A stretch of DNA of 64,000 nt from Enterobacter phage fGh-Ecl02. Positions 1 through 64,000 of the stretch are shown in pieces (positions within the stretch are counted from its first letter, which is position 1; the number at the start of each line of letters is the position of its first letter). The position numbers and the translations under genes are program-made. The stretch lies in the sequence record ON212266.1; one strand, written 5' to 3'. The notes beneath the pieces were generated by a model. That model was given only the letters and a program-made list of their open reading frames with translations. It did not search any database and had not been told where the DNA came from.

Positions 1-444
1 CGTCTGACTATCGGAGACCTTGTACTCCTAACCCGTAACATCCACGACTTCAGTATACCAGGAGTGTACTCCGAAGGCATCGATGGTCCGTCTCCTGGTG
101 ACGTACTGGTTTCTATACCTTCAGAGCGTTTAACCTATGATCCCGTCGTATTTACTTTCGTTATAGACGAGGACTGGAAATCATGGTTACAGATCCACCA
201 ATGGATTACCAGCAACGTCGGCAAGGATTTGCCTGTCAGCAAGGACATTACCATTGAATTGCTGGATAACCTCAACCGACCGATTGGCCTCACTCTCGTG
301 CTGGAGGAAGCCCGCCCGACTGCTTTGGACAACGTACTGGTGGACGTAGACGCGGCTGTACCTCAGCTAGTGACGACAGTGACCTTCAAGTTCCAACAGC
401 TGGTTCCACTATCTGTTGGGAAGGCGATTGATTCTAATCCATGA
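1..444 (+). CDS. hypothetical protein, 5'-truncated (frame open from window start)
   Basis: ORF in frame 1 has no stop from position 1 to 444, so the N-terminus lies upstream of the window. Confidence 0.4.
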   Translation, partial: RLTIGDLVLLTRNIHDFSIPGVYSEGIDGPSPGDVLVSIPSERLTYDPVVFTFVIDEDWKSWLQIHQWITSNVGKDLPVSKDITIELLDNLNRPIGLTLVLEEARPTALDNVLVDVDAAVPQLVTTVTFKFQQLVPLSVGKAIDSNP

Positions 445-486
445 AATGCGGTATAATTCTATGACATTGACAAGCTGGGATATTTT

Positions 487-939
487 ATGAAAGAACAACT
501 ACAGACAATGGCCACCGAGGACATCATGAACGAACTGGAGCCACTGATCACAGTGGACCCAGAAGACATGAACCTTGACCAGATCTCACTGAAAATTGGG
601 CGCTCTTGGATGGCTGTACAGCGGCATTATCTGCGCGAGGGACGTTATCTTGAATTTCTCAACGGGCGCTTCCGCCAAATCGATCTCTATCTGCGCCGCT
701 ACTATGCAGGGGAGTTACCCCCTAACATCTACGCAGATCGCCCCCTGAAGGTTCGCCCCCTGAAGTCTGACCTAGATACATGGGTCAAAGCAGACGATGA
801 CTATGTGGAGTTGTCTGTTCTGTTACAAGAACAAAAAGCAAAAGTCAAGTTCATAGAGACTTGTTTGGATCGCCTGAACAAACTGGGATACGAAGTGAAA
901 AATGCTATTGAATGGAGAAAGTATCTCGATGGTGTATAA
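487..939 (+). CDS. hypothetical protein
   Basis: 150 aa ORF, plus-strand operon context, no recognisable motif. Confidence 0.45.
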   Translation: MKEQLQTMATEDIMNELEPLITVDPEDMNLDQISLKIGRSWMAVQRHYLREGRYLEFLNGRFRQIDLYLRRYYAGELPPNIYADRPLKVRPLKSDLDTWVKADDDYVELSVLLQEQKAKVKFIETCLDRLNKLGYEVKNAIEWRKYLDGV

Positions 940-954
940 CAAGGATCACACATA

Positions 955-1701
955 ATGGCATCTCTCCAGGATCTACGCAAGCTGAATGACTTCGAAAACC
1001 GTCATTACACATTCCAGCAGTACGAACTTCCTTACAAGGAACTGGAGTGTGTGACGACGGAAAACGGTCGTCATTATGTATCGCCGACTGGTGTCAAGCT
1101 GACATCCGTCACGACTATGCTGGGGCGTACTGGTGATCATGAATGGCTTGAGGCTTGGAGGAAGAAGCTAGGTGCAGAGGCCGCCGACCTTGAGACCATG
1201 CGTTGCGCTGACCGAGGGGAGAAGCTGCACCTTGCGTGCGAACTGTATTTGAAGAACCGCCCAATGAAAGAAGTGTTGGAAGCGGCTGGCGAATACATGT
1301 TCATGTTCAAGCAGCTGTTCCCTTACCTGAACAAGATGACAAAGATCTATGCTCAGGAGATCCCATTATATAGCGAGGTGCTTGGTCTTGCAGGTCGAGT
1401 AGACCTTATCGGGATTTATGAGGGTAAACCTGCTATCATCGACTTCAAGACATCGAACACCATGAAGACGCGGGGCATGATCGAGGATTACAGTATCCAG
1501 CTGTGCTTATATTCGGTCATGTTCCAGCAGATGTTCGGCGTCAAGATCACCCGCCTCATCAACGTGATTGCCAACGAGTCTTCCCCTCTACCAACCGTAA
1601 TTGAGTTCAACCGTGATGACATTCTGACAAAGATGTTTGAGCGTGTTCGTCTGTATCATCGCATGGATAAAGAACAAAACGGAGTCTGGCCAGATCACTA
1701 A
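955..1701 (+). CDS. PD-(D/E)XK family nuclease (Cas4/RecB/YqaJ-like exonuclease fold)
   Basis: AAGGA SD upstream. GRVDLIG...IIDFKTS matches the D-x(n)-(D/E)xK catalytic arrangement, with an upstream SVTT motif typical of lambda-exo-like enzymes. Confidence 0.5.
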   Translation: MASLQDLRKLNDFENRHYTFQQYELPYKELECVTTENGRHYVSPTGVKLTSVTTMLGRTGDHEWLEAWRKKLGAEAADLETMRCADRGEKLHLACELYLKNRPMKEVLEAAGEYMFMFKQLFPYLNKMTKIYAQEIPLYSEVLGLAGRVDLIGIYEGKPAIIDFKTSNTMKTRGMIEDYSIQLCLYSVMFQQMFGVKITRLINVIANESSPLPTVIEFNRDDILTKMFERVRLYHRMDKEQNGVWPDH

Positions 1702-1729
1702 ATACCCCATAATTCTTGGGAGATTTTGT

Positions 1730-3238
1730 ATGGCAGACATCCAGATTGTTAAGGTTAACGAAGTCCGCATGCGTTGCATCGCAGATCTTTCTATCAGGGA
1801 AGAACTGAATGACTACTTCAAATTCGAAGACCCGAACTTCGTTCCCAACCCCTTCTCTAAATGGGACGGGGTTGTTCGCTTGTTCGCCAAGTCATCCGGC
1901 CTGATTGATATCGGCCTACTGTTTGAGGTGTTCAAGTTCTGCAAGAACAACAACTACACCATTGAACTGGATCCGGCTCTGAAGTACATTCAGGACATCC
2001 CAGATCAAGAAATCCATGACTTCATCGACAGTCTGCATCCAAAGATCCGCACCGAAAATCACGAATATATCGATGCCGAGACTCGTGACTACCAGTACGA
2101 CACCATCGCCAAGGCTATGCGTCAAACCAGATGCGTCTGTGAACTGGCTACGAGTGCCGGTAAGTCCTTTATTCTGTATGTCATGGCGCGGTACTACAGG
2201 CGACGCAGAGAAGCTCTCGAAAGTCCTCTGAAGACGCTTATCGTGGTGCCGTCAATCCACCTAGTCACTCAGCTGTACGACAACTTCGAAGAGTATGCGC
2301 ATGGCAGTGATTGGAAGCCCGTTGTTAACACCCAGCTGATTTTTGAGGGCGCGACAAAGGAGATCAGCAAACCAATCGTCATCAGTACATGGCAAGGCAT
2401 TCAAGATCAACCGAAGGAATGGTTCCACCAGTTCGGTGATATCGTGGTGGATGAAGTGCACACCTCCAAGTCTGAGAAACTGTCTTACATCCTAAACAAC
2501 TGCATCTATGCCGACCAGCGCCTGGGGGTTACAGGTACGCTGGCGAATACCAAAGTTGCCGGGCTTCAGGTGGTGGCTCACTTCGGGGCGTACCATAAGA
2601 TCATCACGGCTCGCGATCTTATCAATCTCGGGTACGCCACTGACATCAAAGTGAAGATGATTCAGCTGAAGCACACTCCGGCGGATGCTGTTGGTCTGGA
2701 CGGGGATTATTCCAAGGAAATAGAATACCTTATTACACACCAGTCCCGCAACGAACTGATCGCCAAGATGGCACTGAATCTGAAAGGAAACGTGGCCATC
2801 ATGTTCGAGCGTATTGATGGTCACATGATGGTCGTGTATGATATGCTGAGCGCAGTCAAGCCCAACGTGTTTGTCATCAACGGGGAAGTGAAGATCGAAG
2901 ACCGCCGCCGCATACAGAAAGCGATGGAGGATGGAGAGGACATCACCCTGTTGGCATCATACGGGACAATGCAGCAGGGAGTGTCGATCAAGAAGCTACA
3001 CCACCTTGTACTGGCACACCCGAGCAAGTCATATATCCGCGTCATACAGACATTGGGTCGTCTGATGCGTCAGCACTCCTCTAAGGACGTCGCGTGGATA
3101 TGGGACTTAGTGGATGATGCATCGTACAACGCCAGCACGAACCACGCTCTTAGGCACTCTCATGAGCGTTACAAGTTTTACCTGGCAGAGCGCCACCCTG
3201 TGGAGTTCATGAAGGTGGCGCTGGGTAATCACGATTAA
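1730..3238 (+). CDS. uvsW: UvsW-like SF2 DNA helicase (recombination/repair helicase)
   Basis: Track ORF 1637 trimmed to Met32 after the upstream stop, with GGGAG SD. Blocks ELATSAGKSF, TLIVVPS, TWQGIQDQPKEWFHQFGDIVVDEVH and KLHHLVLAHPSKSYIRVIQTLGRLMRQHSSKDVAWIWDLVDD are near-identical to T4 UvsW motifs. Confidence 0.85.
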   Translation: MADIQIVKVNEVRMRCIADLSIREELNDYFKFEDPNFVPNPFSKWDGVVRLFAKSSGLIDIGLLFEVFKFCKNNNYTIELDPALKYIQDIPDQEIHDFIDSLHPKIRTENHEYIDAETRDYQYDTIAKAMRQTRCVCELATSAGKSFILYVMARYYRRRREALESPLKTLIVVPSIHLVTQLYDNFEEYAHGSDWKPVVNTQLIFEGATKEISKPIVISTWQGIQDQPKEWFHQFGDIVVDEVHTSKSEKLSYILNNCIYADQRLGVTGTLANTKVAGLQVVAHFGAYHKIITARDLINLGYATDIKVKMIQLKHTPADAVGLDGDYSKEIEYLITHQSRNELIAKMALNLKGNVAIMFERIDGHMMVVYDMLSAVKPNVFVINGEVKIEDRRRIQKAMEDGEDITLLASYGTMQQGVSIKKLHHLVLAHPSKSYIRVIQTLGRLMRQHSSKDVAWIWDLVDDASYNASTNHALRHSHERYKFYLAERHPVEFMKVALGNHD

Positions 3239-3606
3239 TCTTGATTCACATAGGCGGGGGTGGCCTCGCCTTCATCAGTTACTACACCGAACAATTTGTC
3301 CAGAGAAGCCAGACATTGTGAGTTCAGGTGTTCACTGATCGTATCCTTCAGCATTTGTTCACTACCCAATTTGAATGGCAGAACCTTCGCTTCGATGCCG
3401 TTTTCAAACGTCACAACACCGACATACAGACCAACTTTCAGGCCTGTCATCAACCCCAGAGGGACAAATCGCGGCTCCGATGGTAAGTTCTTGTCTGACG
3501 CCAGCTGTGTCAGATAAACTGGGGTGCCTGTGGTAAATTGATCTGTGGTGAGGTTGGCGTCTGGTTTACTACACCCAACTGCGTATAATCCTACGAACTG
3601 TTTCAT
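3235..3606 (-). CDS. hypothetical protein
   Basis: 123 aa minus-strand ORF with GAGAG SD, divergent from the gene 45 regulatory region. Confidence 0.4.
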   Translation of the reverse strand: MKQFVGLYAVGCSKPDANLTTDQFTTGTPVYLTQLASDKNLPSEPRFVPLGLMTGLKVGLYVGVVTFENGIEAKVLPFKLGSEQMLKDTISEHLNSQCLASLDKLFGVVTDEGEATPAYVNQD

Positions 3607-3950
3607 ATATTACTCTCGTGTGTTGGTTAACATGACATACATATTATTTCGCGTGCATGTTTAGACCAAATAAATTAATTTTGCTGTTGAATAAAAACTG
3701 CTTTCTTGTTGAACAATAGCGTGGTATTATACGAGTTGTGAGCGTTAGCGAACAACGAGTATTTGTTTTATGAGCGAAGCGAATAGGATTAATAAAGATT
3801 ATTATCTTTAATAAAGTCCATAAATGCCGAAGGCATTTATTAATAACGCGTAGCGCAATTTGCCACTTGTTCTATAAGCAAAACACAGCGATACTAGATT
3901 GCGTCAAATATGACTTGAACCCCCCCACTATATTTTGAGGATACATACAA

Positions 3951-4619
3951 ATGCAAGAGATCACTCTCTCCGAACGCACACTTCAGTTGCTGGCTAACTT
4001 TGAGACCATCAACCCATCTATCGTCCTGACACCAGGCAAGATGCTGCGCAGCATTAACGATTCGTCTACTGTTATCGCCGTGGCACAGATCGAAGAAGAC
4101 TTCCCGTTTGAGTTCCCGATTCTGGACCTGACCAAACTTCTGGCCATCCAGCGCCTACCTTCCTTCAAAGGTGCCAAAGCCGAATTCCATCAGGACTACA
4201 TCCTGTTGAAAGGCGAAAGCTCTCAGCTGCAATTCTGGCGTTCTGCTAAAGAACTCACGGTCGTCCCGGCTGATACTATTGAACTGCCGTCTGTTGACTT
4301 TGAAGCTATCATCACTCCAGAGAAGATGAAAGAACTGACCCGCGCCTGTTCTACCCTCGGACACAAGACTGTGCGCTTGGTTGCTCAGGGTGGCAAAACT
4401 CGCCTGGTTGCAACCACCACTACCTTGGATAACTCCAACAACTACACCGTTGAGCTGGGCGAAACCGCGCTGCCGGACTTCGTAATGCCGCTGGATGTTG
4501 CCAACCTGAAAATGATCGAAGGCAACTACACTCTGCGTGCCTGTGCTGATCTACAGATGGTGAACTTCCAATCATCCGACGCGACGATCAATTACTTCGT
4601 CGGCGCACAGATTGAGTAA
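3951..4619 (+). CDS. 45: DNA polymerase sliding clamp (gp45 family)
   Basis: 222 aa, GAGGA SD, T4 gp45-like length and sequence, immediately upstream of the clamp-loader genes. Confidence 0.8.
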   Translation: MQEITLSERTLQLLANFETINPSIVLTPGKMLRSINDSSTVIAVAQIEEDFPFEFPILDLTKLLAIQRLPSFKGAKAEFHQDYILLKGESSQLQFWRSAKELTVVPADTIELPSVDFEAIITPEKMKELTRACSTLGHKTVRLVAQGGKTRLVATTTTLDNSNNYTVELGETALPDFVMPLDVANLKMIEGNYTLRACADLQMVNFQSSDATINYFVGAQIE

Positions 4620-4635
4620 TCAATCTCCAGCCTGA

Positions 4636-4644
4636 TGCTATAAT
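4636..4644 (+). promoter_or_regulatory. extended -10 promoter TGcTATAAT between genes 45 and 44
   Basis: TGnTATAAT consensus. Confidence 0.45.
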
Positions 4645-4699
4645 GTGTGGGCGGGGCGTTCCCCGCCTATTTGAAATGATTCTTCTACACGAGGCTGAA

Positions 4700-5689
4700 A
4701 TGTCTAATATCACTATCGTTTCCGACCAGTACGCATGGGAAAACAAGTACCGCCCTGACAACCTGGACGAGATTATCATCCCTCAAGACGTCCGCGCTAA
4801 AATCCATGGCTACATCACCAGCGGCAACGGCAACATCCCGTCTATGCTGTTCTACTCCCCTCAGCCTGGTACTGGCAAGACTACCTCCGCCCTGGCCGTG
4901 TGTAATGAAATCGGTTGTAAGCAACCACTGATGATCAACGCATCCCTGGACAACAGCATCGACGTTATCCGTGACCGCGTGATTCAGTATTCTACTGGTG
5001 TGAGCGTATTCGGCGGCCGCAAAGTTGTTATCCTTGACGAAGTAGAACGTCTGTCTATGGCGGCACAGGAGTCGCTGAAGGGTATTGTGGAGAAGGTCTC
5101 CAAGAACTGTTCATTCATCCTGACCACCAACGCCAAGCAACGTGTGAACGAACCTCTGCGCTCTCGTTGCCGTGAAATCGACTTTATCTGGAATGAGACC
5201 GAGGCTGATGAGGTAAAACTTCAGTTCATGCGCCGCTGTGCTGAAATCCTTCGCTGCGAAGGTGTTGAGTATGACCCTCCTGTGTTGGCTGCTATTGTCA
5301 AGCGCCATTTCCCCGATAACCGCCGCATCATGGGTGTTCTACAGGATAACGTCACCACTTACGGCAAGATCGACGAACGTGCACTGGCTGTGTTAAAATC
5401 GGCCGATATGGGCATGTTGGTGAATATGTTGAAGGATAATGACTGGGCTGGGATGAAGCAGTGGGTGACCGACAACCAGAACTATATCACTGAAGACTTC
5501 TATTCCCGCTTCTTCCAGTTCTGTGTACCACAGGATAAAGAGAAGCAAATGTTGGTTCAGAATGAGTCTATCCCTGATCTGGTATGCGTATGTGGTCAGT
5601 CTCAGATTGAACACCGTCAAGTCGGCGATGTCTGGCTGCATGCTGTGTTTTTCCTGACCAATGTCATGCTCAACATCAAGTGGAAGTGA
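4700..5689 (+). CDS. 44: clamp loader large subunit (gp44, AAA+)
   Basis: Start moved to Met20 of the track ORF (GAGG SD). ENKYRPDNLDEIIIPQD...YSPQPGTGKTTSA Walker A matches T4 gp44 (EQKYRP...HSPSPGTGKTT). Confidence 0.85.
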   Translation: MSNITIVSDQYAWENKYRPDNLDEIIIPQDVRAKIHGYITSGNGNIPSMLFYSPQPGTGKTTSALAVCNEIGCKQPLMINASLDNSIDVIRDRVIQYSTGVSVFGGRKVVILDEVERLSMAAQESLKGIVEKVSKNCSFILTTNAKQRVNEPLRSRCREIDFIWNETEADEVKLQFMRRCAEILRCEGVEYDPPVLAAIVKRHFPDNRRIMGVLQDNVTTYGKIDERALAVLKSADMGMLVNMLKDNDWAGMKQWVTDNQNYITEDFYSRFFQFCVPQDKEKQMLVQNESIPDLVCVCGQSQIEHRQVGDVWLHAVFFLTNVMLNIKWK

Positions 5690-5693
5690 TATT

Positions 5694-6116
5694 ATGGCCG
5701 CTCTTGGATTGTTCGATTACCTGGCTGCTCTGAACAGCAGCAAAGAAAACCTTTTGCGGTCTGATGACCCAGAAGTGTTGAAAGGATTCGACCCGTTTAT
5801 GACGCGGCGTGGTTTAGCTCAGAGCAAAGACACTCTAGTGGCTGCGCAACAGATGAATAAGCTACATGCTATCACTCCATGGATGCAATGGTCATATGCC
5901 TTTTACACCATTCCGGCTCGGAAACGCTACGACAAATGGTCTAAGAAAGGTCCGATTGATCCTGACGTGAAGTTACTCTCCGAGTACTTCTACATCAGCA
6001 TGGAGAAGGCATCGGAGTACGTCCGTTTCTTGCCGAAGGAAGTCCTGGCCGAAATACGCGAGAAGATGAGACGCACTGAGCTGAACGCCAAAGCGAAACC
6101 GCGCAAGGCTAAGTAG
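5694..6116 (+). CDS. 62: clamp loader small subunit (gp62-like)
   Basis: Position after gp44 and RKRYDKWSK resembling T4 gp62 RGKRYGKWAK. Start at the ATG just after the gp44 stop. Confidence 0.65.
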   Translation: MAALGLFDYLAALNSSKENLLRSDDPEVLKGFDPFMTRRGLAQSKDTLVAAQQMNKLHAITPWMQWSYAFYTIPARKRYDKWSKKGPIDPDVKLLSEYFYISMEKASEYVRFLPKEVLAEIREKMRRTELNAKAKPRKAK

Positions 6117-6145
6117 TTCAAACTATTGTAAAAGGGGAATGAGTC

Positions 6146-6610
6146 ATGGCGCGTAATACGCTAGACATATTGAATATTTCAGCAGTCAACGATGAGGCCA
6201 GCATCGTTGACTGTATGGTTGAAGTTCAATTGAACCAAGATCGGCCAGGTATATTCCTGGGGATCAAGGAAACACTGAGTCGAATTGGGGTAAACACGCG
6301 CCAAGAGCCGAATACTCTGTATCAGACTTGCCATATTCTTCATAAGTGTGGCAAGTATTATATCGTCCACTTTAAGCATCTATTTATGCTGGACGGGCAT
6401 TACAACGGATTTAACCGCGAAGATGTCCTGAGGATGAACCGAATCATCAAGCTGCTGGAGCAGTGGAACATGGTGAAGGTCATTCATCCTGAGCAGGTCA
6501 CCGAAGCCGCCGATATGTCTCGCATTAAAGTGGTTAAACACGATCAGGTTCCTGAATGGAAGCTGGTTCCAAAATACATCATCCGGCCTACGAAGGCAAA
6601 AAGCGAATAA
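6146..6610 (+). CDS. regA: RegA translational repressor
   Basis: YQTCHILHKCGKYYIVHFKHLFMLDG and C-terminal EWKLVPKYIIRP closely match T4 RegA (YQSCHILQKKGLYYIVHFKEM...EWKLVPKYTI). Confidence 0.85.
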   Translation: MARNTLDILNISAVNDEASIVDCMVEVQLNQDRPGIFLGIKETLSRIGVNTRQEPNTLYQTCHILHKCGKYYIVHFKHLFMLDGHYNGFNREDVLRMNRIIKLLEQWNMVKVIHPEQVTEAADMSRIKVVKHDQVPEWKLVPKYIIRPTKAKSE

Positions 6611-6626
6611 CTGGAGTCGCTAAATC

Positions 6627-7499
6627 ATGACAACTACATTTTCTAAGAACGTGAATCTGAATCTGGCTTTCGGTAATGCAAAGGGCGACGTCACATCGCC
6701 CGACTTTGGCAAGATCCGCAATCAGGCGAAACTGGTGCTGGAAGAAACCCGTGAACTGCTGGAAGCGGCGTATTTCGACCACGAGGTGAAAATTGAGTTC
6801 ACTGCATCTCCGCGAGTCCTGAAAGAACCCGTTGTTGTCGACATCAAAGACATTATGCGCCAGATCATGGATGCCCAGGGTGACATCACAACAGTCAACG
6901 ACGGCGTGGCTCATATTGCTGGTTTCGACGGTGACGAATGCCTACAGCGCGTGTATGCCTCTAACATGAGCAAGTTCATTCGTAATGAAGGTGAAGTTGT
7001 GCCTGCACTGGATTACTACTACAACAAAGGCTTCCCACGCGAAAGTCTACGCATCGAAGGGGAATTCCCTCAGGCGTGCATCAAAGTGGTAGACACCATC
7101 ACCGTCGACGGCAAAGAATACCCGGCTGGCAAGTTCCTGAAGAACATGGCAACCTTCAAAGAGCCTGACTTCTCTGATATGTTGACCGCCGAGCCTAAGC
7201 GCCAGATCACCGAAATCATTCTGACAGGTACGGCTACCCCAGGTCGACTCGGATGCAACGAACATGCTGGTGTTGCCTACGCGCCGTTCGATTTTATTGA
7301 CGAGATCGTGGGATACACCAAGATGGGCTTCCAGGCGTTCTCTGGCGAAACAGTCGAGAGCTACATTCCTGTGTTTGTTTTCAATGAAGATAACTTTCCA
7401 ACTCTACCGTTGATCTGGGGTGAATGGAAAGCCAACGTCCGTATCTATGTGGCCAGCCCAGTGCAATCATCTATAACCCAACTGACCCGTATCGATTAA
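6627..7499 (+). CDS. hypothetical protein (possible MazG/HisE-like all-alpha NTP-pyrophosphatase N-terminal region)
   Basis: 290 aa, GGAG SD. N-terminal helical region with a KLVLEETRELLEAA...D...E pattern, assignment weak. Confidence 0.45.
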   Translation: MTTTFSKNVNLNLAFGNAKGDVTSPDFGKIRNQAKLVLEETRELLEAAYFDHEVKIEFTASPRVLKEPVVVDIKDIMRQIMDAQGDITTVNDGVAHIAGFDGDECLQRVYASNMSKFIRNEGEVVPALDYYYNKGFPRESLRIEGEFPQACIKVVDTITVDGKEYPAGKFLKNMATFKEPDFSDMLTAEPKRQITEIILTGTATPGRLGCNEHAGVAYAPFDFIDEIVGYTKMGFQAFSGETVESYIPVFVFNEDNFPTLPLIWGEWKANVRIYVASPVQSSITQLTRID

Positions 7500-7523
7500 G
7501 ATATACGGTTATTCACTAAACAA

Positions 7524-7550
7524 CAGAGGCTATAATGGCCTCTGTTTTCG
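7524..7550 (+). terminator. intrinsic terminator cagaggc-TATAATG-gcctctg + TTTTCG
   Basis: 7-bp GC stem + T-run. Confidence 0.7.
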
Positions 7551-7567
7551 TATTCTAAGAGGATACC

Positions 7568-8791
7568 ATGAAAGATAAACCATATGACATCCCATATTGC
7601 GGTGTCCGTGAAACCAAAATCAAATCAGCCCATCCTATGTTAAGTTCATTCCACCGCCAGCTGGCATATGAATGGATGAGGGATCGTTATGCGATACATG
7701 TCAAGAAGGACGTGCAATGTCTTCCAGCGCCATGGACGGATAATCCGGTATTACGCCAAGTCAAGTTTTGTAACGTGCGGAGAGAGCACGATAGACAGTC
7801 TCGAAATTTGATCAATAATATCATCCTCAATCAGGATCTCACGCTATCTGACAAAATGTTCAACTGTGTATTGTTCCGCATGTACAACATGTGGGAACCT
7901 ATACAGGCTTTGGGTGGTCCATGGACGATCGAAGAATTCGGAAACATAAATCTTGAATGGTGTCGAAATGTTCTTCAGGAATTCGAATCTAAAGGTGGCA
8001 AAGTTTTCACCAATGCGTTTAATACAGGCGGTCTGAAACAATGCCTGGCTTTCCCCGAACTAGTTGTCAACCACAAGGAGCAGTGCTTCGGTGGGATGAT
8101 GGTGAATCTGATCTGTAAAGACGGTTCAACCCAGAACATGGATTACAAGAAAGCCAAGGCCATCGCTGAAGCAGAGCCGGACTTCTACACCATCGAAGGT
8201 TGGGAACCGTACATGCCAATGCGTGTCATCCGCTCCCTGAAGGCATTCGTCAACAAACACCCTCATTACTTTGATCGCCTCAGGGAATTTAGCCGTCCCG
8301 ACTCTGTTTACCAGGCGATGTATGACGACATTGAGGGGCTTGGACCATTCTTGGCATACCAGATTTGGGTTGATTTTACGTACATCGATGAATATCCATT
8401 CAGTGAAAACCACTTCACTATCGCTGGTCCCGGTTGCCGTGCTGGTATCGATCTGTTATTTTTGGACAAGGACGGCATGACGCATGAAGAATGCATATTC
8501 TGGGTTCGTGATCATCAAGATCAATTGTTCGCTCAGTATGGGTATAAACGTAATGAATTTTGGTCGGCAGAAGAACCGGAAGATCGTTGCATGAATGTTA
8601 TGCAGCTGGAGAACATGTTCTGTGAACTTCAGAAATATACCCGCTGCGTTGAGGCGGTGATGCGCGGGGAGAAACCTCGAGGAAAGGTGGGGTATGACGG
8701 GAATGGCAGTGCGTATAAGCAACGTTGTGATGAAGTCGTGCTCAAACGTGGTTCCGTCAATTTGCTGGACCGTTTGAAGAAACCTGAATAA
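7568..8791 (+). CDS. hypothetical protein (407 aa; candidate DNA base-modification enzyme)
   Basis: AGAGGA SD, preceded by a terminator. No confident motif. Sits where T4 has gene 43. Confidence 0.5.
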   Translation: MKDKPYDIPYCGVRETKIKSAHPMLSSFHRQLAYEWMRDRYAIHVKKDVQCLPAPWTDNPVLRQVKFCNVRREHDRQSRNLINNIILNQDLTLSDKMFNCVLFRMYNMWEPIQALGGPWTIEEFGNINLEWCRNVLQEFESKGGKVFTNAFNTGGLKQCLAFPELVVNHKEQCFGGMMVNLICKDGSTQNMDYKKAKAIAEAEPDFYTIEGWEPYMPMRVIRSLKAFVNKHPHYFDRLREFSRPDSVYQAMYDDIEGLGPFLAYQIWVDFTYIDEYPFSENHFTIAGPGCRAGIDLLFLDKDGMTHEECIFWVRDHQDQLFAQYGYKRNEFWSAEEPEDRCMNVMQLENMFCELQKYTRCVEAVMRGEKPRGKVGYDGNGSAYKQRCDEVVLKRGSVNLLDRLKKPE

Positions 8792-8905
8792 AGATTCCCT
8801 TTACTTCGTTCTTCAATAACTCAATCCAGCGTATATTAACCTCACTTAAACGAAGCGCCCTGACAAACGGGGCGCACATTTGAACTGAAACAGGAAGACT
8901 ACATC

Positions 8906-10924
8906 ATGTCAGAATTTAAGCCCTTCGCAGTAGCTGTCAACAATAACGTGCTGGCCATGTCAGCAACTGGTCTGTTCATGACCAACATCGATAAAGATGC
9001 TCTGTGGGATCTGTATCTGTCTTCTTTCCCTGCTGGCACTAACCCGCTTTATCGTGAGCGTACCGAGCACGACTGTACCTGCTGTAAACAATTCATCCGT
9101 AATATCGGCGGTGTGGTCACCATCGACTCCGACCTGAACGTGATCTCTATCTGGGATAACATTCAGCTGGGTAACGAATACGACGTTGTCGCTTCGGCGC
9201 TGTCAGCGTATGTTAAGCAGCACGCAATCGTCGACGTGTACTTCAACGACACCAAGAAAGTTGGTGTTGAGTCGAATCACGAAATGAAAGACGGTATTGT
9301 CCGCACCTACAACCACTTCCACACCGACCTGCTGGGCAGCTATGTTCTGCGGGCAGATACCATCGCTTCTAAGAAGGGTGAAATCCGCCAGGCGATTGAA
9401 GTGTTTGAGCGCGGCCTGCGTGAACTGTCTCTGGAATCGGCTGAAATCGTTCTTGAATTGATTGACCAGAATTCTCTGTATCGCGGTGAAGAGCACAAAG
9501 CGGCAGTGCAGGCGTTCGTGGTGAACAAGACCCTGTACGAACAAACTGCAGAAGAGAAACGCGCTCTGTGGGCTTGGCGCACTGGCTACCGTGCAAACGG
9601 TCATACCCCTCACGGCATTCGTAATACCGTGATTGGCTCTCTGCTGGTAGACCTCAATGAAGGTCGTGATCTGGAAACCGCCGTGAAGTCCTTTGAAGCC
9701 AAAGTCGCTCCGACGAACTACAAGCGCCCAACCGCGCTGGTCACGAAGTCCATGATTGAAAACGCGCAGAAAGAAGTCGAAGCGCTGGGTCTGACCGATT
9801 CACTGGGTCGCCGTTATGCCGTGTATGACGATCTGACCATCAACAACGTTCTGTTCGCCGATCTGGCAGTTCAGAAGAAGATGGACCCGTTTGCTCAGCT
9901 GGCGTCTGAAGTGAAGACTCCGACCAAGTCCCTGGACAAGGTTGAAGAGATCACGATCGACGACTTCCTGACCAACGTGTTGCCAAAGGCGCATTCCCTG
10001 GAAGTACTGGTCGAAAACTCTCACATTGGCAACCTGATGTCCCTGATCGCTCCGGCTACCGCAGGCGCTCCTAACCTGTTCAAGTGGAACAACGGCTTCA
10101 GCTGGTCGTACAATGGCGAAGTGGCCGACTCCATCAAAGAGCGCGTGAAGACCGCAGGCGGTAATGTCGACAGTTTCCTCCGTGTGTCACTGGCTTGGCA
10201 TAACAACGACGACCTGGATCTGAGCATGAACGATCCTCTTCACAACCACGTATATTTTCGCAACCGTCGTTCGTCAACTGGCGCAACTCTGGACATCGAT
10301 ATGAACGGTATGGATGGGATTGATCCAAACCGCCGTCCGGTGGAGAACATCTTCTTCAGCGATGAACGCAAGCTGCGTGACGGGAATTATGAGTTCTATG
10401 TCACCAACTTCAACAAGCGTGAAACCTGTGACGTTGGTTTCGAAATCGAAGTTGAATACAAAGGCCAGACTAAGCGCTTCTCACACCCTGGCCTGGGTAA
10501 CAAAGATCGCACGTTGGCTGTTGTGGTTCAGGTTCGCGCTGGTCAGGTGGTCAACATCAGTTCTACCCTGAAAGACGACGCTCGCTCTCAGGAAATCTGG
10601 GGCATCAAGACCTCCGTCTTCCAGAAGGTACAGCTGGTTCTGAACTCACCAAACCATTGGGACGGCGAGCAGACTGGCAACAAGCACGTGTTCTTCATCC
10701 TGGAAGGTTGCGCCAACCCTGTCGGCACCCGTGGTTTCTATAACGAATATCTGAAGCCGGAACTTGATAAACACCGCAAGGTTTTTGAAATGTTAGGTGG
10801 TAAGATTAAAGTACAGCCAAGCACTGAGCAGCTGTCCGGTCTGGGCTTCTCTACCACCCAACGCAACCACGTGTTCGTGAAGGTGAGCGGCTCTTTCAAC
10901 CGCACTGTGAAAGTTGTGTTCTAA
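8906..10924 (+). CDS. hypothetical large protein (672 aa) with N-terminal HDCTCC cysteine cluster
   Basis: AGGAAG SD. No P-loop and no polymerase or ligase motifs found. Confidence 0.5.
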   Translation: MSEFKPFAVAVNNNVLAMSATGLFMTNIDKDALWDLYLSSFPAGTNPLYRERTEHDCTCCKQFIRNIGGVVTIDSDLNVISIWDNIQLGNEYDVVASALSAYVKQHAIVDVYFNDTKKVGVESNHEMKDGIVRTYNHFHTDLLGSYVLRADTIASKKGEIRQAIEVFERGLRELSLESAEIVLELIDQNSLYRGEEHKAAVQAFVVNKTLYEQTAEEKRALWAWRTGYRANGHTPHGIRNTVIGSLLVDLNEGRDLETAVKSFEAKVAPTNYKRPTALVTKSMIENAQKEVEALGLTDSLGRRYAVYDDLTINNVLFADLAVQKKMDPFAQLASEVKTPTKSLDKVEEITIDDFLTNVLPKAHSLEVLVENSHIGNLMSLIAPATAGAPNLFKWNNGFSWSYNGEVADSIKERVKTAGGNVDSFLRVSLAWHNNDDLDLSMNDPLHNHVYFRNRRSSTGATLDIDMNGMDGIDPNRRPVENIFFSDERKLRDGNYEFYVTNFNKRETCDVGFEIEVEYKGQTKRFSHPGLGNKDRTLAVVVQVRAGQVVNISSTLKDDARSQEIWGIKTSVFQKVQLVLNSPNHWDGEQTGNKHVFFILEGCANPVGTRGFYNEYLKPELDKHRKVFEMLGGKIKVQPSTEQLSGLGFSTTQRNHVFVKVSGSFNRTVKVVF

Positions 10925-10968
10925 ACCTGATTTGAAATTGTGACCCATTCATCATTGAGGATAGTAAA

Positions 10969-11340
10969 ATGTTTGATAAAGCAACCCGTATGAAACTGCG
11001 CTTCGAGTCTAACAAAGGCCTGTTGTCTGTTGAGCAGGTCTGGGACCTGAGCCTGACTGCCCTGAACGAAATGGCGAAAGGTCTGAGCCGCCAGGTGAAA
11101 GCAGCAGAAACCGATGAAGAAGATTTCATTGGCACCAAAAGTAACGTTGACTCCGAACTGCAGCTGCGCTTCGACGTTGTCAAGCACATCATCGGCGTTA
11201 AGCTGAAAGAACGTGACGACAGCAGAGACGCGGCAGAGCGTAAGGCGAACAACCAGATTATCCTGGAGCTGATCCAGCGTAAGAAACAGCAAGAGCTGGA
11301 AAGCAAATCTGTTGAAGAACTGGAAGCGCTGCTGAAATAA
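10969..11340 (+). CDS. hypothetical charged/coiled-coil protein
   Basis: 123 aa, K/E-rich, followed by a strong intrinsic terminator. Confidence 0.5.
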   Translation: MFDKATRMKLRFESNKGLLSVEQVWDLSLTALNEMAKGLSRQVKAAETDEEDFIGTKSNVDSELQLRFDVVKHIIGVKLKERDDSRDAAERKANNQIILELIQRKKQQELESKSVEELEALLK

Positions 11341-11362
11341 CCCTGTTGGCCTCGGCCTGAGC

Positions 11363-11390
11363 AACCCCGCCATGTGCGGGGTTTCTTTTG
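11363..11390 (+). terminator. intrinsic terminator
   Basis: aaccccgc-catgt-gcggggtt + tcttttg. Confidence 0.75.
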
Positions 11391-11400
11391 GACAAAGAAT

Positions 11401-11811
11401 ATGAAACCTGTTATATGTGATTACTGTGGCCTCCCAGCCGAATTCGTCGGTGGTGATGTTCTCTACCCTCATCGCCCTGACCTCCGCAATCTGAAGTTCT
11501 GGGTGTGCACTCCATGTGATGCCCGTGTCGGTTGCCATGCCCATGGCGACGGCAGACAACCTTTGGGAAGGATGGCGAATGCCGCTCTCCGTGCTGCTAA
11601 GCAGGAAGCCCATAGATCGTTTGACCCATTGTGGAAAAGCGGAGAGAGGAGCAGGAGCGACGCTTACAGTTGGCTGGCGCATAAGCTGGGGATAAAGAAG
11701 CGTGAGTGTCATATTGGCTTGTTCGATATCGACATGTGCCGTAAAGTAGTTGTTGTCTGTCAACAATACGAGGTACATATCAATGTCAAAGGAAATACAA
11801 GAAGCGTTTGA
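11401..11811 (+). CDS. zinc-finger (CxxC...CxxC) domain protein
   Basis: Start at Met10 of the track ORF. CDYCG...CTPCDARVGCH cysteine pattern. Confidence 0.45.
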   Translation: MKPVICDYCGLPAEFVGGDVLYPHRPDLRNLKFWVCTPCDARVGCHAHGDGRQPLGRMANAALRAAKQEAHRSFDPLWKSGERSRSDAYSWLAHKLGIKKRECHIGLFDIDMCRKVVVVCQQYEVHINVKGNTRSV

Positions 11812-12088
11812 GAATCTAACTCAGGCGCTCACCAACTGCAACCGTCTCAACTATTGCAACGACCCATTGCAAAAGCTGAAGTCCCTGGTAGAATCAGAAC
11901 TGGCTAAACTGGCCGAATACAACGCCATCCAAGAAGACGTGGTGTTCATGTCGGACACGGTCGTAGACACCCTTCCGCGCGAAGTGTACAATGTATTGGG
12001 TCGCATCGCAAAGGTGGGTTTCCGTGAACCACAAGACGCCAAACCCACCCCCGAAATTCTTACATCCATCGTTGACTCGTTTAAGTGA
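11783..12088 (+). CDS. hypothetical protein
   Basis: 101 aa (MSKEIQ...), overlaps the end of the upstream gene. Confidence 0.4.
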   Translation: MSKEIQEAFENLTQALTNCNRLNYCNDPLQKLKSLVESELAKLAEYNAIQEDVVFMSDTVVDTLPREVYNVLGRIAKVGFREPQDAKPTPEILTSIVDSFK

Positions 12089-12095
12089 GACCACC

Positions 12096-12329
12096 ATGTC
12101 TAAAGAGATTATTTTTACCGGGGCGGCGCTTGACACCATGTATGCCCTGTACAATCGTGGTCCACTGAGCATTGGCGATATCCCGTCTAAGTCAGGTCTG
12201 GACTTCCTGTTGCGACATAAGCTGGTTGTGGCTGTGGTAGTCAGGGGTGAAACGCAATACGCCGGGTCGATGGCCATGGCTTCCCACTACAAACGTCAGA
12301 CATGGAAGGGCGCTTCCTCCAAATCCTGA
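12096..12329 (+). CDS. hypothetical protein
   Basis: 77 aa (MSKEIIF...), internal Met of the track ORF just after the upstream stop. Confidence 0.35.
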   Translation: MSKEIIFTGAALDTMYALYNRGPLSIGDIPSKSGLDFLLRHKLVVAVVVRGETQYAGSMAMASHYKRQTWKGASSKS

Positions 12330-12397
12330 GTTTGTCAAAACCTTTTCAATATCAATAACGTCCAGCGTAAATGCTGGGCGTTTCAATTAGCAGTACA

Positions 12398-12406
12398 TGG
12401 TATAAT
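12398..12406 (+). promoter_or_regulatory. extended -10 promoter TGgTATAAT
   Basis: TGnTATAAT 29 nt before the ATG at 12435. Confidence 0.45.
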
Positions 12407-12434
12407 GGGACTGCTGACGAATACGAGGTGTATC

Positions 12435-12797
12435 ATGTCTGTGAAGATGAAAGGTGCTGAGTTCAAAACCTATTATCACGATGACCAATATTGGGTACAA
12501 GACGCCTGGCACGAAGATCACGTCATCAAAGTGAATGGCGAATATGTCGAAGATGTAATCGACGATGAGATCCCTAACGATGCTGATGTCGTGATCGAGT
12601 CTGGAGTTGTCTATATTCCGTCTCAAACTGATAGCGGTCGTGTTGAAAAGGAAGTGTCGCTTGTTACTCACTTCAAGAACTGGCGCAAGCAGAACAAATT
12701 CTCCTTCATCGTCGTGACGGTGGAGAAGGACAAGGTCGCCGATGTTCGCCAAGCCCTGCGGTCGATCCCTGGCGTTACTGAAGTCAAGGGCGGCTGA
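12435..12797 (+). CDS. hypothetical protein
   Basis: 120 aa downstream of an extended -10 promoter TGgTATAAT, with GAGG SD. Confidence 0.5.
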   Translation: MSVKMKGAEFKTYYHDDQYWVQDAWHEDHVIKVNGEYVEDVIDDEIPNDADVVIESGVVYIPSQTDSGRVEKEVSLVTHFKNWRKQNKFSFIVVTVEKDKVADVRQALRSIPGVTEVKGG

Positions 12798-12798
12798 T

Positions 12799-12969
12799 AT
12801 GGCCAAACCATTTGAACGTGTGGGCGTCGACAACCTCGACCGCCGCTTTAGCCCATCGGAAACGCTGATGAGTCAGATTGAACTCAATCGCGACTTCCTT
12901 GAATATATGCTGGTCAAGCCGGAAGGTGAGGCCGAAGACAACCCTGAAGAAGGCAATAACGATGATTGA
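12799..12969 (+). CDS. hypothetical small acidic protein
   Basis: 56 aa, overlaps the vWA gene start by 8 nt. Confidence 0.3.
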   Translation: MAKPFERVGVDNLDRRFSPSETLMSQIELNRDFLEYMLVKPEGEAEDNPEEGNNDD

Positions 12970-15163
12970 ATCATTAGAATTTAAGAATGCGGTTGCGACT
13001 GCTGCCCCGTCCAACCATGTAATCGTTGTAGACATTTCCGGCTCGATGTACCGTGCGCTCCCTGAAGTCCGTAAGCACCTGAAGGAGAACCTGCCTTCCT
13101 TGGTGAAGCCAGAAGACACTGTGAGTGTTCTATACTTCTCATCCAAAGGCGACTTTGGCACTGTGTTCGCTGGCCGTCAGATCAATGCAGCATCCGACCT
13201 GAGCGAAATCAACAATCTAATTGACCGCTTCCTGAAACCGTCTGGTTGCACTGGCTTTGTTGAGCCGTTGAAACTGGCGATGGACACTGCTCGTGGCCTG
13301 AAGAAGCCTGGCTATGTCAACAACCTGGCGTTCATGACTGACGGGTATGACAACTGCTGGCGTACCAACGAAATTCTACTGGTTGCTGAGACCCTGCCAT
13401 TTGCTTTCGATAACATTACATTTATCGAATACGGCTGGCACTGTAACCGTGAACTGCTGGCGCAGATGGCCGAACACTCTGGTGCTACTCACGTGTTTGC
13501 CGAAGGTCAGACCGAATACCAGACCGAACTGGAAAACGTGCTGAAGTCATCAGTACCGAAGGTGGTTGTTGATGTGCCTCTGCTATACACCCACGCTATC
13601 TATGTTGAAAACGGCGTAGCAACTGTGCTGGCGGTACAGCCGGATGAAGACCATCCTATCGGCCACGTGAGCATCCCTGAGAGCGTCACCAAGCTGTGGG
13701 TTGTAAACCCTAACATGATCGACCAGATGGATAGCCTGACGGAAATCCAGGCGGCATACGTGCTGGCGTTCTACGGTGTACACACTATGGACGCAGATCT
13801 GGTTTGGGCTGCGCTGAAGAAGACTGGCGACGTTCGCTTCATCAAACAGTACAGCAACTGCTTCACCAAGCAGGACTACTCCAACATCAAGAACGATCTG
13901 GTACAGGCGATTGTTGACGACCAGCTGCGTGGTGTTGACGGTATTGACTATGACCTGGTTCCGGCCGAAGACGCGACCACCGTCGTTGATGTGCTGACGT
14001 ACCTGGCTGAAGCTGGTGTGCCTGTTGCTACCAAGCATCCGATGTTCTCCTATAAGAGTATCGGGCGCGGTACTGTGCAGAAAACCGACGACACCGAAGA
14101 CAAGCTGGCAGAACAGATCGCGAATGCTCAGTCCAAAGAAGAGCGTAAAGCCCTGGCTCTCAAGCTGGCAGAACACGAAGAGTGGAACCCGACGTTCGAA
14201 CCTACCAACGACCTGGGTGTTGTGCCAATCAGCGATTTGGTCTATAACTCCGAGCGCCCGAACATCAGTGTGCGCACTATTCAGCATGGTACTGTGACTG
14301 TCCCTGAGTTCGCACAGAAGAAGTTTGGTCTGCCTGAAGAACTGGATACTTTCCAGTGGCGCAACTACACCATCGTCAAAGACGGTATCATTAACGTGAA
14401 GACTCTGCCGTTCAAGGCTGATATCGAAGTTGTACAGAAGCTGATCGAAATGGGTGTCCACGTGTTTGGTGGTCCGGAAGTGTTTGTCCTGAACCTGGAA
14501 AGCGTACCGCTGGTCAACCGCGCCATGGTCAAGAACATCAGTGCTGCTCAGTTCTTTGCGGATAATGTCCGTCTGGAAGCCCTGAAAGGCAAGCAGAAGG
14601 TGCTGAAGTTCTATCGAGACGCCCTGGTTGGTAAGGGTAACGCCAAAGGCCTGGCAGTACAGTACGGCGCTGAGGCGGCCGAGTTCCTGTCCTCCTACGG
14701 CATCCGCGATTACGGCTTCTCACCGAAGACTGAGACCAAAGAGTCTACCGACTTCTACATGAGCCGTGAGCTGAACGTTAAGATTGCCGGGGCGTCTTCC
14801 CTACCGAGCATCGCGACAGTACAGAAGAAGATTGCTGAGAACAAGAAACTCAATGCGGGTGACTTGTTCATCGCCAATGCGCTGAAGGAGTACGATGCAT
14901 TCGTGAAGTCTCCTATGATCACTGCCGTGCCTGAAGCCTTACAGAAACAGCTGATCGAAAACTGGATCGACGCTGCTGCCAAGGCGGCCATCACCGAAGT
15001 CCGTGCCCTGAACAAGACACTGTCTAAAGTGGTGTATGGTATCGTTGCTGGCCACGGCTGGTTCACCGACCTCGACCTGGAAGAGTCCACCATGGAAGTT
15101 GAAGTGGATGGCGTGAAGTACAAGGTCACTGCCGAACTGACAGAGAAAGAAATCAAAATCTAA
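12962..15163 (+). CDS. von Willebrand factor A (vWA) domain protein with N-terminal MIDAS motif, 733 aa
   Basis: VIVVDISGSM (DxSxS MIDAS) at residues ~25-35 followed by a typical vWA beta-alpha pattern (SVLYFSS...TGFVEPL). The long C-terminal region is unassigned. Confidence 0.7.
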   Translation: MIESLEFKNAVATAAPSNHVIVVDISGSMYRALPEVRKHLKENLPSLVKPEDTVSVLYFSSKGDFGTVFAGRQINAASDLSEINNLIDRFLKPSGCTGFVEPLKLAMDTARGLKKPGYVNNLAFMTDGYDNCWRTNEILLVAETLPFAFDNITFIEYGWHCNRELLAQMAEHSGATHVFAEGQTEYQTELENVLKSSVPKVVVDVPLLYTHAIYVENGVATVLAVQPDEDHPIGHVSIPESVTKLWVVNPNMIDQMDSLTEIQAAYVLAFYGVHTMDADLVWAALKKTGDVRFIKQYSNCFTKQDYSNIKNDLVQAIVDDQLRGVDGIDYDLVPAEDATTVVDVLTYLAEAGVPVATKHPMFSYKSIGRGTVQKTDDTEDKLAEQIANAQSKEERKALALKLAEHEEWNPTFEPTNDLGVVPISDLVYNSERPNISVRTIQHGTVTVPEFAQKKFGLPEELDTFQWRNYTIVKDGIINVKTLPFKADIEVVQKLIEMGVHVFGGPEVFVLNLESVPLVNRAMVKNISAAQFFADNVRLEALKGKQKVLKFYRDALVGKGNAKGLAVQYGAEAAEFLSSYGIRDYGFSPKTETKESTDFYMSRELNVKIAGASSLPSIATVQKKIAENKKLNAGDLFIANALKEYDAFVKSPMITAVPEALQKQLIENWIDAAAKAAITEVRALNKTLSKVVYGIVAGHGWFTDLDLEESTMEVEVDGVKYKVTAELTEKEIKI

Positions 15164-15168
15164 TCCAA

Positions 15169-15194
15169 CGGGCGGGGCAACCCGCCTTTCTTTG
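15169..15194 (+). terminator. intrinsic terminator after the vWA gene
   Basis: ggcggg-gcaa-cccgcc + tttcttt. Confidence 0.65.
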
Positions 15195-15205
15195 GGAGAA
15201 GTAGC

Positions 15206-15529
15206 ATGAGCAGTAAACCAACATATGTTGAAGTCATGCGTCATCTGGCTCAGTACGCCACTGACAATCTGAATATGGATCTGTGGCGTGACGATGACAA
15301 GCGCAAATTGCTGGACGACGTGGCATCTCAGAACGAGGACGCCCTGGACAAGCTGGCTGGCCTCCGTACCAAGAAAGACCTCGGTGGTGACGAACTGGAT
15401 GCCATCGAAATCGTAATGGAACTAGAAGAAGAGTTTCAGGTCGAAATCGACGACGGGTGGCTAGGTAGTAAAGGCGATGACCCGACCATGGGTGAACTCG
15501 CTGAACTCGTGGTTGCCCTGCGCAAATAA
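15206..15529 (+). CDS. acyl carrier protein-like protein lacking the phosphopantetheine-acceptor serine (Ser->Glu)
   Basis: DLGGDELDAIEIVMELEEEFQVEI versus E. coli ACP [24 protein letters not shown]. The DSL serine is replaced by E. GGGAG SD. Terminators on both sides. Confidence 0.6.
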   Translation: MSSKPTYVEVMRHLAQYATDNLNMDLWRDDDKRKLLDDVASQNEDALDKLAGLRTKKDLGGDELDAIEIVMELEEEFQVEIDDGWLGSKGDDPTMGELAELVVALRK

Positions 15530-15533
15530 CAGA

Positions 15534-15565
15534 AGTCCCCAACAAACGTTGGGGATTTTTACTTT
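15534..15565 (+). terminator. intrinsic terminator after the ACP-like gene
   Basis: tccccaac-aaac-gttgggga + ttttt. Confidence 0.75.
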
Positions 15566-15572
15566 TAGGGGG

Positions 15573-15601
15573 TTTACTTCCTCTAAGGAATGTCCTATTA
15601 T
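15573..15601 (+). promoter_or_regulatory. T4-type early (sigma70-like) promoter gTTTACT-N17-TATTAT
   Basis: Exact 17-nt spacing, one of five copies of the same architecture. Confidence 0.55.
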
Positions 15602-15652
15602 TCAATAACTGGCGAACGATGGGTTCACCGGGTTGAAAGGTAAGATTATATC

Positions 15653-15892
15653 ATGAAGAACAAAATGGTCGAAACTTCAGTAGAGATTGATCGCAATTGG
15701 GGATTGCTCCGCGCTAAAGGGTTCCGTCGTGTGTATGCGACCAAAGAAGTCTACGCACAGCGTCGTGACGTTATCATCAGCAAGAAAGGCAAAGAGTGGG
15801 TTGCTGAAGAAGTTGATGTCGAGACAGGCATCGTAGGAAAGGTAAAGGCCAAGGCCGTGATCCTCTTCGCTCTTCTGAAGCACATCAGTTAA
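15653..15892 (+). CDS. hypothetical protein
   Basis: 79 aa, start embedded in the TATATCATG motif, downstream of a TTTACT-N17-TATTAT promoter. Confidence 0.45.
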   Translation: MKNKMVETSVEIDRNWGLLRAKGFRRVYATKEVYAQRRDVIISKKGKEWVAEEVDVETGIVGKVKAKAVILFALLKHIS

Positions 15893-15907
15893 TTCTATAA
15901 CTTTGGG

Positions 15908-15925
15908 CGGGGTATGATTACCCCG
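15908..15925 (+). repeat. hairpin repeat copy A cggggta-TGAT-taccccg
   Basis: Near-identical to copies at 16466 and 50583. Confidence 0.6.
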
Positions 15926-15951
15926 TCTATTTGAAATGCAGGAACTATACC

Positions 15952-16458
15952 ATGACCGATCAACAAATTCAAGATTTATTTTACCTCGTCCATGATAAGT
16001 CCCACATCATGCGCCCCGGTACTGTTTCCCCTGCCGTCCGTGATCTGGTGCAAGAATTGCGCGAACCGCAGACGACCACACTTTATCGCGGGCTGCCTAA
16101 AGAGGACGTTGCGCGTTTAGAGATGATGTTTGAACGAGGCGACATGTTCCAGACATGGGATTCTTGTCTTAGCTTCAGTGAACTGAAGCATGTGGCCAAA
16201 AAATTTTCTAAATCGTACGGGACCAAAGCTGTTGCCCGCATTTGTTACAAACATCGAATCGGACTCCCGGAAGGGCTTAACGTCTATGGTTCTCTAGAAA
16301 AATTTGTGAACAAAGGCGATGAATCAGAAATGGATATGCTGGACTTGGCGTCCATGGAGAAAGAATGGATATTCTGCCAGCCTCGCGTCATACCAGTTTC
16401 AAGAAAAATGGCAACAGACGGGACGATGGTTTTTACCGTATCACTTGTTACCCTATAA
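15952..16458 (+). CDS. hypothetical protein
   Basis: 169 aa, Met8 of the track ORF, start motif GGAACTATACCATG after hairpin repeat copy A. Confidence 0.5.
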   Translation: MTDQQIQDLFYLVHDKSHIMRPGTVSPAVRDLVQELREPQTTTLYRGLPKEDVARLEMMFERGDMFQTWDSCLSFSELKHVAKKFSKSYGTKAVARICYKHRIGLPEGLNVYGSLEKFVNKGDESEMDMLDLASMEKEWIFCQPRVIPVSRKMATDGTMVFTVSLVTL

Positions 16459-16465
16459 ACCCACG

Positions 16466-16487
16466 GCGGGGTATGATTACCCCGCCC
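16466..16487 (+). repeat. hairpin repeat copy B ggcggggta-TGAT-taccccgcc
   Basis: See copy A. Confidence 0.6.
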
Positions 16488-16510
16488 ATTTGAAACCAAG
16501 AGACTATATC

Positions 16511-16885
16511 ATGAAAAAGTTAATCCTCGCTGTTGCCCTGCTGGGCGCTTCCTTTGCTGCTGTTTCCGCCCCTCCTGTCATCACCGGAGTGTCTACCAAC
16601 GGTGTTTATGCTTTCAAGGCGTATGGCCAAGACCTCGTTCTGTATAAGAACGGGAAGATGATTGAGCGCTGCGTATCAGACGACGTGAATCGTGGGATCG
16701 ACAATCAGGGTAGCCCATACGTCCTGGACATCTATTCCTGCTCCAACGGGACGAAGTCCTTTGGCGTCAAAACCTTTGGCAACGTCGCCGACGGTGGCTG
16801 GGGCTTCATGTTCGAAACCCGCAACCACCACCCGGTCAAGACCATGCAAGAAGAGTTCTTGATCTCTGTCGGGGGTACGTTATGA
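16511..16885 (+). CDS. secreted protein (cleavable signal peptide)
   Basis: MKKLILAVALLGASFAAVSA signal peptide. Start motif ACTATATCATG after hairpin repeat copy B. Confidence 0.5.
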   Translation: MKKLILAVALLGASFAAVSAPPVITGVSTNGVYAFKAYGQDLVLYKNGKMIERCVSDDVNRGIDNQGSPYVLDIYSCSNGTKSFGVKTFGNVADGGWGFMFETRNHHPVKTMQEEFLISVGGTL

Positions 16886-17169
16886 CACCATCCGAGAGAA
16901 GTTCTATCAAGGAGATGATCAGAGACAAGGCGTGTGTTGGCCATACTCAGTCAGAGAACATCTTGCGCCTGATGGTAATAAAGAACGATATCGATAACAG
17001 CCGATTCCAATCAGCGCTCTACGGGCTTCTCGAGTTCGTTCTCCGCCAGGCTGATCTTGGTCCTGTCGGTACTCTTGATGATCTAACCAAGCTGTTGAAC
17101 ACGGGCGGGGAAACTTTCGACACCGCTCGTATCCTGATTGACGGTGGACCTGAAGAAGACGAGGTATAA
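16882..17169 (+). CDS. hypothetical protein
   Basis: 95 aa, translationally coupled (ATGA overlap). Confidence 0.4.
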   Translation: MTPSERSSIKEMIRDKACVGHTQSENILRLMVIKNDIDNSRFQSALYGLLEFVLRQADLGPVGTLDDLTKLLNTGGETFDTARILIDGGPEEDEV

Positions 17170-17329
17170 TTTGGATAAAGAATTAGTTTGGGAAATTGTG
17201 AAGGGTGTCCTAGTAATAATCGCGGTGGTTTTCATCTTGGGTGGGAACTTCTTCTATTGGTTATTCCGATCCGACCAGAAACGTCGCGAACGCAAGGAGA
17301 AAGAGAGAAAGGATCGATGGATGCGCTAA
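17138..17329 (+). CDS. small membrane protein (1 TM)
   Basis: VLVIIAVVFILGGNFFYWLF hydrophobic helix followed by an RRERKEKERK tail. Start uncertain. Confidence 0.3.
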   Translation: MTVDLKKTRYNLDKELVWEIVKGVLVIIAVVFILGGNFFYWLFRSDQKRRERKEKERKDRWMR

Positions 17330-17361
17330 CTAAGGGATAACCCTATATCCCGAGGTGTGTC

Positions 17362-17811
17362 ATGTTCCTTACATCTTTTATTGACTGGTTGAACATCATT
17401 AACGGCCTGAGGATTCCTGTTGGGAACCTCGGGCTTTCTCGTTCTTCTATGCCGCAAATCGATGCCGACAAACAAGAAGATTTTCACAAATATCTTGAAG
17501 ACAACGGCGTGTCCATAGATGCTGTGCAAGTGCCCATCAAAATGCTTCGTCTTACCCAGAACGAAATCAATAAAATGAAGGTCTGGAAGATTATGAAGCA
17601 GATCAGAAATAAGAAACCTATGGGTCGAGTTTGGGTGTCTTCTGACAATTACGTTGTTGACGGTTCTCACCGATTTGTCGCTGCGTTGAACATGGACGGC
17701 AAACAGCGCATGAAGGTCTACAAAGTTGATTTGCCAGCGATGGAATTTGTTAAACTCGCTAAACAGTTTCAGGGTGTGCGATACAGAACGGTCAGCGATA
17801 CCCGTTTCTGA
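17362..17811 (+). CDS. ParB/sulfiredoxin-like nuclease domain protein
   Basis: VVDGSHRFVAAL matches the ParB-N DGxHR motif. Confidence 0.45.
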   Translation: MFLTSFIDWLNIINGLRIPVGNLGLSRSSMPQIDADKQEDFHKYLEDNGVSIDAVQVPIKMLRLTQNEINKMKVWKIMKQIRNKKPMGRVWVSSDNYVVDGSHRFVAALNMDGKQRMKVYKVDLPAMEFVKLAKQFQGVRYRTVSDTRF

Positions 17812-17833
17812 ATACGATAGTTTATTGAATCCC

Positions 17834-17862
17834 TTTACTCAACATGGTGAGCCGCCTATCAT
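17834..17862 (+). promoter_or_regulatory. early promoter TTTACT-N17-TATCAT
   Basis: Same family, upstream of the exported-protein gene. Confidence 0.5.
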
Positions 17863-17890
17863 TTCATCCAATGAAATAAGGAGAATCACC

Positions 17891-18577
17891 ATGAAACGTT
17901 TAATCCTCGGGGTCGTGCTGGCTGGTCTGGCATTACCCGCCGCTGCCAAGCTGAACTCCACAGGTGATAAACTGTGGTCCGATCTTTCCTATTGTGCTGG
18001 GTTCTCCCAGGCGGTTGCCATCGACAAGTCTGGTTCCATAGAGAACTTCGCTGAACTCTGGAACACAGGCAACGTCTCCACTGCTGTCGTCAATGCCGGA
18101 ATTGAGTTCAACCGTTACAAACAGGGAGCCTATAACCTCAAGGGCTACCTCAATGACGACGAATTTAACCGTGGAGGCATGGAGGCTGGCGATTTAATCA
18201 TGACTGGCCGAATGGGCACCCAAGGCCGAATGACAGTCAGACAGTGCCGTTCGCTCCCTTCTCCGGCATTACAGAAGGGTGTGCAGATAGGCCGCCGACA
18301 CCTGAACCTTATCAACGATGGTAACCAGTGCATCAAAGTATTCGAATACAGCGCTACGCAGACCTCTGATCGCGTCCTGAAGAAGGAATGGCGCACCCGC
18401 GCTCTTGGTCTCAGAGCCTGGCTGGTTGAGAACGATTATTATTTTGAGGATCGTGTTCAGAACGGTCTGAAAGACCTGGCCACGAATCTGAGCGTGAACC
18501 TTGATGATCCCCGCATGTCGCGCGAACTCCAGCAGACTCGTGTTGACTGCGACAATATGATGAAGGAGAACGAGTGA
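17891..18577 (+). CDS. exported protein (signal peptide), 228 aa
   Basis: MKRLILGVVLAGLALPAAA signal peptide. AGGAG SD. Downstream of a TTTACT-N17-TATCAT promoter. Confidence 0.5.
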   Translation: MKRLILGVVLAGLALPAAAKLNSTGDKLWSDLSYCAGFSQAVAIDKSGSIENFAELWNTGNVSTAVVNAGIEFNRYKQGAYNLKGYLNDDEFNRGGMEAGDLIMTGRMGTQGRMTVRQCRSLPSPALQKGVQIGRRHLNLINDGNQCIKVFEYSATQTSDRVLKKEWRTRALGLRAWLVENDYYFEDRVQNGLKDLATNLSVNLDDPRMSRELQQTRVDCDNMMKENE

Positions 18578-18903
18578 TGAAATGTAAAATCCTGCTCTTG
18601 TTGGTACTGATAGCCGGGTGTGTAAACGCCACGCCACCGTCCAAACTGAACACATGTGTGGCATGGATGGAGACGTATCAGCAGTTCCACCCAGATGACA
18701 AAGATACATCTATCCTCCTGTCTGACTTCGAGGGAGAGCTGAAGCGCCTTGATCTGTTCAGTGTTGATCAGATAGAGAATGCACTGGACCTTCCCATGAT
18801 GCTGACTGCGGCTGACAACAGTCCACAAACGAAGAAAGACCTGATGTATTGCCGGGGGATTGCCCAGGACTTTGTCGGATTTCAAAATAAAGTTTCGGGT
18901 TAA
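18574..18903 (+). CDS. lipoprotein (lipobox LIAGC)
   Basis: MMKCKILLLLVLIAGC lipobox. ATGA overlap with the upstream exported protein. Confidence 0.5.
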   Translation: MMKCKILLLLVLIAGCVNATPPSKLNTCVAWMETYQQFHPDDKDTSILLSDFEGELKRLDLFSVDQIENALDLPMMLTAADNSPQTKKDLMYCRGIAQDFVGFQNKVSG

Positions 18904-18942
18904 AATTTAGCCCTACAATGTGAACTGAAGGAATACACTGTG

Positions 18943-19809
18943 ATGCTCCTGACCAAAACAATCGCTGCGGCGATTATCGAAAAGAATAAGGCTTTTGCCC
19001 CCAACGCAGCCAAAGTTATGTTGGTACACGAAGACGCTCGCGTGATCTTCGCCGAGAAGTTCGAGATGGGCGCGAAGTTCTGGTATGCCGACAACTTACG
19101 TGAGAGCAAACTTCAGGGTATCATCCACAAACTGACTCTGGTGGCCAAGCGTAATGACCAGGGTGACTGGGTCGGCGTTTCTGACTTCAGTACGAAGATC
19201 ACCCCAAAGGCTCCGCTTTCTCGTCAAGAGCGCATTCTGAAAGCCCAGGAAAAGCTGCGTGCGGCTCGGAGTACCCCAAAGGCGAAACCAGATGCAAGCC
19301 CTGTCATCAAGCCAGCGGTTGTTCCTAAGTCCAAATACCTCCCGCCCGTGAGTCAAAAGGCTGTGAAGCAATTGGTTGAGAAGCGCAAGGGTGATGTTGT
19401 GATGAAGTCTGACTCTTCAGTGGAGTCGTTCAAGCCGGATCCAGCAGAAGTACAGGCGCTGGCAGAAAAGGTAAAGAATTCACAATTCATTTCCCTGCGT
19501 GAACTTGAACCGCCTACTCGCCGTCGTATCGCCAACGAGCTGTTTGTGTCGTTCAGGTCGGATGGCAAGATCGTCCTGTGCAAAGCCTTGCGTGACATCA
19601 TTCCGTGGACCACGTTGAACATGATGGTCACTCGCGACTTCAAGCGTTTTGGTATCATGCAAGGCAAGGACTACAACGTCAACCAGAGCGGGACTTATGT
19701 TAATCGCGCCATGTGTGACAAACTGACCTTCCCAGAAGATACCGGAACGATCCGTGTCGTTCTGAATTGGGACGACAAGCTGAACATGTATGTTGGCGAT
19801 TTCCAATAA
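18943..19809 (+). CDS. hypothetical protein
   Basis: 288 aa with a basic Lys/Pro-rich central region. Confidence 0.45.
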   Translation: MLLTKTIAAAIIEKNKAFAPNAAKVMLVHEDARVIFAEKFEMGAKFWYADNLRESKLQGIIHKLTLVAKRNDQGDWVGVSDFSTKITPKAPLSRQERILKAQEKLRAARSTPKAKPDASPVIKPAVVPKSKYLPPVSQKAVKQLVEKRKGDVVMKSDSSVESFKPDPAEVQALAEKVKNSQFISLRELEPPTRRRIANELFVSFRSDGKIVLCKALRDIIPWTTLNMMVTRDFKRFGIMQGKDYNVNQSGTYVNRAMCDKLTFPEDTGTIRVVLNWDDKLNMYVGDFQ

Positions 19810-19865
19810 TCAATAACCTCGGGCGGCTTATCATAAAGCTGCCCTTTCATTTGAGTGACTATATC

Positions 19866-20528
19866 ATGGAAAAACTTTATTCTATTATCGTCGGTCCTGA
19901 TCCTGACGGATTATTCTTCGCCCCGTTGTCTTATATTGCCCACGCCCGTATCGGTAGCCATTACGCATATTGCACACGTGGCCACGACGGTTCCAATGTC
20001 CTCCATTATAGCCGCCTGAACGATTTCCTGGCACTTCAACCAGAAGATGTTGTGCTGGCGCGTCGCGTGTTCATCGACTTCAACGCGATGCACAACAACG
20101 AAATCGACGCTCGCTATCATGCCATGCGTTCTATGGAAGGGGGAGACTGCATTTATCGTATCGACCATTTTAGTGAGTTTACCGAATGTATTGATTGGTT
20201 TATCTCTGATAAAGTGATGGGTGAAAGAATCGTCACAACTCCGTGGGCACATGCGGAACAACTTCGTGTGTCTACCGATGCGTACAAAGAAGTCGACAAT
20301 CTGTGCAACAAGTTCCGCATCTCGGTGACCTGTAATCAAGACCTGGGCGAAGAGATACAATGGACAGCTGAGTCTCCTCATTTCAGTGGCCTGGTGATGA
20401 CGGCCAAAACCCGTTCCCGTGCTGTTGTCCAGTTAGTACTCTGGGCGTTCTACCAGCGCACCCCGTTCTCATACATGGGACAGAAAGAGATTGATGAACT
20501 CCTGAAGTCTCACGCGGTGGAGGTGTAA
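19866..20528 (+). CDS. hypothetical protein
   Basis: 220 aa, Met34 of the track ORF, start motif GACTATATCATG after a terminator hairpin. Confidence 0.5.
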   Translation: MEKLYSIIVGPDPDGLFFAPLSYIAHARIGSHYAYCTRGHDGSNVLHYSRLNDFLALQPEDVVLARRVFIDFNAMHNNEIDARYHAMRSMEGGDCIYRIDHFSEFTECIDWFISDKVMGERIVTTPWAHAEQLRVSTDAYKEVDNLCNKFRISVTCNQDLGEEIQWTAESPHFSGLVMTAKTRSRAVVQLVLWAFYQRTPFSYMGQKEIDELLKSHAVEV

Positions 20529-20529
20529 T

Positions 20530-20970
20530 ATGGCTGGTGTATGGTGTGATGTCTTGCTGGTTCGTTACAGCGTAAATGGGTGTGTTCAAGTGCGTTCCGC
20601 CTTCTATCCAGTACCGTTCTCCTCTGGTGGTCTTACAGCTCAGAGGGTGTTAAGTATCGAAGCAGAACTGAACGCGAAGACATATATCGGCGATACACAA
20701 GTGTTGGGATACGATCTTCTGAACGAAATGTTGATCGATGAAGATAAGGTAGAAACCATTATTGTTAGCCGTCAAGAAATGGAGGTCTTGATGAAACCGG
20801 AAGGCACCGAAAAGACTGAAGTTCAAACGGTGTCTGTGCCTGTCACACCAACACAGGAACGCCTTGATGCCATTGCTGGATTATTCACGTATGGATTTTG
20901 TGATGATCGCATGGCTCGTGGTATCTATGCCGCCGCACTGGGCGTTGAGAAACAAACGGAGCAAATATGA
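20530..20970 (+). CDS. hypothetical protein
   Basis: 146 aa, coupled to the upstream gene. Confidence 0.4.
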   Translation: MAGVWCDVLLVRYSVNGCVQVRSAFYPVPFSSGGLTAQRVLSIEAELNAKTYIGDTQVLGYDLLNEMLIDEDKVETIIVSRQEMEVLMKPEGTEKTEVQTVSVPVTPTQERLDAIAGLFTYGFCDDRMARGIYAAALGVEKQTEQI

Positions 20971-21095
20971 GCACAAAGACTGTAATCGTGGTGAAAGGCT
21001 ATTAATTCCGCTTTATTCAATAAAATTTGTTAGTTAAACTGTAGTCCTCTTGTAGTGAACATGAAAGTAAACATTAACCCAACGGAGAAATCCAG

Positions 21096-21374
21096 ATGAA
21101 TCGTACTGAATTTGTTGCCCACATTGCTTCGACCCAGAATATCACCAAAGGCGAAGCGGAGAAAGTAGTGGCATCCTTTATCGACGGTGTTAAAACTGCA
21201 GTTGCTGCAGGCGCATCTGTACAGCTGGTCGGCTTCGGTGCGTTCGAAGTGAAACACCAAGAAGCGCGTGAAGGTCGCAACCCTCTGAACGGCCAGACCA
21301 TTCAGATCGCGGCGAAAAACGTTGTGAAATTCAAAGTGGGCGAAGGTCTGAAGAACGCTGCCAACGGCAAGTAA
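21096..21374 (+). CDS. HU-like histone-like DNA-binding protein
   Basis: MNRTEF...VQLVGFGAFEVKHQEAREGRNPLNGQTIQIAAKNVVKFKVGEGLK aligns along its whole length with bacterial HU. Terminator downstream. Confidence 0.85.
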   Translation: MNRTEFVAHIASTQNITKGEAEKVVASFIDGVKTAVAAGASVQLVGFGAFEVKHQEAREGRNPLNGQTIQIAAKNVVKFKVGEGLKNAANGK

Positions 21375-21423
21375 TTCTATCTGACGCGCGGCCAGGCTCT
21401 GCAATCAGGGCATGGCAAAAGAG

Positions 21424-21457
21424 AAAGCCGGAGTACAATGCTCCGGCTTTTTCGTTC
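21424..21457 (+). terminator. intrinsic terminator after the HU gene
   Basis: aaagccggag-tacaatg-ctccggcttt + tttcg. Confidence 0.8.
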
Positions 21458-21502
21458 TTGGGGATCGGGTAAACTATAGGCGAATCCCATAGGAGGAAGA
21501 AA

Positions 21503-23221
21503 GTGACAGCATTCAACCAATATACCAAGGCGCTTGACGGCGTCGGACCAGTCAGCATAGACCGCATCAAGTCTCTTGCCACTGAGTTCTTCCCGTATGA
21601 CACCGCCAACCCCGGCCAGATGGAATGCATCGTTGAAGCCATTGATGCCCTTGTGAATAAGAAATTCAAACACGTGATCATCGAGGCTCCGACTGGTGTG
21701 GGTAAATCCCTCATTGGCACAACCATCCATAACGTTCTTCGCCATCTGGTTCTTGAGCACAACCCGTATGGTCAGTTCCGCACGTCTATCACGACGCCGA
21801 CCAAAGGTTTGCAGGATCAGTATGCAGCAGAGAAAGCCGTGGCAATAGACATCCTGAAGGGCAAGAAGAACTACCGTTGCCACATCAGTCCCGACCTATA
21901 CTACAACGCCATTCAGTGCCGTATGGCATGCCGTGATGGCCACTGTAGTAAGAATCGTTGCCCATATGTTCAGGCGCGTCGACAGTGGACCGACGTCTCC
22001 TCCCTGCGCTGCACCAACGCCGCCATGATGGTGGAGATGTGTACGACGATTTGTATGAAGCCGGAAAACCGTGCCGATATGCTGATCCTTGACGAGTGTC
22101 ATAAAATGCCCTCTACGCTCCTAGAGCATACTATCATGGAATACAACATAAAGGCTGTGGAAGGGTTACTTACGATCCCCGAGGGAGTGCCTATCGTGGA
22201 GACCATCAAGGATATCATCATCCGCACAGAGAACTATGAATTGGGCAAGCTGTATTCCCTGTCTGGTGAGATGCATGCGATATTTGATGAACTACACGGC
22301 AAGGTTGAAGCCCTGTTGGAAACTCTTGAGGAACTGGTAGAGGACGAGCGCCTGACTGAAGCCCAGGTGATGAAGCTGTCTGATATTATTGATAATCTTC
22401 ACAACCTCAGCGACTACTGTGGTATCATGGGGCAGACCAACGCCAGCACTTTCATCGTACAGGAGAAGGACAAGGGTATGATTCAGTTCAAGCCTGTCAT
22501 CGCCTCTGATGTATCCCAGTTCGGCCTGTTCCGCAAGGGTGACTACCACGTTCACATGTCGGCTACCATTTGTGGGATTGACTCGTACGCCCGGTCACTG
22601 GGTATCCGCGAGGGTGAGTACCACAAGATACAGATCGGCAACCCTATCCCGATTGAGAACCGGAAAGTCAACTACATGCCCATCATGAAGATGACAGCGA
22701 ACATGGGTGACTACGAGATGAAGAAGCTGGCTGAATACGTGGATGAAATTATCGCGTTCCACCCTGGGCAGTCTGGCATCATTCACACAGTCAGTTATGA
22801 CCGCGCCCTGGCTCTACAAAAGTTCAGTAAGTACCGGAATATGATTCACGTTCCTCGTACCCGTAAGGCTCTGATGGACATCATGGAACATGCGTTCAGG
22901 ACGAAGACGCCTTGTGTCATCGCCAGTCCGGCCATGGAAGAGGGGTATGACTTCAAAGGCGATTATAGTCGATTTCAGATCTTGATCAAGGTGCCATACG
23001 ATTACCTTGGTGATCCTCTGGTGGCCCACGTCAACAGTGTGGACCCATCGGCGTACTTCAGGATGGCGGTACTGCGTATCGTTCAGATGTGTGGGCGTTC
23101 GGTCAGGGGCGTGAATGACTGGGCTGCGACGTACATCCTTGATTCTTCTTTTGAATCACTGATGATGCGCAACCCAGAGTTCTTCCCCGCTTGGTTCACT
23201 GATGCCGTGTTTGAGGTTTAG
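21503..23221 (+). CDS. XPD/DinG-family Fe-S DNA helicase
   Basis: GTG start with AGGAGG SD. FFPYD..NPGQMECIVEA, IIEAPTGVGKS Walker A, LDECH (DEAH box) and a 4-Cys cluster CRMACRDGHCSKNRCPY typical of the XPD Fe-S domain. Confidence 0.7.
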   Translation: MTAFNQYTKALDGVGPVSIDRIKSLATEFFPYDTANPGQMECIVEAIDALVNKKFKHVIIEAPTGVGKSLIGTTIHNVLRHLVLEHNPYGQFRTSITTPTKGLQDQYAAEKAVAIDILKGKKNYRCHISPDLYYNAIQCRMACRDGHCSKNRCPYVQARRQWTDVSSLRCTNAAMMVEMCTTICMKPENRADMLILDECHKMPSTLLEHTIMEYNIKAVEGLLTIPEGVPIVETIKDIIIRTENYELGKLYSLSGEMHAIFDELHGKVEALLETLEELVEDERLTEAQVMKLSDIIDNLHNLSDYCGIMGQTNASTFIVQEKDKGMIQFKPVIASDVSQFGLFRKGDYHVHMSATICGIDSYARSLGIREGEYHKIQIGNPIPIENRKVNYMPIMKMTANMGDYEMKKLAEYVDEIIAFHPGQSGIIHTVSYDRALALQKFSKYRNMIHVPRTRKALMDIMEHAFRTKTPCVIASPAMEEGYDFKGDYSRFQILIKVPYDYLGDPLVAHVNSVDPSAYFRMAVLRIVQMCGRSVRGVNDWAATYILDSSFESLMMRNPEFFPAWFTDAVFEV

Positions 23222-23985
23222 TAACCCGCAACGAAGGACAGATGGCACTTGACATTCGGTTCCAACGACGTCACAGAAACCGTCATATTGTCCGTATCTT
23301 GGCTGAAGTCAATGGTGGCGAGAGGTTTGGTCTGAATATGGTTGTATACACTGTAGATCAGATCCTCGCCACGATACCCTACCTTCCCGTCTGTGTCTTG
23401 CCAATGACCCAGTGTCTCATCGTAGACATGCACTCTGAACTCGATCATATGGAAGAGTGCCTTGGGGATGTCCTTGAGTACGCTGGTGCCAACCACGGGA
23501 ATCTCTATGCTGGAATCATTGGAGTTCCCTTCATAGACCGAAGCCCATGCAAAGGTAGGATCACCCCCAGCAACAGGGGTTCGCTTCCAGTATTGGAATT
23601 CTGGGTTGCCTGAAGCGTTCTTCTGAAGTAGAATGACCTCACCACCTTTGAAGTTCGAAGTATCGATGTCGCCTCGCTGAAGTTCATCTGCTGGAGATCC
23701 AATAAATTTCCAACCTTCGCGATCCAGTAAAGACTTATAATAGTCGGTGAACACGTTGCTGTCTTCTGCATCGTTGATGGCATCTTTGAGACCTTGGCCT
23801 GTCACCATCTCGTTGAGCTTCAACCACATGTTCTTGACAGCAGAAGCTGCTGCGACTTGTCCAGCAGTCCCACCTGCAGCATAATCATAGATGATATCTT
23901 CTGACTTGATAGCATCATAGATAGAGAGGAGCAATTGCTCAATCTGCGGGGCGGTGAGACTGAAACGATATGCGCGGGGTGCCAT
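23218..23985 (-). CDS. hypothetical late protein (possible virion component)
   Basis: Start set at Met54 of the track ORF so it does not overlap rnh. AGAGGA SD. TATAAATA late promoter 39 nt upstream on the minus strand. Confidence 0.5.
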   Translation of the reverse strand: MAPRAYRFSLTAPQIEQLLLSIYDAIKSEDIIYDYAAGGTAGQVAAASAVKNMWLKLNEMVTGQGLKDAINDAEDSNVFTDYYKSLLDREGWKFIGSPADELQRGDIDTSNFKGGEVILLQKNASGNPEFQYWKRTPVAGGDPTFAWASVYEGNSNDSSIEIPVVGTSVLKDIPKALFHMIEFRVHVYDETLGHWQDTDGKVGYRGEDLIYSVYNHIQTKPLATIDFSQDTDNMTVSVTSLEPNVKCHLSFVAGY

Positions 23986-24020
23986 AGTTTCATTCCTCTT
24001 TCTATAAAACCAGTTTGGGA

Positions 24021-24028
24021 TATTTATA
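24021..24028 (-). promoter_or_regulatory. T4-type late promoter TATAAATA (minus strand) for the 23985 gene; overlaps the rnh start region
   Basis: Reverse complement of tatttata. Confidence 0.5.
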
Positions 24029-24030
24029 TC

Positions 24031-24558
24031 ATGATAGAAATTTATTCTGACGGGGGTTCTAACCCGAAGACCAACCAGGCCGCAGGCTGGGCATTTGTCA
24101 TCAGGCCAATAACGGGTATGCAATGGAAGGTGTTCTTCGGCCATCTACCTCCCCCGTCCACTAACAATATCGCCGAGTTGTTGGGTGTGACCAACGCATT
24201 GAAGCTGCTGTGGGCATTCTCAGGAAAGGGTGAGCGCAGAATACCAAAGGCAACAATTTGGTCTGACAGCCAATATGCCATCAAGAGTGTCACCGAATGG
24301 CGAACGAAGTGGGAGTATCAGGGTTTCCCAGAAAAGAACGTTGAACTCATCAAAGAACTGTTCAGAATCTATGATCTCGTTTGTTCAATTTGTGATGTTG
24401 AACTAAAATGGGTTAAGGGTCATGCGGGGCACGAAGGCAACGAACTTGCCGATGACTGGGCCACAGCAGCCAAAAACGACAGCAACTTCCTGATTGAGAA
24501 TGACAAGATCTCGGTGAAGAAGGTTGTTGGATCTTTTGATGAATTTATCGGTATCTGA
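24031..24558 (+). CDS. rnhA: Ribonuclease HI
   Basis: IEIYSDGGS...GWAFVI, NNIAELLGVTNAL, IWSDSQYAI and KWVKGHAGHEGNELAD match the RNase HI catalytic DEDD and HxxN regions. Start motif TATATCATG. Confidence 0.8.
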   Translation: MIEIYSDGGSNPKTNQAAGWAFVIRPITGMQWKVFFGHLPPPSTNNIAELLGVTNALKLLWAFSGKGERRIPKATIWSDSQYAIKSVTEWRTKWEYQGFPEKNVELIKELFRIYDLVCSICDVELKWVKGHAGHEGNELADDWATAAKNDSNFLIENDKISVKKVVGSFDEFIGI

Positions 24559-24569
24559 GGGCTATCATA

Positions 24570-25361
24570 ATGGGAATGAACTTCGTGGACAGAGGGGAGA
24601 ATGTCGTCAAATATTTCACAGACGAAGATAACGAGCGTGTCATCAGCATCCTGCGTGATTGGATCCCTGCTCGTAAGAAGGCTCTGGCTGAAGGCACCAG
24701 GCTTCCAAAGATCCCCAACTATGTTGCTCTACAGGTCCAGCGCATCATCACCAAGATGAGCACCCGCTACAACTATCGCGACTATCCCTTCCGTGAAGAC
24801 ATGGTCTCTGAAGCAATAGTCAACATATTGCGCTACCTCCACACATTTGACGTCGAACACATTGGAAAGAAAGGGAAGATCAACTTCTTCTCTTGGGTGA
24901 CCATGTGTGCTGATCGATCATTCGCTCGTAAACTGAATATCGAAGAAGAACACACGTACATCAAATTGCGCTCATTTGAAGAGGCGGGTGGGTTCGCAGG
25001 CCTGGCAGACGATCCCGACTTCAAACAAGAGATCTTTGTTGACGCGACAGGGATTGGCATGGACTTCCGTGAACGTATCGGTAACTTTGAGAACAAAAAG
25101 GACGCTCAAAGGCAGAAGGAACGAGAGAAGGTGGAGGCAGCTCGTCTCGCAGAATCGAATAAAAAGATTGCGAAAGGCATACTTCAATACATGGCGCAGG
25201 CTAAGAATACGGTAACAGCGCAGGCCGAAGACAATTCAGATCAGGACTTCGGCAAAACCCAATTCAATCTGGAAGATGATATCTGTGCGATGGAACCAGA
25301 TTGGGAAGCCCTCAAACAAAGATTAGAAGAACGGGAGAAAAAGAACAATGGCGATTGCTAA
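24570..25361 (+). CDS. 55: late-transcription sigma factor (gp55 family)
   Basis: MSTRYNYRDYPFREDMVSEAIVNILRYLHTFDVE aligns with T4 gp55 [35 protein letters not shown]. Sits before 47/46 as in T4. Confidence 0.65.
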   Translation: MGMNFVDRGENVVKYFTDEDNERVISILRDWIPARKKALAEGTRLPKIPNYVALQVQRIITKMSTRYNYRDYPFREDMVSEAIVNILRYLHTFDVEHIGKKGKINFFSWVTMCADRSFARKLNIEEEHTYIKLRSFEEAGGFAGLADDPDFKQEIFVDATGIGMDFRERIGNFENKKDAQRQKEREKVEAARLAESNKKIAKGILQYMAQAKNTVTAQAEDNSDQDFGKTQFNLEDDICAMEPDWEALKQRLEEREKKNNGDC

Positions 25362-26463
25362 AATTGGCGATCTGCATATCGGGAGCCGTAATGGTTCTCG
25401 ATACGTTCGCGACTTCATCAAGAACTATCTCATCAATTATTTCATTCCTGAACTTGCCGACTCTGATATCAAAGAGGTCTGGCAGTTCGGTGATATGTTT
25501 GATGTCCGCAAATTCATGTACGGTCGTGACAAAGACTGGCTGAAGGATGAACTCACTCCTGCGCTGAAAGCCGCTGGTATCAAGTGGAACGGCATCGTGG
25601 GCAACCATGACATCACCCTGGAAGAGTCCAACCGCATCAACTGGCCGTCCTATCTGAATGAACTCGATCCTGATGTCTACTGCTATTACAGCGAGCCGAC
25701 CGAGGTGATGATCGAGGGTGTCAAGACTCTGTTGTTGCCTTGGATCAACAAGGAGAACTATGATGCGTCTATTAAAGCGATACAAGATACAGACGCCGAG
25801 TACTGTTTTGCGCATCTGGAGCTGGCGGGGTTCAAAATGTACCAGTCTTCTACTTGTGATCACGGTCAGATAGACGTTGCGCTGCTTTCCAAGTTTACCA
25901 GGGTCGACACGGGCCATTTCCATACCCGTTCGATGGAAGGTAACATTCAATATATTGGGACTCCGTATCACCTGAACTGGGAAGACTACAAAGACGGCAC
26001 CAATCGTGGCTTCTATGTGGACGACATGCGCGGCGGTGAGGTCTTTATCCCGAACGCCGAGAATCAGACGCTGTTCCGCTATGTGGAATATGATTACACC
26101 AAGTTGTCCTCCGATGAAGAAGGCAATTGGATAGACCCGGAATGGTTGAACACAGGCTTGGGTATTGAAGGGCAAATCGTTAAGGTTATTGTACAGAACC
26201 GCGACAATGCTAAGCATTATGAAAAGTTCTGTGATGCCATGAAGCGCTGCAAGTGCATTGACTACAACTTCATCGACCGGACGATTACTGTTGCTGCCGA
26301 GAAGGTTGAGGTCACCGAAGAGATGGTGGCAACCGATGCGGTGGAAGTCCTAAAGAAGGATATCCGCGCCGGGAACAACATCCAGCGCCCTGAAAACGTC
26401 TGCAAGCTGGCAGAGCACTTCTACAACGCTGCCCAACAACGCCTGAATACACTGGATGCATAA
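25348..26463 (+). CDS. 47: recombination endonuclease subunit gp47 (Mre11-like phosphoesterase)
   Basis: GDLHIG...GNHD calcineurin-like motifs. Overlaps the 55 stop and the 46 start. Confidence 0.8.
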   Translation: MAIAKIGDLHIGSRNGSRYVRDFIKNYLINYFIPELADSDIKEVWQFGDMFDVRKFMYGRDKDWLKDELTPALKAAGIKWNGIVGNHDITLEESNRINWPSYLNELDPDVYCYYSEPTEVMIEGVKTLLLPWINKENYDASIKAIQDTDAEYCFAHLELAGFKMYQSSTCDHGQIDVALLSKFTRVDTGHFHTRSMEGNIQYIGTPYHLNWEDYKDGTNRGFYVDDMRGGEVFIPNAENQTLFRYVEYDYTKLSSDEEGNWIDPEWLNTGLGIEGQIVKVIVQNRDNAKHYEKFCDAMKRCKCIDYNFIDRTITVAAEKVEVTEEMVATDAVEVLKKDIRAGNNIQRPENVCKLAEHFYNAAQQRLNTLDA

Positions 26464-28801
26464 CATGACTCAAAGTACAGATATCCTGGCCAAATTTGGC
26501 AATCTTTTGAAGGAAGCTGACGCCCCGGTAGAGGTGGAAGTCCCATTTGAAGTGCGTGATAACGTTACGCACAAACTAACTTTCCGCAAAGGCCGCGCTA
26601 AAAACTTCCGTTCCATCGGCAATCAGTTCATGGAGATTGATTATCAGCGCAACCCAGCCACCCTTGTCACGTCTGATGACAACGGCGCGGGTAAATCCAC
26701 GATGTTGGTATGGCTGCTGTTCTTCGTACTGTACAACACCACGTACAGTAAGAAGGAGAAGAAGGCAGGCCTGGTTAACTCACAAAGCCGCAAGGAATGT
26801 GTGGGTGAGGTAGAGTTTGCCTGTCGTGGTAGTGAATGGAAAGTTCGCCGGGGCATCAAGCCCGACTTTGTTGAAGTCTACCAGATGGTAGACGGTAAGT
26901 GGTTGCAGATAGATAACGAAGCAGCCAAGGCCGACATGAACAAGTACATCGTGAACCTCATCGGTGTAGACCAGAAGATGTTTGAGAACTCTCTGGTGCT
27001 GGGTAAAGAGAAGTTCATTCCGTTTACGGAGATGTACACTGCCGACCGTCGCGCCATGGTGGAGACAATTTGGGACTTGGGCTTCTTCAGCCTGATGAAC
27101 GAAGATGTCAAGGCCGCCATCAAAAAGGCAAATGCAACTCTGGACTCCATATCTAACGAATGCGCACTGAAGGTTATTGACCACACCAACAAGAAGACGC
27201 AGCTTCAGCAGATCGAACAATCCAACGCCCTGATCCAACAGCAGTCGGCCGATATCCTTGTACAGCAACAGGAAGCCCTGAATTCCCTAGATGCTGACAT
27301 CGCTTCCCAGAACGAAGAGCGCACCCGCCTCACTGCGGTTGAGTTCGAAGCCACCCAGGAAATGAAGACGGTGGAAAGCCGCCTGCATGATGAATCAATG
27401 GTGGAGATCGAGGCTATCAAGAAAGACTTTGATGCCAAGATCCAGGCGGTGAAGAATGCCGCTCAGGAAAAGGCCGATGATTATGAGCGTATCGAAGTGT
27501 CTATTGCGGAGCATGATCTTCAGGTCTTGCGTGACCGTGCCTTTACAGTGGCCGAAAGCAAGAACACTCTGATCACCGAGCGCAACACAAACCTGGACGC
27601 CCTGAACGCTGCTATCCAGCGCCGCCAGCAGGGTGAGAACTTCCGCATCAAGTTCCAGACCGAAATGGATGGACATCAGTCGGCCATCAAGCGCTTCCAC
27701 GACATGGGGACTTGTCCAACATGCACCCAACTGGTGTCCGACGATACCAAGGCACGTATTGAAAGCGAGTACAATCCTCAGATTCAGGAACTGCAATCGA
27801 AGTTAGATCAACTGGACAAAGTTACCGCCGATATCAATGTCCTGATCGATGATCACAAGGCTCAGGACGATAAGTTGGTTGCTGACATTGCTGTGTTGGA
27901 TGCTGAATTGGATGCAATGCGCAAGCAGGCCGACGAAATCGTTGACAACATCAAGCAGCTGCGCCGTGATATTCAGGGGTTCCATGACGCCGCCACGATT
28001 GAATGCAACTCCCTGAACCGTGAATGCCAACAGAAGATCCTTGACATCCGCAAGGCGCTGAATGTTCGTTTTGAAGATATCACTGCGTCGCTGCAACAGA
28101 CGCGAGAGAATGCCGTCAGCGGGATTAAAGCCGTCGATGATAAGATCGCCGAGCTGAAAGCTCGTCGTGCTCCTCTCGTGGCGTCTATTGCCGATCTGGA
28201 GCGCAAACTGGCTGTACAACCAACACCCACCACCGACCTAGAGAACTCTATCACTGTGTTGGAGGGTGAACTAGAGGATCTATACCAGCGCCGCGAGGAT
28301 GCCGACCAGGAACTCCAGGACTTACAGCACCTGCTGTTCTTCTTGAAAGATGACCAGACCAAGGCGCGTATCATCGCCCTGTATCTGCCATTCCTCAATA
28401 GCAAGATCAACGAGTATCTTGAAGCCCTCAACATGTTCTTGGACATCGTTGTTGACGATACCTTTGAGATCACCATGAGCGCAGCAGGTCGCAAAGGACA
28501 GAGTATATTCTCCCTGTCTACTGGCCAGCGCAGTCGTCTGAACCTGGCGGTGACATTAGCTCTGCGCGATGTAGCTAACCTCAAGGCGTCTGTACAATGT
28601 AACCTGTTCGTTCTGGACGAGATCCTTGAGAACATGAGCGAGCGCGGGGTGCAGGAATCGGTTGAGATGTTGAAGCATAAGTTCGGCGGGAACAACCTGT
28701 TTGTTATTAGCCAGCGCGAACAGGAGTTCCAAGAATACTTCCAACACAACATTCGCTACGGCCTGCGAAACGGCCTGACTGAAGTTATCAAGAAGGATTG
28801 A
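26456..28801 (+). CDS. 46: recombination protein gp46 (Rad50/SbcC-like ATPase)
   Basis: SDDNGAGKST Walker A, long central coiled coil, C-terminal signature/D-loop region (LSTGQRSRLNLAV...LFVLDEI). Confidence 0.8.
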   Translation: MHNMTQSTDILAKFGNLLKEADAPVEVEVPFEVRDNVTHKLTFRKGRAKNFRSIGNQFMEIDYQRNPATLVTSDDNGAGKSTMLVWLLFFVLYNTTYSKKEKKAGLVNSQSRKECVGEVEFACRGSEWKVRRGIKPDFVEVYQMVDGKWLQIDNEAAKADMNKYIVNLIGVDQKMFENSLVLGKEKFIPFTEMYTADRRAMVETIWDLGFFSLMNEDVKAAIKKANATLDSISNECALKVIDHTNKKTQLQQIEQSNALIQQQSADILVQQQEALNSLDADIASQNEERTRLTAVEFEATQEMKTVESRLHDESMVEIEAIKKDFDAKIQAVKNAAQEKADDYERIEVSIAEHDLQVLRDRAFTVAESKNTLITERNTNLDALNAAIQRRQQGENFRIKFQTEMDGHQSAIKRFHDMGTCPTCTQLVSDDTKARIESEYNPQIQELQSKLDQLDKVTADINVLIDDHKAQDDKLVADIAVLDAELDAMRKQADEIVDNIKQLRRDIQGFHDAATIECNSLNRECQQKILDIRKALNVRFEDITASLQQTRENAVSGIKAVDDKIAELKARRAPLVASIADLERKLAVQPTPTTDLENSITVLEGELEDLYQRREDADQELQDLQHLLFFLKDDQTKARIIALYLPFLNSKINEYLEALNMFLDIVVDDTFEITMSAAGRKGQSIFSLSTGQRSRLNLAVTLALRDVANLKASVQCNLFVLDEILENMSERGVQESVEMLKHKFGGNNLFVISQREQEFQEYFQHNIRYGLRNGLTEVIKKD

Positions 28802-28803
28802 TC

Positions 28804-28953
28804 ATGAACTACGAACAAATTAAACTCGCAATACTGATCTTTGCATGCATCATTGACATCGTTGCATTTTCTCGTGAAGTCGAAAGGAAAAACTACCTGA
28901 AATCACTGGGATATCTCGGGTTCTCTGTCTGGTTCTGTTATCTACTTGCAGGT
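28804..28953 (+). CDS. small hydrophobic membrane peptide (49 aa), below ORF-track cutoff
   Basis: ATG 2 nt after the gp46 stop, MNYEQIKLAILIFACIIDIVAF..., read manually. Confidence 0.3.
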
Positions 28954-28964
28954 CAAATCCTGAA

Positions 28965-29294
28965 ATGAAAGTCGTACACTTCAAGAAGGAGCCATATGAC
29001 GTCTACATTGGTCGGCCTGGTAAATGGGGGAACCCGTTTGAGGTCAAAGACCATGGACGAGGCGTCTGTATCGAACTGTTTGAGGACGTCCTGTATGTGC
29101 GCCTGATTGAAGGGGATATCACTGAGGATGAACTCCTTGATCTTGACGGGAAGGTATTGGGGTGCTGGTGTAAGCCGCGCCCCTGCCACGGAGATGTTTA
29201 CGTCAAAGTCGTCGGGCGTATTAAACTATTCCGCAAGCTGGGTAAATCCTTTACCGAACATCTGAGACAAACGTATGTCAGAAAACAAAGATGA
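28965..29294 (+). CDS. DUF4326-like protein
   Basis: YIGRPGKWGNPF and LGCWCKPRPCHGDV are hallmark motifs of this phage-associated family. Confidence 0.5.
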   Translation: MKVVHFKKEPYDVYIGRPGKWGNPFEVKDHGRGVCIELFEDVLYVRLIEGDITEDELLDLDGKVLGCWCKPRPCHGDVYVKVVGRIKLFRKLGKSFTEHLRQTYVRKQR

Positions 29295-29559
29295 AATTCA
29301 GGAATCCTGTGACATTGCTGTGGAGATATGGAATCGCAGGAATCCTCATTACCAAGTAACCGTCACTCCGAATCGTTATCTTGAGCAGGGCGGCCTGATT
29401 GTGGTTGATGCTGTACTCGCTTTCAACAAGTACCAAGATATGCAGATCCTGGACGGCAACTTTACCGTCGCGACCAAGACGGCATGGGATGACCCTCTAC
29501 AGTTCGTCTATGGCTGGCTGGAGTGTATCGAGGAATCCTACCACCTCATCTACGAATGA
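29275..29559 (+). CDS. hypothetical protein
   Basis: 94 aa, followed by an intrinsic terminator. Confidence 0.4.
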   Translation: MSENKDEIQESCDIAVEIWNRRNPHYQVTVTPNRYLEQGGLIVVDAVLAFNKYQDMQILDGNFTVATKTAWDDPLQFVYGWLECIEESYHLIYE

Positions 29560-29563
29560 GGCT

Positions 29564-29598
29564 GAAGGGCACTAAATACCACGTGCCCTTTATCTTTT
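29564..29598 (+). terminator. intrinsic terminator
   Basis: agggcac-taaatacc-gtgccct + ttatctttt. Confidence 0.65.
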
Positions 29599-29656
29599 AA
29601 CCCCTGTCAGGAGGCTCAAGCGAGCTGCAAGTCGACAAAACATAAGGAACGCCATC

Positions 29657-30271
29657 ATGACGATGACAACGTTGAAGGCCATGGCCTTGTCCGTGACCTT
29701 TACCATTGCCAGCGGGAATGTGCACGCTTCCCAAAGTACCACCCAATGTGATTATAATTTCTCCGAGCAACAACTTAATACGTTGGCAACCGCCTATCAC
29801 GTAGGCAAGACACAAGACCTTGGTTACACCCTGGCTGCCATATCCTGGCGAGAGAGCCGCGCTGGTGAAGATGTAGTGTCAATGCGATACGATCTCAAGG
29901 CGGCCAACATGGGAGCCTTTCAGAACAAGGTGAAGACAGTTGGTGATCGCGAAGGTTGTAAGAATCGCAAGTGCTATGCCAATGTCGCCATAAAGTTGCT
30001 GACCGACCAAGAATATGCCGCGCAAGCCGCCCTCGATGAGATGCAGTTCTGGCTGACCTATCACAATCAGAATATCCGCAAATCCCTCTCCTCTTACAAT
30101 GCTGGCTTCGCCCGTAATCCCGCATCGAACGCTTATGCTGCCGACGTCGTGAAGAAAGCTAAATATCTTCAGAAATGTGTGTCTTTCGAAGGCCGGACCA
30201 TCTCCGAGGTAGATCCTCAGGTGATCGCCATGAACAAGCACACAATAGAGAAACTGAAGAGGACAAGATAA
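29657..30271 (+). CDS. secreted lytic transglycosylase (SLT domain) with signal peptide
   Basis: N-terminal signal peptide MTMTTLKAMALSVTFTIASGNVHA. ISWRES (catalytic Glu), GAFQ and SYNAG match SLT family-1 motifs. Confidence 0.6.
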   Translation: MTMTTLKAMALSVTFTIASGNVHASQSTTQCDYNFSEQQLNTLATAYHVGKTQDLGYTLAAISWRESRAGEDVVSMRYDLKAANMGAFQNKVKTVGDREGCKNRKCYANVAIKLLTDQEYAAQAALDEMQFWLTYHNQNIRKSLSSYNAGFARNPASNAYAADVVKKAKYLQKCVSFEGRTISEVDPQVIAMNKHTIEKLKRTR

Positions 30272-30909
30272 TGAACATCACTCCATCTCAGGCCGGATAT
30301 GAACATATCTTGGTCTTCATTGCTCTACAGGGTGCGAAGGAAGGCATCATCGTATCCGAGTACTCAGGCACGGTTCGCCTTGCCGATTATGTCGCACCAG
30401 AGGCATTTATCAAGAAGTGTATTGACGCATGGTGCCTCTATGCCCTCGGCACGTATCCTGCTCCTCCTGATGGCGAGCTGTTGTTTACTGTGCCGACTCC
30501 GGCTGCTGGCGATACGGACGCGATCTTTGCCGATATGCTGGCCAAGGGGTATCTGGTTTATGACATCACCCACGATGTCTACTCCTTTACTTCGCTGAAC
30601 ACCGTGTTTGGATTCACCATCACATCTGAAGCCAACATCCCTGACTGGGGTATCTTGGCATGGGGTGTTGACGGCCTGGGTGCAACCTACGCATCGTCTG
30701 ACGTCGGTGCAGTTCTGATTGATGAGGGTGTCACCATGGAGCAGTACCTTGCCCAGTTCCCTCAGCACAATATCACAGGCAGCGACATCATTTTGGTCCA
30801 GCCTGGCGCTATCGCTCTCCCCCGTTTGGTGGGTGGATGGAATCCTCGGCTGAAGGATATCATCGCAGGTATTCGATCCCACATTCCGGTTGTGAATCCG
30901 ACGCCGTAA
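30271..30909 (+). CDS. hypothetical protein
   Basis: 212 aa, Met33 of the track ORF with GAGGA SD, coupled to the SLT gene. Confidence 0.45.
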   Translation: MNITPSQAGYEHILVFIALQGAKEGIIVSEYSGTVRLADYVAPEAFIKKCIDAWCLYALGTYPAPPDGELLFTVPTPAAGDTDAIFADMLAKGYLVYDITHDVYSFTSLNTVFGFTITSEANIPDWGILAWGVDGLGATYASSDVGAVLIDEGVTMEQYLAQFPQHNITGSDIILVQPGAIALPRLVGGWNPRLKDIIAGIRSHIPVVNPTP

Positions 30910-30938
30910 AAATAATTCAATAAAAGGGGCTTTGCCCC

Positions 30939-30967
30939 TTTACTTCTTCAATATCCTTCCCTATACT
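30939..30967 (+). promoter_or_regulatory. early promoter TTTACT-N17-TATACT fused to the upstream terminator hairpin
   Basis: Stem-loop aaaaggggctttgcccctt overlaps the -35 element. Confidence 0.6.
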
Positions 30968-31015
30968 TCATTCCATAAGCAGTACGACACCAACTTGAAT
31001 AGCAGGAACTATATC

Positions 31016-31351
31016 ATGACACAACTCAAGAACTTCACCGCCGATGACATGTTTGCCTTCCAGGGTGCTGAGCACTTTGCTGACGGCTCCGTACCTCGCA
31101 TCTACTACTTCTCCGACGAAGAAATGGAAGATTTCTTCTCCCTGATGGAAAAGGACTACGAACCAGACGACTTCGTTTATATCATCCATCACGCTGAAGG
31201 ACTGACCTTGGGTTGGACGGCCAACAATGAACCAGAAGAAGTAAACTTCCCTGAAGGTATCATGTCAGAGCGCGTCGAATATCTACTGGAAGCCCTGGAC
31301 CCCCACACCCTCCCGCTCTGGGCGATGTCTGTAGCCCAAGTTCAAAAATAA
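31016..31351 (+). CDS. hypothetical acidic protein
   Basis: 111 aa. Early promoter TTTACT-N17-TATACT at 30939-30967 and GGAACTATATCATG start motif. Confidence 0.45.
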   Translation: MTQLKNFTADDMFAFQGAEHFADGSVPRIYYFSDEEMEDFFSLMEKDYEPDDFVYIIHHAEGLTLGWTANNEPEEVNFPEGIMSERVEYLLEALDPHTLPLWAMSVAQVQK

Positions 31352-31354
31352 GAT

Positions 31355-31382
31355 AAGGGGGCTGACGCTCCCTTTTGGTTTC
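31355..31382 (+). terminator. intrinsic terminator
   Basis: gggggc-tgac-gctccc + ttttggtt. Confidence 0.65.
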
Positions 31383-31426
31383 GCTAATTAGAAGAAACCG
31401 CCATTAATTCAATCAGGAGATATAAA

Positions 31427-34168
31427 ATGTCAAAGCTAAGTTTCCTCCAGTTCATGCAGGAAAGAGATCAGTTGGACGAAGCGTTCAACTCCGCTCCGTA
31501 TGAGCTGACCATGGGTAAGAAGAACGCAGGCGATGTGTTCTTCACCTTCGTCGACGAAGATGAAAAGGAATACCGCATTCAGTTCTATACTCCTCAGGGG
31601 CTGGGTAAGAGTGTTCGTCAGGTTTTCATCGGCCAGAAGCGCGGCTCCGTCTATCCTGACGCCATCGCTCGCTTCAAGAACCCAATGCGCGTTATCGCTT
31701 CCATGATCGAAGCGACCAAACAATTCATGGCGACTCCTCTGGGCAAGACCATCGATGGCTTTGCTGTCAACTTCTCTAAGAAAGCGCTGGATCGTGGGAT
31801 GACCCTGATCCCGAAAATCATCCGCCAATCCGGCCTGAAGCAGAAACTGAATGTCATGGACCTGACCTACGCGCCTGTCCCTGACCGTGGTTATGTGTGG
31901 CTGGTACGCAAGGGTAAAGATCCGGCTCAGGTATTTGACGGTCCGAAGATGCAGGGCATCACCTGGGATGATCCAGATAAGGTCGGCGACGTTCCGGTTC
32001 AGAACAATGCTCCGGATGTGGGTGTGTCATCTTCTGTTGATAATTCCAACGGATGGAAATTAACTTCAAACGGGGATCAGCCCATGTTGATATGGGCTGG
32101 TAAGGAGAGAGGCCGCATGAACACGGCAAATATCGCTCCCCACTACAATGAGCCGGGCGTGTATGTTGGCGCATACATGAATGAGAAACCTGTGCGTGGG
32201 CAAAGTGCTGATTTCATTACTCGTCAGTTGAAATTACCACAAGTCCCTATCAGTATCCTGAATGATTTCACCGCAGCGTCCACAAAATTCTGGAAAGGTT
32301 CTCAACAGAAATCTGCGCCTGTTGTACCGGCAGGTTCAGACAGAAATAACCCAGCTAACATTATCGGTTCTGGAACTGCTGTTATTGATGCCAAACGACT
32401 TGGTGCTCGAGAAGTAAACGTGGAACGATTCAAAAACGGTGTTCGCATGCGTTCTCAAAACGGTGACGTCGACATCAGTATTTCTGACCCAGACTTTTCA
32501 AATGCAGCAAGTGCTACTGATGCTGCTACTGCCTCTGTTGTGGTCAAGAACGGGCGTTACGAAGGTGCCATCAATTCAAAGCGCAAGATTGCCCGCACCT
32601 CGAACGAGCAGGGTACTGAATGGGATATCATCGGTGTCAACGGGGAAACCCTTGTCTCTATCAAGTTGAACAAAGTGTCTAAATCCGCATCGGATTCGAC
32701 CGAGAGTGCAACCAGTGTTGATCAATTACGTGACAGCGGTTTCATCGCTCGTGTTCTGGGTATCATTGATACCAACGTTGGGCTGGACACTTCTATCCTT
32801 CCTGGTGAAAACATCCGTCGCGTGGGTGCTGGTCGTTACACGACGGCAGGCGGGTTGGTTATCATTGTCAACTTCACAAACGTCCTCGCTGGTTTCGTTC
32901 AATACTCAGTTTTCAGCGAAATTGCTGAAGAGGAGAACGTGGCCAAAGGTAGCGCCCGTGACGTCGCCAAGGCGGTAATTGCGTCCATCTTTGAGGTTGC
33001 TAAGACCCAGTACACTGGCAAATGGGAAATTAGCGCAGTGCCAACAAGCGCTCCATATCCTATCAAAGCCATTCGCCGTTCTCGGGGCTGGGGTTATGTG
33101 GAAACCGCAAACTGGACTCTGACAGTGTCCGACGCTGTCCTGAACCGCGTGAAGCCAGGGAACACTGCTCTACTGGAACTCAACAAAGAGCCTCTGCGCG
33201 GCAAGCACCTGCTGGAAATCATCCCAGAGAAGGGCGACAAGACCCTGATGCTGAAAGATCGTAGCGGGACCATCTATGGTTCTATCGACCTGAATGCCCA
33301 GGGTGCTGATCTGGTCAACTCTGGAACCCTGAAGATGCCACGCAACGCCATGGTGTTTGGTGAGACTGTCAACGGTATGTCCATCACTTGGTCTGGTGTC
33401 AATTTCCCGAAAACTGGGAAGTATGATGGTGCTGTATTGACCACGAATGTGACCTATTACTACGACAAAGGAAAGGTCGCATTCACGCCTATGGTATCCA
33501 ATAAAGGTCGTACCCTGAACAATCCGAAGACATATGAACTTACTTTGAAGAAAGATATTGTTCAGGCCGTGATCGATGAAATTTCTTCTAACATGGAAAT
33601 GATATCTCGGAATATGCAAACTCTGAAAAGCACGTCGTATAATCCGAAACAAGTATTTTTGGACGACATTTCTGTTGACAACAACGGTTCAGTCCTTTGG
33701 CGCGGGTACGACATGGCGGATCGCCGCACTAATGATTTTATGTTGGGTATCCTATCCAAAGAAACCGAGAGACTGGAGAAAGAGTCGAGTACTGCGAAGA
33801 AGACTGGTGCCGACCTTGCGGCATACGCTGACTCCATCCGCGACAACGCACCAAAAGGCCGCGACCTGGATTGGCAGATCTATGCAAGCCGTGATGGTCA
33901 GACTCTGAACGTGGACTGGGATATCACCTTCCGCCGCAACACAACTGAAGGGGCATATCGCGAGTTCAAATCTCAGATTGACCGCGCCAACCAGTACCTG
34001 CAGACTCTGTACCGGGATGCGAAGTCCAAGGGTTACAACCCGACTGAACCAAACCTGATGACTCTGGATAGCGCCCAGCAGTCTGACCAGTGGGCACGAG
34101 ACTACGGGGAAGGCGCATACAGCGAGTACGAGCAGTCCCTGGGTGGTAACATGCAGATTAAGATCTGA
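31427..34168 (+). CDS. hypothetical large protein (913 aa), no recognisable domain
   Basis: Long uninterrupted ORF with AGGAG SD, terminators on both sides. Confidence 0.6.
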   Translation: MSKLSFLQFMQERDQLDEAFNSAPYELTMGKKNAGDVFFTFVDEDEKEYRIQFYTPQGLGKSVRQVFIGQKRGSVYPDAIARFKNPMRVIASMIEATKQFMATPLGKTIDGFAVNFSKKALDRGMTLIPKIIRQSGLKQKLNVMDLTYAPVPDRGYVWLVRKGKDPAQVFDGPKMQGITWDDPDKVGDVPVQNNAPDVGVSSSVDNSNGWKLTSNGDQPMLIWAGKERGRMNTANIAPHYNEPGVYVGAYMNEKPVRGQSADFITRQLKLPQVPISILNDFTAASTKFWKGSQQKSAPVVPAGSDRNNPANIIGSGTAVIDAKRLGAREVNVERFKNGVRMRSQNGDVDISISDPDFSNAASATDAATASVVVKNGRYEGAINSKRKIARTSNEQGTEWDIIGVNGETLVSIKLNKVSKSASDSTESATSVDQLRDSGFIARVLGIIDTNVGLDTSILPGENIRRVGAGRYTTAGGLVIIVNFTNVLAGFVQYSVFSEIAEEENVAKGSARDVAKAVIASIFEVAKTQYTGKWEISAVPTSAPYPIKAIRRSRGWGYVETANWTLTVSDAVLNRVKPGNTALLELNKEPLRGKHLLEIIPEKGDKTLMLKDRSGTIYGSIDLNAQGADLVNSGTLKMPRNAMVFGETVNGMSITWSGVNFPKTGKYDGAVLTTNVTYYYDKGKVAFTPMVSNKGRTLNNPKTYELTLKKDIVQAVIDEISSNMEMISRNMQTLKSTSYNPKQVFLDDISVDNNGSVLWRGYDMADRRTNDFMLGILSKETERLEKESSTAKKTGADLAAYADSIRDNAPKGRDLDWQIYASRDGQTLNVDWDITFRRNTTEGAYREFKSQIDRANQYLQTLYRDAKSKGYNPTEPNLMTLDSAQQSDQWARDYGEGAYSEYEQSLGGNMQIKI

Positions 34169-34192
34169 TCATCGAAAGCCCCTTCGGGGGCT

Positions 34193-34200
34193 TATAAATA
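34193..34200 (+). promoter_or_regulatory. T4-type late promoter TATAAATA
   Basis: Exact 8-mer, 24 nt upstream of the 34225 ATG. gp55 encoded in the window. Confidence 0.55.
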
Positions 34201-34224
34201 ACTGAAATCCCCGAGGAGATTAAG

Positions 34225-34794
34225 ATGAAACCGTTTATCGAATATTTTAAAGAACAAGCCGCTAAACCTCAGACCCATGCTGGTGTCCAGGGTAAGACCG
34301 TATCCATCACCAAGCAAGCTGACGGCACCCAGTGGTGTTCCGGCGCTACCGTGACCCAGATCACTCCTGACAATCAGGCGGATGTCTACAACCTGGAGTT
34401 AACCAACGGCAATACCATCAAGGTGAAGCTGACCCCAGACCAGACTCACGGTATCTCCCAAGGTCAGGAAGTCGTTGCTGTCCATGACGGTTTCGAATTC
34501 TTCTTTGGCAAGTCTGCCGACAAAGGCCAGGTGACTGAATCCTATGCTCAGGAACTGGCGAACATGGACAAGATGATCGGTAAAGCACTGGGTGCTGGCA
34601 AGTCTCGCAAGAGTGGTCGTACTGAGTTCGAATACTCTGGCATCCCTGGCATCGGCAAGGCGATCACCGTGAACTTCGGTGGTGAAGATGATCCGTATGT
34701 GATCGTCACCTGCAACGGCAAGGAGCATGATATCAGCAAGGGTAAAAACCTGGCTGCTGACATTGCCAAGTTCCTCGGTGTTAAGCCTGTCTAG
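34225..34794 (+). CDS. late protein, 189 aa (possible abundant virion or decoration protein)
   Basis: Exact T4 late-promoter motif TATAAATA at 34193-34200, 24 nt before the ATG. High-expression codon usage. Strong terminator downstream. Confidence 0.55.
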   Translation: MKPFIEYFKEQAAKPQTHAGVQGKTVSITKQADGTQWCSGATVTQITPDNQADVYNLELTNGNTIKVKLTPDQTHGISQGQEVVAVHDGFEFFFGKSADKGQVTESYAQELANMDKMIGKALGAGKSRKSGRTEFEYSGIPGIGKAITVNFGGEDDPYVIVTCNGKEHDISKGKNLAADIAKFLGVKPV

Positions 34795-34843
34795 GAGGTT
34801 GCACTAGACGACGCCAGGGCGAAAGAACTTGGTCTGTAACTGG

Positions 34844-34875
34844 ATCCCCCTAAATACAGGGGGATTTCTTTTTCT
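34844..34875 (+). terminator. intrinsic terminator after the late 189-aa gene
   Basis: atccccc-taaataca-gggggat + ttctttttc. Confidence 0.8.
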
Positions 34876-34888
34876 GAGGAAACAAATC

Positions 34889-35242
34889 ATGGTTAACGCG
34901 AGTATTTTCATCAACCGTGGACTGCTTGCTATAGCCCACTCTCATGCCTTGCACTTCGTTACAACATCCTATTCCAAGCACAAGGCACTCGGGGAGTTCT
35001 ACGGGGAATTGGAGGGCTTGCTGGACACGTTTACCGAAGCATACATCGGTGCGGGTGGTCAGTATGTTCCATCATTCGAGAATATCAAATTGTACAACCC
35101 AGACCCTATCTCCTATATTAACAGTGTGGTGATAGACGTCGACGGCATCTACAGGCAGTGCGACTCCCACCTTCAGAGCACTCTTGACGATATCAAGACA
35201 CTGTGCTATCAGACGATCTACAAACTGAAGCAGCTGTCGTAA
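34889..35242 (+). CDS. hypothetical protein
   Basis: 117 aa, Met21 of the track ORF after a terminator. Confidence 0.4.
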   Translation: MVNASIFINRGLLAIAHSHALHFVTTSYSKHKALGEFYGELEGLLDTFTEAYIGAGGQYVPSFENIKLYNPDPISYINSVVIDVDGIYRQCDSHLQSTLDDIKTLCYQTIYKLKQLS

Positions 35243-35298
35243 GTCAATACGAAATAAAGGCATATAATTTGCTCATTATTCACCGAAAGGAAAGGACA

Positions 35299-35910
35299 AT
35301 GAGCAAAATCTTTATCCCGTCACACCGCGAAGGATGTGAAATCGCGGCCAACTACCTGCGCGGTCGGATGAACTGCGGCGCTGTCTTCATAGAGCCAAAT
35401 TCGTTTGACAACAAAGAATCACCTGATGCCATCGGGTTCCGTTCCGGCGGTTGCTCTATCCTGATGGAAGTGAAGGTGTCTCGCTCTGATTTCCTTACCG
35501 ACAAGAAGAAGCCTCATCGCATGGATCCGACGACGGGTATGGGCGCATACCGCTTTTATGTCTGTCCTCAGGATATGATCAGGGTTGAAGACCTACCACC
35601 AAAGTGGGGGTTGTTCTACTTCACACCCCGCAAGTCCCTGATGCCAGTTCATGTGCCAAACATGCGGTACTCTTTATTGTCATCACCAGAGCATTATCAG
35701 AAGTACCTTGATGAACAGATCAAGAGAGGAAGAACCGTTACCCGGCATATGCGCAGCTACATGGAACTCCTCGACGGCTTCGCCCACTTTGAGCGCAACA
35801 CGGCTGGGGAACAGAATATCCTGTATGGGGCTTGGCGTCAACTGTGTATAGCTCAAAGTCGTGGTGTAGACTATACTGTGACCGAAGTGTTCCAGAGGCC
35901 GAAGATCTAA
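35299..35910 (+). CDS. putative PD-(D/E)XK-like nuclease
   Basis: DAIGFRSGGCSILMEVKVS matches a D...E-x-K arrangement. AAAGGA SD. Weak. Confidence 0.35.
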   Translation: MSKIFIPSHREGCEIAANYLRGRMNCGAVFIEPNSFDNKESPDAIGFRSGGCSILMEVKVSRSDFLTDKKKPHRMDPTTGMGAYRFYVCPQDMIRVEDLPPKWGLFYFTPRKSLMPVHVPNMRYSLLSSPEHYQKYLDEQIKRGRTVTRHMRSYMELLDGFAHFERNTAGEQNILYGAWRQLCIAQSRGVDYTVTEVFQRPKI

Positions 35911-36968
35911 TGAAATTTCTTGACGAGCAATTTATCAACAACGTGTCGCCCCGCCTTGACAAGTTCAAGTGGGAGCGCGTTGGTACTGTCGCAAACTTCC
36001 GTTGTCCCCTGTGTGGTGACTCCACGAAGTCTGCTAACAAGCGCCGTGGATACTTCTTCTATGATCGGGATCATGACTGCTTCCGGTTCAAGTGCCACAA
36101 CTGCAACCAGATGAATGGCTGGTCATTTGAGTTCTGGCTGAAGAAGTTCGATGAGCGCCTCTCAACAGAGTACAACATGGAGAAGTTCCGCCTGCTGGGT
36201 GATACGTCGGGCAGACCACTTCCTTCCCTGAAGCCGTTGCCAAAGCTGACACAGACCGCCCGTATTGGCTCAGTGGCGGCAAAACGCGACGAGAGCCTCC
36301 TCGGCAATATGCTACGGCTTGATCTACTACCGCCTGACCATAAGGCTCGGCAGTACGTACAGTGGCGGGGGCTGCCGGAGAGCACTTGGTCCTTACTGTA
36401 CTACACACAGCGCTTTCGTGAAGACCTGAAGCTGTTTGAAACAGACCCCGAAAAGCAACTGAAGATCCCTGATGACGAGCGCCTGGTAATTCCATTCTGG
36501 ACACAAGACGGGCGGATGAAGGTCGTTCAGGGGCGTGCATTCGACAAGAACGCGACCCTGCGATACGCGACAGTCAAGCCCAAGGACGAGGACACCAAAG
36601 TCTATGGGGAAGACCGGGTGAACATTCACAAGACCAAGCTGGTGGTGGAAGGTCCGATTGATAGCCTCTTCCTGCCGAATTGTATGGCGTCAGCAGATGC
36701 CGACTTGTTGAGCGTGAAGGGCGACATCTATATCCCTGATAATCAGTACCGGAACCCGCAGGTCTGTGACGGTATTCAGAAGATGATAGATAAAGGTGTC
36801 AAGGTCGTGCTGTTCCCACCGGACGTTCCGTGGAAGGATATCAACGACATGGTCATGCCATCAAAGGGCAACATGCCGATACAAGACCTCCTGAAGCTGA
36901 TCGCCAAGAACGTCTACCAGGGTATGGCCGCTTCATTGCAATTCGCTGAACTGAGGAAAGTGAAATGA
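35910..36968 (+). CDS. 61: DNA primase (gp61 family)
   Basis: Zn ribbon RCPLCGDS...KCHNCN, VVEGPIDSLFLPN (Toprim) and DNQYRNPQVCDGIQKMIDKGVKVVLFP...WKDINDMV align with T4 gp61. Confidence 0.8.
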   Translation: MKFLDEQFINNVSPRLDKFKWERVGTVANFRCPLCGDSTKSANKRRGYFFYDRDHDCFRFKCHNCNQMNGWSFEFWLKKFDERLSTEYNMEKFRLLGDTSGRPLPSLKPLPKLTQTARIGSVAAKRDESLLGNMLRLDLLPPDHKARQYVQWRGLPESTWSLLYYTQRFREDLKLFETDPEKQLKIPDDERLVIPFWTQDGRMKVVQGRAFDKNATLRYATVKPKDEDTKVYGEDRVNIHKTKLVVEGPIDSLFLPNCMASADADLLSVKGDIYIPDNQYRNPQVCDGIQKMIDKGVKVVLFPPDVPWKDINDMVMPSKGNMPIQDLLKLIAKNVYQGMAASLQFAELRKVK

Positions 36969-37171
36969 CGTTAGAAGAACTGAACAAACTGGACGACGGG
37001 GAGATCGTGCGGGGGTACTTGAAATCTCGTGAGGGGTATGTCTTATCTGGGGAAGAGTCTCCGAGTTTCATCCACGGCTGGAAGAATGGTCAGGTGGACT
37101 TTCATGGGGAACCGATCAGTGCTGAACAGGCCGAATTGGCTCGCGAGTTTGTAAGATTTCGCCCGAGCTAA
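36965..37171 (+). CDS. hypothetical protein
   Basis: 68 aa, coupled to the primase, terminator downstream. Confidence 0.4.
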   Translation: MTLEELNKLDDGEIVRGYLKSREGYVLSGEESPSFIHGWKNGQVDFHGEPISAEQAELAREFVRFRPS

Positions 37172-37199
37172 AACTTTTTAATTCACATCACCTCCCTCC

Positions 37200-37227
37200 A
37201 GGCCTCATCGAATGAGGCCTTTTAAAA
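37200..37227 (+). terminator. intrinsic terminator after the primase operon
   Basis: aggcctcat-cgaa-tgaggcct + tttaaaa. Confidence 0.7.
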
Positions 37228-37264
37228 TACTTCAAAAATATTTTAAAAAATTATTGAAAAAGAC

Positions 37265-37293
37265 TTTACTCTTCAATAATGATGCACTATTAT
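37265..37293 (+). promoter_or_regulatory. early promoter TTTACT-N17-TATTAT with A/T-rich UP element (37224-37262)
   Basis: tttaaaatacttcaaaaatattttaaaaaattattgaaaaag lies upstream of the -35. Confidence 0.6.
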
Positions 37294-37366
37294 AGTTCAC
37301 ATAGGGCGGCAACACACCGCCGAATGAAAAGTGAAATGAACCAACTACATTATGAGGAATTATATC

Positions 37367-37855
37367 ATGGCTACCACCAAAACTCTGATCACCAACGGCA
37401 CCATCTCTTTCGAACTGAACACCGAAGTTGCTAAAGTTGAAATGTTCCGCATCGCTCAGGCAGCTGGCTTCACTGGTGGCAAAACTTCCTTCATGAACCT
37501 GCTGAACGGTAAAGTGAAAGCGACTAACGGCTTCACCCTGGTAGAGCAGGTTGTGGTTGATAAAGCTGTGGTTGCTAAGACTGCTGATAAAGTTGGTATG
37601 CTGAAAAACCTGGGTCACGACATCCACATTGTCGAAGCAAACACCGAAACTTACGGCACCATCGTAGTCGGTAAAGGTCGCATCCAGCTGAACCCGCTGA
37701 ACAACGGTTCCTTCTCTGTGATGGTCTTCCCTAAGAAGGGGTACGACAACACCGACATCGTGAAAGCTGTTGGCGGCGAAGCAAAAGCTCAGTACGTCAA
37801 AATGGGTAAACTGAGCGCCGACGCAGTTGAAGCTCTGGTGAGCAAACTGGCCTAA
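37367..37855 (+). CDS. hypothetical abundant early protein, 162 aa
   Basis: Strong UP-element plus TTTACT-N17-TATTAT promoter at 37265-37293, GAGGAATTATATCATG start, highly biased codon usage. Confidence 0.5.
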   Translation: MATTKTLITNGTISFELNTEVAKVEMFRIAQAAGFTGGKTSFMNLLNGKVKATNGFTLVEQVVVDKAVVAKTADKVGMLKNLGHDIHIVEANTETYGTIVVGKGRIQLNPLNNGSFSVMVFPKKGYDNTDIVKAVGGEAKAQYVKMGKLSADAVEALVSKLA

Positions 37856-38039
37856 TCCAGACGTGTAACATAGGGGAGGCAACTCCCCCTATCAGGTCTT
37901 GGGAGGAGATCACAGTCATTCAATCCTCTTTAGGCGCTCTCTGGGTTGCTGACACATTCCGAACAAAGTTTTCCCTCAGTTTCTCGAGTAGTTCACTTTC
38001 ACTTTAAATACCTCTGCATTCATTGTGGAGGTATTTCTT

Positions 38040-38834
38040 ATGGCCATTCTAAAACTTGGCAACCGTGGCACTGAAGTGAAGGCACTTCAGAATAGCCTCA
38101 ACAAAATCGGCTTCACCCTCGTCGCTGATGGTATCTTTGGCAAGGCAACAGAGAACGCCGTCAAGACGGTTCAGGCGGGTGCGGGGCTTGTCATTGATGG
38201 TATCGTAGGTCCAAAGACCTCCTATGCTATTCGCAACGCCGGAGACGCCCATCAGGATCATCTAACTGAGTCAGACCTGATTGATGCTGCTAATGATCTG
38301 GGTGTTGACCTTGCCTCTGTCAAGGCGGTGAATCAGGTTGAGTCGCGCGGCACGGGCTTCACCAAGTCAGGTAAGATCAAGACATTGTTTGAGCGCCACA
38401 TCATGTATAAGAAGCTGATGGCAAAGTTCGGACAGGCTCGGGCGAATGCCATGGGGCATATGTACCCGACGTTGGTCAGCCCGACTGCAGGTGGGTACAC
38501 GGGTGGTGACGCGGAGTTGGATCGACTTCATGCGGCCATCAACATCGATGAGGATTGTGCGTACGAGAGCGCCTCTTACGGTCTCTTCCAGATCATGGGA
38601 TTCAACTGCCAGGTCTGTGGATACGCCAACGCCAAGGAGATGTTCAACGACTTCCTGACAGGAGAACGTGCTCATTTGATGGCATTCGTAAAGTTCATCA
38701 AGGCTGACGCCAAGCTCTGGCAGGCTCTGAAGGACAAGAACTGGTCTGAATTTGCACGGCGCTATAATGGTCCGGCGTATGCCAAGAACCAGTACGACAA
38801 GAAGCTCGCAGCAGCATACAAGAGTTTCAGTTAA
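38040..38834 (+). CDS. endolysin: N-terminal peptidoglycan-binding domain + C-terminal N-acetylmuramidase (DUF3380-like)
   Basis: GxxVxxLQxxLxxxGFxxxxDGIFGxxTxxAV PG_binding_1 repeat. C-terminal GLFQIMGFN block as in Salmonella phage Gp110-type endolysins. No signal peptide. Confidence 0.65.
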   Translation: MAILKLGNRGTEVKALQNSLNKIGFTLVADGIFGKATENAVKTVQAGAGLVIDGIVGPKTSYAIRNAGDAHQDHLTESDLIDAANDLGVDLASVKAVNQVESRGTGFTKSGKIKTLFERHIMYKKLMAKFGQARANAMGHMYPTLVSPTAGGYTGGDAELDRLHAAINIDEDCAYESASYGLFQIMGFNCQVCGYANAKEMFNDFLTGERAHLMAFVKFIKADAKLWQALKDKNWSEFARRYNGPAYAKNQYDKKLAAAYKSFS

Positions 38835-38838
38835 CTCA

Positions 38839-38864
38839 AAGGCCGGAAACGGCCTTTTCTTTAT
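38839..38864 (+). terminator. intrinsic terminator after the endolysin
   Basis: aaggccg-gaaa-cggcctt + ttctttat. Confidence 0.8.
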
Positions 38865-38936
38865 CCAATCCTCAGGTATGCTGGGGTTGTCACCTTAATT
38901 AGAGGTGATGACACCCTGAGATATAGGAAGGTTCCC

Positions 38937-39779
38937 ATGCAATCTGCCACCAAAGTTGTAAGTAAGAAGCCAGCGGGTAAGACCAAGTCAGCACGTAAGA
39001 AGGAGACAATCCAGAAAGAAGATGACTGGATGAAGTTCTCTAAAGGTGACTTCAGAATCGCTCCGTTCAATGGCCTCTCAGAAAATCAGAACCTCGCATA
39101 TCAATCTGCTCTTGTAGAAAACCTCACCATCGCAATCGGTCCGGCAGGCACGGGTAAATCGTACTGTGGTGCCTCAGCTGCCGCCAAGCTCCTGATCGAT
39201 AAAGTGGTCAGTAAGATCGTCATCACGCGCTCTCCGCTGCCGACAGGCCAGACTGCAGGCTTCCGCCCTGGCGACACATACGAAAAGCTGATGCCATATC
39301 TGATGCCCCTGATTCAGACGCTGAAGAAGGTGCTGAAGACTGACACAGGTAGCGACGGTTTCTTCAACTATCTGTGGGAGAAGCGGATCATTGAGATCCA
39401 GGATCTGGAGACCATCAAGGGGATGACCTTTGACGACACCTTCCTGATCATTGAAGAAGCACAGGAATGTGATATGGAGCAGCTGAAGAACCTACTGACC
39501 CGCGCATCTGACTCGACTTACATCTTCGTCAACGGTGACATCAAACAGTCCAACAAGCGCCTGCGCGACAGCGCCCTTGAAAAGTACGTCAGTTCCTTCC
39601 GCGACTTCAACGCCAAGCTGGAGGCCGGAACCCTGAAGATCGATGGTGTTGGCGTCGGTGATGAGTACCCTGAATGGGTTCAGCCGTTCAGCATCATCGA
39701 GTTCGACAAGTCTGACCGCAACGGGCGCGGCGACTTCACCCGCCTGATGCTGGAAGTCAACGATCTGTACGACATTTAA
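38937..39779 (+). CDS. phoH: PhoH-like ATPase
   Basis: GPAGTGKSY Walker A, VITRSP, FLIIEEAQ, VNGDIKQSN motifs. Confidence 0.8.
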   Translation: MQSATKVVSKKPAGKTKSARKKETIQKEDDWMKFSKGDFRIAPFNGLSENQNLAYQSALVENLTIAIGPAGTGKSYCGASAAAKLLIDKVVSKIVITRSPLPTGQTAGFRPGDTYEKLMPYLMPLIQTLKKVLKTDTGSDGFFNYLWEKRIIEIQDLETIKGMTFDDTFLIIEEAQECDMEQLKNLLTRASDSTYIFVNGDIKQSNKRLRDSALEKYVSSFRDFNAKLEAGTLKIDGVGVGDEYPEWVQPFSIIEFDKSDRNGRGDFTRLMLEVNDLYDI

Positions 39780-39862
39780 GTAACTCGCCAACCCTCCCCG
39801 CCGCCTTCAATCTACGAGGGCGGCGTATAATAAAACCTGCGTAAACAAACCCGAGGAACACC

Positions 39863-42145
39863 ATGATTAACGTTATAAAACGTGACGGATCTTCTGTCCC
39901 ATTTGATATTGAGAAACTACACGCAGTCGTAGACCGCGCCTGTGATGGCCTGTCTGGTGTGTCAATGTCAGAGGTGATCGCTGCATCGAAGATTCAGTTC
40001 ACCGACAACATGAGAACAGATCGCATTCAGGATATCCTCATCCAGGCTGCGGCTTCACTGATCTCTGTAGACAAACCCAATTACCAGTATGTGGCTGCTC
40101 GTCTGAAGTCGTATGATCTGCGCAAGGCTGTCTACGGTCAGTACAAGCCGCCTCACCTGCTGGACATCTTCGTCAAGAACATCAAACAGCGCGTGTATGA
40201 TCGTGAGTTCCTTGATCTCTACACGACCGAAGAGTTCAACGAGCTGAACGATGTCATCAATCACAAACGCGATAAGAACTTCACGTGGGCGGCCATGGGT
40301 CAGCTGACTGAGAAGTACCTGTTGCGCGACCGTTCCAAGAAAGACAGCAAGATCTTCTACGAAACCCCTCAGGTCATGTACATGGGCATCGCCATGGCGT
40401 TGTTCTCTAACTGGGACAAAGCCAGCCGCCTGGAGATGGTGAAAAAGTTCTATGAATATGCCAGCACAGGCAAGTTCAGTCTTCCCACCCCGATTATGGC
40501 AGGTGTTCGTACTCCTACCCGTCAGTTCAGTTCCTGTGTGTTAATCAAGACTGATGACACCCTGAACTCTATCAACGCAACAGCCAAGACCATCGTTGAC
40601 TATGTGTCCAAACGTGCGGGTATCGGCTTCGATGTCGGGGCAATCCGTGGGATTGGTAGTCCTATTCGCGGCGGAGAGATGGTTCACACAGGCCTGATCC
40701 CGTTCATCAAGTATCTCACTGGGGCACTCAAATCGTGCTCTCAGGGCGGCATTCGTGGTGGTGCAGCAACAGCGTACATCCCTCTGTGGCATTACCAGTT
40801 CGATGACGTCGTTGTTCTGAAGAACAACCGTGGTACTGAAGAAAACCGCGAACGCCGTATCGACTATGGCATTCAGATCAACCGCGTGATGTTTGAGCGC
40901 CTGGTTGCCAAGCAGCCTCTGTATCTGTTCGACCCGAAAGACAACCGCGAAATGTATGAAGCATACTTCGCTGACGTTGACAAGTTCCGTACTCTGTATG
41001 AGAACATGATCAAGGCCGCCGATGCCGGTTTGGTTCGTGCTAAGAAGTTACAGGCAGAAGAGGTGTTCCAGATGCTGTTAGACCAGCGTTCAGACACAGG
41101 CCGCATCTACATCGCATTTGTCGATCACATGAATGAATACAGTCCATTCAACCTAGACACGATTTATTCTTCAAATCTTTGTTTAGAAATCGCCCTGCCG
41201 ACCCGTGAGTTTGAGCAGTACAACGATGAAAACGGGCGCGTGGCTCTGTGCACCCTGGCTTCCTTCAACCTGACGGCGTTCGAAGATCCTACGGAAATGG
41301 AAGACGTGGCGTTCGTGTTGGTGTCTGCGCTGGACATGCTGTTGGAATATCAGGACTATCCAGCGATTCAGGCTCGCAAGGCTGTTGAAGACTATCGTCC
41401 TCTGGGTGTTGGTATCGTGAATGTGGCTCACTTCCTGGCCAAGAACTTCACGGGCTATGGCTCACCAGCTGGTCTTGAAATGCTGGATGCGTGGATGGCA
41501 CACCTGCACTTCTATCTGGTCAAGGCATCCAACCGTCTGGCTATGAAGTTCGGGGCTTGCAAACGCGGAACCATCCACAATAATGGGCAGGTCACCGCCG
41601 ATCTTCAGCCGCTTCCACTTGATATCCTACCAAATGGTAAGAAGCCGGAAGGGATGGCATACGGGCTGGATTGGGATGGGTTGAAGGATAATCTGAAGAC
41701 CTATGGTATCCGCAACGCTACTCTGCTGGCAGTAGCCCCTACCGAAAGCTCCTCACAGGTCCTCAACGCAACGAACGGCATTGAGCCACCGAAGGGCTTG
41801 GTGAGCATCAAGGGTAGCAAGGACGGCACTTATAAGCAGGTCGTCCCGGACGTTGAGACCCTTGGACCGATGTATGACCTCAAGTGGGACCTGGACTGTA
41901 TTGAGTACCTGAAGACCGCTGCTGTAATCCAGCGCTGGGTTGACCAGTCCATCAGTACCAACACTTGGTATGACCCAGAGAAGTACCCTGACAGCAAGAT
42001 CCCTCGCGCCAAGATGATGCAGGATATCCTGTCGTTCTATATGTGGGGTGGCAAGACTCTGTATTACAACACAAACAAGGACGCCAAGGAAGACGAAGAG
42101 CTGAAGCAGGCTGAGGAAACTCAGTGCGATAGCTGTGTTGTATAA
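39863..42145 (+). CDS. nrdA: ribonucleotide reductase class Ia alpha subunit
   Basis: ATP-cone VIKRDGSSVPFDIEKL, catalytic NLCLEIALP and C-terminal Cys pair. 760 aa. Confidence 0.9.
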   Translation: MINVIKRDGSSVPFDIEKLHAVVDRACDGLSGVSMSEVIAASKIQFTDNMRTDRIQDILIQAAASLISVDKPNYQYVAARLKSYDLRKAVYGQYKPPHLLDIFVKNIKQRVYDREFLDLYTTEEFNELNDVINHKRDKNFTWAAMGQLTEKYLLRDRSKKDSKIFYETPQVMYMGIAMALFSNWDKASRLEMVKKFYEYASTGKFSLPTPIMAGVRTPTRQFSSCVLIKTDDTLNSINATAKTIVDYVSKRAGIGFDVGAIRGIGSPIRGGEMVHTGLIPFIKYLTGALKSCSQGGIRGGAATAYIPLWHYQFDDVVVLKNNRGTEENRERRIDYGIQINRVMFERLVAKQPLYLFDPKDNREMYEAYFADVDKFRTLYENMIKAADAGLVRAKKLQAEEVFQMLLDQRSDTGRIYIAFVDHMNEYSPFNLDTIYSSNLCLEIALPTREFEQYNDENGRVALCTLASFNLTAFEDPTEMEDVAFVLVSALDMLLEYQDYPAIQARKAVEDYRPLGVGIVNVAHFLAKNFTGYGSPAGLEMLDAWMAHLHFYLVKASNRLAMKFGACKRGTIHNNGQVTADLQPLPLDILPNGKKPEGMAYGLDWDGLKDNLKTYGIRNATLLAVAPTESSSQVLNATNGIEPPKGLVSIKGSKDGTYKQVVPDVETLGPMYDLKWDLDCIEYLKTAAVIQRWVDQSISTNTWYDPEKYPDSKIPRAKMMQDILSFYMWGGKTLYYNTNKDAKEDEELKQAEETQCDSCVV

Positions 42146-42215
42146 ATTGGTCTAAACCTACTACCGTTATATCATCAGGGGTGAGAGATCACCCCTTATT
42201 AATCAGGAAAGAAAC

Positions 42216-43319
42216 ATGAGCGAACAGAAACAATTCTCCGTATTCGACCCAAGCTCGGACAACACTGGTCTACCGTTCTTCGGTGACCCAGTGAGCATTC
42301 AGCGTTACGATGTCGTGGCCTGGCCATTCGTACAGAAGTGGTATGAGAAAGGTCTCAGTCAGTTCTGGCGTCCTGAAGAGGTGGACATCACCAAGGACAA
42401 GGCAGACTTCTCTACTCTGAACGAAGCAGAGAAACACGTCTACTTCAGCAACCTGAAGCGCCAGACCATGCTGGACTCTATCCAGGGTGCGGCTCCGTTC
42501 GAGGCGTTTGGTCCATGGGCGTCTACCCCTGAAATGCAGTTTGCTGTCCTTGAATGGACGCGCCAGGAAGCCATTCACTCTTTATCGTACACCCACATTT
42601 TGCGCAACACTGTGAACGATCCAGGTATCGTGTTTGACCACGTACTGGATGTTGTGGAGATCGTGGACTGTGCTCACCAGATCAGTGTGTACTACGATGA
42701 CATGGTACAGTACAGTGGCATGCGTATGGCCGGACGCATCTTCACCCGAGAAGATCTGATGAATGCCAAACGCGCATTCTGGCGTGCTCTGTTTGCTGCC
42801 AACACACTAGAAGGCATCCGCTTCTACGTGTCCTTTGCATGCTCTTGGGCATTCACACAGTTCCAGAAGAAGATGGAAGGCAATGCCAAAATCATTCGAC
42901 AGATCGCCCGTGATGAGCAGGATCACCTGATCCTGACCCAGACGCTGCTAAACCGCCTGCCTGGTATGGACCCCGACTTTGCAATCATCCGTGAGGAACT
43001 GCGTGGTGAGATGACCCAGATGTTCCTGGACGTGGTTCATCAGGAGAAGGAGTGGGCGAACTACCTATTCAAAGACGGTTCCATCCTGGGGCTGAACGCC
43101 AAGATCCTTCATCAGATGGTAGACTGGCTGGCAACCCACCGAATGGGCGCTATCGGGCATCCATATCCCGGTGAACCTCGCAAGGAGAACCCAGTCCCAT
43201 GGATTAATGACTGGCTAGATAATAAGGCAATGCAGTACGCGTTGCAGGAAGCGGAAGCTCCTGATTATCTGATGGGTGTACTGACTGGTTCGGTATCCGA
43301 TGGCCTCAAATTCGCTTAA
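42216..43319 (+). CDS. nrdB: ribonucleotide reductase beta subunit
   Basis: Ferritin-like di-iron motifs (EAIHSLSYTHIL, QDEQDHL) at standard spacing. 367 aa. Confidence 0.85.
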   Translation: MSEQKQFSVFDPSSDNTGLPFFGDPVSIQRYDVVAWPFVQKWYEKGLSQFWRPEEVDITKDKADFSTLNEAEKHVYFSNLKRQTMLDSIQGAAPFEAFGPWASTPEMQFAVLEWTRQEAIHSLSYTHILRNTVNDPGIVFDHVLDVVEIVDCAHQISVYYDDMVQYSGMRMAGRIFTREDLMNAKRAFWRALFAANTLEGIRFYVSFACSWAFTQFQKKMEGNAKIIRQIARDEQDHLILTQTLLNRLPGMDPDFAIIREELRGEMTQMFLDVVHQEKEWANYLFKDGSILGLNAKILHQMVDWLATHRMGAIGHPYPGEPRKENPVPWINDWLDNKAMQYALQEAEAPDYLMGVLTGSVSDGLKFA

Positions 43320-43328
43320 AGGTGAGAA

Positions 43329-43553
43329 ATGATTACGATCTATTCCAAACAAGGTTGCGCTCAGTGTGTAACAGCCGAAAATCTGTGCAAAATGAAAGGG
43401 CTGGAACACAAGATCCTCAAGCTGGACAAAGATTACCGGCTGGAAGAACTTCAGCAGTTGACGGGTAAGCCGCGCGTGTCGATGCCTGTAATCGTCCTCG
43501 CTGACCAGACCGTGACCGACGTTAATGGACTCGCCGCCAGCCTTAAACGCTGA
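43329..43553 (+). CDS. nrdC: glutaredoxin/thioredoxin-like protein (NrdC-like)
   Basis: 74 aa, IYSKQGCAQCV CxxC active site, immediately after nrdAB. Confidence 0.55.
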   Translation: MITIYSKQGCAQCVTAENLCKMKGLEHKILKLDKDYRLEELQQLTGKPRVSMPVIVLADQTVTDVNGLAASLKR

Positions 43554-43579
43554 CAAGCCAAAGCCCCTCAATGAGGGGC

Positions 43580-43608
43580 TTTACTTCTATAATCCCTGCG
43601 CTTATACT
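43580..43608 (+). promoter_or_regulatory. early promoter TTTACT-N17-TATACT fused to the nrdC terminator hairpin
   Basis: Same architecture as 30939. Confidence 0.6.
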
Positions 43609-43658
43609 TCCCAGTAATTCATTGGCATTCGCCACAAATTGAAAGCGGGAACTATATC

Positions 43659-44120
43659 ATGACAAACAAAGTACTCACCAACCCACTGCACAACTTCGGT
43701 TACATTCAACTCCCTCTGGTGATCGACACCCTGTACGCCGACGACAAAGAAGAGATCTGCTGGTCACCCACCGCACTGATTGAACGCGAAATCTTCAAGT
43801 CTGTTGTTGATGTCATGTTCCGTATCGGTCGCAATGGACCTCTGGTCTACCTCGGCAAGGTGACTGAGTTGAAGACAAGCCACAACGAACGCTTCCTTCG
43901 TATCGATACAACGGGGTGTTCTCATCAGGACTTCAACACATTGCGCAATTATGTTCTGGTCAACCGCCCGGTCAGTCAACACCGCCCGTATCTGACTTCA
44001 ATGCACATCGACAATTTCATCACCGACGTGCACCTCCGCGCCGAAACCCTCCATGAAGAGGAAACAGGCCGAGCTATCGACACAGTCTTAAATATGGTTG
44101 TGATCACCCTGGCGGAGTAG
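43659..44120 (+). CDS. hypothetical protein
   Basis: 153 aa. Terminator + TTTACT-N17-TATACT promoter + GGGAACTATATCATG start. Confidence 0.45.
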   Translation: MTNKVLTNPLHNFGYIQLPLVIDTLYADDKEEICWSPTALIEREIFKSVVDVMFRIGRNGPLVYLGKVTELKTSHNERFLRIDTTGCSHQDFNTLRNYVLVNRPVSQHRPYLTSMHIDNFITDVHLRAETLHEEETGRAIDTVLNMVVITLAE

Positions 44121-44125
44121 TCCTC

Positions 44126-44476
44126 ATGCAAGATTACAAAGAGTTGAGAATGCAGCTGGCAGTCCCCATACCAGACAAAGGTTTATACCAGAACCTGCAT
44201 CATCTGATGTCTGAAGGGCATATGCTGCCCTTGCGGTCTGAGGATGGATCTCAGATCGGTTATGCCACCAGTTGCGTGGTCTACGACAAACCAGGAGACG
44301 AAGAGCGCGGAAAGGTCAGTGTGGGTTCCAGATTTGTGTTGAACAAGAAGCTGGAGGGATCAGTGGTTGACGTCAGGCCGATGATTATCCTCTACCAATT
44401 CAACGGCAAAGAAATGTTCAGGTTATTGAGCCACTTCATGTTAGTCGTGGCTCCGGCATTCAGGACGAAATTCTAA
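44126..44476 (+). CDS. hypothetical protein
   Basis: 116 aa. Confidence 0.4.
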   Translation: MQDYKELRMQLAVPIPDKGLYQNLHHLMSEGHMLPLRSEDGSQIGYATSCVVYDKPGDEERGKVSVGSRFVLNKKLEGSVVDVRPMIILYQFNGKEMFRLLSHFMLVVAPAFRTKF

Positions 44477-44853
44477 TTCGTCCTTTTCAACCACACGGTG
44501 TCTGTTATTGGATCTGGATTGTTGACCACATAGAATGTGATGGTAACGCCCAGAGAATGGTAATCCTCTGACAGACTCACCGTGACTTCTTCTACCTCTG
44601 CTCTGGGTTCATACAAGGCGATAGCGTCCTCTACTTTGTTCTTCACATCTACCTGGATAGTCGGTGTCGTGTTTTCACCCAGCAGCCCATAAAGCCCCGC
44701 GCCGATCCCAGGATAAGTGGGCCAGTCCCCGACTGAAGACATGACGATATTCCGCACGGATTGTAAGACAGCATACACACCTGATTTCATGGTGACATCT
44801 TTGGTCACCGGATGCATGCCGAACTTCAGATCGACATCTTTATACTCTTTCAT
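44473..44853 (-). CDS. 25: baseplate wedge protein gp25-like (GPW/gp25 family)
   Basis: YEPRAEVEEVTV and VVNNPDPI match T4 gp25 YEPRIDKLAVNV and VIDNPDDI. 126 aa. Confidence 0.65.
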   Translation of the reverse strand: MKEYKDVDLKFGMHPVTKDVTMKSGVYAVLQSVRNIVMSSVGDWPTYPGIGAGLYGLLGENTTPTIQVDVKNKVEDAIALYEPRAEVEEVTVSLSEDYHSLGVTITFYVVNNPDPITDTVWLKRTN

Positions 44854-44926
44854 TTCGCGATCCTCTCAGGATGCCTATAAGGAGCAGAGAGACGTGCTGT
44901 CCCTCTGCCACTAAACTTATACCAAC

Positions 44927-46537
44927 TTACTCTTTGGTGCCGAAATTACCACCATTGTCTTTTAATTCTGCCTTGATGTCAATCTCACCCGGACCCGTAG
45001 GGGATGCAGGGGTTGCACCTGACAGAGAAGAAGCGCGACCAGCACCTTCGGCATATATGATGTTACCATTGATCGTCTGAGCGACAGTCAGTTTGTCAGC
45101 GATGATCTCAGTCGTTAGAATCTTAGGAACCTTCAATGTCCCGCCGACCTCCAGAGTCTCGCAGATAATGCGCAGAATATTCTGCGCTTGCATTTCCGCT
45201 AGGTCACTGAATTTCATCAGCGCTGTGCCCGCAACCACATTTGAGTAATTGTTGGAATGCAAATGATAGACCTCACCTGTCTTGCGCTGAACTTCAGTTC
45301 CTTTGACCGTCAGGTTGTGGTCCCCGCCGACATAATAACGCTTGTTGAACATCGTCAGGTCATAGTGGTCTTTGACGGACTTGTTGACCACATCACCATC
45401 CGGCAACATTTGCTTGTAAGACCCAGACTTATGCATCCAGTGAAGACGTTCACCGCCAGGGGTGTCATCCACTTCCATAATATGCCCAGCTCGGGACACC
45501 ATGACGTTATTGTACGGGTATTTGGAGCCACCCGCAGCCGGAACCATGGTTTCTCCAGTGTTGTCAATATCCTGTACTCGCCCAGTAGGAGCCGGAGTCG
45601 GTTGTTCCTTTGGAGTACGATCTGGGATAGGTTCTGACCATTTACCATTCTGCTGCGCAGGCGCGGCTGTGGCTGTGTTAGCAGGACCAGGCCAACGATA
45701 TCCCAAGACCGAAGAACGTCTGAAACGACTGACCTTCACTGAATCGGATTGGTTACCACCAATACACCAGACATAGTTTGCATCGAACTTCTGCACAAAC
45801 GCTACGTGTCCAAATGTGGGGTTGTTACCACGCCGGAAGACTACGATAGCGCCATATTGTGGTGCTGACAGTGGAGTGCCCCATGTAAGGTAAGATCGGG
45901 CAAGAGCGGAGCGCGTAGACGTGTATCCAGCCTGTATCATAACCCAACCCACGAACGCCGCACACCACGACACTTCATCTTCAGAAGCACCAAGGGAGGT
46001 TGTCTTGTGATATTCTATAATGCGCGGGTTGTTGTTGAACTTTCCGGCATACTCCTTGATACCCAATTCACCACGAGCGATTGTCATCCACTTCTCTGGA
46101 TCATACCCACCAACAGGTGGTTGTGGATCTGGTTGTGGTTCGTCTTCTTGTTTCACAGGAACGTCGGTGACGGCGTTGTACGCCTGACGTTCCACAGATT
46201 GAACGACCTGCCCGAGGGCCAGTGGGTTTGTGTCGGCACCATCAGTAGGACTTGAACCAGTCCAAGTCCAGGTGATGCGTAAATTCTGGTATGCTTCGTC
46301 AAGGGCGAACCCCATAACCTCAGTACCAGGAATGATACCCGTTGGAGACCAACCTAAACCAGCAGAGGAGGCGTTTGAAGCAGGCATCAGTACCTTCGCC
46401 CATGGGAGTTTGTCCGTAGGCAGGAGGACGGGATCGTCGGTGTGTACGCCATATATGCGGACGGCGACGCGCCCGTTTTGGTCTGGATCGTTGACATCTT
46501 CAACGGTGCCGTAAAACCATCTCATATTGTCTAACAT
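44927..46537 (-). CDS. 5: baseplate hub/central spike protein gp5-like with CHAP-type peptidoglycan hydrolase domain
   Basis: N-terminal WFYGTVEDVNDPDQNGRVAVRIYGVHTDDP...LPWAKVLMPASNASSAGLG matches the T4 gp5 OB domain. Central SWCAAFVGW...GHVAFV Cys/His pair is CHAP-like. C-terminal beta-helix-like segment. Confidence 0.7.
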   Translation of the reverse strand: MLDNMRWFYGTVEDVNDPDQNGRVAVRIYGVHTDDPVLLPTDKLPWAKVLMPASNASSAGLGWSPTGIIPGTEVMGFALDEAYQNLRITWTWTGSSPTDGADTNPLALGQVVQSVERQAYNAVTDVPVKQEDEPQPDPQPPVGGYDPEKWMTIARGELGIKEYAGKFNNNPRIIEYHKTTSLGASEDEVSWCAAFVGWVMIQAGYTSTRSALARSYLTWGTPLSAPQYGAIVVFRRGNNPTFGHVAFVQKFDANYVWCIGGNQSDSVKVSRFRRSSVLGYRWPGPANTATAAPAQQNGKWSEPIPDRTPKEQPTPAPTGRVQDIDNTGETMVPAAGGSKYPYNNVMVSRAGHIMEVDDTPGGERLHWMHKSGSYKQMLPDGDVVNKSVKDHYDLTMFNKRYYVGGDHNLTVKGTEVQRKTGEVYHLHSNNYSNVVAGTALMKFSDLAEMQAQNILRIICETLEVGGTLKVPKILTTEIIADKLTVAQTINGNIIYAEGAGRASSLSGATPASPTGPGEIDIKAELKDNGGNFGTKE

Positions 46538-46873
46538 ATTGAGTTCCGGTTGTCAAACAAGGATTTGAAGGTATTTATGCGCAGCTGATTTTGCCTTATA
46601 TACTATAGGAAGCTCTGCTTCCGTTCATTTTATTTGTTTTATTCGATCCTATTCGCTTCGCTCATCAAACCGCCCTATGCGGGCAGCACCATTCCAATGC
46701 CATGGAGGCATAAGGGCGAGGCAATAACTGTACACCCCAGAACACTCCTTGAAAAATGGTATTTTACTGACAATCTGATTCAAAATAAACAAACACCAAC
46801 AAATGACTCGGGAACAAGCCCATTATAGCAATTTCAGGTAAAGAAAGTTCGTGTTAACCGATTTTACAGTTAA

Positions 46874-46902
46874 GCCAATAAAAATCCCGCCGAAGCGGGA
46901 TT
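46874..46902 (-). terminator. intrinsic terminator (minus strand) downstream of the 47050 gene
   Basis: aatcccgc-cgaa-gcgggatt with tttttattgg on the minus strand. Confidence 0.65.
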
Positions 46903-47049
46903 ACTGTTTCTTAGACAACCTGACCTTGAGGGCTTCGGTTAACAAGTCAAGATGCCATGGCATCGACTCGTTGATTTCAAATATGCTATAGCCGTGTAAC
47001 TTCAATTCATCACACATCACGAAGTAGGATAATAAATCAGTTTCAAACA

Positions 47050-47856
47050 TTAAATGAAAATTTCATTAATACTATTGAATTCGATTTTGTGCTCCTTACC
47101 ACATTTCGGACACTTGATCGAACTCTTGTAGTGGATGCGCGGTATTTTGTGGAAGAAGTTCTTCGTAATGCTGTCAATAACATCTGATTCGATGTTATCC
47201 TTCACCCACTCAACAAACGCTTCTTTCACACGGCGGCGCTCAGTAGCCTCTTCCGGAGTGATTCCGATTTCTTCAGGATTCTCAACCTTCCACACCTGAC
47301 CGTCATCATCGTACAGACAGTCGATAAAGGTGGCCAGCATCATCTCAACGCTTGCAGCATCAGACAGTGCCGTAGCGTCCGAGAAGGAAGGTTGGCGCAT
47401 CTTGAGGTGATATCCACCTGGCAGGTCAAACGTCTCCCGGAAGCCGTCCTGAGCAATGCATTTGACGTTGTTCAACGGGATAGGTAGAGTCAGTTCCTGC
47501 TCACAGGGAACCATCTGGTGCTTTTCTTGACCATCTCCCAGATCGATCGTTTCTTCAATCTGATTATTACACTTATAACGAATCTTCATCAATTCACCGA
47601 TGGAGATCATGCGCATGCGGATGAACACTTCCTCAACAACGCCGATTGGCAGTTTACTGAAAGGTGCGCCTGCATTTACACACTCGCTAAAGAGACTCTC
47701 CATCATGGCCGCGCGTTCTTCAATCGGCGTTTGCGGATCTGACACCTGAAGTAATAAAGTTTGTTGCCCCGCAGTAAAGGCGCGATATTTGATCACAGTA
47801 GGCCAAAAGTCGCTTTTATATGTCTTTTCTGTTCTGGGCAATGATGGTAAATTCAT
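47050..47856 (-). CDS. hypothetical protein with C-terminal CPKCG zinc ribbon (baseplate-region gene)
   Basis: Start at Met39 of the track ORF, GGAG SD. Adjacent to baseplate genes. Confidence 0.45.
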   Translation of the reverse strand: MNLPSLPRTEKTYKSDFWPTVIKYRAFTAGQQTLLLQVSDPQTPIEERAAMMESLFSECVNAGAPFSKLPIGVVEEVFIRMRMISIGELMKIRYKCNNQIEETIDLGDGQEKHQMVPCEQELTLPIPLNNVKCIAQDGFRETFDLPGGYHLKMRQPSFSDATALSDAASVEMMLATFIDCLYDDDGQVWKVENPEEIGITPEEATERRRVKEAFVEWVKDNIESDVIDSITKNFFHKIPRIHYKSSIKCPKCGKEHKIEFNSINEIFI

Positions 47857-47905
47857 AATGTATCTCCACGGTATATTGTAAGAGTAATTATAACGAGGAA
47901 TGAAA

Positions 47906-48430
47906 ATGCGCGGATTTTGTTTTAGTGAAATAGGCAAAGAACTGTCTATACAATATCCCGATCCCAACACAGACTTCTTTATCTTCCTGACCGATTATGC
48001 CAAGAAAGAGAATATCCTCCATGTGGCAATGAAACACGAAGATTATAAGTTCTGTCGGCTGGGTGTCAAAGACCTGCTGCGTTATGGTCTACAAGTGGTC
48101 ATCGTAGACCCATACTACAGCCCTATCGACGATGAAGAAGTTCTACCCGTATATGTTCACCGCAACATCAATACATTGGAAAAGCATTATCCAGATTGTA
48201 TTGTCATCGGCGAACTCATCTCGTATTATCATCGTGGGCGAAAGCTGGAACAGATTAAAAGTTATTTTCAAGAGGGTGTTGGTCAATATAAGATGAATGC
48301 CCTTAGTAGTGGATGGATGGTACTGTCTTCAGCAGGCAGTGCTGACTATATTAAGATGCGTGTCTACCAATACGTTGTGGAGCGCGATTATGAACTGGAG
48401 AAAAGTAATGCAAAACGAAAAACCCGTTGA
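47906..48430 (+). CDS. hypothetical protein
   Basis: Second ATG chosen for SD spacing (GAGGA). Confidence 0.4.
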   Translation: MRGFCFSEIGKELSIQYPDPNTDFFIFLTDYAKKENILHVAMKHEDYKFCRLGVKDLLRYGLQVVIVDPYYSPIDDEEVLPVYVHRNINTLEKHYPDCIVIGELISYYHRGRKLEQIKSYFQEGVGQYKMNALSSGWMVLSSAGSADYIKMRVYQYVVERDYELEKSNAKRKTR

Positions 48431-48899
48431 ACGTGCTCCGATTGAGGAAGTACAACAACACGTCCTGGACCTTATGAAACACACAGTTTCTGATGCCGAA
48501 GGTAAAGTGCCGGATGAGTTCATCGGTGCGTTCGATCAGGTGGCTTTCGATACCGAGGGAGTTCCTTTGATCCAGACGATCGCTGGTATGGTTTTGTTTG
48601 AACCAAAAGCAGTAGAAAATGGCGTAATCGTCTACTCAGCCAACATCGGTGTGGACGGTGAGTCCCTGTCTCTCGAAGTTAGTAACATTGCTAAGTACCT
48701 GATCAAGTGTGGTTATGATCTGCAGGTTGTGACAGCCCACTACATCGATCCTCAGGGGCAGATCTCCTACGGTGATGAAGCGCGCAAAGTGAAACGCCAC
48801 ATCGACACTACCGTGATCCTGCAGAGTATCCAACAGATGCAGAAGAACCTGGACCACCCTGGTCTGATCCTGCCTGATAGCAAAATCATCACCCGTTAA
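48408..48899 (+). CDS. hypothetical protein
   Basis: Met38 of the track ORF with GGAGA SD, overlaps the upstream gene by 23 nt. Confidence 0.4.
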   Translation: MQNEKPVERAPIEEVQQHVLDLMKHTVSDAEGKVPDEFIGAFDQVAFDTEGVPLIQTIAGMVLFEPKAVENGVIVYSANIGVDGESLSLEVSNIAKYLIKCGYDLQVVTAHYIDPQGQISYGDEARKVKRHIDTTVILQSIQQMQKNLDHPGLILPDSKIITR

Positions 48900-48950
48900 C
48901 CCGGCGTAAATAGCCCATACACCAATGAAACTTCGTTATGGGCTATTTAC

Positions 48951-49541
48951 ATGAAATATTGCGGAATCGACTACTCCTATGGCTGTCCATCCCTGTGCTT
49001 CTGGGATGATAAAGACCCTCTTGATTTTGATCATCTGCGCTTCTACGCATATTATACTGTGGAGAAGTACTGCACTCAGATTCGTCAGAACATCCTTATC
49101 ATGAAGCAACCGAAGTGGGAGACCCCAGAAGAACGCTTCTATAACATCTGTAAATGGGCTGAGGCTGTCCTGTTGACTGAGAAGCCGGATGTGATCACTC
49201 TTGAAGGGTATGCTATGGGCAACTCTAAGAACTCCAACAACATATGCCAGACCGCAGAGAATACCTCACTGTTGAAGCAAGCCCTGCGCCGTAACAATTT
49301 CGACTTCCAGATCGTGACGCCATCCCATGTGAAGAAGATGTTCACCGACAAGGGCAACGCGGATAAACACGCCATGATCGCTCACTTCGAGTCACTGTTC
49401 AATGTTAGCATGCGCGGTATAATGGATATGTTGGAAGTTAAGGATCCCAAGCCAATCGATGACCTCGTGGATTCGTTTGCGATAATGGCTTGTGGCTCTT
49501 ACTTCATTGAGAATAATCCAGACTTCAACAGAGGTATATGA
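48951..49541 (+). CDS. RuvC-like Holliday junction resolvase
   Basis: N-terminal MKYCGIDYSYG (RuvC LGIDPG-like catalytic Asp region) and C-terminal PKPIDDLVDSFAIMACG resembling the RuvC DAADALAIA motif. Confidence 0.5.
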   Translation: MKYCGIDYSYGCPSLCFWDDKDPLDFDHLRFYAYYTVEKYCTQIRQNILIMKQPKWETPEERFYNICKWAEAVLLTEKPDVITLEGYAMGNSKNSNNICQTAENTSLLKQALRRNNFDFQIVTPSHVKKMFTDKGNADKHAMIAHFESLFNVSMRGIMDMLEVKDPKPIDDLVDSFAIMACGSYFIENNPDFNRGI

Positions 49542-49852
49542 TGGTCGATTATTGGTTGTTGGCGAACTTCCTGACGTTCGCTTTGTTGTTAGTGGTTGTC
49601 TTGGTCTGGGTGAAGTCGTTCTTCACTTTGGTTCATGCGTATGTGTACCAGATCAACTTCTACACACTGTCCCCACATCGTGACACGAACGTTCGTGCCG
49701 ATCAACAGGCCGAGGCTATCCTCTCATATCAGTTCATCCACATGCGCGATAAAATGATCAAGCGTGTAGTGTTTTCTACAGTGATGTTGCTGGTTATCAT
49801 TATGGTACGTTTCGTGCTGACAACCGTGGGGGTGTTCCATGCCGCTGTATGA
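49538..49852 (+). CDS. membrane protein (2 TM)
   Basis: LLANFLTFALLLVVVLVWV and VMLLVIIMVRFVLTTVGVF hydrophobic helices. ATGA coupling. Confidence 0.4.
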   Translation: MMVDYWLLANFLTFALLLVVVLVWVKSFFTLVHAYVYQINFYTLSPHRDTNVRADQQAEAILSYQFIHMRDKMIKRVVFSTVMLLVIIMVRFVLTTVGVFHAAV

Positions 49853-50084
49853 TTATCAATGCAAGGGCTGTGGTAACGCGATGACACTGCGTAAATCTAT
49901 TGCAGATCGCCATGAGCCTGAATCCAACCCCTGCACTGAGTGCGGAGGGGAGATTAAAATGATCGTGGGTGCTCCCAAGATTGTCTCTGGGGTGAAGGGA
50001 CCACAATCAGCTCCAGACGGCTTCAAGGACGTCTTGCGTACGATAAAGAAGGGTTCGGGTAAGGGGAACACAATCGATGTCTGA
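49839..50084 (+). CDS. FmdB-family zinc-ribbon protein
   Basis: MPLYDYQCKGCG...CTECGG pattern. Confidence 0.5.
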   Translation: MPLYDYQCKGCGNAMTLRKSIADRHEPESNPCTECGGEIKMIVGAPKIVSGVKGPQSAPDGFKDVLRTIKKGSGKGNTIDV

Positions 50085-50322
50085 CGAAAAACAGCCAGCG
50101 CTTGTGATGACACCAGAATTATTTTCTGAAATCGTCCTACTACGCGCCGCCCAAACCAAGGATAGTATCCTTGAGACTTTGGCAGCTGTCTGTGAAGAGA
50201 ACGACATAGACGAGACCAAAGTCAAAAAGATGATTACAGCACCATTGTTGTCACGACTGACAGCTGAGTGCTCCGATGCGCGCCTGATCAAAGACGCGCT
50301 AAAGTCTAAGAAATTAGTGTAG
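50077..50322 (+). CDS. hypothetical protein
   Basis: 81 aa, coupled. Confidence 0.4.
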   Translation: MSDEKQPALVMTPELFSEIVLLRAAQTKDSILETLAAVCEENDIDETKVKKMITAPLLSRLTAECSDARLIKDALKSKKLV

Positions 50323-50329
50323 GTCTATT

Positions 50330-50569
50330 ATGAGCAAAGAATCAATTTACAGCGCAATGAAAGCTGCCGAGTTTCTTCCTGGCGCAATGCGCTGGCGTGT
50401 GGGTAGCCTGAACGAGAATGCTGACCAGACGGATCGTATTCGTTACGTTACCCCTGATGGTCGCTCATATGTTGTTGAGTATCACACGCACGACGAAGGC
50501 AAGAAGACGTTTTCGGACGTGTTCGACATTATTGAAATTGACCCAGCAAATCAAGTGCTTAAAGGTTAA
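50330..50569 (+). CDS. hypothetical protein
   Basis: 79 aa, followed by hairpin repeat copy C. Confidence 0.4.
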   Translation: MSKESIYSAMKAAEFLPGAMRWRVGSLNENADQTDRIRYVTPDGRSYVVEYHTHDEGKKTFSDVFDIIEIDPANQVLKG

Positions 50570-50582
50570 TTCAATGTAAGAT

Positions 50583-50600
50583 CGGGGTATAATTACCCCG
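50583..50600 (+). repeat. hairpin repeat copy C cggggta-TAAT-taccccg
   Basis: See copy A. Confidence 0.6.
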
Positions 50601-50668
50601 CTTTGTAGCAAACTGAAAATACATGTAACAGAATAGCCCTGAGGGGCGGAAACAGAGGAAATTAAGAA

Positions 50669-51679
50669 ATGGGTAATTTATTCGAACGTCTGAAAGCGTC
50701 CCGTGGTCAGCAAACTGAAGCAATGCAGGCGCGTCTTGCACAGCAAGGCCAGAAGTCCGGTTTCCAGAAGGATCCTCGCATCTGGAAATGGACTTGGAAC
50801 AAAGATGGTATCTCCGAGAATATCATCCGCTTCCTGCCAGTCCCGCTGGTAGACCTCAAGGCACAGGAAGAAGGGACGATCGATAAAGATCAGATCCTCA
50901 CCCCTTGTGCCATGATCATGAAGCATCAGTTCCAGGGACCTGGTGGTTGGTACATTGAGAACTCACCTCAGACGTTCGGCAACGACGATCCGGTGCGCGA
51001 CCATGACCGTCCGCTGTGGGCGCAGCAGAAAGAAACGAACGACGAAAAGCTGAAGGACATCCTGAAGAAACGTCTACCCGACACCAAATACTACGCTAAC
51101 ATCCTGGTGATCAAAGATGTCAACGTACCGGAAAACAACGGCAAGGTCTTCCTGCTGGAATTTGGTAACGCCATCAAGAAAATCCTGGATCAGGCGCAGA
51201 ATCCTAAGTTCCCAACCGACCCTAAATTCGATCCGTTCGATCTGTGGGAAGGTGCCAACCTGAACCTGAAGCTCTTTGGCGAGCAGAAGAAGTTTGGGAA
51301 CTGGGAAGGTCTGGTGGCAAACTTCAGTAAGGTGGTGTGGGAGAACCCTGCCCCGCTGAGTGATGACGAAGCGTATATGGAAGACGTCTGGTCTCGTGAG
51401 CATAGCCTGTTTGAATTCTTCAATCCGGCTAACTTCAAAGACTACGACACCCTGGAAAAGCGCCTGCGCAAAGTTCTGGCAATTCCTGATGACCAGCCTC
51501 TGGTTGAAGGTGGTGCAGCCACGATGGCTCATGCTCCTAGCACCCAGACTACACATCAGCCAACTGCTCAAGACAGCTTGAAACAGCAACAGGCCGCGCC
51601 ATCGCAGGCTCAGACTCAACCGGATGCCAGAAACACGGCTACCATTGATGAATTCGAGCAGTATCTCAAGTCTAACTGA
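50669..51679 (+). CDS. 32: single-stranded DNA-binding protein gp32
   Basis: IIRFLPVP, YANILVIKDVNVPENNGKVF and WEGANLNLK match T4 gp32 ([37 protein letters not shown]). Acidic C-terminal tail. Confidence 0.85.
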   Translation: MGNLFERLKASRGQQTEAMQARLAQQGQKSGFQKDPRIWKWTWNKDGISENIIRFLPVPLVDLKAQEEGTIDKDQILTPCAMIMKHQFQGPGGWYIENSPQTFGNDDPVRDHDRPLWAQQKETNDEKLKDILKKRLPDTKYYANILVIKDVNVPENNGKVFLLEFGNAIKKILDQAQNPKFPTDPKFDPFDLWEGANLNLKLFGEQKKFGNWEGLVANFSKVVWENPAPLSDDEAYMEDVWSREHSLFEFFNPANFKDYDTLEKRLRKVLAIPDDQPLVEGGAATMAHAPSTQTTHQPTAQDSLKQQQAAPSQAQTQPDARNTATIDEFEQYLKSN

Positions 51680-51685
51680 TCAAAC

Positions 51686-51712
51686 AAGCCATCTTCGGAT
51701 GGCTTTTATTTT
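51686..51712 (+). terminator. bidirectional intrinsic terminator between gene 32 and the convergent baseplate gene
   Basis: aagccatc-ttcg-gatggctt + ttatttt. Confidence 0.75.
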
Positions 51713-52650
51713 CCCATCACGTCTTTCAATATCCCCAACAGGCTTGTCTTCTCCGCCGCCGTCAGGTTATCGTTGCCCATGATGTCACGAGAGATACCTA
51801 CCGAGATGCGCTCGAAGTCCTGTATGCTTATCCCAGCCAGGTTATTTACAAGTTGGTCAAGCTGTTTGTAAGCCAGGAGAGCCTCTCCTGTGAAGTTCCC
51901 TTCTTTCAACTTGCGATAAAGCTGTCCAGCTTTTGAGGCCGCAGTTTCCCAGTCACCACTGGTAAGAGCGTCAGCAATGCCGAGAGGAAGAAAATCGCTG
52001 GAAAGGCTGCGTGTTTCATATTCTGTCTCCGAAAGCACTTTGTTGTAAGAGAAAGAAATGTTGTACTGGTTGAACTGGTCTGTGGCACCTTTATCCAGCT
52101 CAATAGAACTGAAATTTATTGGGTGAGCCTCGACGATGTAGACGCGGTGGACCACTTGATCTTCGGTGTCAAGCTGTTCAATGCATATGTCAGTCACGAA
52201 GTCTTCGTAATATCCCATTTTGGTGGTGTGTGGATCAAAGATCAGACTCTTCCACTTGTCCATCACAGACTTCTCGTAATAGTCATTAGCTAATAAGAAT
52301 GACAATTCGAGGTCGACGTTGGACTTGTTGTTCGGCATCTTGATGTGATTACCGTTGTTTGTCATTGGAGTGGTGTCGATACCAACCCCTGGCAATGAGG
52401 CAACCATACACATCATCTGAAGGGAACGGGACGTCTGGTTTGTCCCTCCAAAGAAAGCGTTTACAATACGGGCTGACTGCTTAAATAAGTCACCGAAAGA
52501 TGAATTGGTGCTGTACGCCTTTCCGTCATTAGCCAGAGTGGCATTGGAGTCAAAGATCCCTGGTGGTAGAGGGATGGTCACTCTGAAGCGGTTCTTGCGC
52601 GACAAGCCCCGCTGTAATATCTGTGTGATAAAATTGCGATAGTCTTCCAC
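51706..52650 (-). CDS. baseplate/tail-tube junction protein (gp54/gp48 family)
   Basis: N-terminal NRFRVTIPLPPG (gp19/48/54 fold) and EAHPINFSSIELDKGATDQFNQYNISFSY resembling T4 gp54 GCIPISVSAPELSYDGDNQITTFDVTFAY. TATAAATA late promoter 35 nt upstream. Confidence 0.55.
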   Translation of the reverse strand: MEDYRNFITQILQRGLSRKNRFRVTIPLPPGIFDSNATLANDGKAYSTNSSFGDLFKQSARIVNAFFGGTNQTSRSLQMMCMVASLPGVGIDTTPMTNNGNHIKMPNNKSNVDLELSFLLANDYYEKSVMDKWKSLIFDPHTTKMGYYEDFVTDICIEQLDTEDQVVHRVYIVEAHPINFSSIELDKGATDQFNQYNISFSYNKVLSETEYETRSLSSDFLPLGIADALTSGDWETAASKAGQLYRKLKEGNFTGEALLAYKQLDQLVNNLAGISIQDFERISVGISRDIMGNDNLTAAEKTSLLGILKDVMGK

Positions 52651-52684
52651 GGTGAGGACTCCACTTAAATAAAATAACTGTTGT

Positions 52685-52692
52685 TATTTATA
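52685..52692 (-). promoter_or_regulatory. T4-type late promoter TATAAATA (minus strand) for the gp54/48-like gene
   Basis: Reverse complement of tatttata, 35 nt upstream of the start at 52650. Confidence 0.5.
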
Positions 52693-52703
52693 GGAGTTGA
52701 CAA

Positions 52704-53408
52704 ATGGCGAAGAATGCAGCTGGCGAAGAAGATCCGTTGCTGTTTCCGGCCGAGATGGACGCCCCCGAGCTGGTCAAGCGTTACATCCGCAAGTACCGTC
52801 AACACTTCGGCCCAGAGGCGAAGCGTAACATCCGTCGTTCGCATGTGTGGTTCATGGAGCGTGTGTCTAAGGACGCCAACCTGAGTCCCAACCATATGAA
52901 ACAGGCGTTTGCTGATCACAAACGTCCGGTACAAGGTGTGCGGTATATAGTCGGGCGTATGTTCTATTTCAAATATGATGCTCTGACGAAGAATGAACTA
53001 CCCTACTGGGATATGTACCCTCTGGTGTTCTTCTTCAACTTTGTCAAGGGTGATGGTATCACCTTTGGAGAGAAGGGTGTGACATACCTCTGGGGACTCA
53101 ACATGCACTACCTGCCACCGAAGCTCAGGCTGTTGGTGTTTGAGGATCTGATTAAGTTGCGTAACGAACGGGCATACCGCTCAAAGACGCGTCTGAAGCT
53201 CACCTGGGAAGCCCTGAAGCGCTTCGCCAACCATCCGCTGTACAATCACTGTGTGAAGCTGTACCGCGCCGATCAGTTCCGTTCACAGCTTTACGAGATT
53301 GAGCCACAGTACTGGGAGATCGTTCTCTTCATGCGCACGGCTCGCTTCCAGAAACAGAGCCAGATGTCTGTGTGGAAAGATGCACGTCGTATGCATAAGA
53401 AGAAATAG
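52704..53408 (+). CDS. hypothetical protein with strongly basic C-terminus (possible gp2-like DNA-end protector)
   Basis: LPYWDMYPL...GLNMHYLPP motif pair and RRMHKKK tail. Assignment from memory only. Confidence 0.4.
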   Translation: MAKNAAGEEDPLLFPAEMDAPELVKRYIRKYRQHFGPEAKRNIRRSHVWFMERVSKDANLSPNHMKQAFADHKRPVQGVRYIVGRMFYFKYDALTKNELPYWDMYPLVFFFNFVKGDGITFGEKGVTYLWGLNMHYLPPKLRLLVFEDLIKLRNERAYRSKTRLKLTWEALKRFANHPLYNHCVKLYRADQFRSQLYEIEPQYWEIVLFMRTARFQKQSQMSVWKDARRMHKKK

Positions 53409-53471
53409 TTCTATAACCCGTTCCGAGGGATAATTCGTGAACGGGTAATCCTTCAACAATGAGGCTATAAC

Positions 53472-54221
53472 ATGTCACAAATGTATCGTTTGTTCGGTCT
53501 GGAGTTTACGCCAGCCCGTCTTGAAATGAAACTCCCAAACTTTGAAAAGAGCGGGTTCGAAGTCGGTTGCGTCCTGGGGTTCGATCGCAATGGCAGATCT
53601 GTCCGTGAACACAATATCTTCGACGTGCTGGGTCTGAAAGAAGACAGCGAAACCGCAATTCAGTTCAGCGAAGACATTCGTTTTGGTCATGCCGACCTGT
53701 ACGATTATATCCGTGATGTGATCGCTGGATATGAACATGCCAAAGCGCATATGAAGATGGCGACAGAGGCTTGCCTGAAGCTGGCGCATTGTCTATACTT
53801 CTTTGGTCGCAAGCGCCAGAATCTCGATATGGTATTCCCATCGGAACTGCTTGAACGCTTCTCTGAAACCGAATTCCTGCTGAAGCAAGCTGACGGAGTT
53901 GCTGTCAAATCTAGTGAAGTATTCAAACACCCGATAAATCTGGTGTCTGGGCATCTGCTGGTAGGGCGTGATCAGGTCGACCTGGCGATTCATCCGGATA
54001 TGGAGTATGATCAGAACTCCTGTCGTGCCATCCACAACTACGTAGGTGTCATTCTAGAAAACTTGTACTCAGCCATGGAAGAAGTGATGGCAGCAGAACA
54101 ACAAGAAGAAGTGATTCGTCGTATCCGCGAAGATATCGAAGGGAAGGTGAAACAGGATGTTCTGGGGGAATATCCACCAGAGCATTTCCCTGAAGTTCCA
54201 AACTTCTACCTGTCCAAATAA
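53472..54221 (+). CDS. hypothetical protein
   Basis: 249 aa. Confidence 0.45.
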   Translation: MSQMYRLFGLEFTPARLEMKLPNFEKSGFEVGCVLGFDRNGRSVREHNIFDVLGLKEDSETAIQFSEDIRFGHADLYDYIRDVIAGYEHAKAHMKMATEACLKLAHCLYFFGRKRQNLDMVFPSELLERFSETEFLLKQADGVAVKSSEVFKHPINLVSGHLLVGRDQVDLAIHPDMEYDQNSCRAIHNYVGVILENLYSAMEEVMAAEQQEEVIRRIREDIEGKVKQDVLGEYPPEHFPEVPNFYLSK

Positions 54222-54241
54222 CTCCACTGTGAGAGGTGTGT

Positions 54242-54517
54242 ATGAAACGTTATCTGAAGCTGACGACCGCCCTTGAGTCGATCATAGAGTATTTCATCAT
54301 GCAACACCTCCGCGCCGACAACATGCATTTAGACGGTTGCCTGACGTATGACCACAAGATCATTATCCATTCTGTTGAAGTGGTGGATGAGGATCTGATG
54401 ATTGCAAATGTAGAACACTGTCTGTTTGATGAGTCGGTTGATGCGTACTGCCAACCACGGTTCGCAAAAGTCGAGCTAACAAATTGTTGGCCACCGGAAA
54501 TGGTTTTTCTATATTGA
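54242..54517 (+). CDS. hypothetical protein
   Basis: 91 aa, GAGAGG SD. Confidence 0.4.
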   Translation: MKRYLKLTTALESIIEYFIMQHLRADNMHLDGCLTYDHKIIIHSVEVVDEDLMIANVEHCLFDESVDAYCQPRFAKVELTNCWPPEMVFLY

Positions 54518-54607
54518 CGTAGAAAGTTAATATTCACGCAAGTTCGCGCTCCGCTTGGTCGCGCACCTTATAACACTAAGGTGTTAACTTTCTTTTCAAT
54601 AAAAAGT

Positions 54608-54635
54608 AGTTTACATCTATGAAAATGCAGTATAT
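54608..54635 (+). promoter_or_regulatory. T4-type early promoter GTTTAC-N16-TATATT with upstream A-tract
   Basis: Matches T4 early -35 GTTTAC. Confidence 0.5.
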
Positions 54636-54706
54636 TATGTTCTCACTACACAGTCAGAACAACAATATGCCGCGGATACGGTCTTAATAACGAAAGGGTT
54701 TTTATT

Positions 54707-55543
54707 ATGTCATATATTCTTCATGTGGATTCTGGAACCAAAATTGAAATTGAAGGCAAAGACGTTGCTGCTATTCAGGCTGAAATCAAAGAAGCAGGTC
54801 TGATCATCGGAAACGTTACCCTGCGCCGTATGGTTGAAGGTGTTCTTCAGGCTGCCAACGGCTTCGAACTGATTGAAGGTCTGAGCGCCGAAGAGAAGGA
54901 AGAAACCCAGCAGGCTCTGGCGCAAGCCCAAGAGCAAGCCCAAGCTGAAGTATCCCTGAAAGTCGCTGAAACCGTCGATGCTGAAGCACCGATCTCTGCC
55001 GATGCATGTGAAGCCCCAGTGTCCGACGCCCCGGTAGACGCGGTTGAAGATGCAGTCAACGCGGCGCTGGAAGAAGGCAATCAGCCGTCCGACGCGAAAA
55101 TCGGTTCCTTAGCGTCTTCTATGCTGAAAGAAGCATCGAAGGGTAAGACCCTGACCCCGCAGGCGGCGCTGGTAGAGCGTAAACGCCGTCACACCAAACG
55201 TGAGGAAATGGTTGACTTGGCTCGCGCTTCTAATCACGGTCCGGTCTTGGCGGCGATTGAAGCTGGTGTTGTTCCCGGCGTGTTCCTGAGCTACGTGAAC
55301 CCAGACATGCGTTGGTTCCAGTTCCCGGTCACCGAACTGGCTAACCCTGAAAACCTTCACGCCCGCACCAATACGTATGTCGACGTTGCGCCTATCGTTT
55401 CCGGTGGCTGGGGCTTCAGTCTGTACGTGAACGGCAAGTCCTTCACCAAACGTCAGAAGATCAAAGAGTCTGATGCTGAGTCTCTGGTTAAGGCGATCAA
55501 TGAATGGCTTCCACAGGCTCTGGCTGAAGCGAAAGCTGTGTAA
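54707..55543 (+). CDS. hypothetical acidic Ala/Glu-rich protein, 278 aa
   Basis: Downstream of GTTTAC-N16-TATATT T4-type early promoter. N-terminus resembles that of the 37367 gene product. Confidence 0.5.
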   Translation: MSYILHVDSGTKIEIEGKDVAAIQAEIKEAGLIIGNVTLRRMVEGVLQAANGFELIEGLSAEEKEETQQALAQAQEQAQAEVSLKVAETVDAEAPISADACEAPVSDAPVDAVEDAVNAALEEGNQPSDAKIGSLASSMLKEASKGKTLTPQAALVERKRRHTKREEMVDLARASNHGPVLAAIEAGVVPGVFLSYVNPDMRWFQFPVTELANPENLHARTNTYVDVAPIVSGGWGFSLYVNGKSFTKRQKIKESDAESLVKAINEWLPQALAEAKAV

Positions 55544-55579
55544 ATTTAAGTTCAGAAACTGTTCAATAGATGAAGGGGT

Positions 55580-55588
55580 TGCTATAAT
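55580..55588 (+). promoter_or_regulatory. extended -10 promoter TGcTATAAT upstream of the kinase-hydroxymethylase operon
   Basis: TGnTATAAT 31 nt before the ATG at 55619. Confidence 0.45.
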
Positions 55589-55618
55589 AGCAGCTCCTTT
55601 TGTTTATCGGAGCAGTTT

Positions 55619-56278
55619 ATGTCCTACTCCCTGAAGGGGCTGATGAAGCGCCCCGTCCACACATTCTTTAAACCACCCGTCGTAAAGGGGATCTACCCAG
55701 CACGAGGGCAAATCTACTACGTCAAAGGCTCCAATGGTAGCGGTAAATCCACTGTGCCGTCTCAGCTGGCGGAGAGGGATCCTCAGGCGTATGTCGTGAC
55801 CCATAACGGCAAGGTCATGCTGACTGTCTGTCCTTCGTTCAACGTGGTGTGTATCGGTAAATATGACAAGTCGAAGTCCAAGGGGGTTGATTCCCTGAAG
55901 GACACTGAGCAGATGTTGTTCGCGTTGTCTATTGCTGACCAACCAGAATACTTGAAATATGATGTGATTTTCGAAGGTATCATTCCATCAACATTATTGA
56001 GTTCTTGGATCCCCCGCCTGACACGCCCACCACGTGAATTGGTTGTGCTCTTTATGGACACTCCCCTTGAAACGTGTATCTCCCGCGTTAAATCACGTAA
56101 CGGTGGTGTGGACTTCAATGAAGGTCTGGTGGTCGAGAAGTGGGAGAGAGTTCATGACCATCGTCAACGACATAAAGACTTGTTCCCTACGGTGGCTGCG
56201 GGTATGATGAAGTCTCACGGCCTAACGGTAGACCAGGCTGTGATGGCATTCCTCTGTCGTGATTTTGGGAGTATCTGA
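55619..56278 (+). CDS. P-loop kinase (candidate 5-hydroxymethyl-pyrimidine DNA kinase / polynucleotide-kinase-like)
   Basis: YYVKGSNGSGKSTVPSQLAE Walker A. 219 aa, kinase domain only. 1-nt overlap (TGATG) with the hydroxymethylase gene. Extended -10 TGcTATAAT upstream. Confidence 0.55.
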   Translation: MSYSLKGLMKRPVHTFFKPPVVKGIYPARGQIYYVKGSNGSGKSTVPSQLAERDPQAYVVTHNGKVMLTVCPSFNVVCIGKYDKSKSKGVDSLKDTEQMLFALSIADQPEYLKYDVIFEGIIPSTLLSSWIPRLTRPPRELVVLFMDTPLETCISRVKSRNGGVDFNEGLVVEKWERVHDHRQRHKDLFPTVAAGMMKSHGLTVDQAVMAFLCRDFGSI

Positions 56279-57324
56279 TGGAAATCAAATCAATTAACAA
56301 TAATGACATGCTGAAGCAGGCTGTCTTGGCTATCCGTGAATTCGGGATCGAATCTGATCCTGGTAATGCTGAAATCAATACTGATAGCACCCGCTTCCTT
56401 GATGGTGTGACGATCACTGTTTCCGATATTCGTGACCGCTGGCTCTCCGTTGAAGGTCGCAACTCATCGGCTATCGCTGCCATCGGCGAGACCTTCTGGG
56501 TGTTGTCAGGTCGCAACGACATAAAGTTCCTGTCACGTGTATTGCCTCGCGCTGCTAACTTTTCGGATGATGGGGTAACATGGCGAGCTGCTTATGGTCC
56601 GCGTCTGTACGCCCATGGCCAGCTGGATAGCGTTATCAACCGCCTGCGCAAGAACCCAAACACTCGCCAGGCGTACCTCACTATTTATGATCCGGCTTTG
56701 GATTCGGATGCTGGTCTGGCGAAGTTCAGCGAGAGCGGCGAAGCAAAGACTAAGGACATGGTGTGTAACCTGGCTCTGTTGTTCGCCATCGTTGAAGGTC
56801 GTCTGAACCTGACGGTCATCAATCGCTCACAGGATGTTCTGTGGGGGATGAGTTCAATTAACTTCATTGAGTTCTCTATTCTTCAGGAAGTGATTGCTCG
56901 GGTGCTGGATGTTGATGTCGGTCAGTACAAGCTATTCTCTAACAATCTTCATTACTACAACAATGAAGTCAGCCAGAAGCAGCTGGGCAAGATCACGAAG
57001 GACACCAAAGTAGAAGCTGGGTTCATCAACTCCATGATTCACTTCACGAACGTGACCAACCAGAACCATATCCGCAATCTGTTCACTGGTGTGCTTCATC
57101 ACTGTGATATCGGTAGCCCGTGGGAAACTGTGGTCGCTCACCTGAAGGAATACGATGCGGATCGCGGTCTGATTTTGCAGATGGCATACTGCCTGCACTG
57201 CAAATTGAATAACAAGCTCATTAACCTGGACCTGATTCAGGATCATGGCTTGAACACCGCGCTCACCCATTCCCCGGTTGACCGCAAGATCATTGATCCT
57301 AAGTTCCTGGAAGGTGTAGTATGA
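56278..57324 (+). CDS. deoxypyrimidine-nucleotide hydroxymethylase (thymidylate synthase superfamily, T4 gp42-like)
   Basis: RQAYLTIYDP versus gp42 RRGIMIYTRP. KDMVCNLALLFAIVEGRLNLTVINRSQDVLWGM versus gp42 DFMCTNTVQYLIRDKKINAVVNMRSNDVVFGF, including the catalytic Cys. Confidence 0.75.
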   Translation: MEIKSINNNDMLKQAVLAIREFGIESDPGNAEINTDSTRFLDGVTITVSDIRDRWLSVEGRNSSAIAAIGETFWVLSGRNDIKFLSRVLPRAANFSDDGVTWRAAYGPRLYAHGQLDSVINRLRKNPNTRQAYLTIYDPALDSDAGLAKFSESGEAKTKDMVCNLALLFAIVEGRLNLTVINRSQDVLWGMSSINFIEFSILQEVIARVLDVDVGQYKLFSNNLHYYNNEVSQKQLGKITKDTKVEAGFINSMIHFTNVTNQNHIRNLFTGVLHHCDIGSPWETVVAHLKEYDADRGLILQMAYCLHCKLNNKLINLDLIQDHGLNTALTHSPVDRKIIDPKFLEGVV

Positions 57325-57890
57325 TGTACCCAAATCTTGAATTCTTTACGGGGCGCAAGCGCTCCGGTAAGGACTTCTGTTTGGAGTCCCTGATCAGTTA
57401 CCACCACTTACAGGGTGATATGGACATACAGCGCCTTTCTTTCTCTGATGAACTGCGCCGTGTAGCCAACTACATCTACCCATGGCTCCCAGCGGAGGTA
57501 GAGGATGCCGTGAAGGACGTTCCTTACGTGCACCCTGATAACCCCAAGGGCTTAACTCCACGGCAGATCTGGCTTCATCTAGGCAGCGATACGGGCTTGC
57601 GTTACGTACAACCTGATCTGTTCCTGGCATTCTTCAAGCGCTTCCAGCTTCCTCTGGTAGAGCAGAACCCCCACGTCCATTATATCGTGAGCGATCTGCG
57701 TACCCCTCAGGAATATGAATGGGCGCTGAGTACGAAATGTCCTATCACCCGTATTTCAAAGGCCGACCGTGCTGGTATCATAGAGGACGATATAGAGGCT
57801 TTCATTGACCAAATGAAAGTGGACTACGAATTCCTCAATCCATTTGATGGTTGGGAACCGTTCGTTAAATTCTACGGAGAACGTAAATGA
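57321..57890 (+). CDS. 1: deoxynucleoside monophosphate kinase (T4 gene 1-like)
   Basis: FTGRKRSGKDF versus T4 gp1 SGVKRSGKDT. SDLRTPQEYEWA versus PDTRQDHEMDAA. ATGA overlap with the upstream gene. Confidence 0.7.
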   Translation: MMYPNLEFFTGRKRSGKDFCLESLISYHHLQGDMDIQRLSFSDELRRVANYIYPWLPAEVEDAVKDVPYVHPDNPKGLTPRQIWLHLGSDTGLRYVQPDLFLAFFKRFQLPLVEQNPHVHYIVSDLRTPQEYEWALSTKCPITRISKADRAGIIEDDIEAFIDQMKVDYEFLNPFDGWEPFVKFYGERK

Positions 57891-58441
57891 TCACAGCAGG
57901 GCATATCCAAAGCCTGCTCGAACTCCAAAAGGCCACCAACGTGGCCTACTTTGGGGAAGAGTGGAAGAATGTATGGAGTCAGAATGCAGTCATCAACTCT
58001 ATCTATCGTGAGTGGGCAGAGTTCCTTGATGAAACCACCCGTGACTGGAAGGTCTATGGCAACGACATCGGGTTTGACCATACGAACGCAGTTTATGAAC
58101 TGGTGGACGTGGTACACTTCATGTTGTGCTTCATCCTTGTGGACCGCACCAAAGGTGAGATCGAAGAAGAATTTGAAGTCCTTAGTAATCGCGAATTCAC
58201 CCCATCTGCTTTGGGTGTTGTAGGGCATCGTAATGTTACGTACCGCCTTGGGCAATTCATGAACGACCCTTGCGTTGAGACTCTCATGTTCTTCCTGTCG
58301 TCTGCGTGTTCTTATATGGAGATCGACATTGAGACTTACATACTGGCACACAAACGCAAGAACGATCGCAATCGTCTGCGTGCTTCTGGTGGCGCGGATT
58401 ACGACAAGTCCGCAGAAACCCCTCTGACCTTGGAGTTCTAA
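57887..58441 (+). CDS. all-alpha dimeric dUTPase/dCTPase (T4 gp56-like, MazG-type)
   Basis: AVYELVDVVHFMLCFIL versus T4 gp56 IKFELVDIFHFVLNMFV. 184 aa. ATGA overlap. Confidence 0.65.
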   Translation: MITAGHIQSLLELQKATNVAYFGEEWKNVWSQNAVINSIYREWAEFLDETTRDWKVYGNDIGFDHTNAVYELVDVVHFMLCFILVDRTKGEIEEEFEVLSNREFTPSALGVVGHRNVTYRLGQFMNDPCVETLMFFLSSACSYMEIDIETYILAHKRKNDRNRLRASGGADYDKSAETPLTLEF

Positions 58442-58986
58442 TGTTTACAGTCGTCGTTTCATACCATGCGGAGAACGCTGCTCAGGCATCCTCCAAATTC
58501 GCCGAGCACATCATCGGCGGCGGCCATAATGTATTCCTTACTGAATACAACAGGCCTGTTAAACCGGGCGACGGTCTTTCGGCGACTGTTACGCATAAGA
58601 TCGCCAGCGAGCAACCAGAGTCTCTGTTCAGAATGATCGAAGAATATGCCGGTGGTGGTGGCACCAAGATACCAGATGAACTGGTAGACGTCTATTTTGA
58701 AGGCTCGATCTATTACATCCACGCTATGCCAAAGGATATAACCATTGAACAGATGATGTATATCCTGAATATAGCACTGAACACTGCGTGCATCAACCGC
58801 ACGAACTACAACAATCTGCGCAATATGTACCTAACCGACCGGCATAATGACGCATCGTCACTTGTTGAGACAATGTCCCTGAAGAGCATCCAAGAGGCGG
58901 TTAACATTTTGTCCCAGAAGGTTATGGGTGTAGACTTACTAACGACGATTAACAACAAAGAGGAAGTGAAATGGCCAGTTCATTAA
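58441..58986 (+). CDS. hypothetical protein
   Basis: 181 aa, coupled between the dUTPase and uvsX. Confidence 0.45.
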   Translation: MFTVVVSYHAENAAQASSKFAEHIIGGGHNVFLTEYNRPVKPGDGLSATVTHKIASEQPESLFRMIEEYAGGGGTKIPDELVDVYFEGSIYYIHAMPKDITIEQMMYILNIALNTACINRTNYNNLRNMYLTDRHNDASSLVETMSLKSIQEAVNILSQKVMGVDLLTTINNKEEVKWPVH

Positions 58987-60056
58987 TGGACCGCATGCTG
59001 AAGGTTGCTAAGAAACACGATGACCAGGCTTCAGTGCTGTCCCAATCAGACGCTCTGGAACCGTCTATCATCTGTTCTACTGGTATTCCCCTGATCGACA
59101 TCGCATGGTCTGGGCGTATTGACGGCGGCCTGATCTCCGGTATCAAGATGATGGTGGGTGATTCCCGTACCTTCAAAACGATGTTCGGTCTGGTGGACGT
59201 CAAGGCGTACATGGACAAGTTCCCTGATGCTATCTGCGTCTTTGCGGACTCAGAAAAGGGTGCCAACGCTGATTACTGGACCTCTATGGGCATTGACATG
59301 GACCGCGTCCTGTACGTACCGATCGACAACGTTGAACAGACCAAGATCCGCTTGCTGCAGATCCTACAGGAAGTCAAGAAAGGCGACCATGTTATAATCT
59401 TCATCGACTCTATCAGCCAACTTCCCTCCACCAAGGAAGTTGAAGATGCGATCAAAGGGAACGACACTCAAGACATGACCCGCGCCCGTGCCCTCAACAG
59501 CTTCTGGCGTGTCATGACTCCTGAAATCAACAGCAAAAATCTCGTGTGTGTTTGGATCAACTCCTATTACGATGAGATCGGCAACCAGTATGCCGAGCCA
59601 AACATCAAAGGCGGCAAGCAGGGCTTCTTATCCTCCAACTTGATCTGGTTTATCACCCGTTCTCAGGTGAAGGAAGACAAAGATCTGCTGGGCTGGAACT
59701 TCAACATAAGCATCATGAAAGGTCGCCATGTCAAAGAGAAAGCCAAGCTCCCTGTGACGGTACTGTACAACGGCGGCATTGATCGCTGGAGCGGCCTGCT
59801 TGAGATCGCTCGTGCTCTGGGTTATGTTGATATGCCGTCTTCCGGCTGGTATGTGCGTACAGCCAAGGGTGGTTTCGATCCTGAGAAGGAAAAGAAATAT
59901 CAGAAGCGTCAGATGGGTGATGATTTCTGGTATCCGCTGCTGGAGAATGTCAACTTCGCCGATGACGTGAAGAAGATGTTCGGTGTTTCTAACGGTACTG
60001 TTATGCCTGCGAACATGCTGGAGCAAATGGACCATGTTATTAACACAAGCGAATAA
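58971..60056 (+). CDS. uvsX: UvsX recombinase (RecA/Rad51 family)
   Basis: GIPLIDIAWSG...GDSRTFKT Walker A, FPDAICVFADSE, VIIFIDSISQL and MTRARALNSFWRV parallel T4 UvsX blocks. Confidence 0.85.
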   Translation: MASSLMDRMLKVAKKHDDQASVLSQSDALEPSIICSTGIPLIDIAWSGRIDGGLISGIKMMVGDSRTFKTMFGLVDVKAYMDKFPDAICVFADSEKGANADYWTSMGIDMDRVLYVPIDNVEQTKIRLLQILQEVKKGDHVIIFIDSISQLPSTKEVEDAIKGNDTQDMTRARALNSFWRVMTPEINSKNLVCVWINSYYDEIGNQYAEPNIKGGKQGFLSSNLIWFITRSQVKEDKDLLGWNFNISIMKGRHVKEKAKLPVTVLYNGGIDRWSGLLEIARALGYVDMPSSGWYVRTAKGGFDPEKEKKYQKRQMGDDFWYPLLENVNFADDVKKMFGVSNGTVMPANMLEQMDHVINTSE

Positions 60057-60369
60057 CAGTGGAGGGGGAGGAGACTCCCCCAATAACTACACAATCATCG
60101 ACCCTGGTGCTGATCAGCTGGCGATCATCAAGATTACTTCTGGCAAATTCCGTGGTGTTCAATTCCGGTTCGGCAAAGTGGCTATTAACGAAGTGGACGG
60201 CGAACCCCGCCTGTCTTTCGTGACTGATATATTGAAGAAACCATTGCGTCTGATGTTTGTGAATTTGAAAGAAAATGACTTGTTCACTGAGGTGTCAGGG
60301 GATATCCTTGTAGACCTCATGCAGCGTAATGCTCAGGAATATAATAAATTTTTGGTGGGGTAGTGGCCA

Positions 60370-61794
60370 ATGTTACTCGAATCTGTCGTGCTTTCACAGT
60401 TGATTTACAATGAAGATTACCAAAGAAAGATCCTGCCGTACCTGAAAGCCGATTATTTTGACAACGAAGGCGAAAAGGTCATCTTTGGTCTGATTGACAG
60501 TTATACCTCAGAGTACAATGCCCGCCCGTCTGTCGAAGCACTATCTATAATTCTTGAACGGACAAAGCTGAACGAATATGTGTTTGACCAGGCGGTATCT
60601 GCCCTGGAGAACATCAACGACAACACCTTCAATGAAGAGTGGCTGGCGAAGGAAACCGAGGCTTGGGCGCGGCAAAAGGCCGTACACAACGCAATCAAGA
60701 CCGCCGTCAACATCTACGGTGACGAGAAGCGCAAGGACGAGATGAACAACATCCCGACCATGTTGCAGGAAGCCCTGGCGATCCGGTTTGATTCATACCT
60801 CGGTCACATCTATTGGGAGATGGCGGCAGAGCAGTATGACCACATGAACTCCAACGAGGCCAAGATCCCGTTCGCAGTTGAGATATTCAATAAGGCGACA
60901 CGTGGTGGCGTTGGTAAGAAGACACTGAACATCGTAACAGGCGCGATCAACGCAGGTAAGACCACAACGCTGATTGACCTGACCGCAGGGTACTCGGAGC
61001 AGGGACTGAACGTCTTTGTCTTCACCCTTGAAGTGGCCGAGAACGTCTGGCGACACCGTCTTGATGCCCGTATCATGCGACGCGACTTTGAGTCTTTAGA
61101 GAAACTCACAAGGCACGAGTATATTGCAACGATAGAGAAGCTCCGCAGTCGCCAAGACGGTGCGCCCAAGGGTGATATCGTCATCAAGGAATATCCTTCC
61201 GGTGCTGGACACACAGGTTTATTCCGCCGCGATATCCTTGAGTACATCCAGGCAACTGGTCGTGCTCCCGATGTTATCGTTATTGACTATCTTGGCGAAG
61301 CTGCTTCCTCGCGCTTGCCTGCCCACCTGATGCAGAACACGAACGTCTATTACACGTCTGTGGCTCGTGAGTTTCGTGCGCTGGGATTTGAGTTTGATGT
61401 CCCTGTATGGACTGGTATGCAGTTCAATCGTGAGAATCAGAATAGCACTGATGGCGGAATCAGTGATTTGGCAGATGCTATCGGTATTCCGAAGGTGGCC
61501 GACTTCATCATGGCATTCTATGCTCCTGACGAACTGGCGGCGGTCAAGAAAGCCCGAGCCTCAATACTCAAGAACCGTTATGCCAACAAGCAGAAGCTGA
61601 AATCATTCCTGTTTGGTATGGACCAAGACAAACAGATCCTGTTTGACCTGGACTGGAACGAAGTTAAGAAGGACCTGACTGAGGCTGAGGCCAAATATGT
61701 CGAAAACGTACACATCAAACATGACCTCAACAAGTCCGGGGCTACTGCCAGCGATGAGCAGAAAGCTCAAACAGTCAATAATTGGAAATTCTAG
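60370..61794 (+). CDS. 41: replicative DNA helicase gp41 (DnaB family)
   Basis: DnaB N-terminal domain, GAINAGKTT Walker A, VIVIDYLGE Walker B. 474 aa. Confidence 0.85.
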   Translation: MLLESVVLSQLIYNEDYQRKILPYLKADYFDNEGEKVIFGLIDSYTSEYNARPSVEALSIILERTKLNEYVFDQAVSALENINDNTFNEEWLAKETEAWARQKAVHNAIKTAVNIYGDEKRKDEMNNIPTMLQEALAIRFDSYLGHIYWEMAAEQYDHMNSNEAKIPFAVEIFNKATRGGVGKKTLNIVTGAINAGKTTTLIDLTAGYSEQGLNVFVFTLEVAENVWRHRLDARIMRRDFESLEKLTRHEYIATIEKLRSRQDGAPKGDIVIKEYPSGAGHTGLFRRDILEYIQATGRAPDVIVIDYLGEAASSRLPAHLMQNTNVYYTSVAREFRALGFEFDVPVWTGMQFNRENQNSTDGGISDLADAIGIPKVADFIMAFYAPDELAAVKKARASILKNRYANKQKLKSFLFGMDQDKQILFDLDWNEVKKDLTEAEAKYVENVHIKHDLNKSGATASDEQKAQTVNNWKF

Positions 61795-61858
61795 GCAATT
61801 CAATAAGGCGGGTCATAGGGTATAATTCTATGATCTGAATGTAAACCAGGAGCACATC

Positions 61859-62194
61859 ATGTCACACAATGATTTTATGGCTGGCCTGGTGCAGGCCGCC
61901 AAACAGGTGTGCCACACCAAACAAGCGATTGAGCTGAGTCCGGAGCAGACTCTGGAGTTCTTCAACAATCGTAAAATCTGGGAGGAATATGGAATTGGTA
62001 TGATATGCCAAGAGGGTGAACTCGTACAGCTGGATCTGCCGTCATTTCCCCTTCCAGTGCGCACCAACACAGTGGAATGGTATACGACGGAAGATGGTGT
62101 AGAGATCATCCCGAAGTTCCAGTATCACTCAATCGTAAACTTCTTTTTACGCCGTTGTGGGACTAATCTGATCCCACAAGGTATGAGATCTTAA
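61859..62194 (+). CDS. hypothetical protein
   Basis: 111 aa, AGGAG SD. Confidence 0.4.
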   Translation: MSHNDFMAGLVQAAKQVCHTKQAIELSPEQTLEFFNNRKIWEEYGIGMICQEGELVQLDLPSFPLPVRTNTVEWYTTEDGVEIIPKFQYHSIVNFFLRRCGTNLIPQGMRS

Positions 62195-62209
62195 CAAGAG
62201 GAACACCAA

Positions 62210-62524
62210 ATGTCTGTAGAACAAATCGGCTTTTATGTACTACCATCTGATCCTGAATCCCGTCGCAAGCTGATAGGTGCAATTGAAAACTGTCGTGCCG
62301 CCCAGGTCCGCATCAAGTCGGAACAGACTTTCATTACTGAGACTCTGGCCGAGCTGGCGAAAGACACGGGTATCAAGGCCAGCGACTTGCGCAAGGTTGT
62401 ATCCGACCGCGCCAATGGAACTTACCATAAGACGATCGAAACGAGCGAGAAATATCAAGACTTATACGAGTCTCTATTCCCGAACGCCAAGCCCGATCGA
62501 GATCCGAATGCCAGTGGCGAATAA
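62210..62524 (+). CDS. hypothetical protein
   Basis: 104 aa, terminator downstream. Confidence 0.4.
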   Translation: MSVEQIGFYVLPSDPESRRKLIGAIENCRAAQVRIKSEQTFITETLAELAKDTGIKASDLRKVVSDRANGTYHKTIETSEKYQDLYESLFPNAKPDRDPNASGE

Positions 62525-62541
62525 GTCAATAGAACACCAAG

Positions 62542-62568
62542 AAGCCCAGTACTTGACTGGGCTTTTTA
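62542..62568 (+). terminator. intrinsic terminator
   Basis: aagcccagt-acttg-actgggctt + ttt. Confidence 0.75.
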
Positions 62569-62639
62569 ACTTCAATAACTTTACTTTCAAGAAATAATCG
62601 CCTAATATTTAATCTGTATTGAAGAGTTACAACTACATC

Positions 62640-63845
62640 ATGAGGCTGGAAATGAACGTCAAAACATTCAATATTCCGATCGACAATGAAGGGTTGGTAG
62701 TTGAGCGACTGAAGAAGCTCGAGCGCACTGCCGAAAGGTTGGGTGTTCCGTTTCCGACTGTGACTTATGGTGAACCCTTCAAAACCCACACCCGCGACTT
62801 CACTGGTGAGATCCTTACCCACTGGTGGAAACCTGTTACTCTCGAAGGCGAAGGCATTGACCGCCCCATCTCTTATGGTGGCTGGAAGATCATCGGTCAG
62901 TTCAATCACGAATATCCAAAGGTTATTATTAACCGCCTGTCCGACAACATCAATCCTGACTTCATCCGTCGCTTCGAGACAGAGAACGTCTCTTGGTGTC
63001 AGCATTGCAATCTAGCCATCCGTCGCAAGAACACGTATGTGATTGAAAATGAGGAAACGCATACCCAGATGCTGATTGGTAGCACCTGTATGCATCATTA
63101 TGTGCCTCATCAGAAGTCCCTTGACGCGATTATGTCTTACTATCTGGAAATCCAAGAGTTCTTCATGCCAGACGAGGACGACCCAGAGGGTATATATCGC
63201 GTCCAAAATGAGCGCTTCACCGACACCCACAGTTACCTGCGCGCATGCTTCCAGGTGATGCTGGCAGGCGTGGATATCAAGTCTGAACTGTTTGATAAAG
63301 TACTGGGCTATGTCCGGTCTCACCAGAAACCAAAAGCAGGTTCCGATGAAGAGTATTTCGTAAACAAGGCACACGAATACCGTGAAGATGCCGAGTCGGA
63401 AATGTACCATATGAAGCTTTTCATCAGTGCGCTGTCCGAATCTAATGAGTTCAATGTTCGCCTGAAACGCATGTGTGAACCCGGCTATCACCTCATCAAG
63501 GATAACAACACAGTCCGCTGGGGTGCCAAGAAGTATTACGATTACATCCATCGTCCTCGTACTGACCGCAAGGTGGAGAACAAATGGGTGGGTGAAGTCG
63601 GTGAAATGCTGGAAGTGCAAGTCAGGTTCGATAAGCGCACCTTCCTCTTCTCCAATGAATATGGTGATAGCTACCTGTTTACTTTCAAAACAGCAGAAGG
63701 CAATACAATTACCTGGAAGACCTCTTATATGGATACAGAGTTCTTGCAGGGCGATATGATCATCCGTGGTCGTGTCAAAGAACTGACTGAGTACAACGGC
63801 GTTAAACAAACTCAGGTCACCAGAGCCAAATTGAGGAAATTATGA
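62640..63845 (+). CDS. hypothetical protein, 401 aa
   Basis: Start at Met8 of the track ORF, CAACTACATCATG variant of the start motif preceded by TTGAAG. Confidence 0.5.
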   Translation: MRLEMNVKTFNIPIDNEGLVVERLKKLERTAERLGVPFPTVTYGEPFKTHTRDFTGEILTHWWKPVTLEGEGIDRPISYGGWKIIGQFNHEYPKVIINRLSDNINPDFIRRFETENVSWCQHCNLAIRRKNTYVIENEETHTQMLIGSTCMHHYVPHQKSLDAIMSYYLEIQEFFMPDEDDPEGIYRVQNERFTDTHSYLRACFQVMLAGVDIKSELFDKVLGYVRSHQKPKAGSDEEYFVNKAHEYREDAESEMYHMKLFISALSESNEFNVRLKRMCEPGYHLIKDNNTVRWGAKKYYDYIHRPRTDRKVENKWVGEVGEMLEVQVRFDKRTFLFSNEYGDSYLFTFKTAEGNTITWKTSYMDTEFLQGDMIIRGRVKELTEYNGVKQTQVTRAKLRKL

Positions 63846-63961
63846 ATTTGATTGAGTTTGTTCTGAAGTCGTTCGCCTTTGGTCTGATAGCATGTGGGAT
63901 GATTACAGCTATGCTTCTCATCATAGCCCTGGTCATCCCCTTTAAGAGGAAGAATGAATGA
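63842..63961 (+). CDS. small membrane peptide (39 aa), below ORF-track cutoff
   Basis: ATGA overlap with the upstream stop, MNLIEFVLKSFAFGLIACGMITAMLLIIALVIPF..., read manually. Confidence 0.3.
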   Translation: MNLIEFVLKSFAFGLIACGMITAMLLIIALVIPFKRKNE

Positions 63962-64000
63962 AACGTGAAATCATGGATGTATACAAACCGGGATCTTGTT

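Follow-up and report, generated by a model that had tools for sequence, protein, structure and literature searches.

A start-codon motif of a Vi1-like phage as the probable ribosome-binding end of repeated, PeSL-type regulatory cassettes

Motif copies and the initiation region they belong to

The analysed stretch of 64,000 nt (hereafter the window) stems from a Vi1-like phage of the Ackermannviridae. It contains seven exact matches of the 9-mer TATATCATG, which begin at 15647, 16505, 19860, 24025, 31010, 37361 and 43653. All are located on the + strand, and the ATG of every copy opens an ORF (79-220 aa). Shuffled sequences yield 0.54 matches on average and none of 100 reaches 7, in agreement with the initial annotation, which had reported seven copies at gene starts where about 0.5 are expected by chance. 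The two variants listed there, at 15952 (TATACCATG, begins 15946) and 62640 (TACATCATG, begins 62634), are present as well. A third variant (again TACATCATG, at 8900) lies beyond the range covered by that annotation. The respective start regions are as follows.

8885-8908, + strand: variant CTGAAACAGGAAGACTACATC-ATG, opening the 672-aa ORF 8906-10924 (the additional variant)
15632-15655, + strand: composite initiation region GTTGAAAGGTAAGATTATATC-ATG of the 79-aa ORF 15653-15892
15931-15954, + strand: composite initiation region TTGAAATGCAGGAACTATACC-ATG of the 168-aa accessory ORF 15952-16458
16490-16513, + strand: composite initiation region TTGAAACCAAGAGACTATATC-ATG of the 124-aa ORF 16511-16885
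19845-19868, + strand: initiation region TTTCATTTGAGTGACTATATC-ATG of the 220-aa ORF 19866-20528; phage Vi01 keeps CTATATC-ATG
24010-24033, + strand: RNase H start GGGATATTTATATC-ATG, with the exact 9-mer and without the TTGAA or AGGAAC part
30995-31018, + strand: composite initiation region TTGAATAGCAGGAACTATATC-ATG of the 111-aa ORF 31016-31351
37346-37369, + strand: initiation region ...ATGAGGAATTATATC-ATG of the 162-aa ORF 37367-37855; TTACATC in A221 and Vi01
43638-43661, + strand: composite initiation region ATTGAAAGCGGGAACTATATC-ATG of the 153-aa ORF 43659-44120
62619-62642, + strand: variant TTGAAGAGTTACAACTACATC-ATG; the likely true start (62652) follows 12 nt downstream

A motif search across the whole genome had been proposed as a check. 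We used Escherichia phage A221 for this count, whose complete genome is 96-98% identical to the window. Here, 10/10 exact copies are found at ORF starts and on a single strand. For the relaxed pattern TAYAYCATG, 17/20 copies are on the same strand as the exact ones, mostly at ORF starts. The pattern of A221 is repeated in Vi01 (Kuttervirus), and the genomes counted carry 10-20 motif copies each.

A composite initiation region of about 24-25 nt, TTGAA-N4-AGGAAC-TAYAYC-ATG, has the 9-mer as its 3' end and closes with the start codon. From 24 copies in three genomes we obtain the consensus TTGAA(-21..-17) N4 AGGAAC(-12..-7) TAYAYC ATG A, the sub-motifs of which co-occur (Fisher P = 1e-7). The full 24-nt pattern TTGAANNNNAGGAACTATATCATG has 20 matches in IMG/VR, 19 of them in contigs of 154-161 kb and one in a 5.9-kb fragment. 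The AGGA at -12..-9 shows canonical Shine-Dalgarno spacing to the ATG. Fixed ATG register, restriction to the coding strand and an AGGA 8 nt before the AUG all back the earlier view of an mRNA initiation-region element rather than a -10 box.

That most copies are preceded by a purine-rich, Shine-Dalgarno-like run and by an upstream TTGAAA/TTGAAT holds in part. Proper runs are found at 15952, 31016 and 43659 (AGGAAC/GGGAAC) as well as at 37367 (GAGGAAT), while those at 15653 (GTAAGAT), 16511 (AGAGAC) and 19866 (GTGAC) are weaker; among the 24 copies of the three genomes, about a third lack the GGA. TTGAA(A/T/G) is present at 15653, 15952, 16511, 31016, 43659 and 62640 and missing at 24031 and 37367. 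To our knowledge, this upstream TTGAA box has no known counterpart. The predicted accessibility of motif start regions is 0.55 vs. 0.47 for other genes (P = 0.07).

Two copies deserve separate mention. The RNase H copy (24031) is probably a look-alike, since both TTGAA and AGGAAC are missing and Vi01 and phiMAM1 have TTATAC-ATG at this start. The copy at 62640 precedes the start of the conserved protein, which uses the next ATG (62652); in Vi01, the motif ATG and this gene are in different frames.

The spacer between Shine-Dalgarno sequence and start codon is strongly constrained. At one locus, the 19 distinct sequences all agree at positions -8..-5, -3 and -1 and vary at -4 and -2 by T/C changes only. 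This constraint persists where leader and ORF are both replaced (L062, L065). In phiMAM1 (Miltonvirus), TTGAAA-N3-AGGAACT is kept and the spacer differs (TTTAC or TATACG), which fits concerted evolution as well as co-evolution with a factor. A specific recognition event fits the near-invariant spacer at least as well as homogenisation by recombination.

Promoter-like sites, hairpins and exchanged ORFs

Next, we consider what lies upstream of the motif. The promoter-like sites given in the initial annotation (15573, 30939, 37265, 43580) are recovered by sequence match, and the distance from -10 hexamer to ATG (49-74 nt) agrees with the leaders of 42-67 nt predicted there. In total, the window holds seven intergenic TTTACW-N16-18-TAnnnT sites on the + strand, 5/7 of which have a motif gene downstream; a generic promoter scan also detects three of the seven. 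Of such sites, 6/9 in A221 have a TAYAYC-ATG gene downstream (P = 1e-5) and 3/7 in Vi01 a motif gene. No late-promoter-like YTAAATA was seen upstream of motif genes. These matches support the view that the motif marks genes behind putative, T4-type early-promoter-like sites. The upstream elements are listed below.

15537-15601, + strand: hairpin CCCCAACAAACGTTGGGG, then TTTACT-N17-TATTAT, upstream of 15653
15893-15927, + strand: second cassette type, TTCTAT-N14-TATGAT, then TATTTGAAA; the loop of hairpin GGGCGGGG/ACCCCGTC contains the -10-like hexamer
16465-16486, + strand: the same hairpin repeated (GGCGGGGTATGATTACCCCGCC), which flanks ORF 15952-16458 as the direct repeat on its right
19821-19844, + strand: related hairpin GGGCGGCTTATCATAAAGCTGCCC, upstream of 19866
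30923-30967, + strand: hairpin AAAGGGGCTTTGCCCCTTT overlapping the -35 of TTTACT-N17-TATACT, upstream of 31016
37265-37293, + strand: early-promoter-like site TTTACT-N17-TATTAT, upstream of 37367
43561-43608, + strand: hairpin AAGCCCCTCAATGAGGGGCTT abutting TTTACT-N17-TATACT, upstream of 43659
62544-62608, + strand: hairpin GCCCAGTACTTGACTGGGC, then TTTACT-N17-TAATAT, upstream of 62640

That is, the hairpins abut the -35-like hexamer (30923-30941, 43561-81), lie upstream of it (15537-54, 62544-62) or enclose a -10-like TATGAT (15905-27 and 16465-86). The initial annotation had overlooked that the motif is part of repeated regulatory cassettes with exchanged downstream ORFs.

The genes behind the motif are diverse and belong to at least 23 unrelated protein families. 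The leader ATAAGCAGTACGACACCAACTTGAA... precedes at least six different ORFs and the hairpin cassette precedes three. At 15952, 31016, 15653 and 43659, the similarity between the window and its relatives ends 1-8 nt past the motif ATG, with breakpoints at 15955-15957 for 15952 (six relatives) and at 31019-31020 for 31016 (five relatives). Five breakpoints are located right after a start codon and 4/5 of these start codons carry the motif, compared with 10/81 of all starts (binomial estimate ~0.001). The 111-aa ORF at 31016 is replaced in L011, L012, L013 and Vi01, and the ortholog of the 79-aa ORF at 15653 is located within an operon in Vi01 and L012, where it has no motif and a different N-terminus.

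Comparing the window with A221, we find two clean indels with hybrid junctions inside a repeated element. The first concerns the 168-aa ORF 15952-16458, which is missing from A221. In the window, a hairpin-TTGAAA-motif unit occurs on both sides of it; A221 has one such unit, a hybrid of the two. The second is an extra ORF of A221 (66770), flanked by a perfect 16-nt repeat AGGAACTATATCATGA.

As an unbiased sample of one locus (43659), we retrieved 21 contigs through NrdB. In 21/21 contigs, the hairpin, TTTACT-N17-TATACT, a leader and TAYAYC-ATG are found in the same place, while at least four leader types occur and at least five different ORFs follow the kept TAYAYC-ATG. Thus, across relatives the cassette stays and the ORF behind it changes. 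Cassettes that stay while ORFs are exchanged can alone explain much of the motif's copy number.

Alternative readings of the motif

The initial annotation had suggested a RegA operator, given that the phage encodes RegA. A homolog is indeed encoded.

6146-6610, + strand: regA homolog of 154 aa (PF01818 E = 2e-34), own start region without the motif

It matches the T4 RegA structure 1REG (E = 4e-26) and is 44% identical to T4 RegA. Under this reading, the homolog would bind AACUAUAUCAUGA on early mRNAs, block the 30S subunit and shut off first-cistron translation as RegA accumulates. Sites of T4 RegA overlap the AUG or lie just 5' of it, are A+U rich and unstructured (PMC3014915). The motif shares with these T4/RB69 operators the position on or just 5' of the initiator AUG, the A+U richness and the absence of predicted structure, and its invariant spacer calls for a specific reader. 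Furthermore, RegA and spacer may co-vary, since the RegA of phiMAM1 is only 56% identical and the spacer is different there. However, the motif is missing from the orthologs of the T4/RB69 targets 44, 45, 62, regA, rIIB, dexA and dNMP kinase. In contrast to the T4/RB69 operators with their 5' poly(A) tract (AAAAUUAUG..., AAUAAUAAUAA), AACUAUAUCAUG lacks such a tract, it contains no AAAUUAUG-like core when set against the sites in PMC3014915, and it is unlike both SELEX consensus sequences (PMC3014915). T4 RegA sites are notable for the absence of a clear or strict consensus, whereas this motif is nearly invariant, and the gene at 62652 has it 12-13 nt upstream of its real start, out of frame in Vi01. 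With target orthologs that lack the motif and no resemblance to known sites, the suggested RegA operator is not supported, and we consider it unlikely.

Alternatively, the motif may be the target of a phage endoribonuclease (like T4 RegB/S1) or of a phage-encoded factor (protein or RNA) that switches on or times the translation of early leaders. RegB/S1 sites of T4 follow the 11-nt consensus GG*AGRAYARAA in early Shine-Dalgarno regions, where RegB alone recognises GGA. The motif resembles them in length (about 11-12 nt), in beginning with the Shine-Dalgarno GGA and in its link to early-type promoter-like sites; its strongly constrained spacer would suit a dedicated reader of this kind, and a 'RegB family' protein is annotated in this region of some relatives. 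The window counterpart of an ORF labelled 'putative RegB' in phage ZQ1 (29657-30271), however, matches neither the RegB Pfam family nor a solved structure in the PDB, and no recognisable RegB was seen in the window. In addition, GGAG occurs in 0/10 window copies, the GGA itself is missing from the third of copies noted above, the 3' half differs from RAYARAA, and no complementary anti-motif is enriched in the genome. We regard such a factor as rather improbable.

A further possibility is that the motif acts as a DNA site and not as an RNA signal, either as a promoter element or as the core sequence of a mechanism dedicated to recombination or gene capture. Breakpoints exactly at the ATG, an inserted ORF between 16-nt direct repeats and a 10-nt core that is kept while both flanks vary speak for such a site, and TATCAT within the motif resembles a -10 hexamer as TTGAAA resembles a -35 hexamer. 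Yet TTGAA and TATATC are 9 nt apart (10-11 nt to TATCAT) instead of 16-18, and a -10 element ending in ATG would produce transcripts that start inside their own gene. Coding strand, start-codon register and a correctly spaced AGGA are what one expects of a signal acting in RNA or translation. The two crossovers that were mapped include one in ATTTGAAA, upstream of the core, which fits ordinary homologous recombination along the repeat, and no recombinase is associated with the motif copies. We thus hold a DNA site to be very doubtful. A sigma-70 or T4 middle-type promoter does not fit either, given the 9-nt spacing and a would-be -10 that abuts or includes the gene's ATG.

Similarly doubtful is a specific form of gene capture, in which a dedicated ORF-capture system of the phage would use the invariant core ACTATATCATG(A) as its fixed joint, much as an integron uses its attachment site. 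If so, ORFs and, on the other side, leaders would be exchanged by a site-directed mechanism, a captured ORF would be expressed at once from the resident early promoter and ribosome-binding site, and conservation of the core would reflect its recognition by the exchange machinery.

Chance or a compositional artefact, for which the A/T richness upstream of start codons is the sole argument, is already refuted by the counts in the window (7 vs. 0.54, 0/100 shuffles), in A221 (10/10 at ORF starts), in IMG/VR (n=20 for the 24-nt pattern, limited to Ackermannviridae-sized contigs) and at the NrdB locus (motif kept at one orthologous site in 21/21 contigs).

Cassettes of the PeSL type as the preferred reading

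We favour, with a probability of roughly 0.6, the reading that the motif is the ribosome-binding end of repeated PeSL-type regulatory cassettes behind which genes are swapped. It builds on the observed cassette anatomy, the link to early-type promoter-like sites, the change of ORFs behind a fixed cassette and the hybrid junctions. PeSLs are the promoter-early stem-loop cassettes of the T4-like phages RB49/phi1, T4/PST and KVP40/nt-1 (Arbiol et al. 2010, PMC2839356; Comeau et al. 2014, PMC4122927). Their stem-loops adjoin or overlap the -10, Shine-Dalgarno sequence and start codon form the 3' extremity, and crossovers take place between -10 or Shine-Dalgarno sequence and ATG (PMC2839356; PMC4122927). 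For T4/PST, the published promoter consensus is TTTACW...N17...TAYWAT (PMC4122927), and for RB49/phi1 PeSLs, mini-circles as well as promoter/terminator activity have been shown (PMC2839356; PMC4122927).

The window cassettes agree with this type on several counts. Hairpins adjoin or overlap sigma-70-like early promoter-like sites that match the T4/PST consensus TTTACW-N17-TAYWAT, AGGAAC-TAYAYC-ATG puts Shine-Dalgarno sequence and start codon at the cassette's 3' end, and numerous dispersed copies are found beside small variable accessory ORFs. Moreover, close relatives differ by indels and ORF replacements with the crossover inside the cassette. Unlike known PeSLs, these cassettes belong to Ackermannviridae and not to T4-like myoviruses, and their 3' end, a composite of 25 nt, is far more uniform, its 7-nt spacer being nearly invariant. 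We found no paper linking PeSLs to Ackermannviridae.

In the proposed mechanism, a cassette would consist of stem-loop, early promoter, leader, Shine-Dalgarno sequence and start codon, in this order. It would supply a hairpin and a T4-early-type promoter-like TTTACT-N17-TATACT (or, in the second type, a hairpin whose loop holds a -10-like hexamer), followed by a leader of 25-65 nt and the end TTGAA-N4-AGGAAC-TATATC-AUG. Therein, AGGA would serve as Shine-Dalgarno sequence, CUAUAUC as A/U-rich spacer of 7-8 nt and the terminal AUG as start of the transcript's first ORF. The promoter is presumably active and early, translation from the cassette presumably strong, and no dedicated trans-acting factor would be needed. 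Because many genes are preceded by the same 16-45 nt sequence, an ORF could be deleted, inserted or replaced when copies recombine, be it inside one genome or between relatives that infect the same cell. An incoming ORF would acquire an existing promoter, leader and ribosome-binding site, with the joint at its ATG. Every exchange would copy or preserve the motif, which together with selection for efficient initiation would keep the copies alike.

Some observations run against the cassette reading. Efficient initiation normally needs no exact 7-nt spacer, the gain in accessibility is slight, and the Shine-Dalgarno sequence of some copies is poor (AGAGAC, GTGAC).

Early gene regulation of Vi1-like phages, which are widely used in biocontrol and diagnostics, is essentially uncharted. 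The CBA120 genome paper states that early promoters could not be identified by informatics (PMC3184105), and a 2024 review of the Ackermannviridae never uses the words promoter or transcription. Motif and cassettes provide testable candidates for early transcription units and initiation regions of these phages. The cassettes account for the sites and the route by which relatives gain, lose and exchange accessory ORFs, and thereby extend PeSL-type modular shuffling beyond T4-like phages. The strict spacer makes reading by RegA or another factor a directly testable question.

With regard to application, the ATG junction may offer a natural insertion site for reporter or payload genes intended for early expression. 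A related arrangement is the T7 gene 10 leader AAGGAGAUAUACAUAUG, a strong phage ribosome-binding site used in expression vectors. It likewise combines a Shine-Dalgarno sequence with an alternating A/U spacer and offers a constant joint for cloning at the ATG, by which any ORF receives a promoter and a ribosome-binding site, whereas the element described here is a natural one with many copies per genome.

A start-codon motif and its initiation region

The motif is genuine, specific to one phage family, and strongly non-random in its occurrence. The initial annotation had described the 9-mer TATATCATG, which ends in the start codon ATG, as a repeat located at initiation codons. We find 7 copies in the window, all on the plus strand, compared to 0.54 in shuffled sequences (0/100 shuffles reach 7), and each of the 7 motif ATGs begins an ORF. 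The variants reported at 15952 and 62640 are both present, and a further one is found at 8906. The same arrangement is observed in related phages. In the complete genome of the relative A221, pieced together from four stretches, 10/10 exact copies are at ORF starts, all on one strand. Of the relaxed form TAYAYCATG, 17/20 copies share the motif strand, and the majority begin an ORF. Vi01 (Kuttervirus), which belongs to another subfamily, shows this pattern as well.

In a phage database comparison, ~270 Ackermannviridae genomes match the window. Its identity is 96-98% with the Escherichia phages A221, AV101 and vB_CECAV_050 and ~92% with Shigella phage Ag3, so that its source is an Agtrevirus-like member of the Ackermannviridae (Vi1-like phages, distant kin of T4). 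A T4-type replication and recombination gene set is present in the window. Regulation has hardly been studied in this phage family. A literature search for Ackermannviridae transcriptomes or regulatory motifs gave no relevant match, and the literal string TATATCATG retrieved only unrelated matches, mostly primers. For CBA120, the genome paper reports that informatics failed to identify early promoters (PMC3184105).

When 24 copies, taken from three genomes, are aligned at their ATG, the consensus is TTGAA (-21..-17), four variable bases, AGGAAC (-12..-7), TAYAYC (-6..-1) and ATG, usually followed by A. AGGA is placed 8 nt before the AUG, i.e., at the normal Shine-Dalgarno position, and the bases between AGGA and ATG are referred to as the spacer. 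The three parts co-occur far above chance (odds ratio 28 and P = 1e-7 for TAYAYC and the TTGAA box). IMG/VR contains 20 exact matches to the full 24-nt pattern, where by our estimate well under one is expected. Since 19/20 come from contigs 154-161 kb long and the remaining one from a 5.9-kb fragment, the composite element appears to be specific to the Vi1-like/Ackermannviridae phage family. Serratia phage phiMAM1 (Miltonvirus) keeps TTGAAA-N3-AGGAACT but has TTTAC(A) or TATACG as its spacer, which makes the TATATC part lineage-specific.

Start contexts were counted with a simple gene calling of our own. Among the hexamers at -6..-1, TATATC ranks first (6/79 starts in the window, 9/167 in A221), and among the trimers at -3..-1, ATC leads by a wide margin (13/79 in the window, 31/167 in A221, 25/180 in Vi01). 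The ATC-ATG class also takes in the late structural genes gp23, gp20, gp22 and gp6. Given these frequencies, late genes included, the 9-mer of the initial annotation is the sharp core of a broader family start-context preference. ATC directly precedes the start codon in 14-19% of all genes in the A221 and Vi01 genomes and the window, and in only 7% within the equivalent 60 kb of phiMAM1.

Probable early cassettes and exchanged reading frames

The motif probably forms the ribosome-binding end of early cassettes resembling the PeSLs (promoter-early stem-loops) of T4-like phages. A PeSL is defined by a stem-loop adjoining or overlapping an early sigma-70-like promoter, and at its 3' end it supplies the gene that follows with a Shine-Dalgarno sequence and a start codon (PMC4122927, PMC2839356). 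The T4/PST promoter consensus is TTTACW-N17-TAYWAT (PMC4122927). PeSLs flank variable ORFs, which are removed or added by recombination between copies, with crossovers mapped between -10 or SD and ATG (PMC4122927, PMC2839356). Each sequence-level feature of this definition is also found in the cassettes of this phage. Such cassettes are of a kind known from T4-like phages; our literature search found no paper tying PeSLs to the Ackermannviridae.

The promoter-like sites that the initial annotation had placed upstream could be recovered. In the window, 5/7 intergenic plus-strand TTTAC(T/A)-N16-18-TAnnnT sites precede a motif gene, 49-74 nt downstream. The fraction of sites with a TAYAYC-ATG gene behind them is 6/9 in A221 (P = 1e-5) and 3/7 in Vi01. 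A G+C-rich hairpin immediately precedes or overlaps most of these promoter-like sites. At 15952, 16511 and 19866, the motif is preceded by a second cassette type, with a -10-like TATGAT or TATCAT within the hairpin loop. No late-like YTAAATA is found upstream of motif genes, while several ATC-only genes do have one.

When the window is compared with nine relatives, similarity repeatedly ends 1-8 nt past the motif ATG. Break points are at 15955-7 in six relatives and at 31019-20 in five, and also at 15656 and 43666. Behind the 31016 leader, Vi01 and three further sequences of relatives (L011, L012, L013) carry unrelated ORFs instead. Among all loci collected, at least 23 protein families without detectable mutual similarity stand behind the motif, and the 26-nt initiation region CCAACTTGAAACGAAGGAACTATATC is shared by at least two ORFs unrelated to each other. 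Where the 79-aa gene at 15653 is operon-internal (Vi01, L012), it is without the motif and has other first residues.

Two indels relative to A221 are clean. In the window, ORF 15952-16458 has a copy of hairpin-ATTTGAAA-motif on either side; A221 has only one copy, a hybrid of the left copy up to ATTTGAAA and the right copy beyond. The extra 91-aa ORF 66770 of A221 has the perfect 16-nt repeat AGGAACTATATCATGA on both sides. We also inspected an unbiased sample of 21 contigs drawn through the conserved neighbour NrdB. Hairpin, TTTACT-N17-TATACT, leader and TAYAYC-ATG are at the same place in 21/21, together with at least 4 leader types and at least 5 different first ORFs.

The 168-aa product of the accessory ORF 15952-16458, which A221 lacks, has a match (E = 3e-14) to the C-terminal part of PHROG 832, the Alt-like 'RNA polymerase ADP-ribosylase'; according to the CBA120 paper, ViI-like phages are without any Alt or ModA homologs (PMC3184105). 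The small ORF 28804-28968, directly after gp46, begins with AAGGATTGATC-ATG. Since similarity to four relatives ends at 28806, just past AAGGATTGATC-ATG, its start is another ORF-replacement point at an ATC-ATG start. The 913-aa ORF at 31427-34168 has no Pfam match; a segment within it, at about 32000-33800, differs in almost all relatives compared, by replacement or in size.

Possible specific recognition of the motif

In the start regions next to NrdB, positions -8..-5, -3 and -1 are invariant and -4 and -2 vary only T/C, and this spacer constancy persists where both flanks are replaced. Such constancy exceeds what translation by itself should demand. It can arise when frequent recombination homogenises the copies, and also when a factor reads the sequence. 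Furthermore, the gene starting at 62652 keeps the motif across genera, with the motif ATG 12-13 nt upstream of the real start. In view of these two observations, we put the probability of PeSL-like cassettes at roughly 0.6 and consider specific recognition, be it as a RegA operator, by another RNA-level factor or as a DNA-level site, rather unlikely on the whole.

In the window (62640-62652), the motif ATG is 12 nt upstream of the conserved start and in frame; in Vi01 (L007, around 31886-31873) it is 13 nt upstream, out of frame, and opens a 27-codon ORF. ATGAG(A)GG at the motif ATG supplies the Shine-Dalgarno sequence for the real start. Two readings of this arrangement are considered, a small upstream ORF and a cassette-junction relic.

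The initial annotation had suggested an operator of the translational repressor RegA, which is encoded at 6146-6610 (44% identical to T4 RegA). Known RegA sites are unstructured, A+U-rich sequences over or ahead of the AUG, and have a 5' poly(A) tract but no strict consensus (PMC3014915). Position and composition are common to the motif and these sites, whereas the sequence is not, and the motif is absent from all orthologs of the classical targets, i.e., of 44, 45, 62, regA, rIIB, dexA and dNMP kinase. On these two grounds the RegA reading appears unsupported. Compared across genera for co-variation with the motif, RegA is 89% identical in Vi01, where the motif is kept, and 56% in phiMAM1, where the spacer is changed. 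At its N-terminus, the protein is 23 residues longer than T4 RegA, and these residues are conserved in Vi01 and phiMAM1; in the A221 record, just a 59-aa regA fragment is annotated.

Structure prediction shows no shared RNA fold among motif start regions, and motif genes differ only marginally from other genes in their unpaired probability at -18..+6 (0.55 vs. 0.47, P = 0.07). The reverse complement GATATAG, i.e., a potential antisense partner, is neither enriched nor clustered in A221. A RegB-type reading is unlikely, with GGAG and a recognisable RegB both absent; a candidate RegB ORF and its neighbours have no RegB-like Pfam or PDB match. Reading TTGAAA...TATATC or TATCAT as a promoter is rejected because of spacing and register with the ATG. 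CUAYAYC could pair, with G-U allowed, with GGUGUAG near 16S position 685; that segment is base-paired within the 30S subunit, and no result of this analysis supports the pairing. An extended anti-Shine-Dalgarno (GAUC) fails to align with the spacer.

Further promoter-like sequences

Three other sequence classes were observed.

Promoter-like and associated sequences in the window
12382, 15893, 39806, 49398, 50570, 55562, 61799; plus strand; TTC(A/T)AT-N11-17-TAT(A/G)AT
8812, 15601, 21016, 30916, 37272, 54595, 60886, 61799, 62571; plus strand; 8-mer TTCAATAA
17822, 37251, 50529; minus strand; 8-mer TTCAATAA
29575-29590, 34842-34867, about 38010, about 34195, about 52665; late-promoter-like (C/T)TAAATA

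The TTC(A/T)AT class has 7 sites on the plus and 0 on the minus strand (0.085 expected). 6/7 are intergenic; the distance from the end of the site to the gene start is 28-33 nt for five of these and 75 nt for the sixth (gp32). Genes served include nrdA and gp32, and the -10-like hexamer is often inside a hairpin loop, with G's before it. This class may be a delayed-early or middle promoter type, so far undefined in the family. The 8-mer TTCAATAA has 12 copies compared to ~2 expected, most of them intergenic and adjoining promoter-like sites and hairpins. Two of the (C/T)TAAATA sequences are within a G+C-rich hairpin loop, e.g., GGATCCCCCTAAATACAGGGGGATTT.

What the first reader, a model, noticed from the sequence alone, without database searches (positions are those of the whole stretch)
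55580..60056. Translationally coupled pyrimidine base-modification module fused to the uvsX operon
Five genes run with 1-4 nt start/stop overlaps (TGATG, ATGA, ATGA, TAATG) directly into uvsX: a kinase-only P-loop protein (GSNGSGKST), a gp42/thymidylate-synthase-family hydroxymethylase, a gene-1-like dNMP kinase, a gp56-like all-alpha dUTPase/dCTPase and a 181-aa unknown. A single extended -10 promoter (TGcTATAAT at 55580) serves the operon. A hydroxymethylase + dNMP kinase + NTP pyrophosphatase set is the classical route to a non-canonical pyrimidine in DNA (T4 hmC, SPO1 hmU). A stand-alone P-loop kinase immediately upstream is the arrangement reported for 5-hmdU DNA kinases in phages that hypermodify thymidine (ViI-like, phiW-14, SP10). 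The 181-aa ORF inside the operon has no assignment and could be a further pathway component.
Basis: partly seen in the sequence, partly recalled or inferred. Interest (0 to 1): 0.75.

Follow-up and report, generated by a model that had tools for sequence, protein, structure and literature searches.

The report
Known phage thymidine-hypermodification gene module

Summary
Five genes (55619-58986, + strand) overlap by 1, 4, 4 and 1 nt and run into uvsX with a 16-nt overlap. The tight string continues through a 109-aa ORF and the gp41-type helicase to 61794.

The window is an Agtrevirus-like Ackermannviridae phage, 98% identical here to Escherichia phage vB_EcoM-ZQ1. The 219-aa P-loop protein matches Pfam HMUDK_HMUD1 (E=1e-108) and is 88% identical to ViI gp67, an experimentally shown 5-hmdU DNA kinase. 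The next three genes are a dUMP-hydroxymethylase-type thymidylate-synthase homologue, a dNMP kinase and a dimeric-dUTPase-type pyrophosphatase. ViI, LIMEstone1 and distant metagenomic relatives carry the same genes in the same order.

The rest of the ViI 5-NeOmdU pathway lies outside the region. A gp160 orthologue sits in the window at 7568-8791. The gp226, gp243 and gp247 orthologues are present in ZQ1.

Two points stay open. The 'promoter' TGCTATAAT sits at the apex of a conserved terminator-like hairpin. The 181-aa ORF belongs to Pfam ACT_phage, has no known function and is confined to this operon position.

Verdict: interpretation supported, already published (Kutter 2011; Lee 2018, 2021), low interest.

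The parts
55572..55610 (+). Intergenic hairpin plus T-run (terminator-like).
   Evidence: Terminator scan gives 13 pairs, loop 3, tail TGTTTATCGG. RNA fold -32.9 kcal/mol, z=-6.2. All 82 pair cells are paired in 7 relatives, with one compensatory U-A to C-G change. The LIMEstone1 record annotates a factor-independent terminator at the homologous place. TGNTATAAT occurs 7 times in the window against 1.27 expected.
55619..56278 (+). 5-hydroxymethyl-dU DNA kinase (5-HMUDK), orthologue of ViI gp67; kinase domain only.
   Evidence: PF18748 E=1.1e-108. 87.7% identity to ViI gp67 over 219 aa. 100% identical to a protein of Escherichia phage A221. ViI gp67 activity is shown in PMC8989533.
56278..57324 (+). 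dUMP hydroxymethylase (thymidylate-synthase superfamily).
   Evidence: PF00303 E=1e-15, but 57.8 bits against NCBIfam TS equivalog cut-offs of 108-427. Best solved relative is MilA CMP hydroxymethylase at 1.4e-17, against TS at 1e-6 to 1e-9. Cys163 matches E. coli C146 and Asn195 matches E. coli N177 / T4 gp42 D179. 77% identity to ViI thyA. Best hits outside the family are hmU or hypermodifying phages. Kutter 2011 phylogeny, PMC3184105.
57321..57890 (+). dNMP kinase, presumed to convert 5-hmdUMP to 5-hmdUDP.
   Evidence: phrog_139 E=1e-47. 91% identity to ViI dnk. P-loop G-KRSGKD shared with T4 gp1; pairwise E=0.003.
57887..58441 (+). All-alpha (dimeric dUTPase-type) dNTP pyrophosphatase, presumed dUTPase and/or dTTPase.
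   Evidence: PF08761 dUTPase_2 E=7e-9 and phrog_173 E=3e-40. Campylobacter jejuni dimeric dUTPase 1w2y E=9e-4, with the E..E and E..D motifs aligned. 60% identity to the ViI orthologue. T4 gp56 matches only over ELVDxxHF.
58441..58986 (+). ACT_phage family protein of unknown function; its 3' end overlaps the uvsX start by 16 nt.
58971..60056 (+). UvsX-type RecA-like recombinase.
   Evidence: PF00154 E=2e-15, PF21134 T4_UVSX_C E=6e-9, phrog_97 E=5e-95.
60034..60363 (+). 109-aa ORF of unknown function, in the position that gene 40 holds in T4.
   Evidence: ATG at 60034. Annotated at the homologous place in relatives. No Pfam or NCBIfam hit. No similarity to T4 gp40, E=0.46.
60370..61794 (+). gp41-type DnaB-like replicative helicase; last gene of the tightly packed string.
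   Evidence: PF03796 E=6e-14 and phrog_19 E=9e-101. A 64-nt gap follows.
7568..8791 (+). Orthologue of ViI gp160 (aGPT-Pplase clade 1; Pfam 'HMUDK_hel'). A second hypermodification-associated gene, 47 kb away in the same window.
   Evidence: tblastn with ViI gp160 gives 78.9% identity over 407 aa. PF18723 E=2.4e-83. gp160 was one of the five ViI lysates used to reconstitute 5-NeOmdU (PMC5889632).

Best explanation
The block is the pre-replicative half of the Ackermannviridae thymidine-hypermodification pathway, plus the first post-replicative step.

Inferred by homology and by analogy to hmU phages:
- The pyrophosphatase (D) clears dUTP, and probably dTTP, and yields dUMP.
- The TS-like enzyme (B) adds a hydroxymethyl group from methylene-tetrahydrofolate to C5 of dUMP.
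- The dNMP kinase (C) makes 5-hmdUDP. Host NDP kinase then makes 5-hmdUTP, which the phage polymerase incorporates instead of dTTP.

Shown for the 88%-identical ViI orthologue:
- After replication, the 219-aa kinase (A) transfers the gamma-phosphate of ATP to the hydroxymethyl group of 5-hmdU in DNA, giving 5-PmdU.

Genes outside the region then finish the job. A gp247-type serine:DNA transferase displaces the phosphate to give O-serinyl-T, and a gp226-type PLP decarboxylase gives 5-(2-aminoethoxy)methyl-dU (5-NeOmdU). This final product is inferred for this phage. It has been shown for ViI and CBA120.

The genes are expressed as one translationally coupled string with the replication and recombination genes uvsX and gp41. 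The 181-aa ACT-like protein travels with the block, but its role is unknown.
For: Family and orthology: PF18748 E=1e-108. Identity to the ViI orthologues is 88/77/91/60/55% for A to E, in identical gene order. The same order occurs in LIMEstone1, ChubbyThor and three distant metagenomic contigs.

Biochemistry in the literature:
- ViI gp67, purified, phosphorylates 5-hmdU in DNA. gp247 is a serine:DNA transferase and gp226 a PLP decarboxylase (PMC8989533).
- ViI virion DNA carries 5-NeOmdU. 5-HMUDK co-associates with dUMP hydroxymethyltransferase. AG3, SKML-39 and LIMEstone are listed as 5-HMUDK-encoding ViI-like phages (PMC5889632).
- CBA120 does not incorporate 3H-thymidine, and the TS homologues of CBA120, ViI and AG3 cluster with hmU-phage enzymes (PMC3184105).

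Residue level for B: catalytic Cys163 and Asn195 at the uracil/cytosine-discriminating position. It shares a one-residue insertion, a CN motif and a roughly 100-aa C-terminal extension with the PaMx11 and SPO1-like enzymes. It falls far below the TS equivalog cut-offs.

Rest of the pathway: a gp160 orthologue is in the window. ZQ1, 98.3% identical over this region, has gp226 (91%), gp243 (47%) and gp247 (88.6%).
Against: - No chemistry exists for this phage or, in the papers read here, for any Agtrevirus. The end product is extrapolated from the Kuttervirus phages ViI and CBA120.
- The window does not contain gp226, gp243 or gp247, so their presence rests on near-identical relatives.
- The substrates of C and D are inferred only. 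D is the second most diverged gene (60% to ViI).
- A MazG-like gene neighbours gp160 in ViI. Its positional counterpart in the window (6627-7499, no Pfam hit) could share or take the dTTP-clearing role.
- The role of E is unknown.
Confidence: 0.88

Rival explanations
1. Regulation rival. The block has no promoter of its own. It is transcribed from the sigma-70-like site upstream of the preceding gene (54610-54638), and the hairpin at 55572-55600 acts as a leaky terminator or attenuator. On this reading TGCTATAAT is simply the A+T-rich top of the stem.
For: - The hairpin plus T-run is called terminator-like, folds at -32.9 kcal/mol with z=-6.2, and stays fully paired in 7 relatives with one compensatory change.
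- The most distant relative (L011) loses the TG of the extended -10, and LIMEstone1 has TATTAT.
- The LIMEstone1 record annotates a terminator here and an early promoter upstream of the preceding gene.
- The 54610 site is the best promoter-like match in the region, 10 of 12.
Against: - TGNTATAAT is about five-fold enriched in the window, 7 against 1.27.
- TATAAT is retained in 6 of 7 relatives.
- A start about 7 nt downstream of the -10 would give a sensible 5' UTR of about 23 nt carrying the GGAG.
- An efficient terminator directly in front of essential early genes would need some bypass.
- The two roles are not mutually exclusive.
Confidence: 0.4
2. The end product differs from ViI. The module still supplies 5-PmdU in DNA, but this lineage attaches a different group, or leaves hmU or T.
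For: - Clade-2 aGPT-Pplases of different phages transfer different nucleophiles: serine, glycine, putrescine (PMC8989533).
- The second kinase (gp243) is only 47% identical in ZQ1.
- No chemical analysis of an Agtrevirus was found in the papers read.
Against: - The gp247 orthologue of the closest relative is 88.6% identical and gp226 is 91%.
- The review states that the modification genes are conserved across the family (PMC11721090).
Confidence: 0.08
3. Ordinary nucleotide metabolism. A is a thymidylate kinase (or, as RefSeq and PHROG label it, a small terminase), B is a true thymidylate synthase, and the DNA is canonical.
For: phrog_761 'thymidylate kinase' E=2e-6 and phrog_800 'terminase small subunit' E=1e-67. 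Many GenBank records call B 'thymidylate synthase' and A 'thymidylate kinase'.
Against: - The HMUDK Pfam match is far stronger, and the ViI orthologue's activity on DNA was demonstrated.
- ViI has a separate small terminase next to its large terminase.
- B scores 57.8 bits against TS cut-offs of 108 bits or more.
- CBA120 excludes thymidine.
Confidence: 0.03

Closest known systems
Salmonella phage ViI (Vi01) genes Vi01_061c-056c: gp67 5-HMUDK, thyA/dU-hmt, dnk, dUTPase, orf62, uvsX. Also coliphage CBA120.
   Same: Same six genes in the same order and orientation, with the same kind of overlaps, followed by the same small ORF and the gp41 helicase. The kinase is 88% identical. The remaining pathway genes are conserved in close relatives.
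   Different: Different genus (Agtrevirus-like rather than Kuttervirus). The pyrophosphatase and the ACT-like protein are only 60% and 55% identical. The product has not been measured chemically for this lineage.
Bacillus hmU phages (SPO1, SP8, phi-e) pre-replicative pathway.
   Same: dUMP hydroxymethylase, dNMP kinase and dNTP pyrophosphatase together replace dTTP with 5-hmdUTP (PMC8989533 introduction). The SPO1-like Goe19 enzyme shares the Cys, the Asn, the CN motif and the C-terminal extension with B.
   Different: SPO1-type phages keep hmU in the virion and have no 5-HMUDK. Sequence identity is only about 28-34%.
T4 hmC system (gp42, gp1, gp56, beta-gt) and the T4 gene order 42 - beta-gt - segA - uvsX - 40 - 41.
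   Same: Same logic: hydroxymethylase, dNMP kinase and pyrophosphatase, followed by a post-replicative DNA-modifying enzyme. The modification genes occupy the same chromosomal neighbourhood, directly upstream of uvsX - small ORF - gp41.
   Different: Cytosine rather than uracil (T4 D179 against Asn195 here). The post-replicative step is glucosylation, not phosphorylation. Pairwise similarity is marginal: E=5e-5, 0.005 and 0.003. In T4, genes 1 and 56 lie elsewhere.
Pseudomonas phages M6 and PaMx11, Delftia phage phiW-14, Bacillus phage SP10 (other 5-HMUDK phages).
   Same: 5-HMUDK next to or near a dUMP hydroxymethylase, with 5-PmdU as the common intermediate. The PaMx11 TS-like enzyme is the best non-Ackermannviridae hit listed for B in the sampled ('spread') tblastn output, at 36% identity.
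   Different: In those phages the transferase and tailoring enzymes are clustered with the kinase, and SP10 fuses the kinase to an aGPT-Pplase. Here the kinase stands alone and the downstream enzymes are scattered. The kinase is 28-31% identical to the M6-like Pseudomonas-phage kinases listed. None of them has the ACT_phage gene.

Membership tests
[quoted passage not shown] | Full-length match to the family profile above the curated cut-off. | tested here: met
   E=1.1e-108, 361.6 bits against a cut-off of 27; residues 14-208 on profile positions 1-195 of 196.
[quoted passage not shown] | P-loop (Walker A) NTP-binding motif. | tested here: met
   GSNGSGKST at residues 37-45, read from the translation.
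[quoted passage not shown] | Orthology to a biochemically validated member. | tested here: met
   87.7% identity over the full length to ViI gp67 (YP_004327432) in the syntenic position. Activity of gp67 is shown in PMC8989533.
[quoted passage not shown] | Genomic association with a dUMP hydroxymethylase and an aGPT-Pplase. | tested here: met
   The hydroxymethylase-type gene overlaps the kinase's stop codon. An aGPT-Pplase1-type gene is at 7568-8791.
[quoted passage not shown] | ATP-dependent phosphorylation of 5-hmdU within DNA. | not testable with these tools
   Needs a kinase assay on hmU DNA.
dUMP hydroxymethylase (TS superfamily, hmU-phage clade) | TS fold with a catalytic cysteine nucleophile. 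| tested here: met
   PF00303 E=1e-15. Cys163 aligns with E. coli C146 and is invariant in alignment A4.
dUMP hydroxymethylase (TS superfamily, hmU-phage clade) | Asn (uracil) rather than Asp (cytosine) at the base-discriminating position. | tested here: met
   Asn195 aligns with E. coli N177 and T4 gp42 D179. The PaMx11 and SPO1-like enzymes have the same Asn.
dUMP hydroxymethylase (TS superfamily, hmU-phage clade) | Not a canonical thymidylate synthase. | tested here: met
   57.8 bits or less against NCBIfam TS equivalog cut-offs of 108-427. The TS C-terminus is replaced by a roughly 110-aa extension shared with hmU-phage enzymes. The closest solved structure is a hydroxymethylase, MilA.
dUMP hydroxymethylase (TS superfamily, hmU-phage clade) | Product is 5-hmdUMP (water addition instead of hydride transfer). 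| not testable with these tools
   No sequence motif known to me decides this. It rests on the ViI/CBA120 chemistry and on phylogeny.
Dimeric all-alpha dUTPase / NTP-PPase (Pfam PF08761) | Profile match and acidic metal-binding motifs. | tested here: met
   36.7 bits against a cut-off of 22.9. The EwaEfld and ElvDvvHf motifs align with C. jejuni dUTPase 1w2y.
Dimeric all-alpha dUTPase / NTP-PPase (Pfam PF08761) | Substrate (dUTP, dTTP or dCTP). | not testable with these tools
   Inferred only.
T4 gp1-type dNMP kinase | Family profile and the unusual P-loop G-x-KRSGKD. | tested here: met
   phrog_139 E=1e-47. GRKRSGKD here against GVKRSGKD in T4 gp1; pairwise E=0.003. No Pfam family reaches its cut-off.
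ACT domain proteins (small-ligand-binding regulators) | Beta-alpha-beta-beta-alpha-beta fold. | tested here: met
ACT domain proteins (small-ligand-binding regulators) | Specific relationship to ACT rather than to any ferredoxin-like fold; ligand binding. | tested here: inconclusive
   S6, CutA, PII-like and HPPK score equally well. A sequence profile finds nothing in the PDB. No classic ACT Pfam family is hit; only PF24021.

The most novel reading that the evidence does not exclude
The 181-aa ACT_phage protein (58441-58986) could be a so-far-unrecognised working part of the thymine-replacement programme. Examples would be a ligand-sensing regulatory subunit of the hydroxymethylase or pyrophosphatase, or an inhibitor of host dTMP synthesis. 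From my own knowledge, not checked here, hmU phages of Bacillus are known to induce such an inhibitor. An alternative is that it is a UvsX partner.

The supporting evidence is positional. In every relative examined it is locked between the pyrophosphatase and uvsX, with a conserved 13-16 nt overlap. It exists almost nowhere else (20 representatives among 1.84 billion proteins).

A second, smaller possibility is that the hairpin at 55572-55600 is a bifunctional terminator/promoter element.
Probability: 0.15. Interest if true: 0.45.

Novelty: already known. Interest (0 to 1): 0.15.

Why it matters
It matters little beyond correct annotation. The pathway, its enzymes and this gene arrangement were described for ViI-like phages (Kutter 2011; Lee 2018, 2021). 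AG3-type (Agtrevirus) phages are listed there explicitly.

Practical value:
1. The window's phage should be expected to carry hypermodified thymidine. ViI-type 5-NeOmdU DNA resists about 60% of commercial restriction enzymes according to the review. From my own knowledge, such DNA may also complicate nanopore base-calling and cloning.
2. Public annotations of the kinase as 'terminase small subunit' or 'thymidylate kinase' are wrong and still propagate.
3. The ACT_phage protein and the hairpin-embedded -10 are small, well-defined open questions.

Tried and rejected
- Looked for ViI gp226, gp243 and gp247 in the window by tblastn. None is present; only gp160 and gp67 match. They were found in the close relative ZQ1 instead.
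- Looked for a solved structure of the kinase. Only P-loop-level noise, E of 0.009 or worse.
- Looked for solved relatives of the dNMP kinase. None at E of 0.1 or better.
- Looked for transcript or TSS data for this phage family in the paper library. None found. A possibly relevant preprint on promoter-terminator coupling could not be opened.
- Scanned ten further window ORFs for a dCMP deaminase or another pathway enzyme. None found among those tested.
- Rejected 'small terminase' for A and 'true thymidylate synthase' or 'dCMP hydroxymethylase' for B, for the reasons given under rival explanations.
- Loci fetched by accession (L002-L004, L012, L015) were not visible to the Python sandbox, so the ViI and T4 comparisons were made with the comparison tools instead.

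Full report
OBSERVATION. I read the junctions directly:
- kinase/TS-like: TGATG, 1 nt shared
- TS-like/dNMP kinase: ATGA, 4 nt
- dNMP kinase/pyrophosphatase: ATGA, 4 nt
- pyrophosphatase/181-aa ORF: TAATG, 1 nt
- 181-aa ORF/uvsX: 16-nt overlap

Every downstream start is preceded by a GGAG/GAGG-type ribosome-binding site inside the preceding gene. A 109-aa ORF (60034-60363) overlaps uvsX by 23 nt, and the gp41-type helicase (60370-61794) follows after 6 nt. No + strand terminator-like site is predicted inside. Overlaps of this kind recur in my crude ORF map of the window, so they are real but typical of phage genomes. The kinase/TS-like overlap is not universal. LIMEstone1 has a 16-nt gap there, and one metagenomic relative has an extra 189-aa ORF there.

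WHAT THE WINDOW IS. The 4.6-kb region is 98.3% identical to Escherichia phage vB_EcoM-ZQ1. It is 97-98% identical to the next seven listed phages (including A221, RPN242 and the Agtrevirus vB_CECAV_050) and 96.7% to AV101. It is about 92% identical to Shigella phage Ag3 and 89% to the Dickeya limestoneviruses. Records of this group are classified Ackermannviridae; Aglimvirinae; Agtrevirus.

THE GENES.

A (219 aa). A matches Pfam PF18748 'HMUDK_HMUD1, 5-hmdU DNA kinase' end to end, with E=1.1e-108 and 361 bits against a cut-off of 27. It is 87.7% identical to ViI gp67, which lies at the same place in the same gene order. It is kinase-only, because the profile fills the protein. PHROG and RefSeq call this family 'terminase small subunit', and some records say 'thymidylate kinase'. 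These are mis-annotations. ViI has a separate small terminase next to its large terminase, and purified gp67 phosphorylates 5-hmdU in DNA (PMC8989533).

B (348 aa). B is a thymidylate-synthase-superfamily protein (PF00303, E=1e-15) that fails every NCBIfam TS equivalog cut-off, with 57.8 bits or less against 108-427. Its closest solved structure is the CMP hydroxymethylase MilA at E=1.4e-17, ahead of true TS at 1e-6 to 1e-9. In an alignment with ViI, PaMx11, an SPO1-like Bacillus phage, T4 gp42 and E. coli ThyA:
- the catalytic Cys (C163) is invariant;
- Asn195 sits where E. coli has N177 and T4 gp42 has D179, which is the uracil-type residue;
- the four hmU-phage-type enzymes share a one-residue insertion before that Asn, a Cys-Asn motif, and a long C-terminal extension in place of the TS C-terminus.

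In the sampled ('spread') tblastn listing, the strongest hits to B outside the Ackermannviridae include phages that make hmU or hypermodified T (PaMx11 36%, M6-like, Bordetella CN2, SPO1-like). Canonical T4-like TS genes are marginal. Kutter et al. 2011 reached the same conclusion by phylogeny for CBA120, ViI and AG3, and showed that CBA120 does not incorporate 3H-thymidine (PMC3184105).

C (189 aa). C is a dNMP kinase (phrog_139, E=1e-47; 91% identical to ViI dnk). It shares the unusual G-x-KRSGKD P-loop with T4 gp1, but pairwise similarity is marginal at E=0.003.

D (184 aa). D is a dimeric all-alpha dUTPase-family pyrophosphatase (PF08761, E=7e-9; phrog_173, E=3e-40). Its acidic motifs align with Campylobacter dUTPase 1w2y. 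Its link to T4 gp56 is only the ELVDxxHF motif, at E=0.005.

uvsX and the helicase. Both are clear.

THE 181-aa ORF (E). E is not unassigned. It is a full-length member of Pfam PF24021 'Phage ACT-like domain' (E=3e-77) and of phrog_3839, which has unknown function.
- The family is tiny: 16 clusters in the word-indexed search and 20 representatives among 1.84 billion in an exhaustive profile search.
- In every context I read (ViI, LIMEstone1, ChubbyThor and three increasingly distant metagenomic contigs) it lies between the dUTPase_2 gene and uvsX and overlaps the uvsX start by 13-16 nt.
- By tblastn it occurs in 269 phage records. By organism name nearly all are phages of enterobacterial hosts of the kind that also carry this module; I did not check each record's classification. 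None is among the M6-like, phiW-14 or SP10 hypermodifying phages.
- The AlphaFold model (mean pLDDT 71) has a confident N-terminal beta-alpha-beta-beta-alpha-beta domain and a poorly predicted helical tail.
- BFVD finds only uncharacterised orthologues, and a profile search of the PDB finds nothing.
- The invariant C-terminal KEEVKWPVH is partly explained by dual coding, since it contains the uvsX ribosome-binding site and start codon.

The function of E remains unknown. It is not a general component of thymidine hypermodification, but it is a fixed passenger of this operon.

THE 'PROMOTER'. TGCTATAAT is at 55580-55588, and TGNTATAAT is enriched in the window at 7 sites against 1.27 expected. 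Several sites are intergenic. The motif is, however, the apex of a strong hairpin (55572-55600; -32.9 kcal/mol, z=-6.2) followed by TTTTGTTTAT. That is a textbook intrinsic-terminator shape directly after the stop codon of the upstream gene.

Across seven relatives all 82 pair cells stay paired. There are two wobble intermediates and one compensatory U-A to C-G change. With so few sequences this is consistent with a structure, not proof of one. The most distant relative keeps TATAAT but loses the TG, and LIMEstone1 has TATTAT. The LIMEstone1 record annotates a factor-independent terminator here and an early promoter upstream of the preceding gene. That promoter corresponds to the best sigma-70-like site in my scan, at 54610 with 10 of 12 matches.

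Kutter et al. noted that early promoters of this family could not be identified bioinformatically, and I found no transcript maps. The element may be a terminator, a promoter, or both. 'A single promoter serves the operon' is therefore unproven.

HOW IT MOST LIKELY WORKS.

Inferred from homology and from the hmU-phage paradigm summarised in PMC8989533:
- D removes dUTP, and probably dTTP, and feeds dUMP.
- B hydroxymethylates dUMP.
- C makes the diphosphate, and host NDK makes 5-hmdUTP.
- The phage polymerase incorporates 5-hmdU in place of T.

Shown for the ViI orthologue:
- A phosphorylates the hydroxymethyl group of 5-hmdU in DNA, giving 5-PmdU.

Downstream steps are shown for ViI and encoded outside this region:
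- gp247 (serine:DNA transferase) gives O-seryl-T.
- gp226 (PLP decarboxylase) gives 5-NeOmdU.

The window itself holds an orthologue of ViI gp160, the clade-1 aGPT-Pplase, at 7568-8791 (79% identity; PF18723, E=2e-83). The nearest sequenced relative, ZQ1, has gp226 (91%), gp243 (47%) and gp247 (88.6%). The end product in this lineage is an extrapolation. The review PMC11721090 says only that conservation of the genes suggests all family members carry the modification.

COMPARISON AND NOVELTY. The block is the orthologue of ViI genes Vi01_061c to 056c. Lee et al. 2018 list AG3, SKML-39 and LIMEstone among 5-HMUDK-encoding ViI-like phages and note that 5-HMUDK co-associates with dUMP hydroxymethyltransferase. 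The logic parallels T4 (gp42, gp1, gp56, then a DNA-level modifier). The chromosomal position parallels T4 too, whose order is 42 - beta-gt - segA - uvsX - 40 - 41. The base, the chemistry and the sequences nonetheless differ. I rate this as already known.

What remains open is small and well defined: the role of the ACT_phage protein, and whether the hairpin is a terminator, a promoter or both.

Noticed in passing
window 7568-8791 (+): Orthologue of ViI gp160, the clade-1 aGPT-Pplase (Pfam names it 'HMUDK_hel'): 79% identity, PF18723 E=2e-83. This is a second hypermodification-associated gene in the window, far from the kinase. Its role is unresolved even in ViI. The adjacent ORF 6627-7499 sits where ViI has a MazG-like pyrophosphatase, but it has no Pfam hit.
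   Followed up: partly
window 55619-56278; RefSeq records such as NC_015296, NC_019925, NC_013693: The 5-hmdU DNA kinase family is labelled 'terminase small subunit' in PHROGs (phrog_800) and in many RefSeq phage records, and 'thymidylate kinase' elsewhere. ViI has a separate small terminase next to its large terminase, so these names are propagated errors.
   Followed up: yes
window 4636, 12398, 15645(-), 37359(-), 46822(-), 55580, 59390: TGNTATAAT (extended -10) occurs 7 times against 1.27 expected. At 12398, as at 55580, the motif lies in the loop of a hairpin just upstream of a start codon. At 4636 it directly precedes a G+C-rich terminator-like hairpin. This could reflect coupled terminator/promoter elements.
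   Followed up: partly
window 56278-58986 compared with ViI (L002) and Kuttervirus S117/FEC14: Divergence is uneven along the operon: kinase 88%, TS-like 77%, dNMP kinase 91%, pyrophosphatase 60% and ACT-like 55% identity to ViI. The TS-like protein is nevertheless 93% identical to that of other kutterviruses (S117, FEC14). This suggests gene-sized exchange between genera.
   Followed up: no
L006 (Escherichia phage ZQ1) 11845-13443 and 6171-10353: In the closest relative, the second kinase (ViI gp243 orthologue, 47% identity) occupies the C-terminal part of a 532-aa ORF annotated as 'homing endonuclease'. The DNA polymerase there is annotated in pieces with an ORF in between. Both look like mobile-element insertions or fusions near the modification genes.
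   Followed up: no
L012 (T4) 8050-12220 compared with window 55619-61794: T4 has the order 42 (hydroxymethylase) - beta-gt - segA - uvsX - 40 - 41. Here it is kinase - hydroxymethylase - ... - uvsX - 109-aa ORF - 41. The base-modification genes therefore sit in the same neighbourhood in both lineages, although the 109-aa ORF shows no similarity to gp40 (E=0.46).
   Followed up: partly
L009 4260-4829; L005 5501-6240: One metagenomic relative has an extra 189-aa ORF with no Pfam hit inserted between the kinase and the hydroxymethylase. LIMEstone1 has a longer annotated kinase ORF and a 16-nt gap. The first junction of the coupled string is therefore evolutionarily flexible.
   Followed up: no
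window 61795-61858: The 64-nt gap after the helicase gene contains GGTATAAT about 30 nt upstream of the next start codon (61859). It is a possible -10 for the following transcription unit.
   Followed up: no
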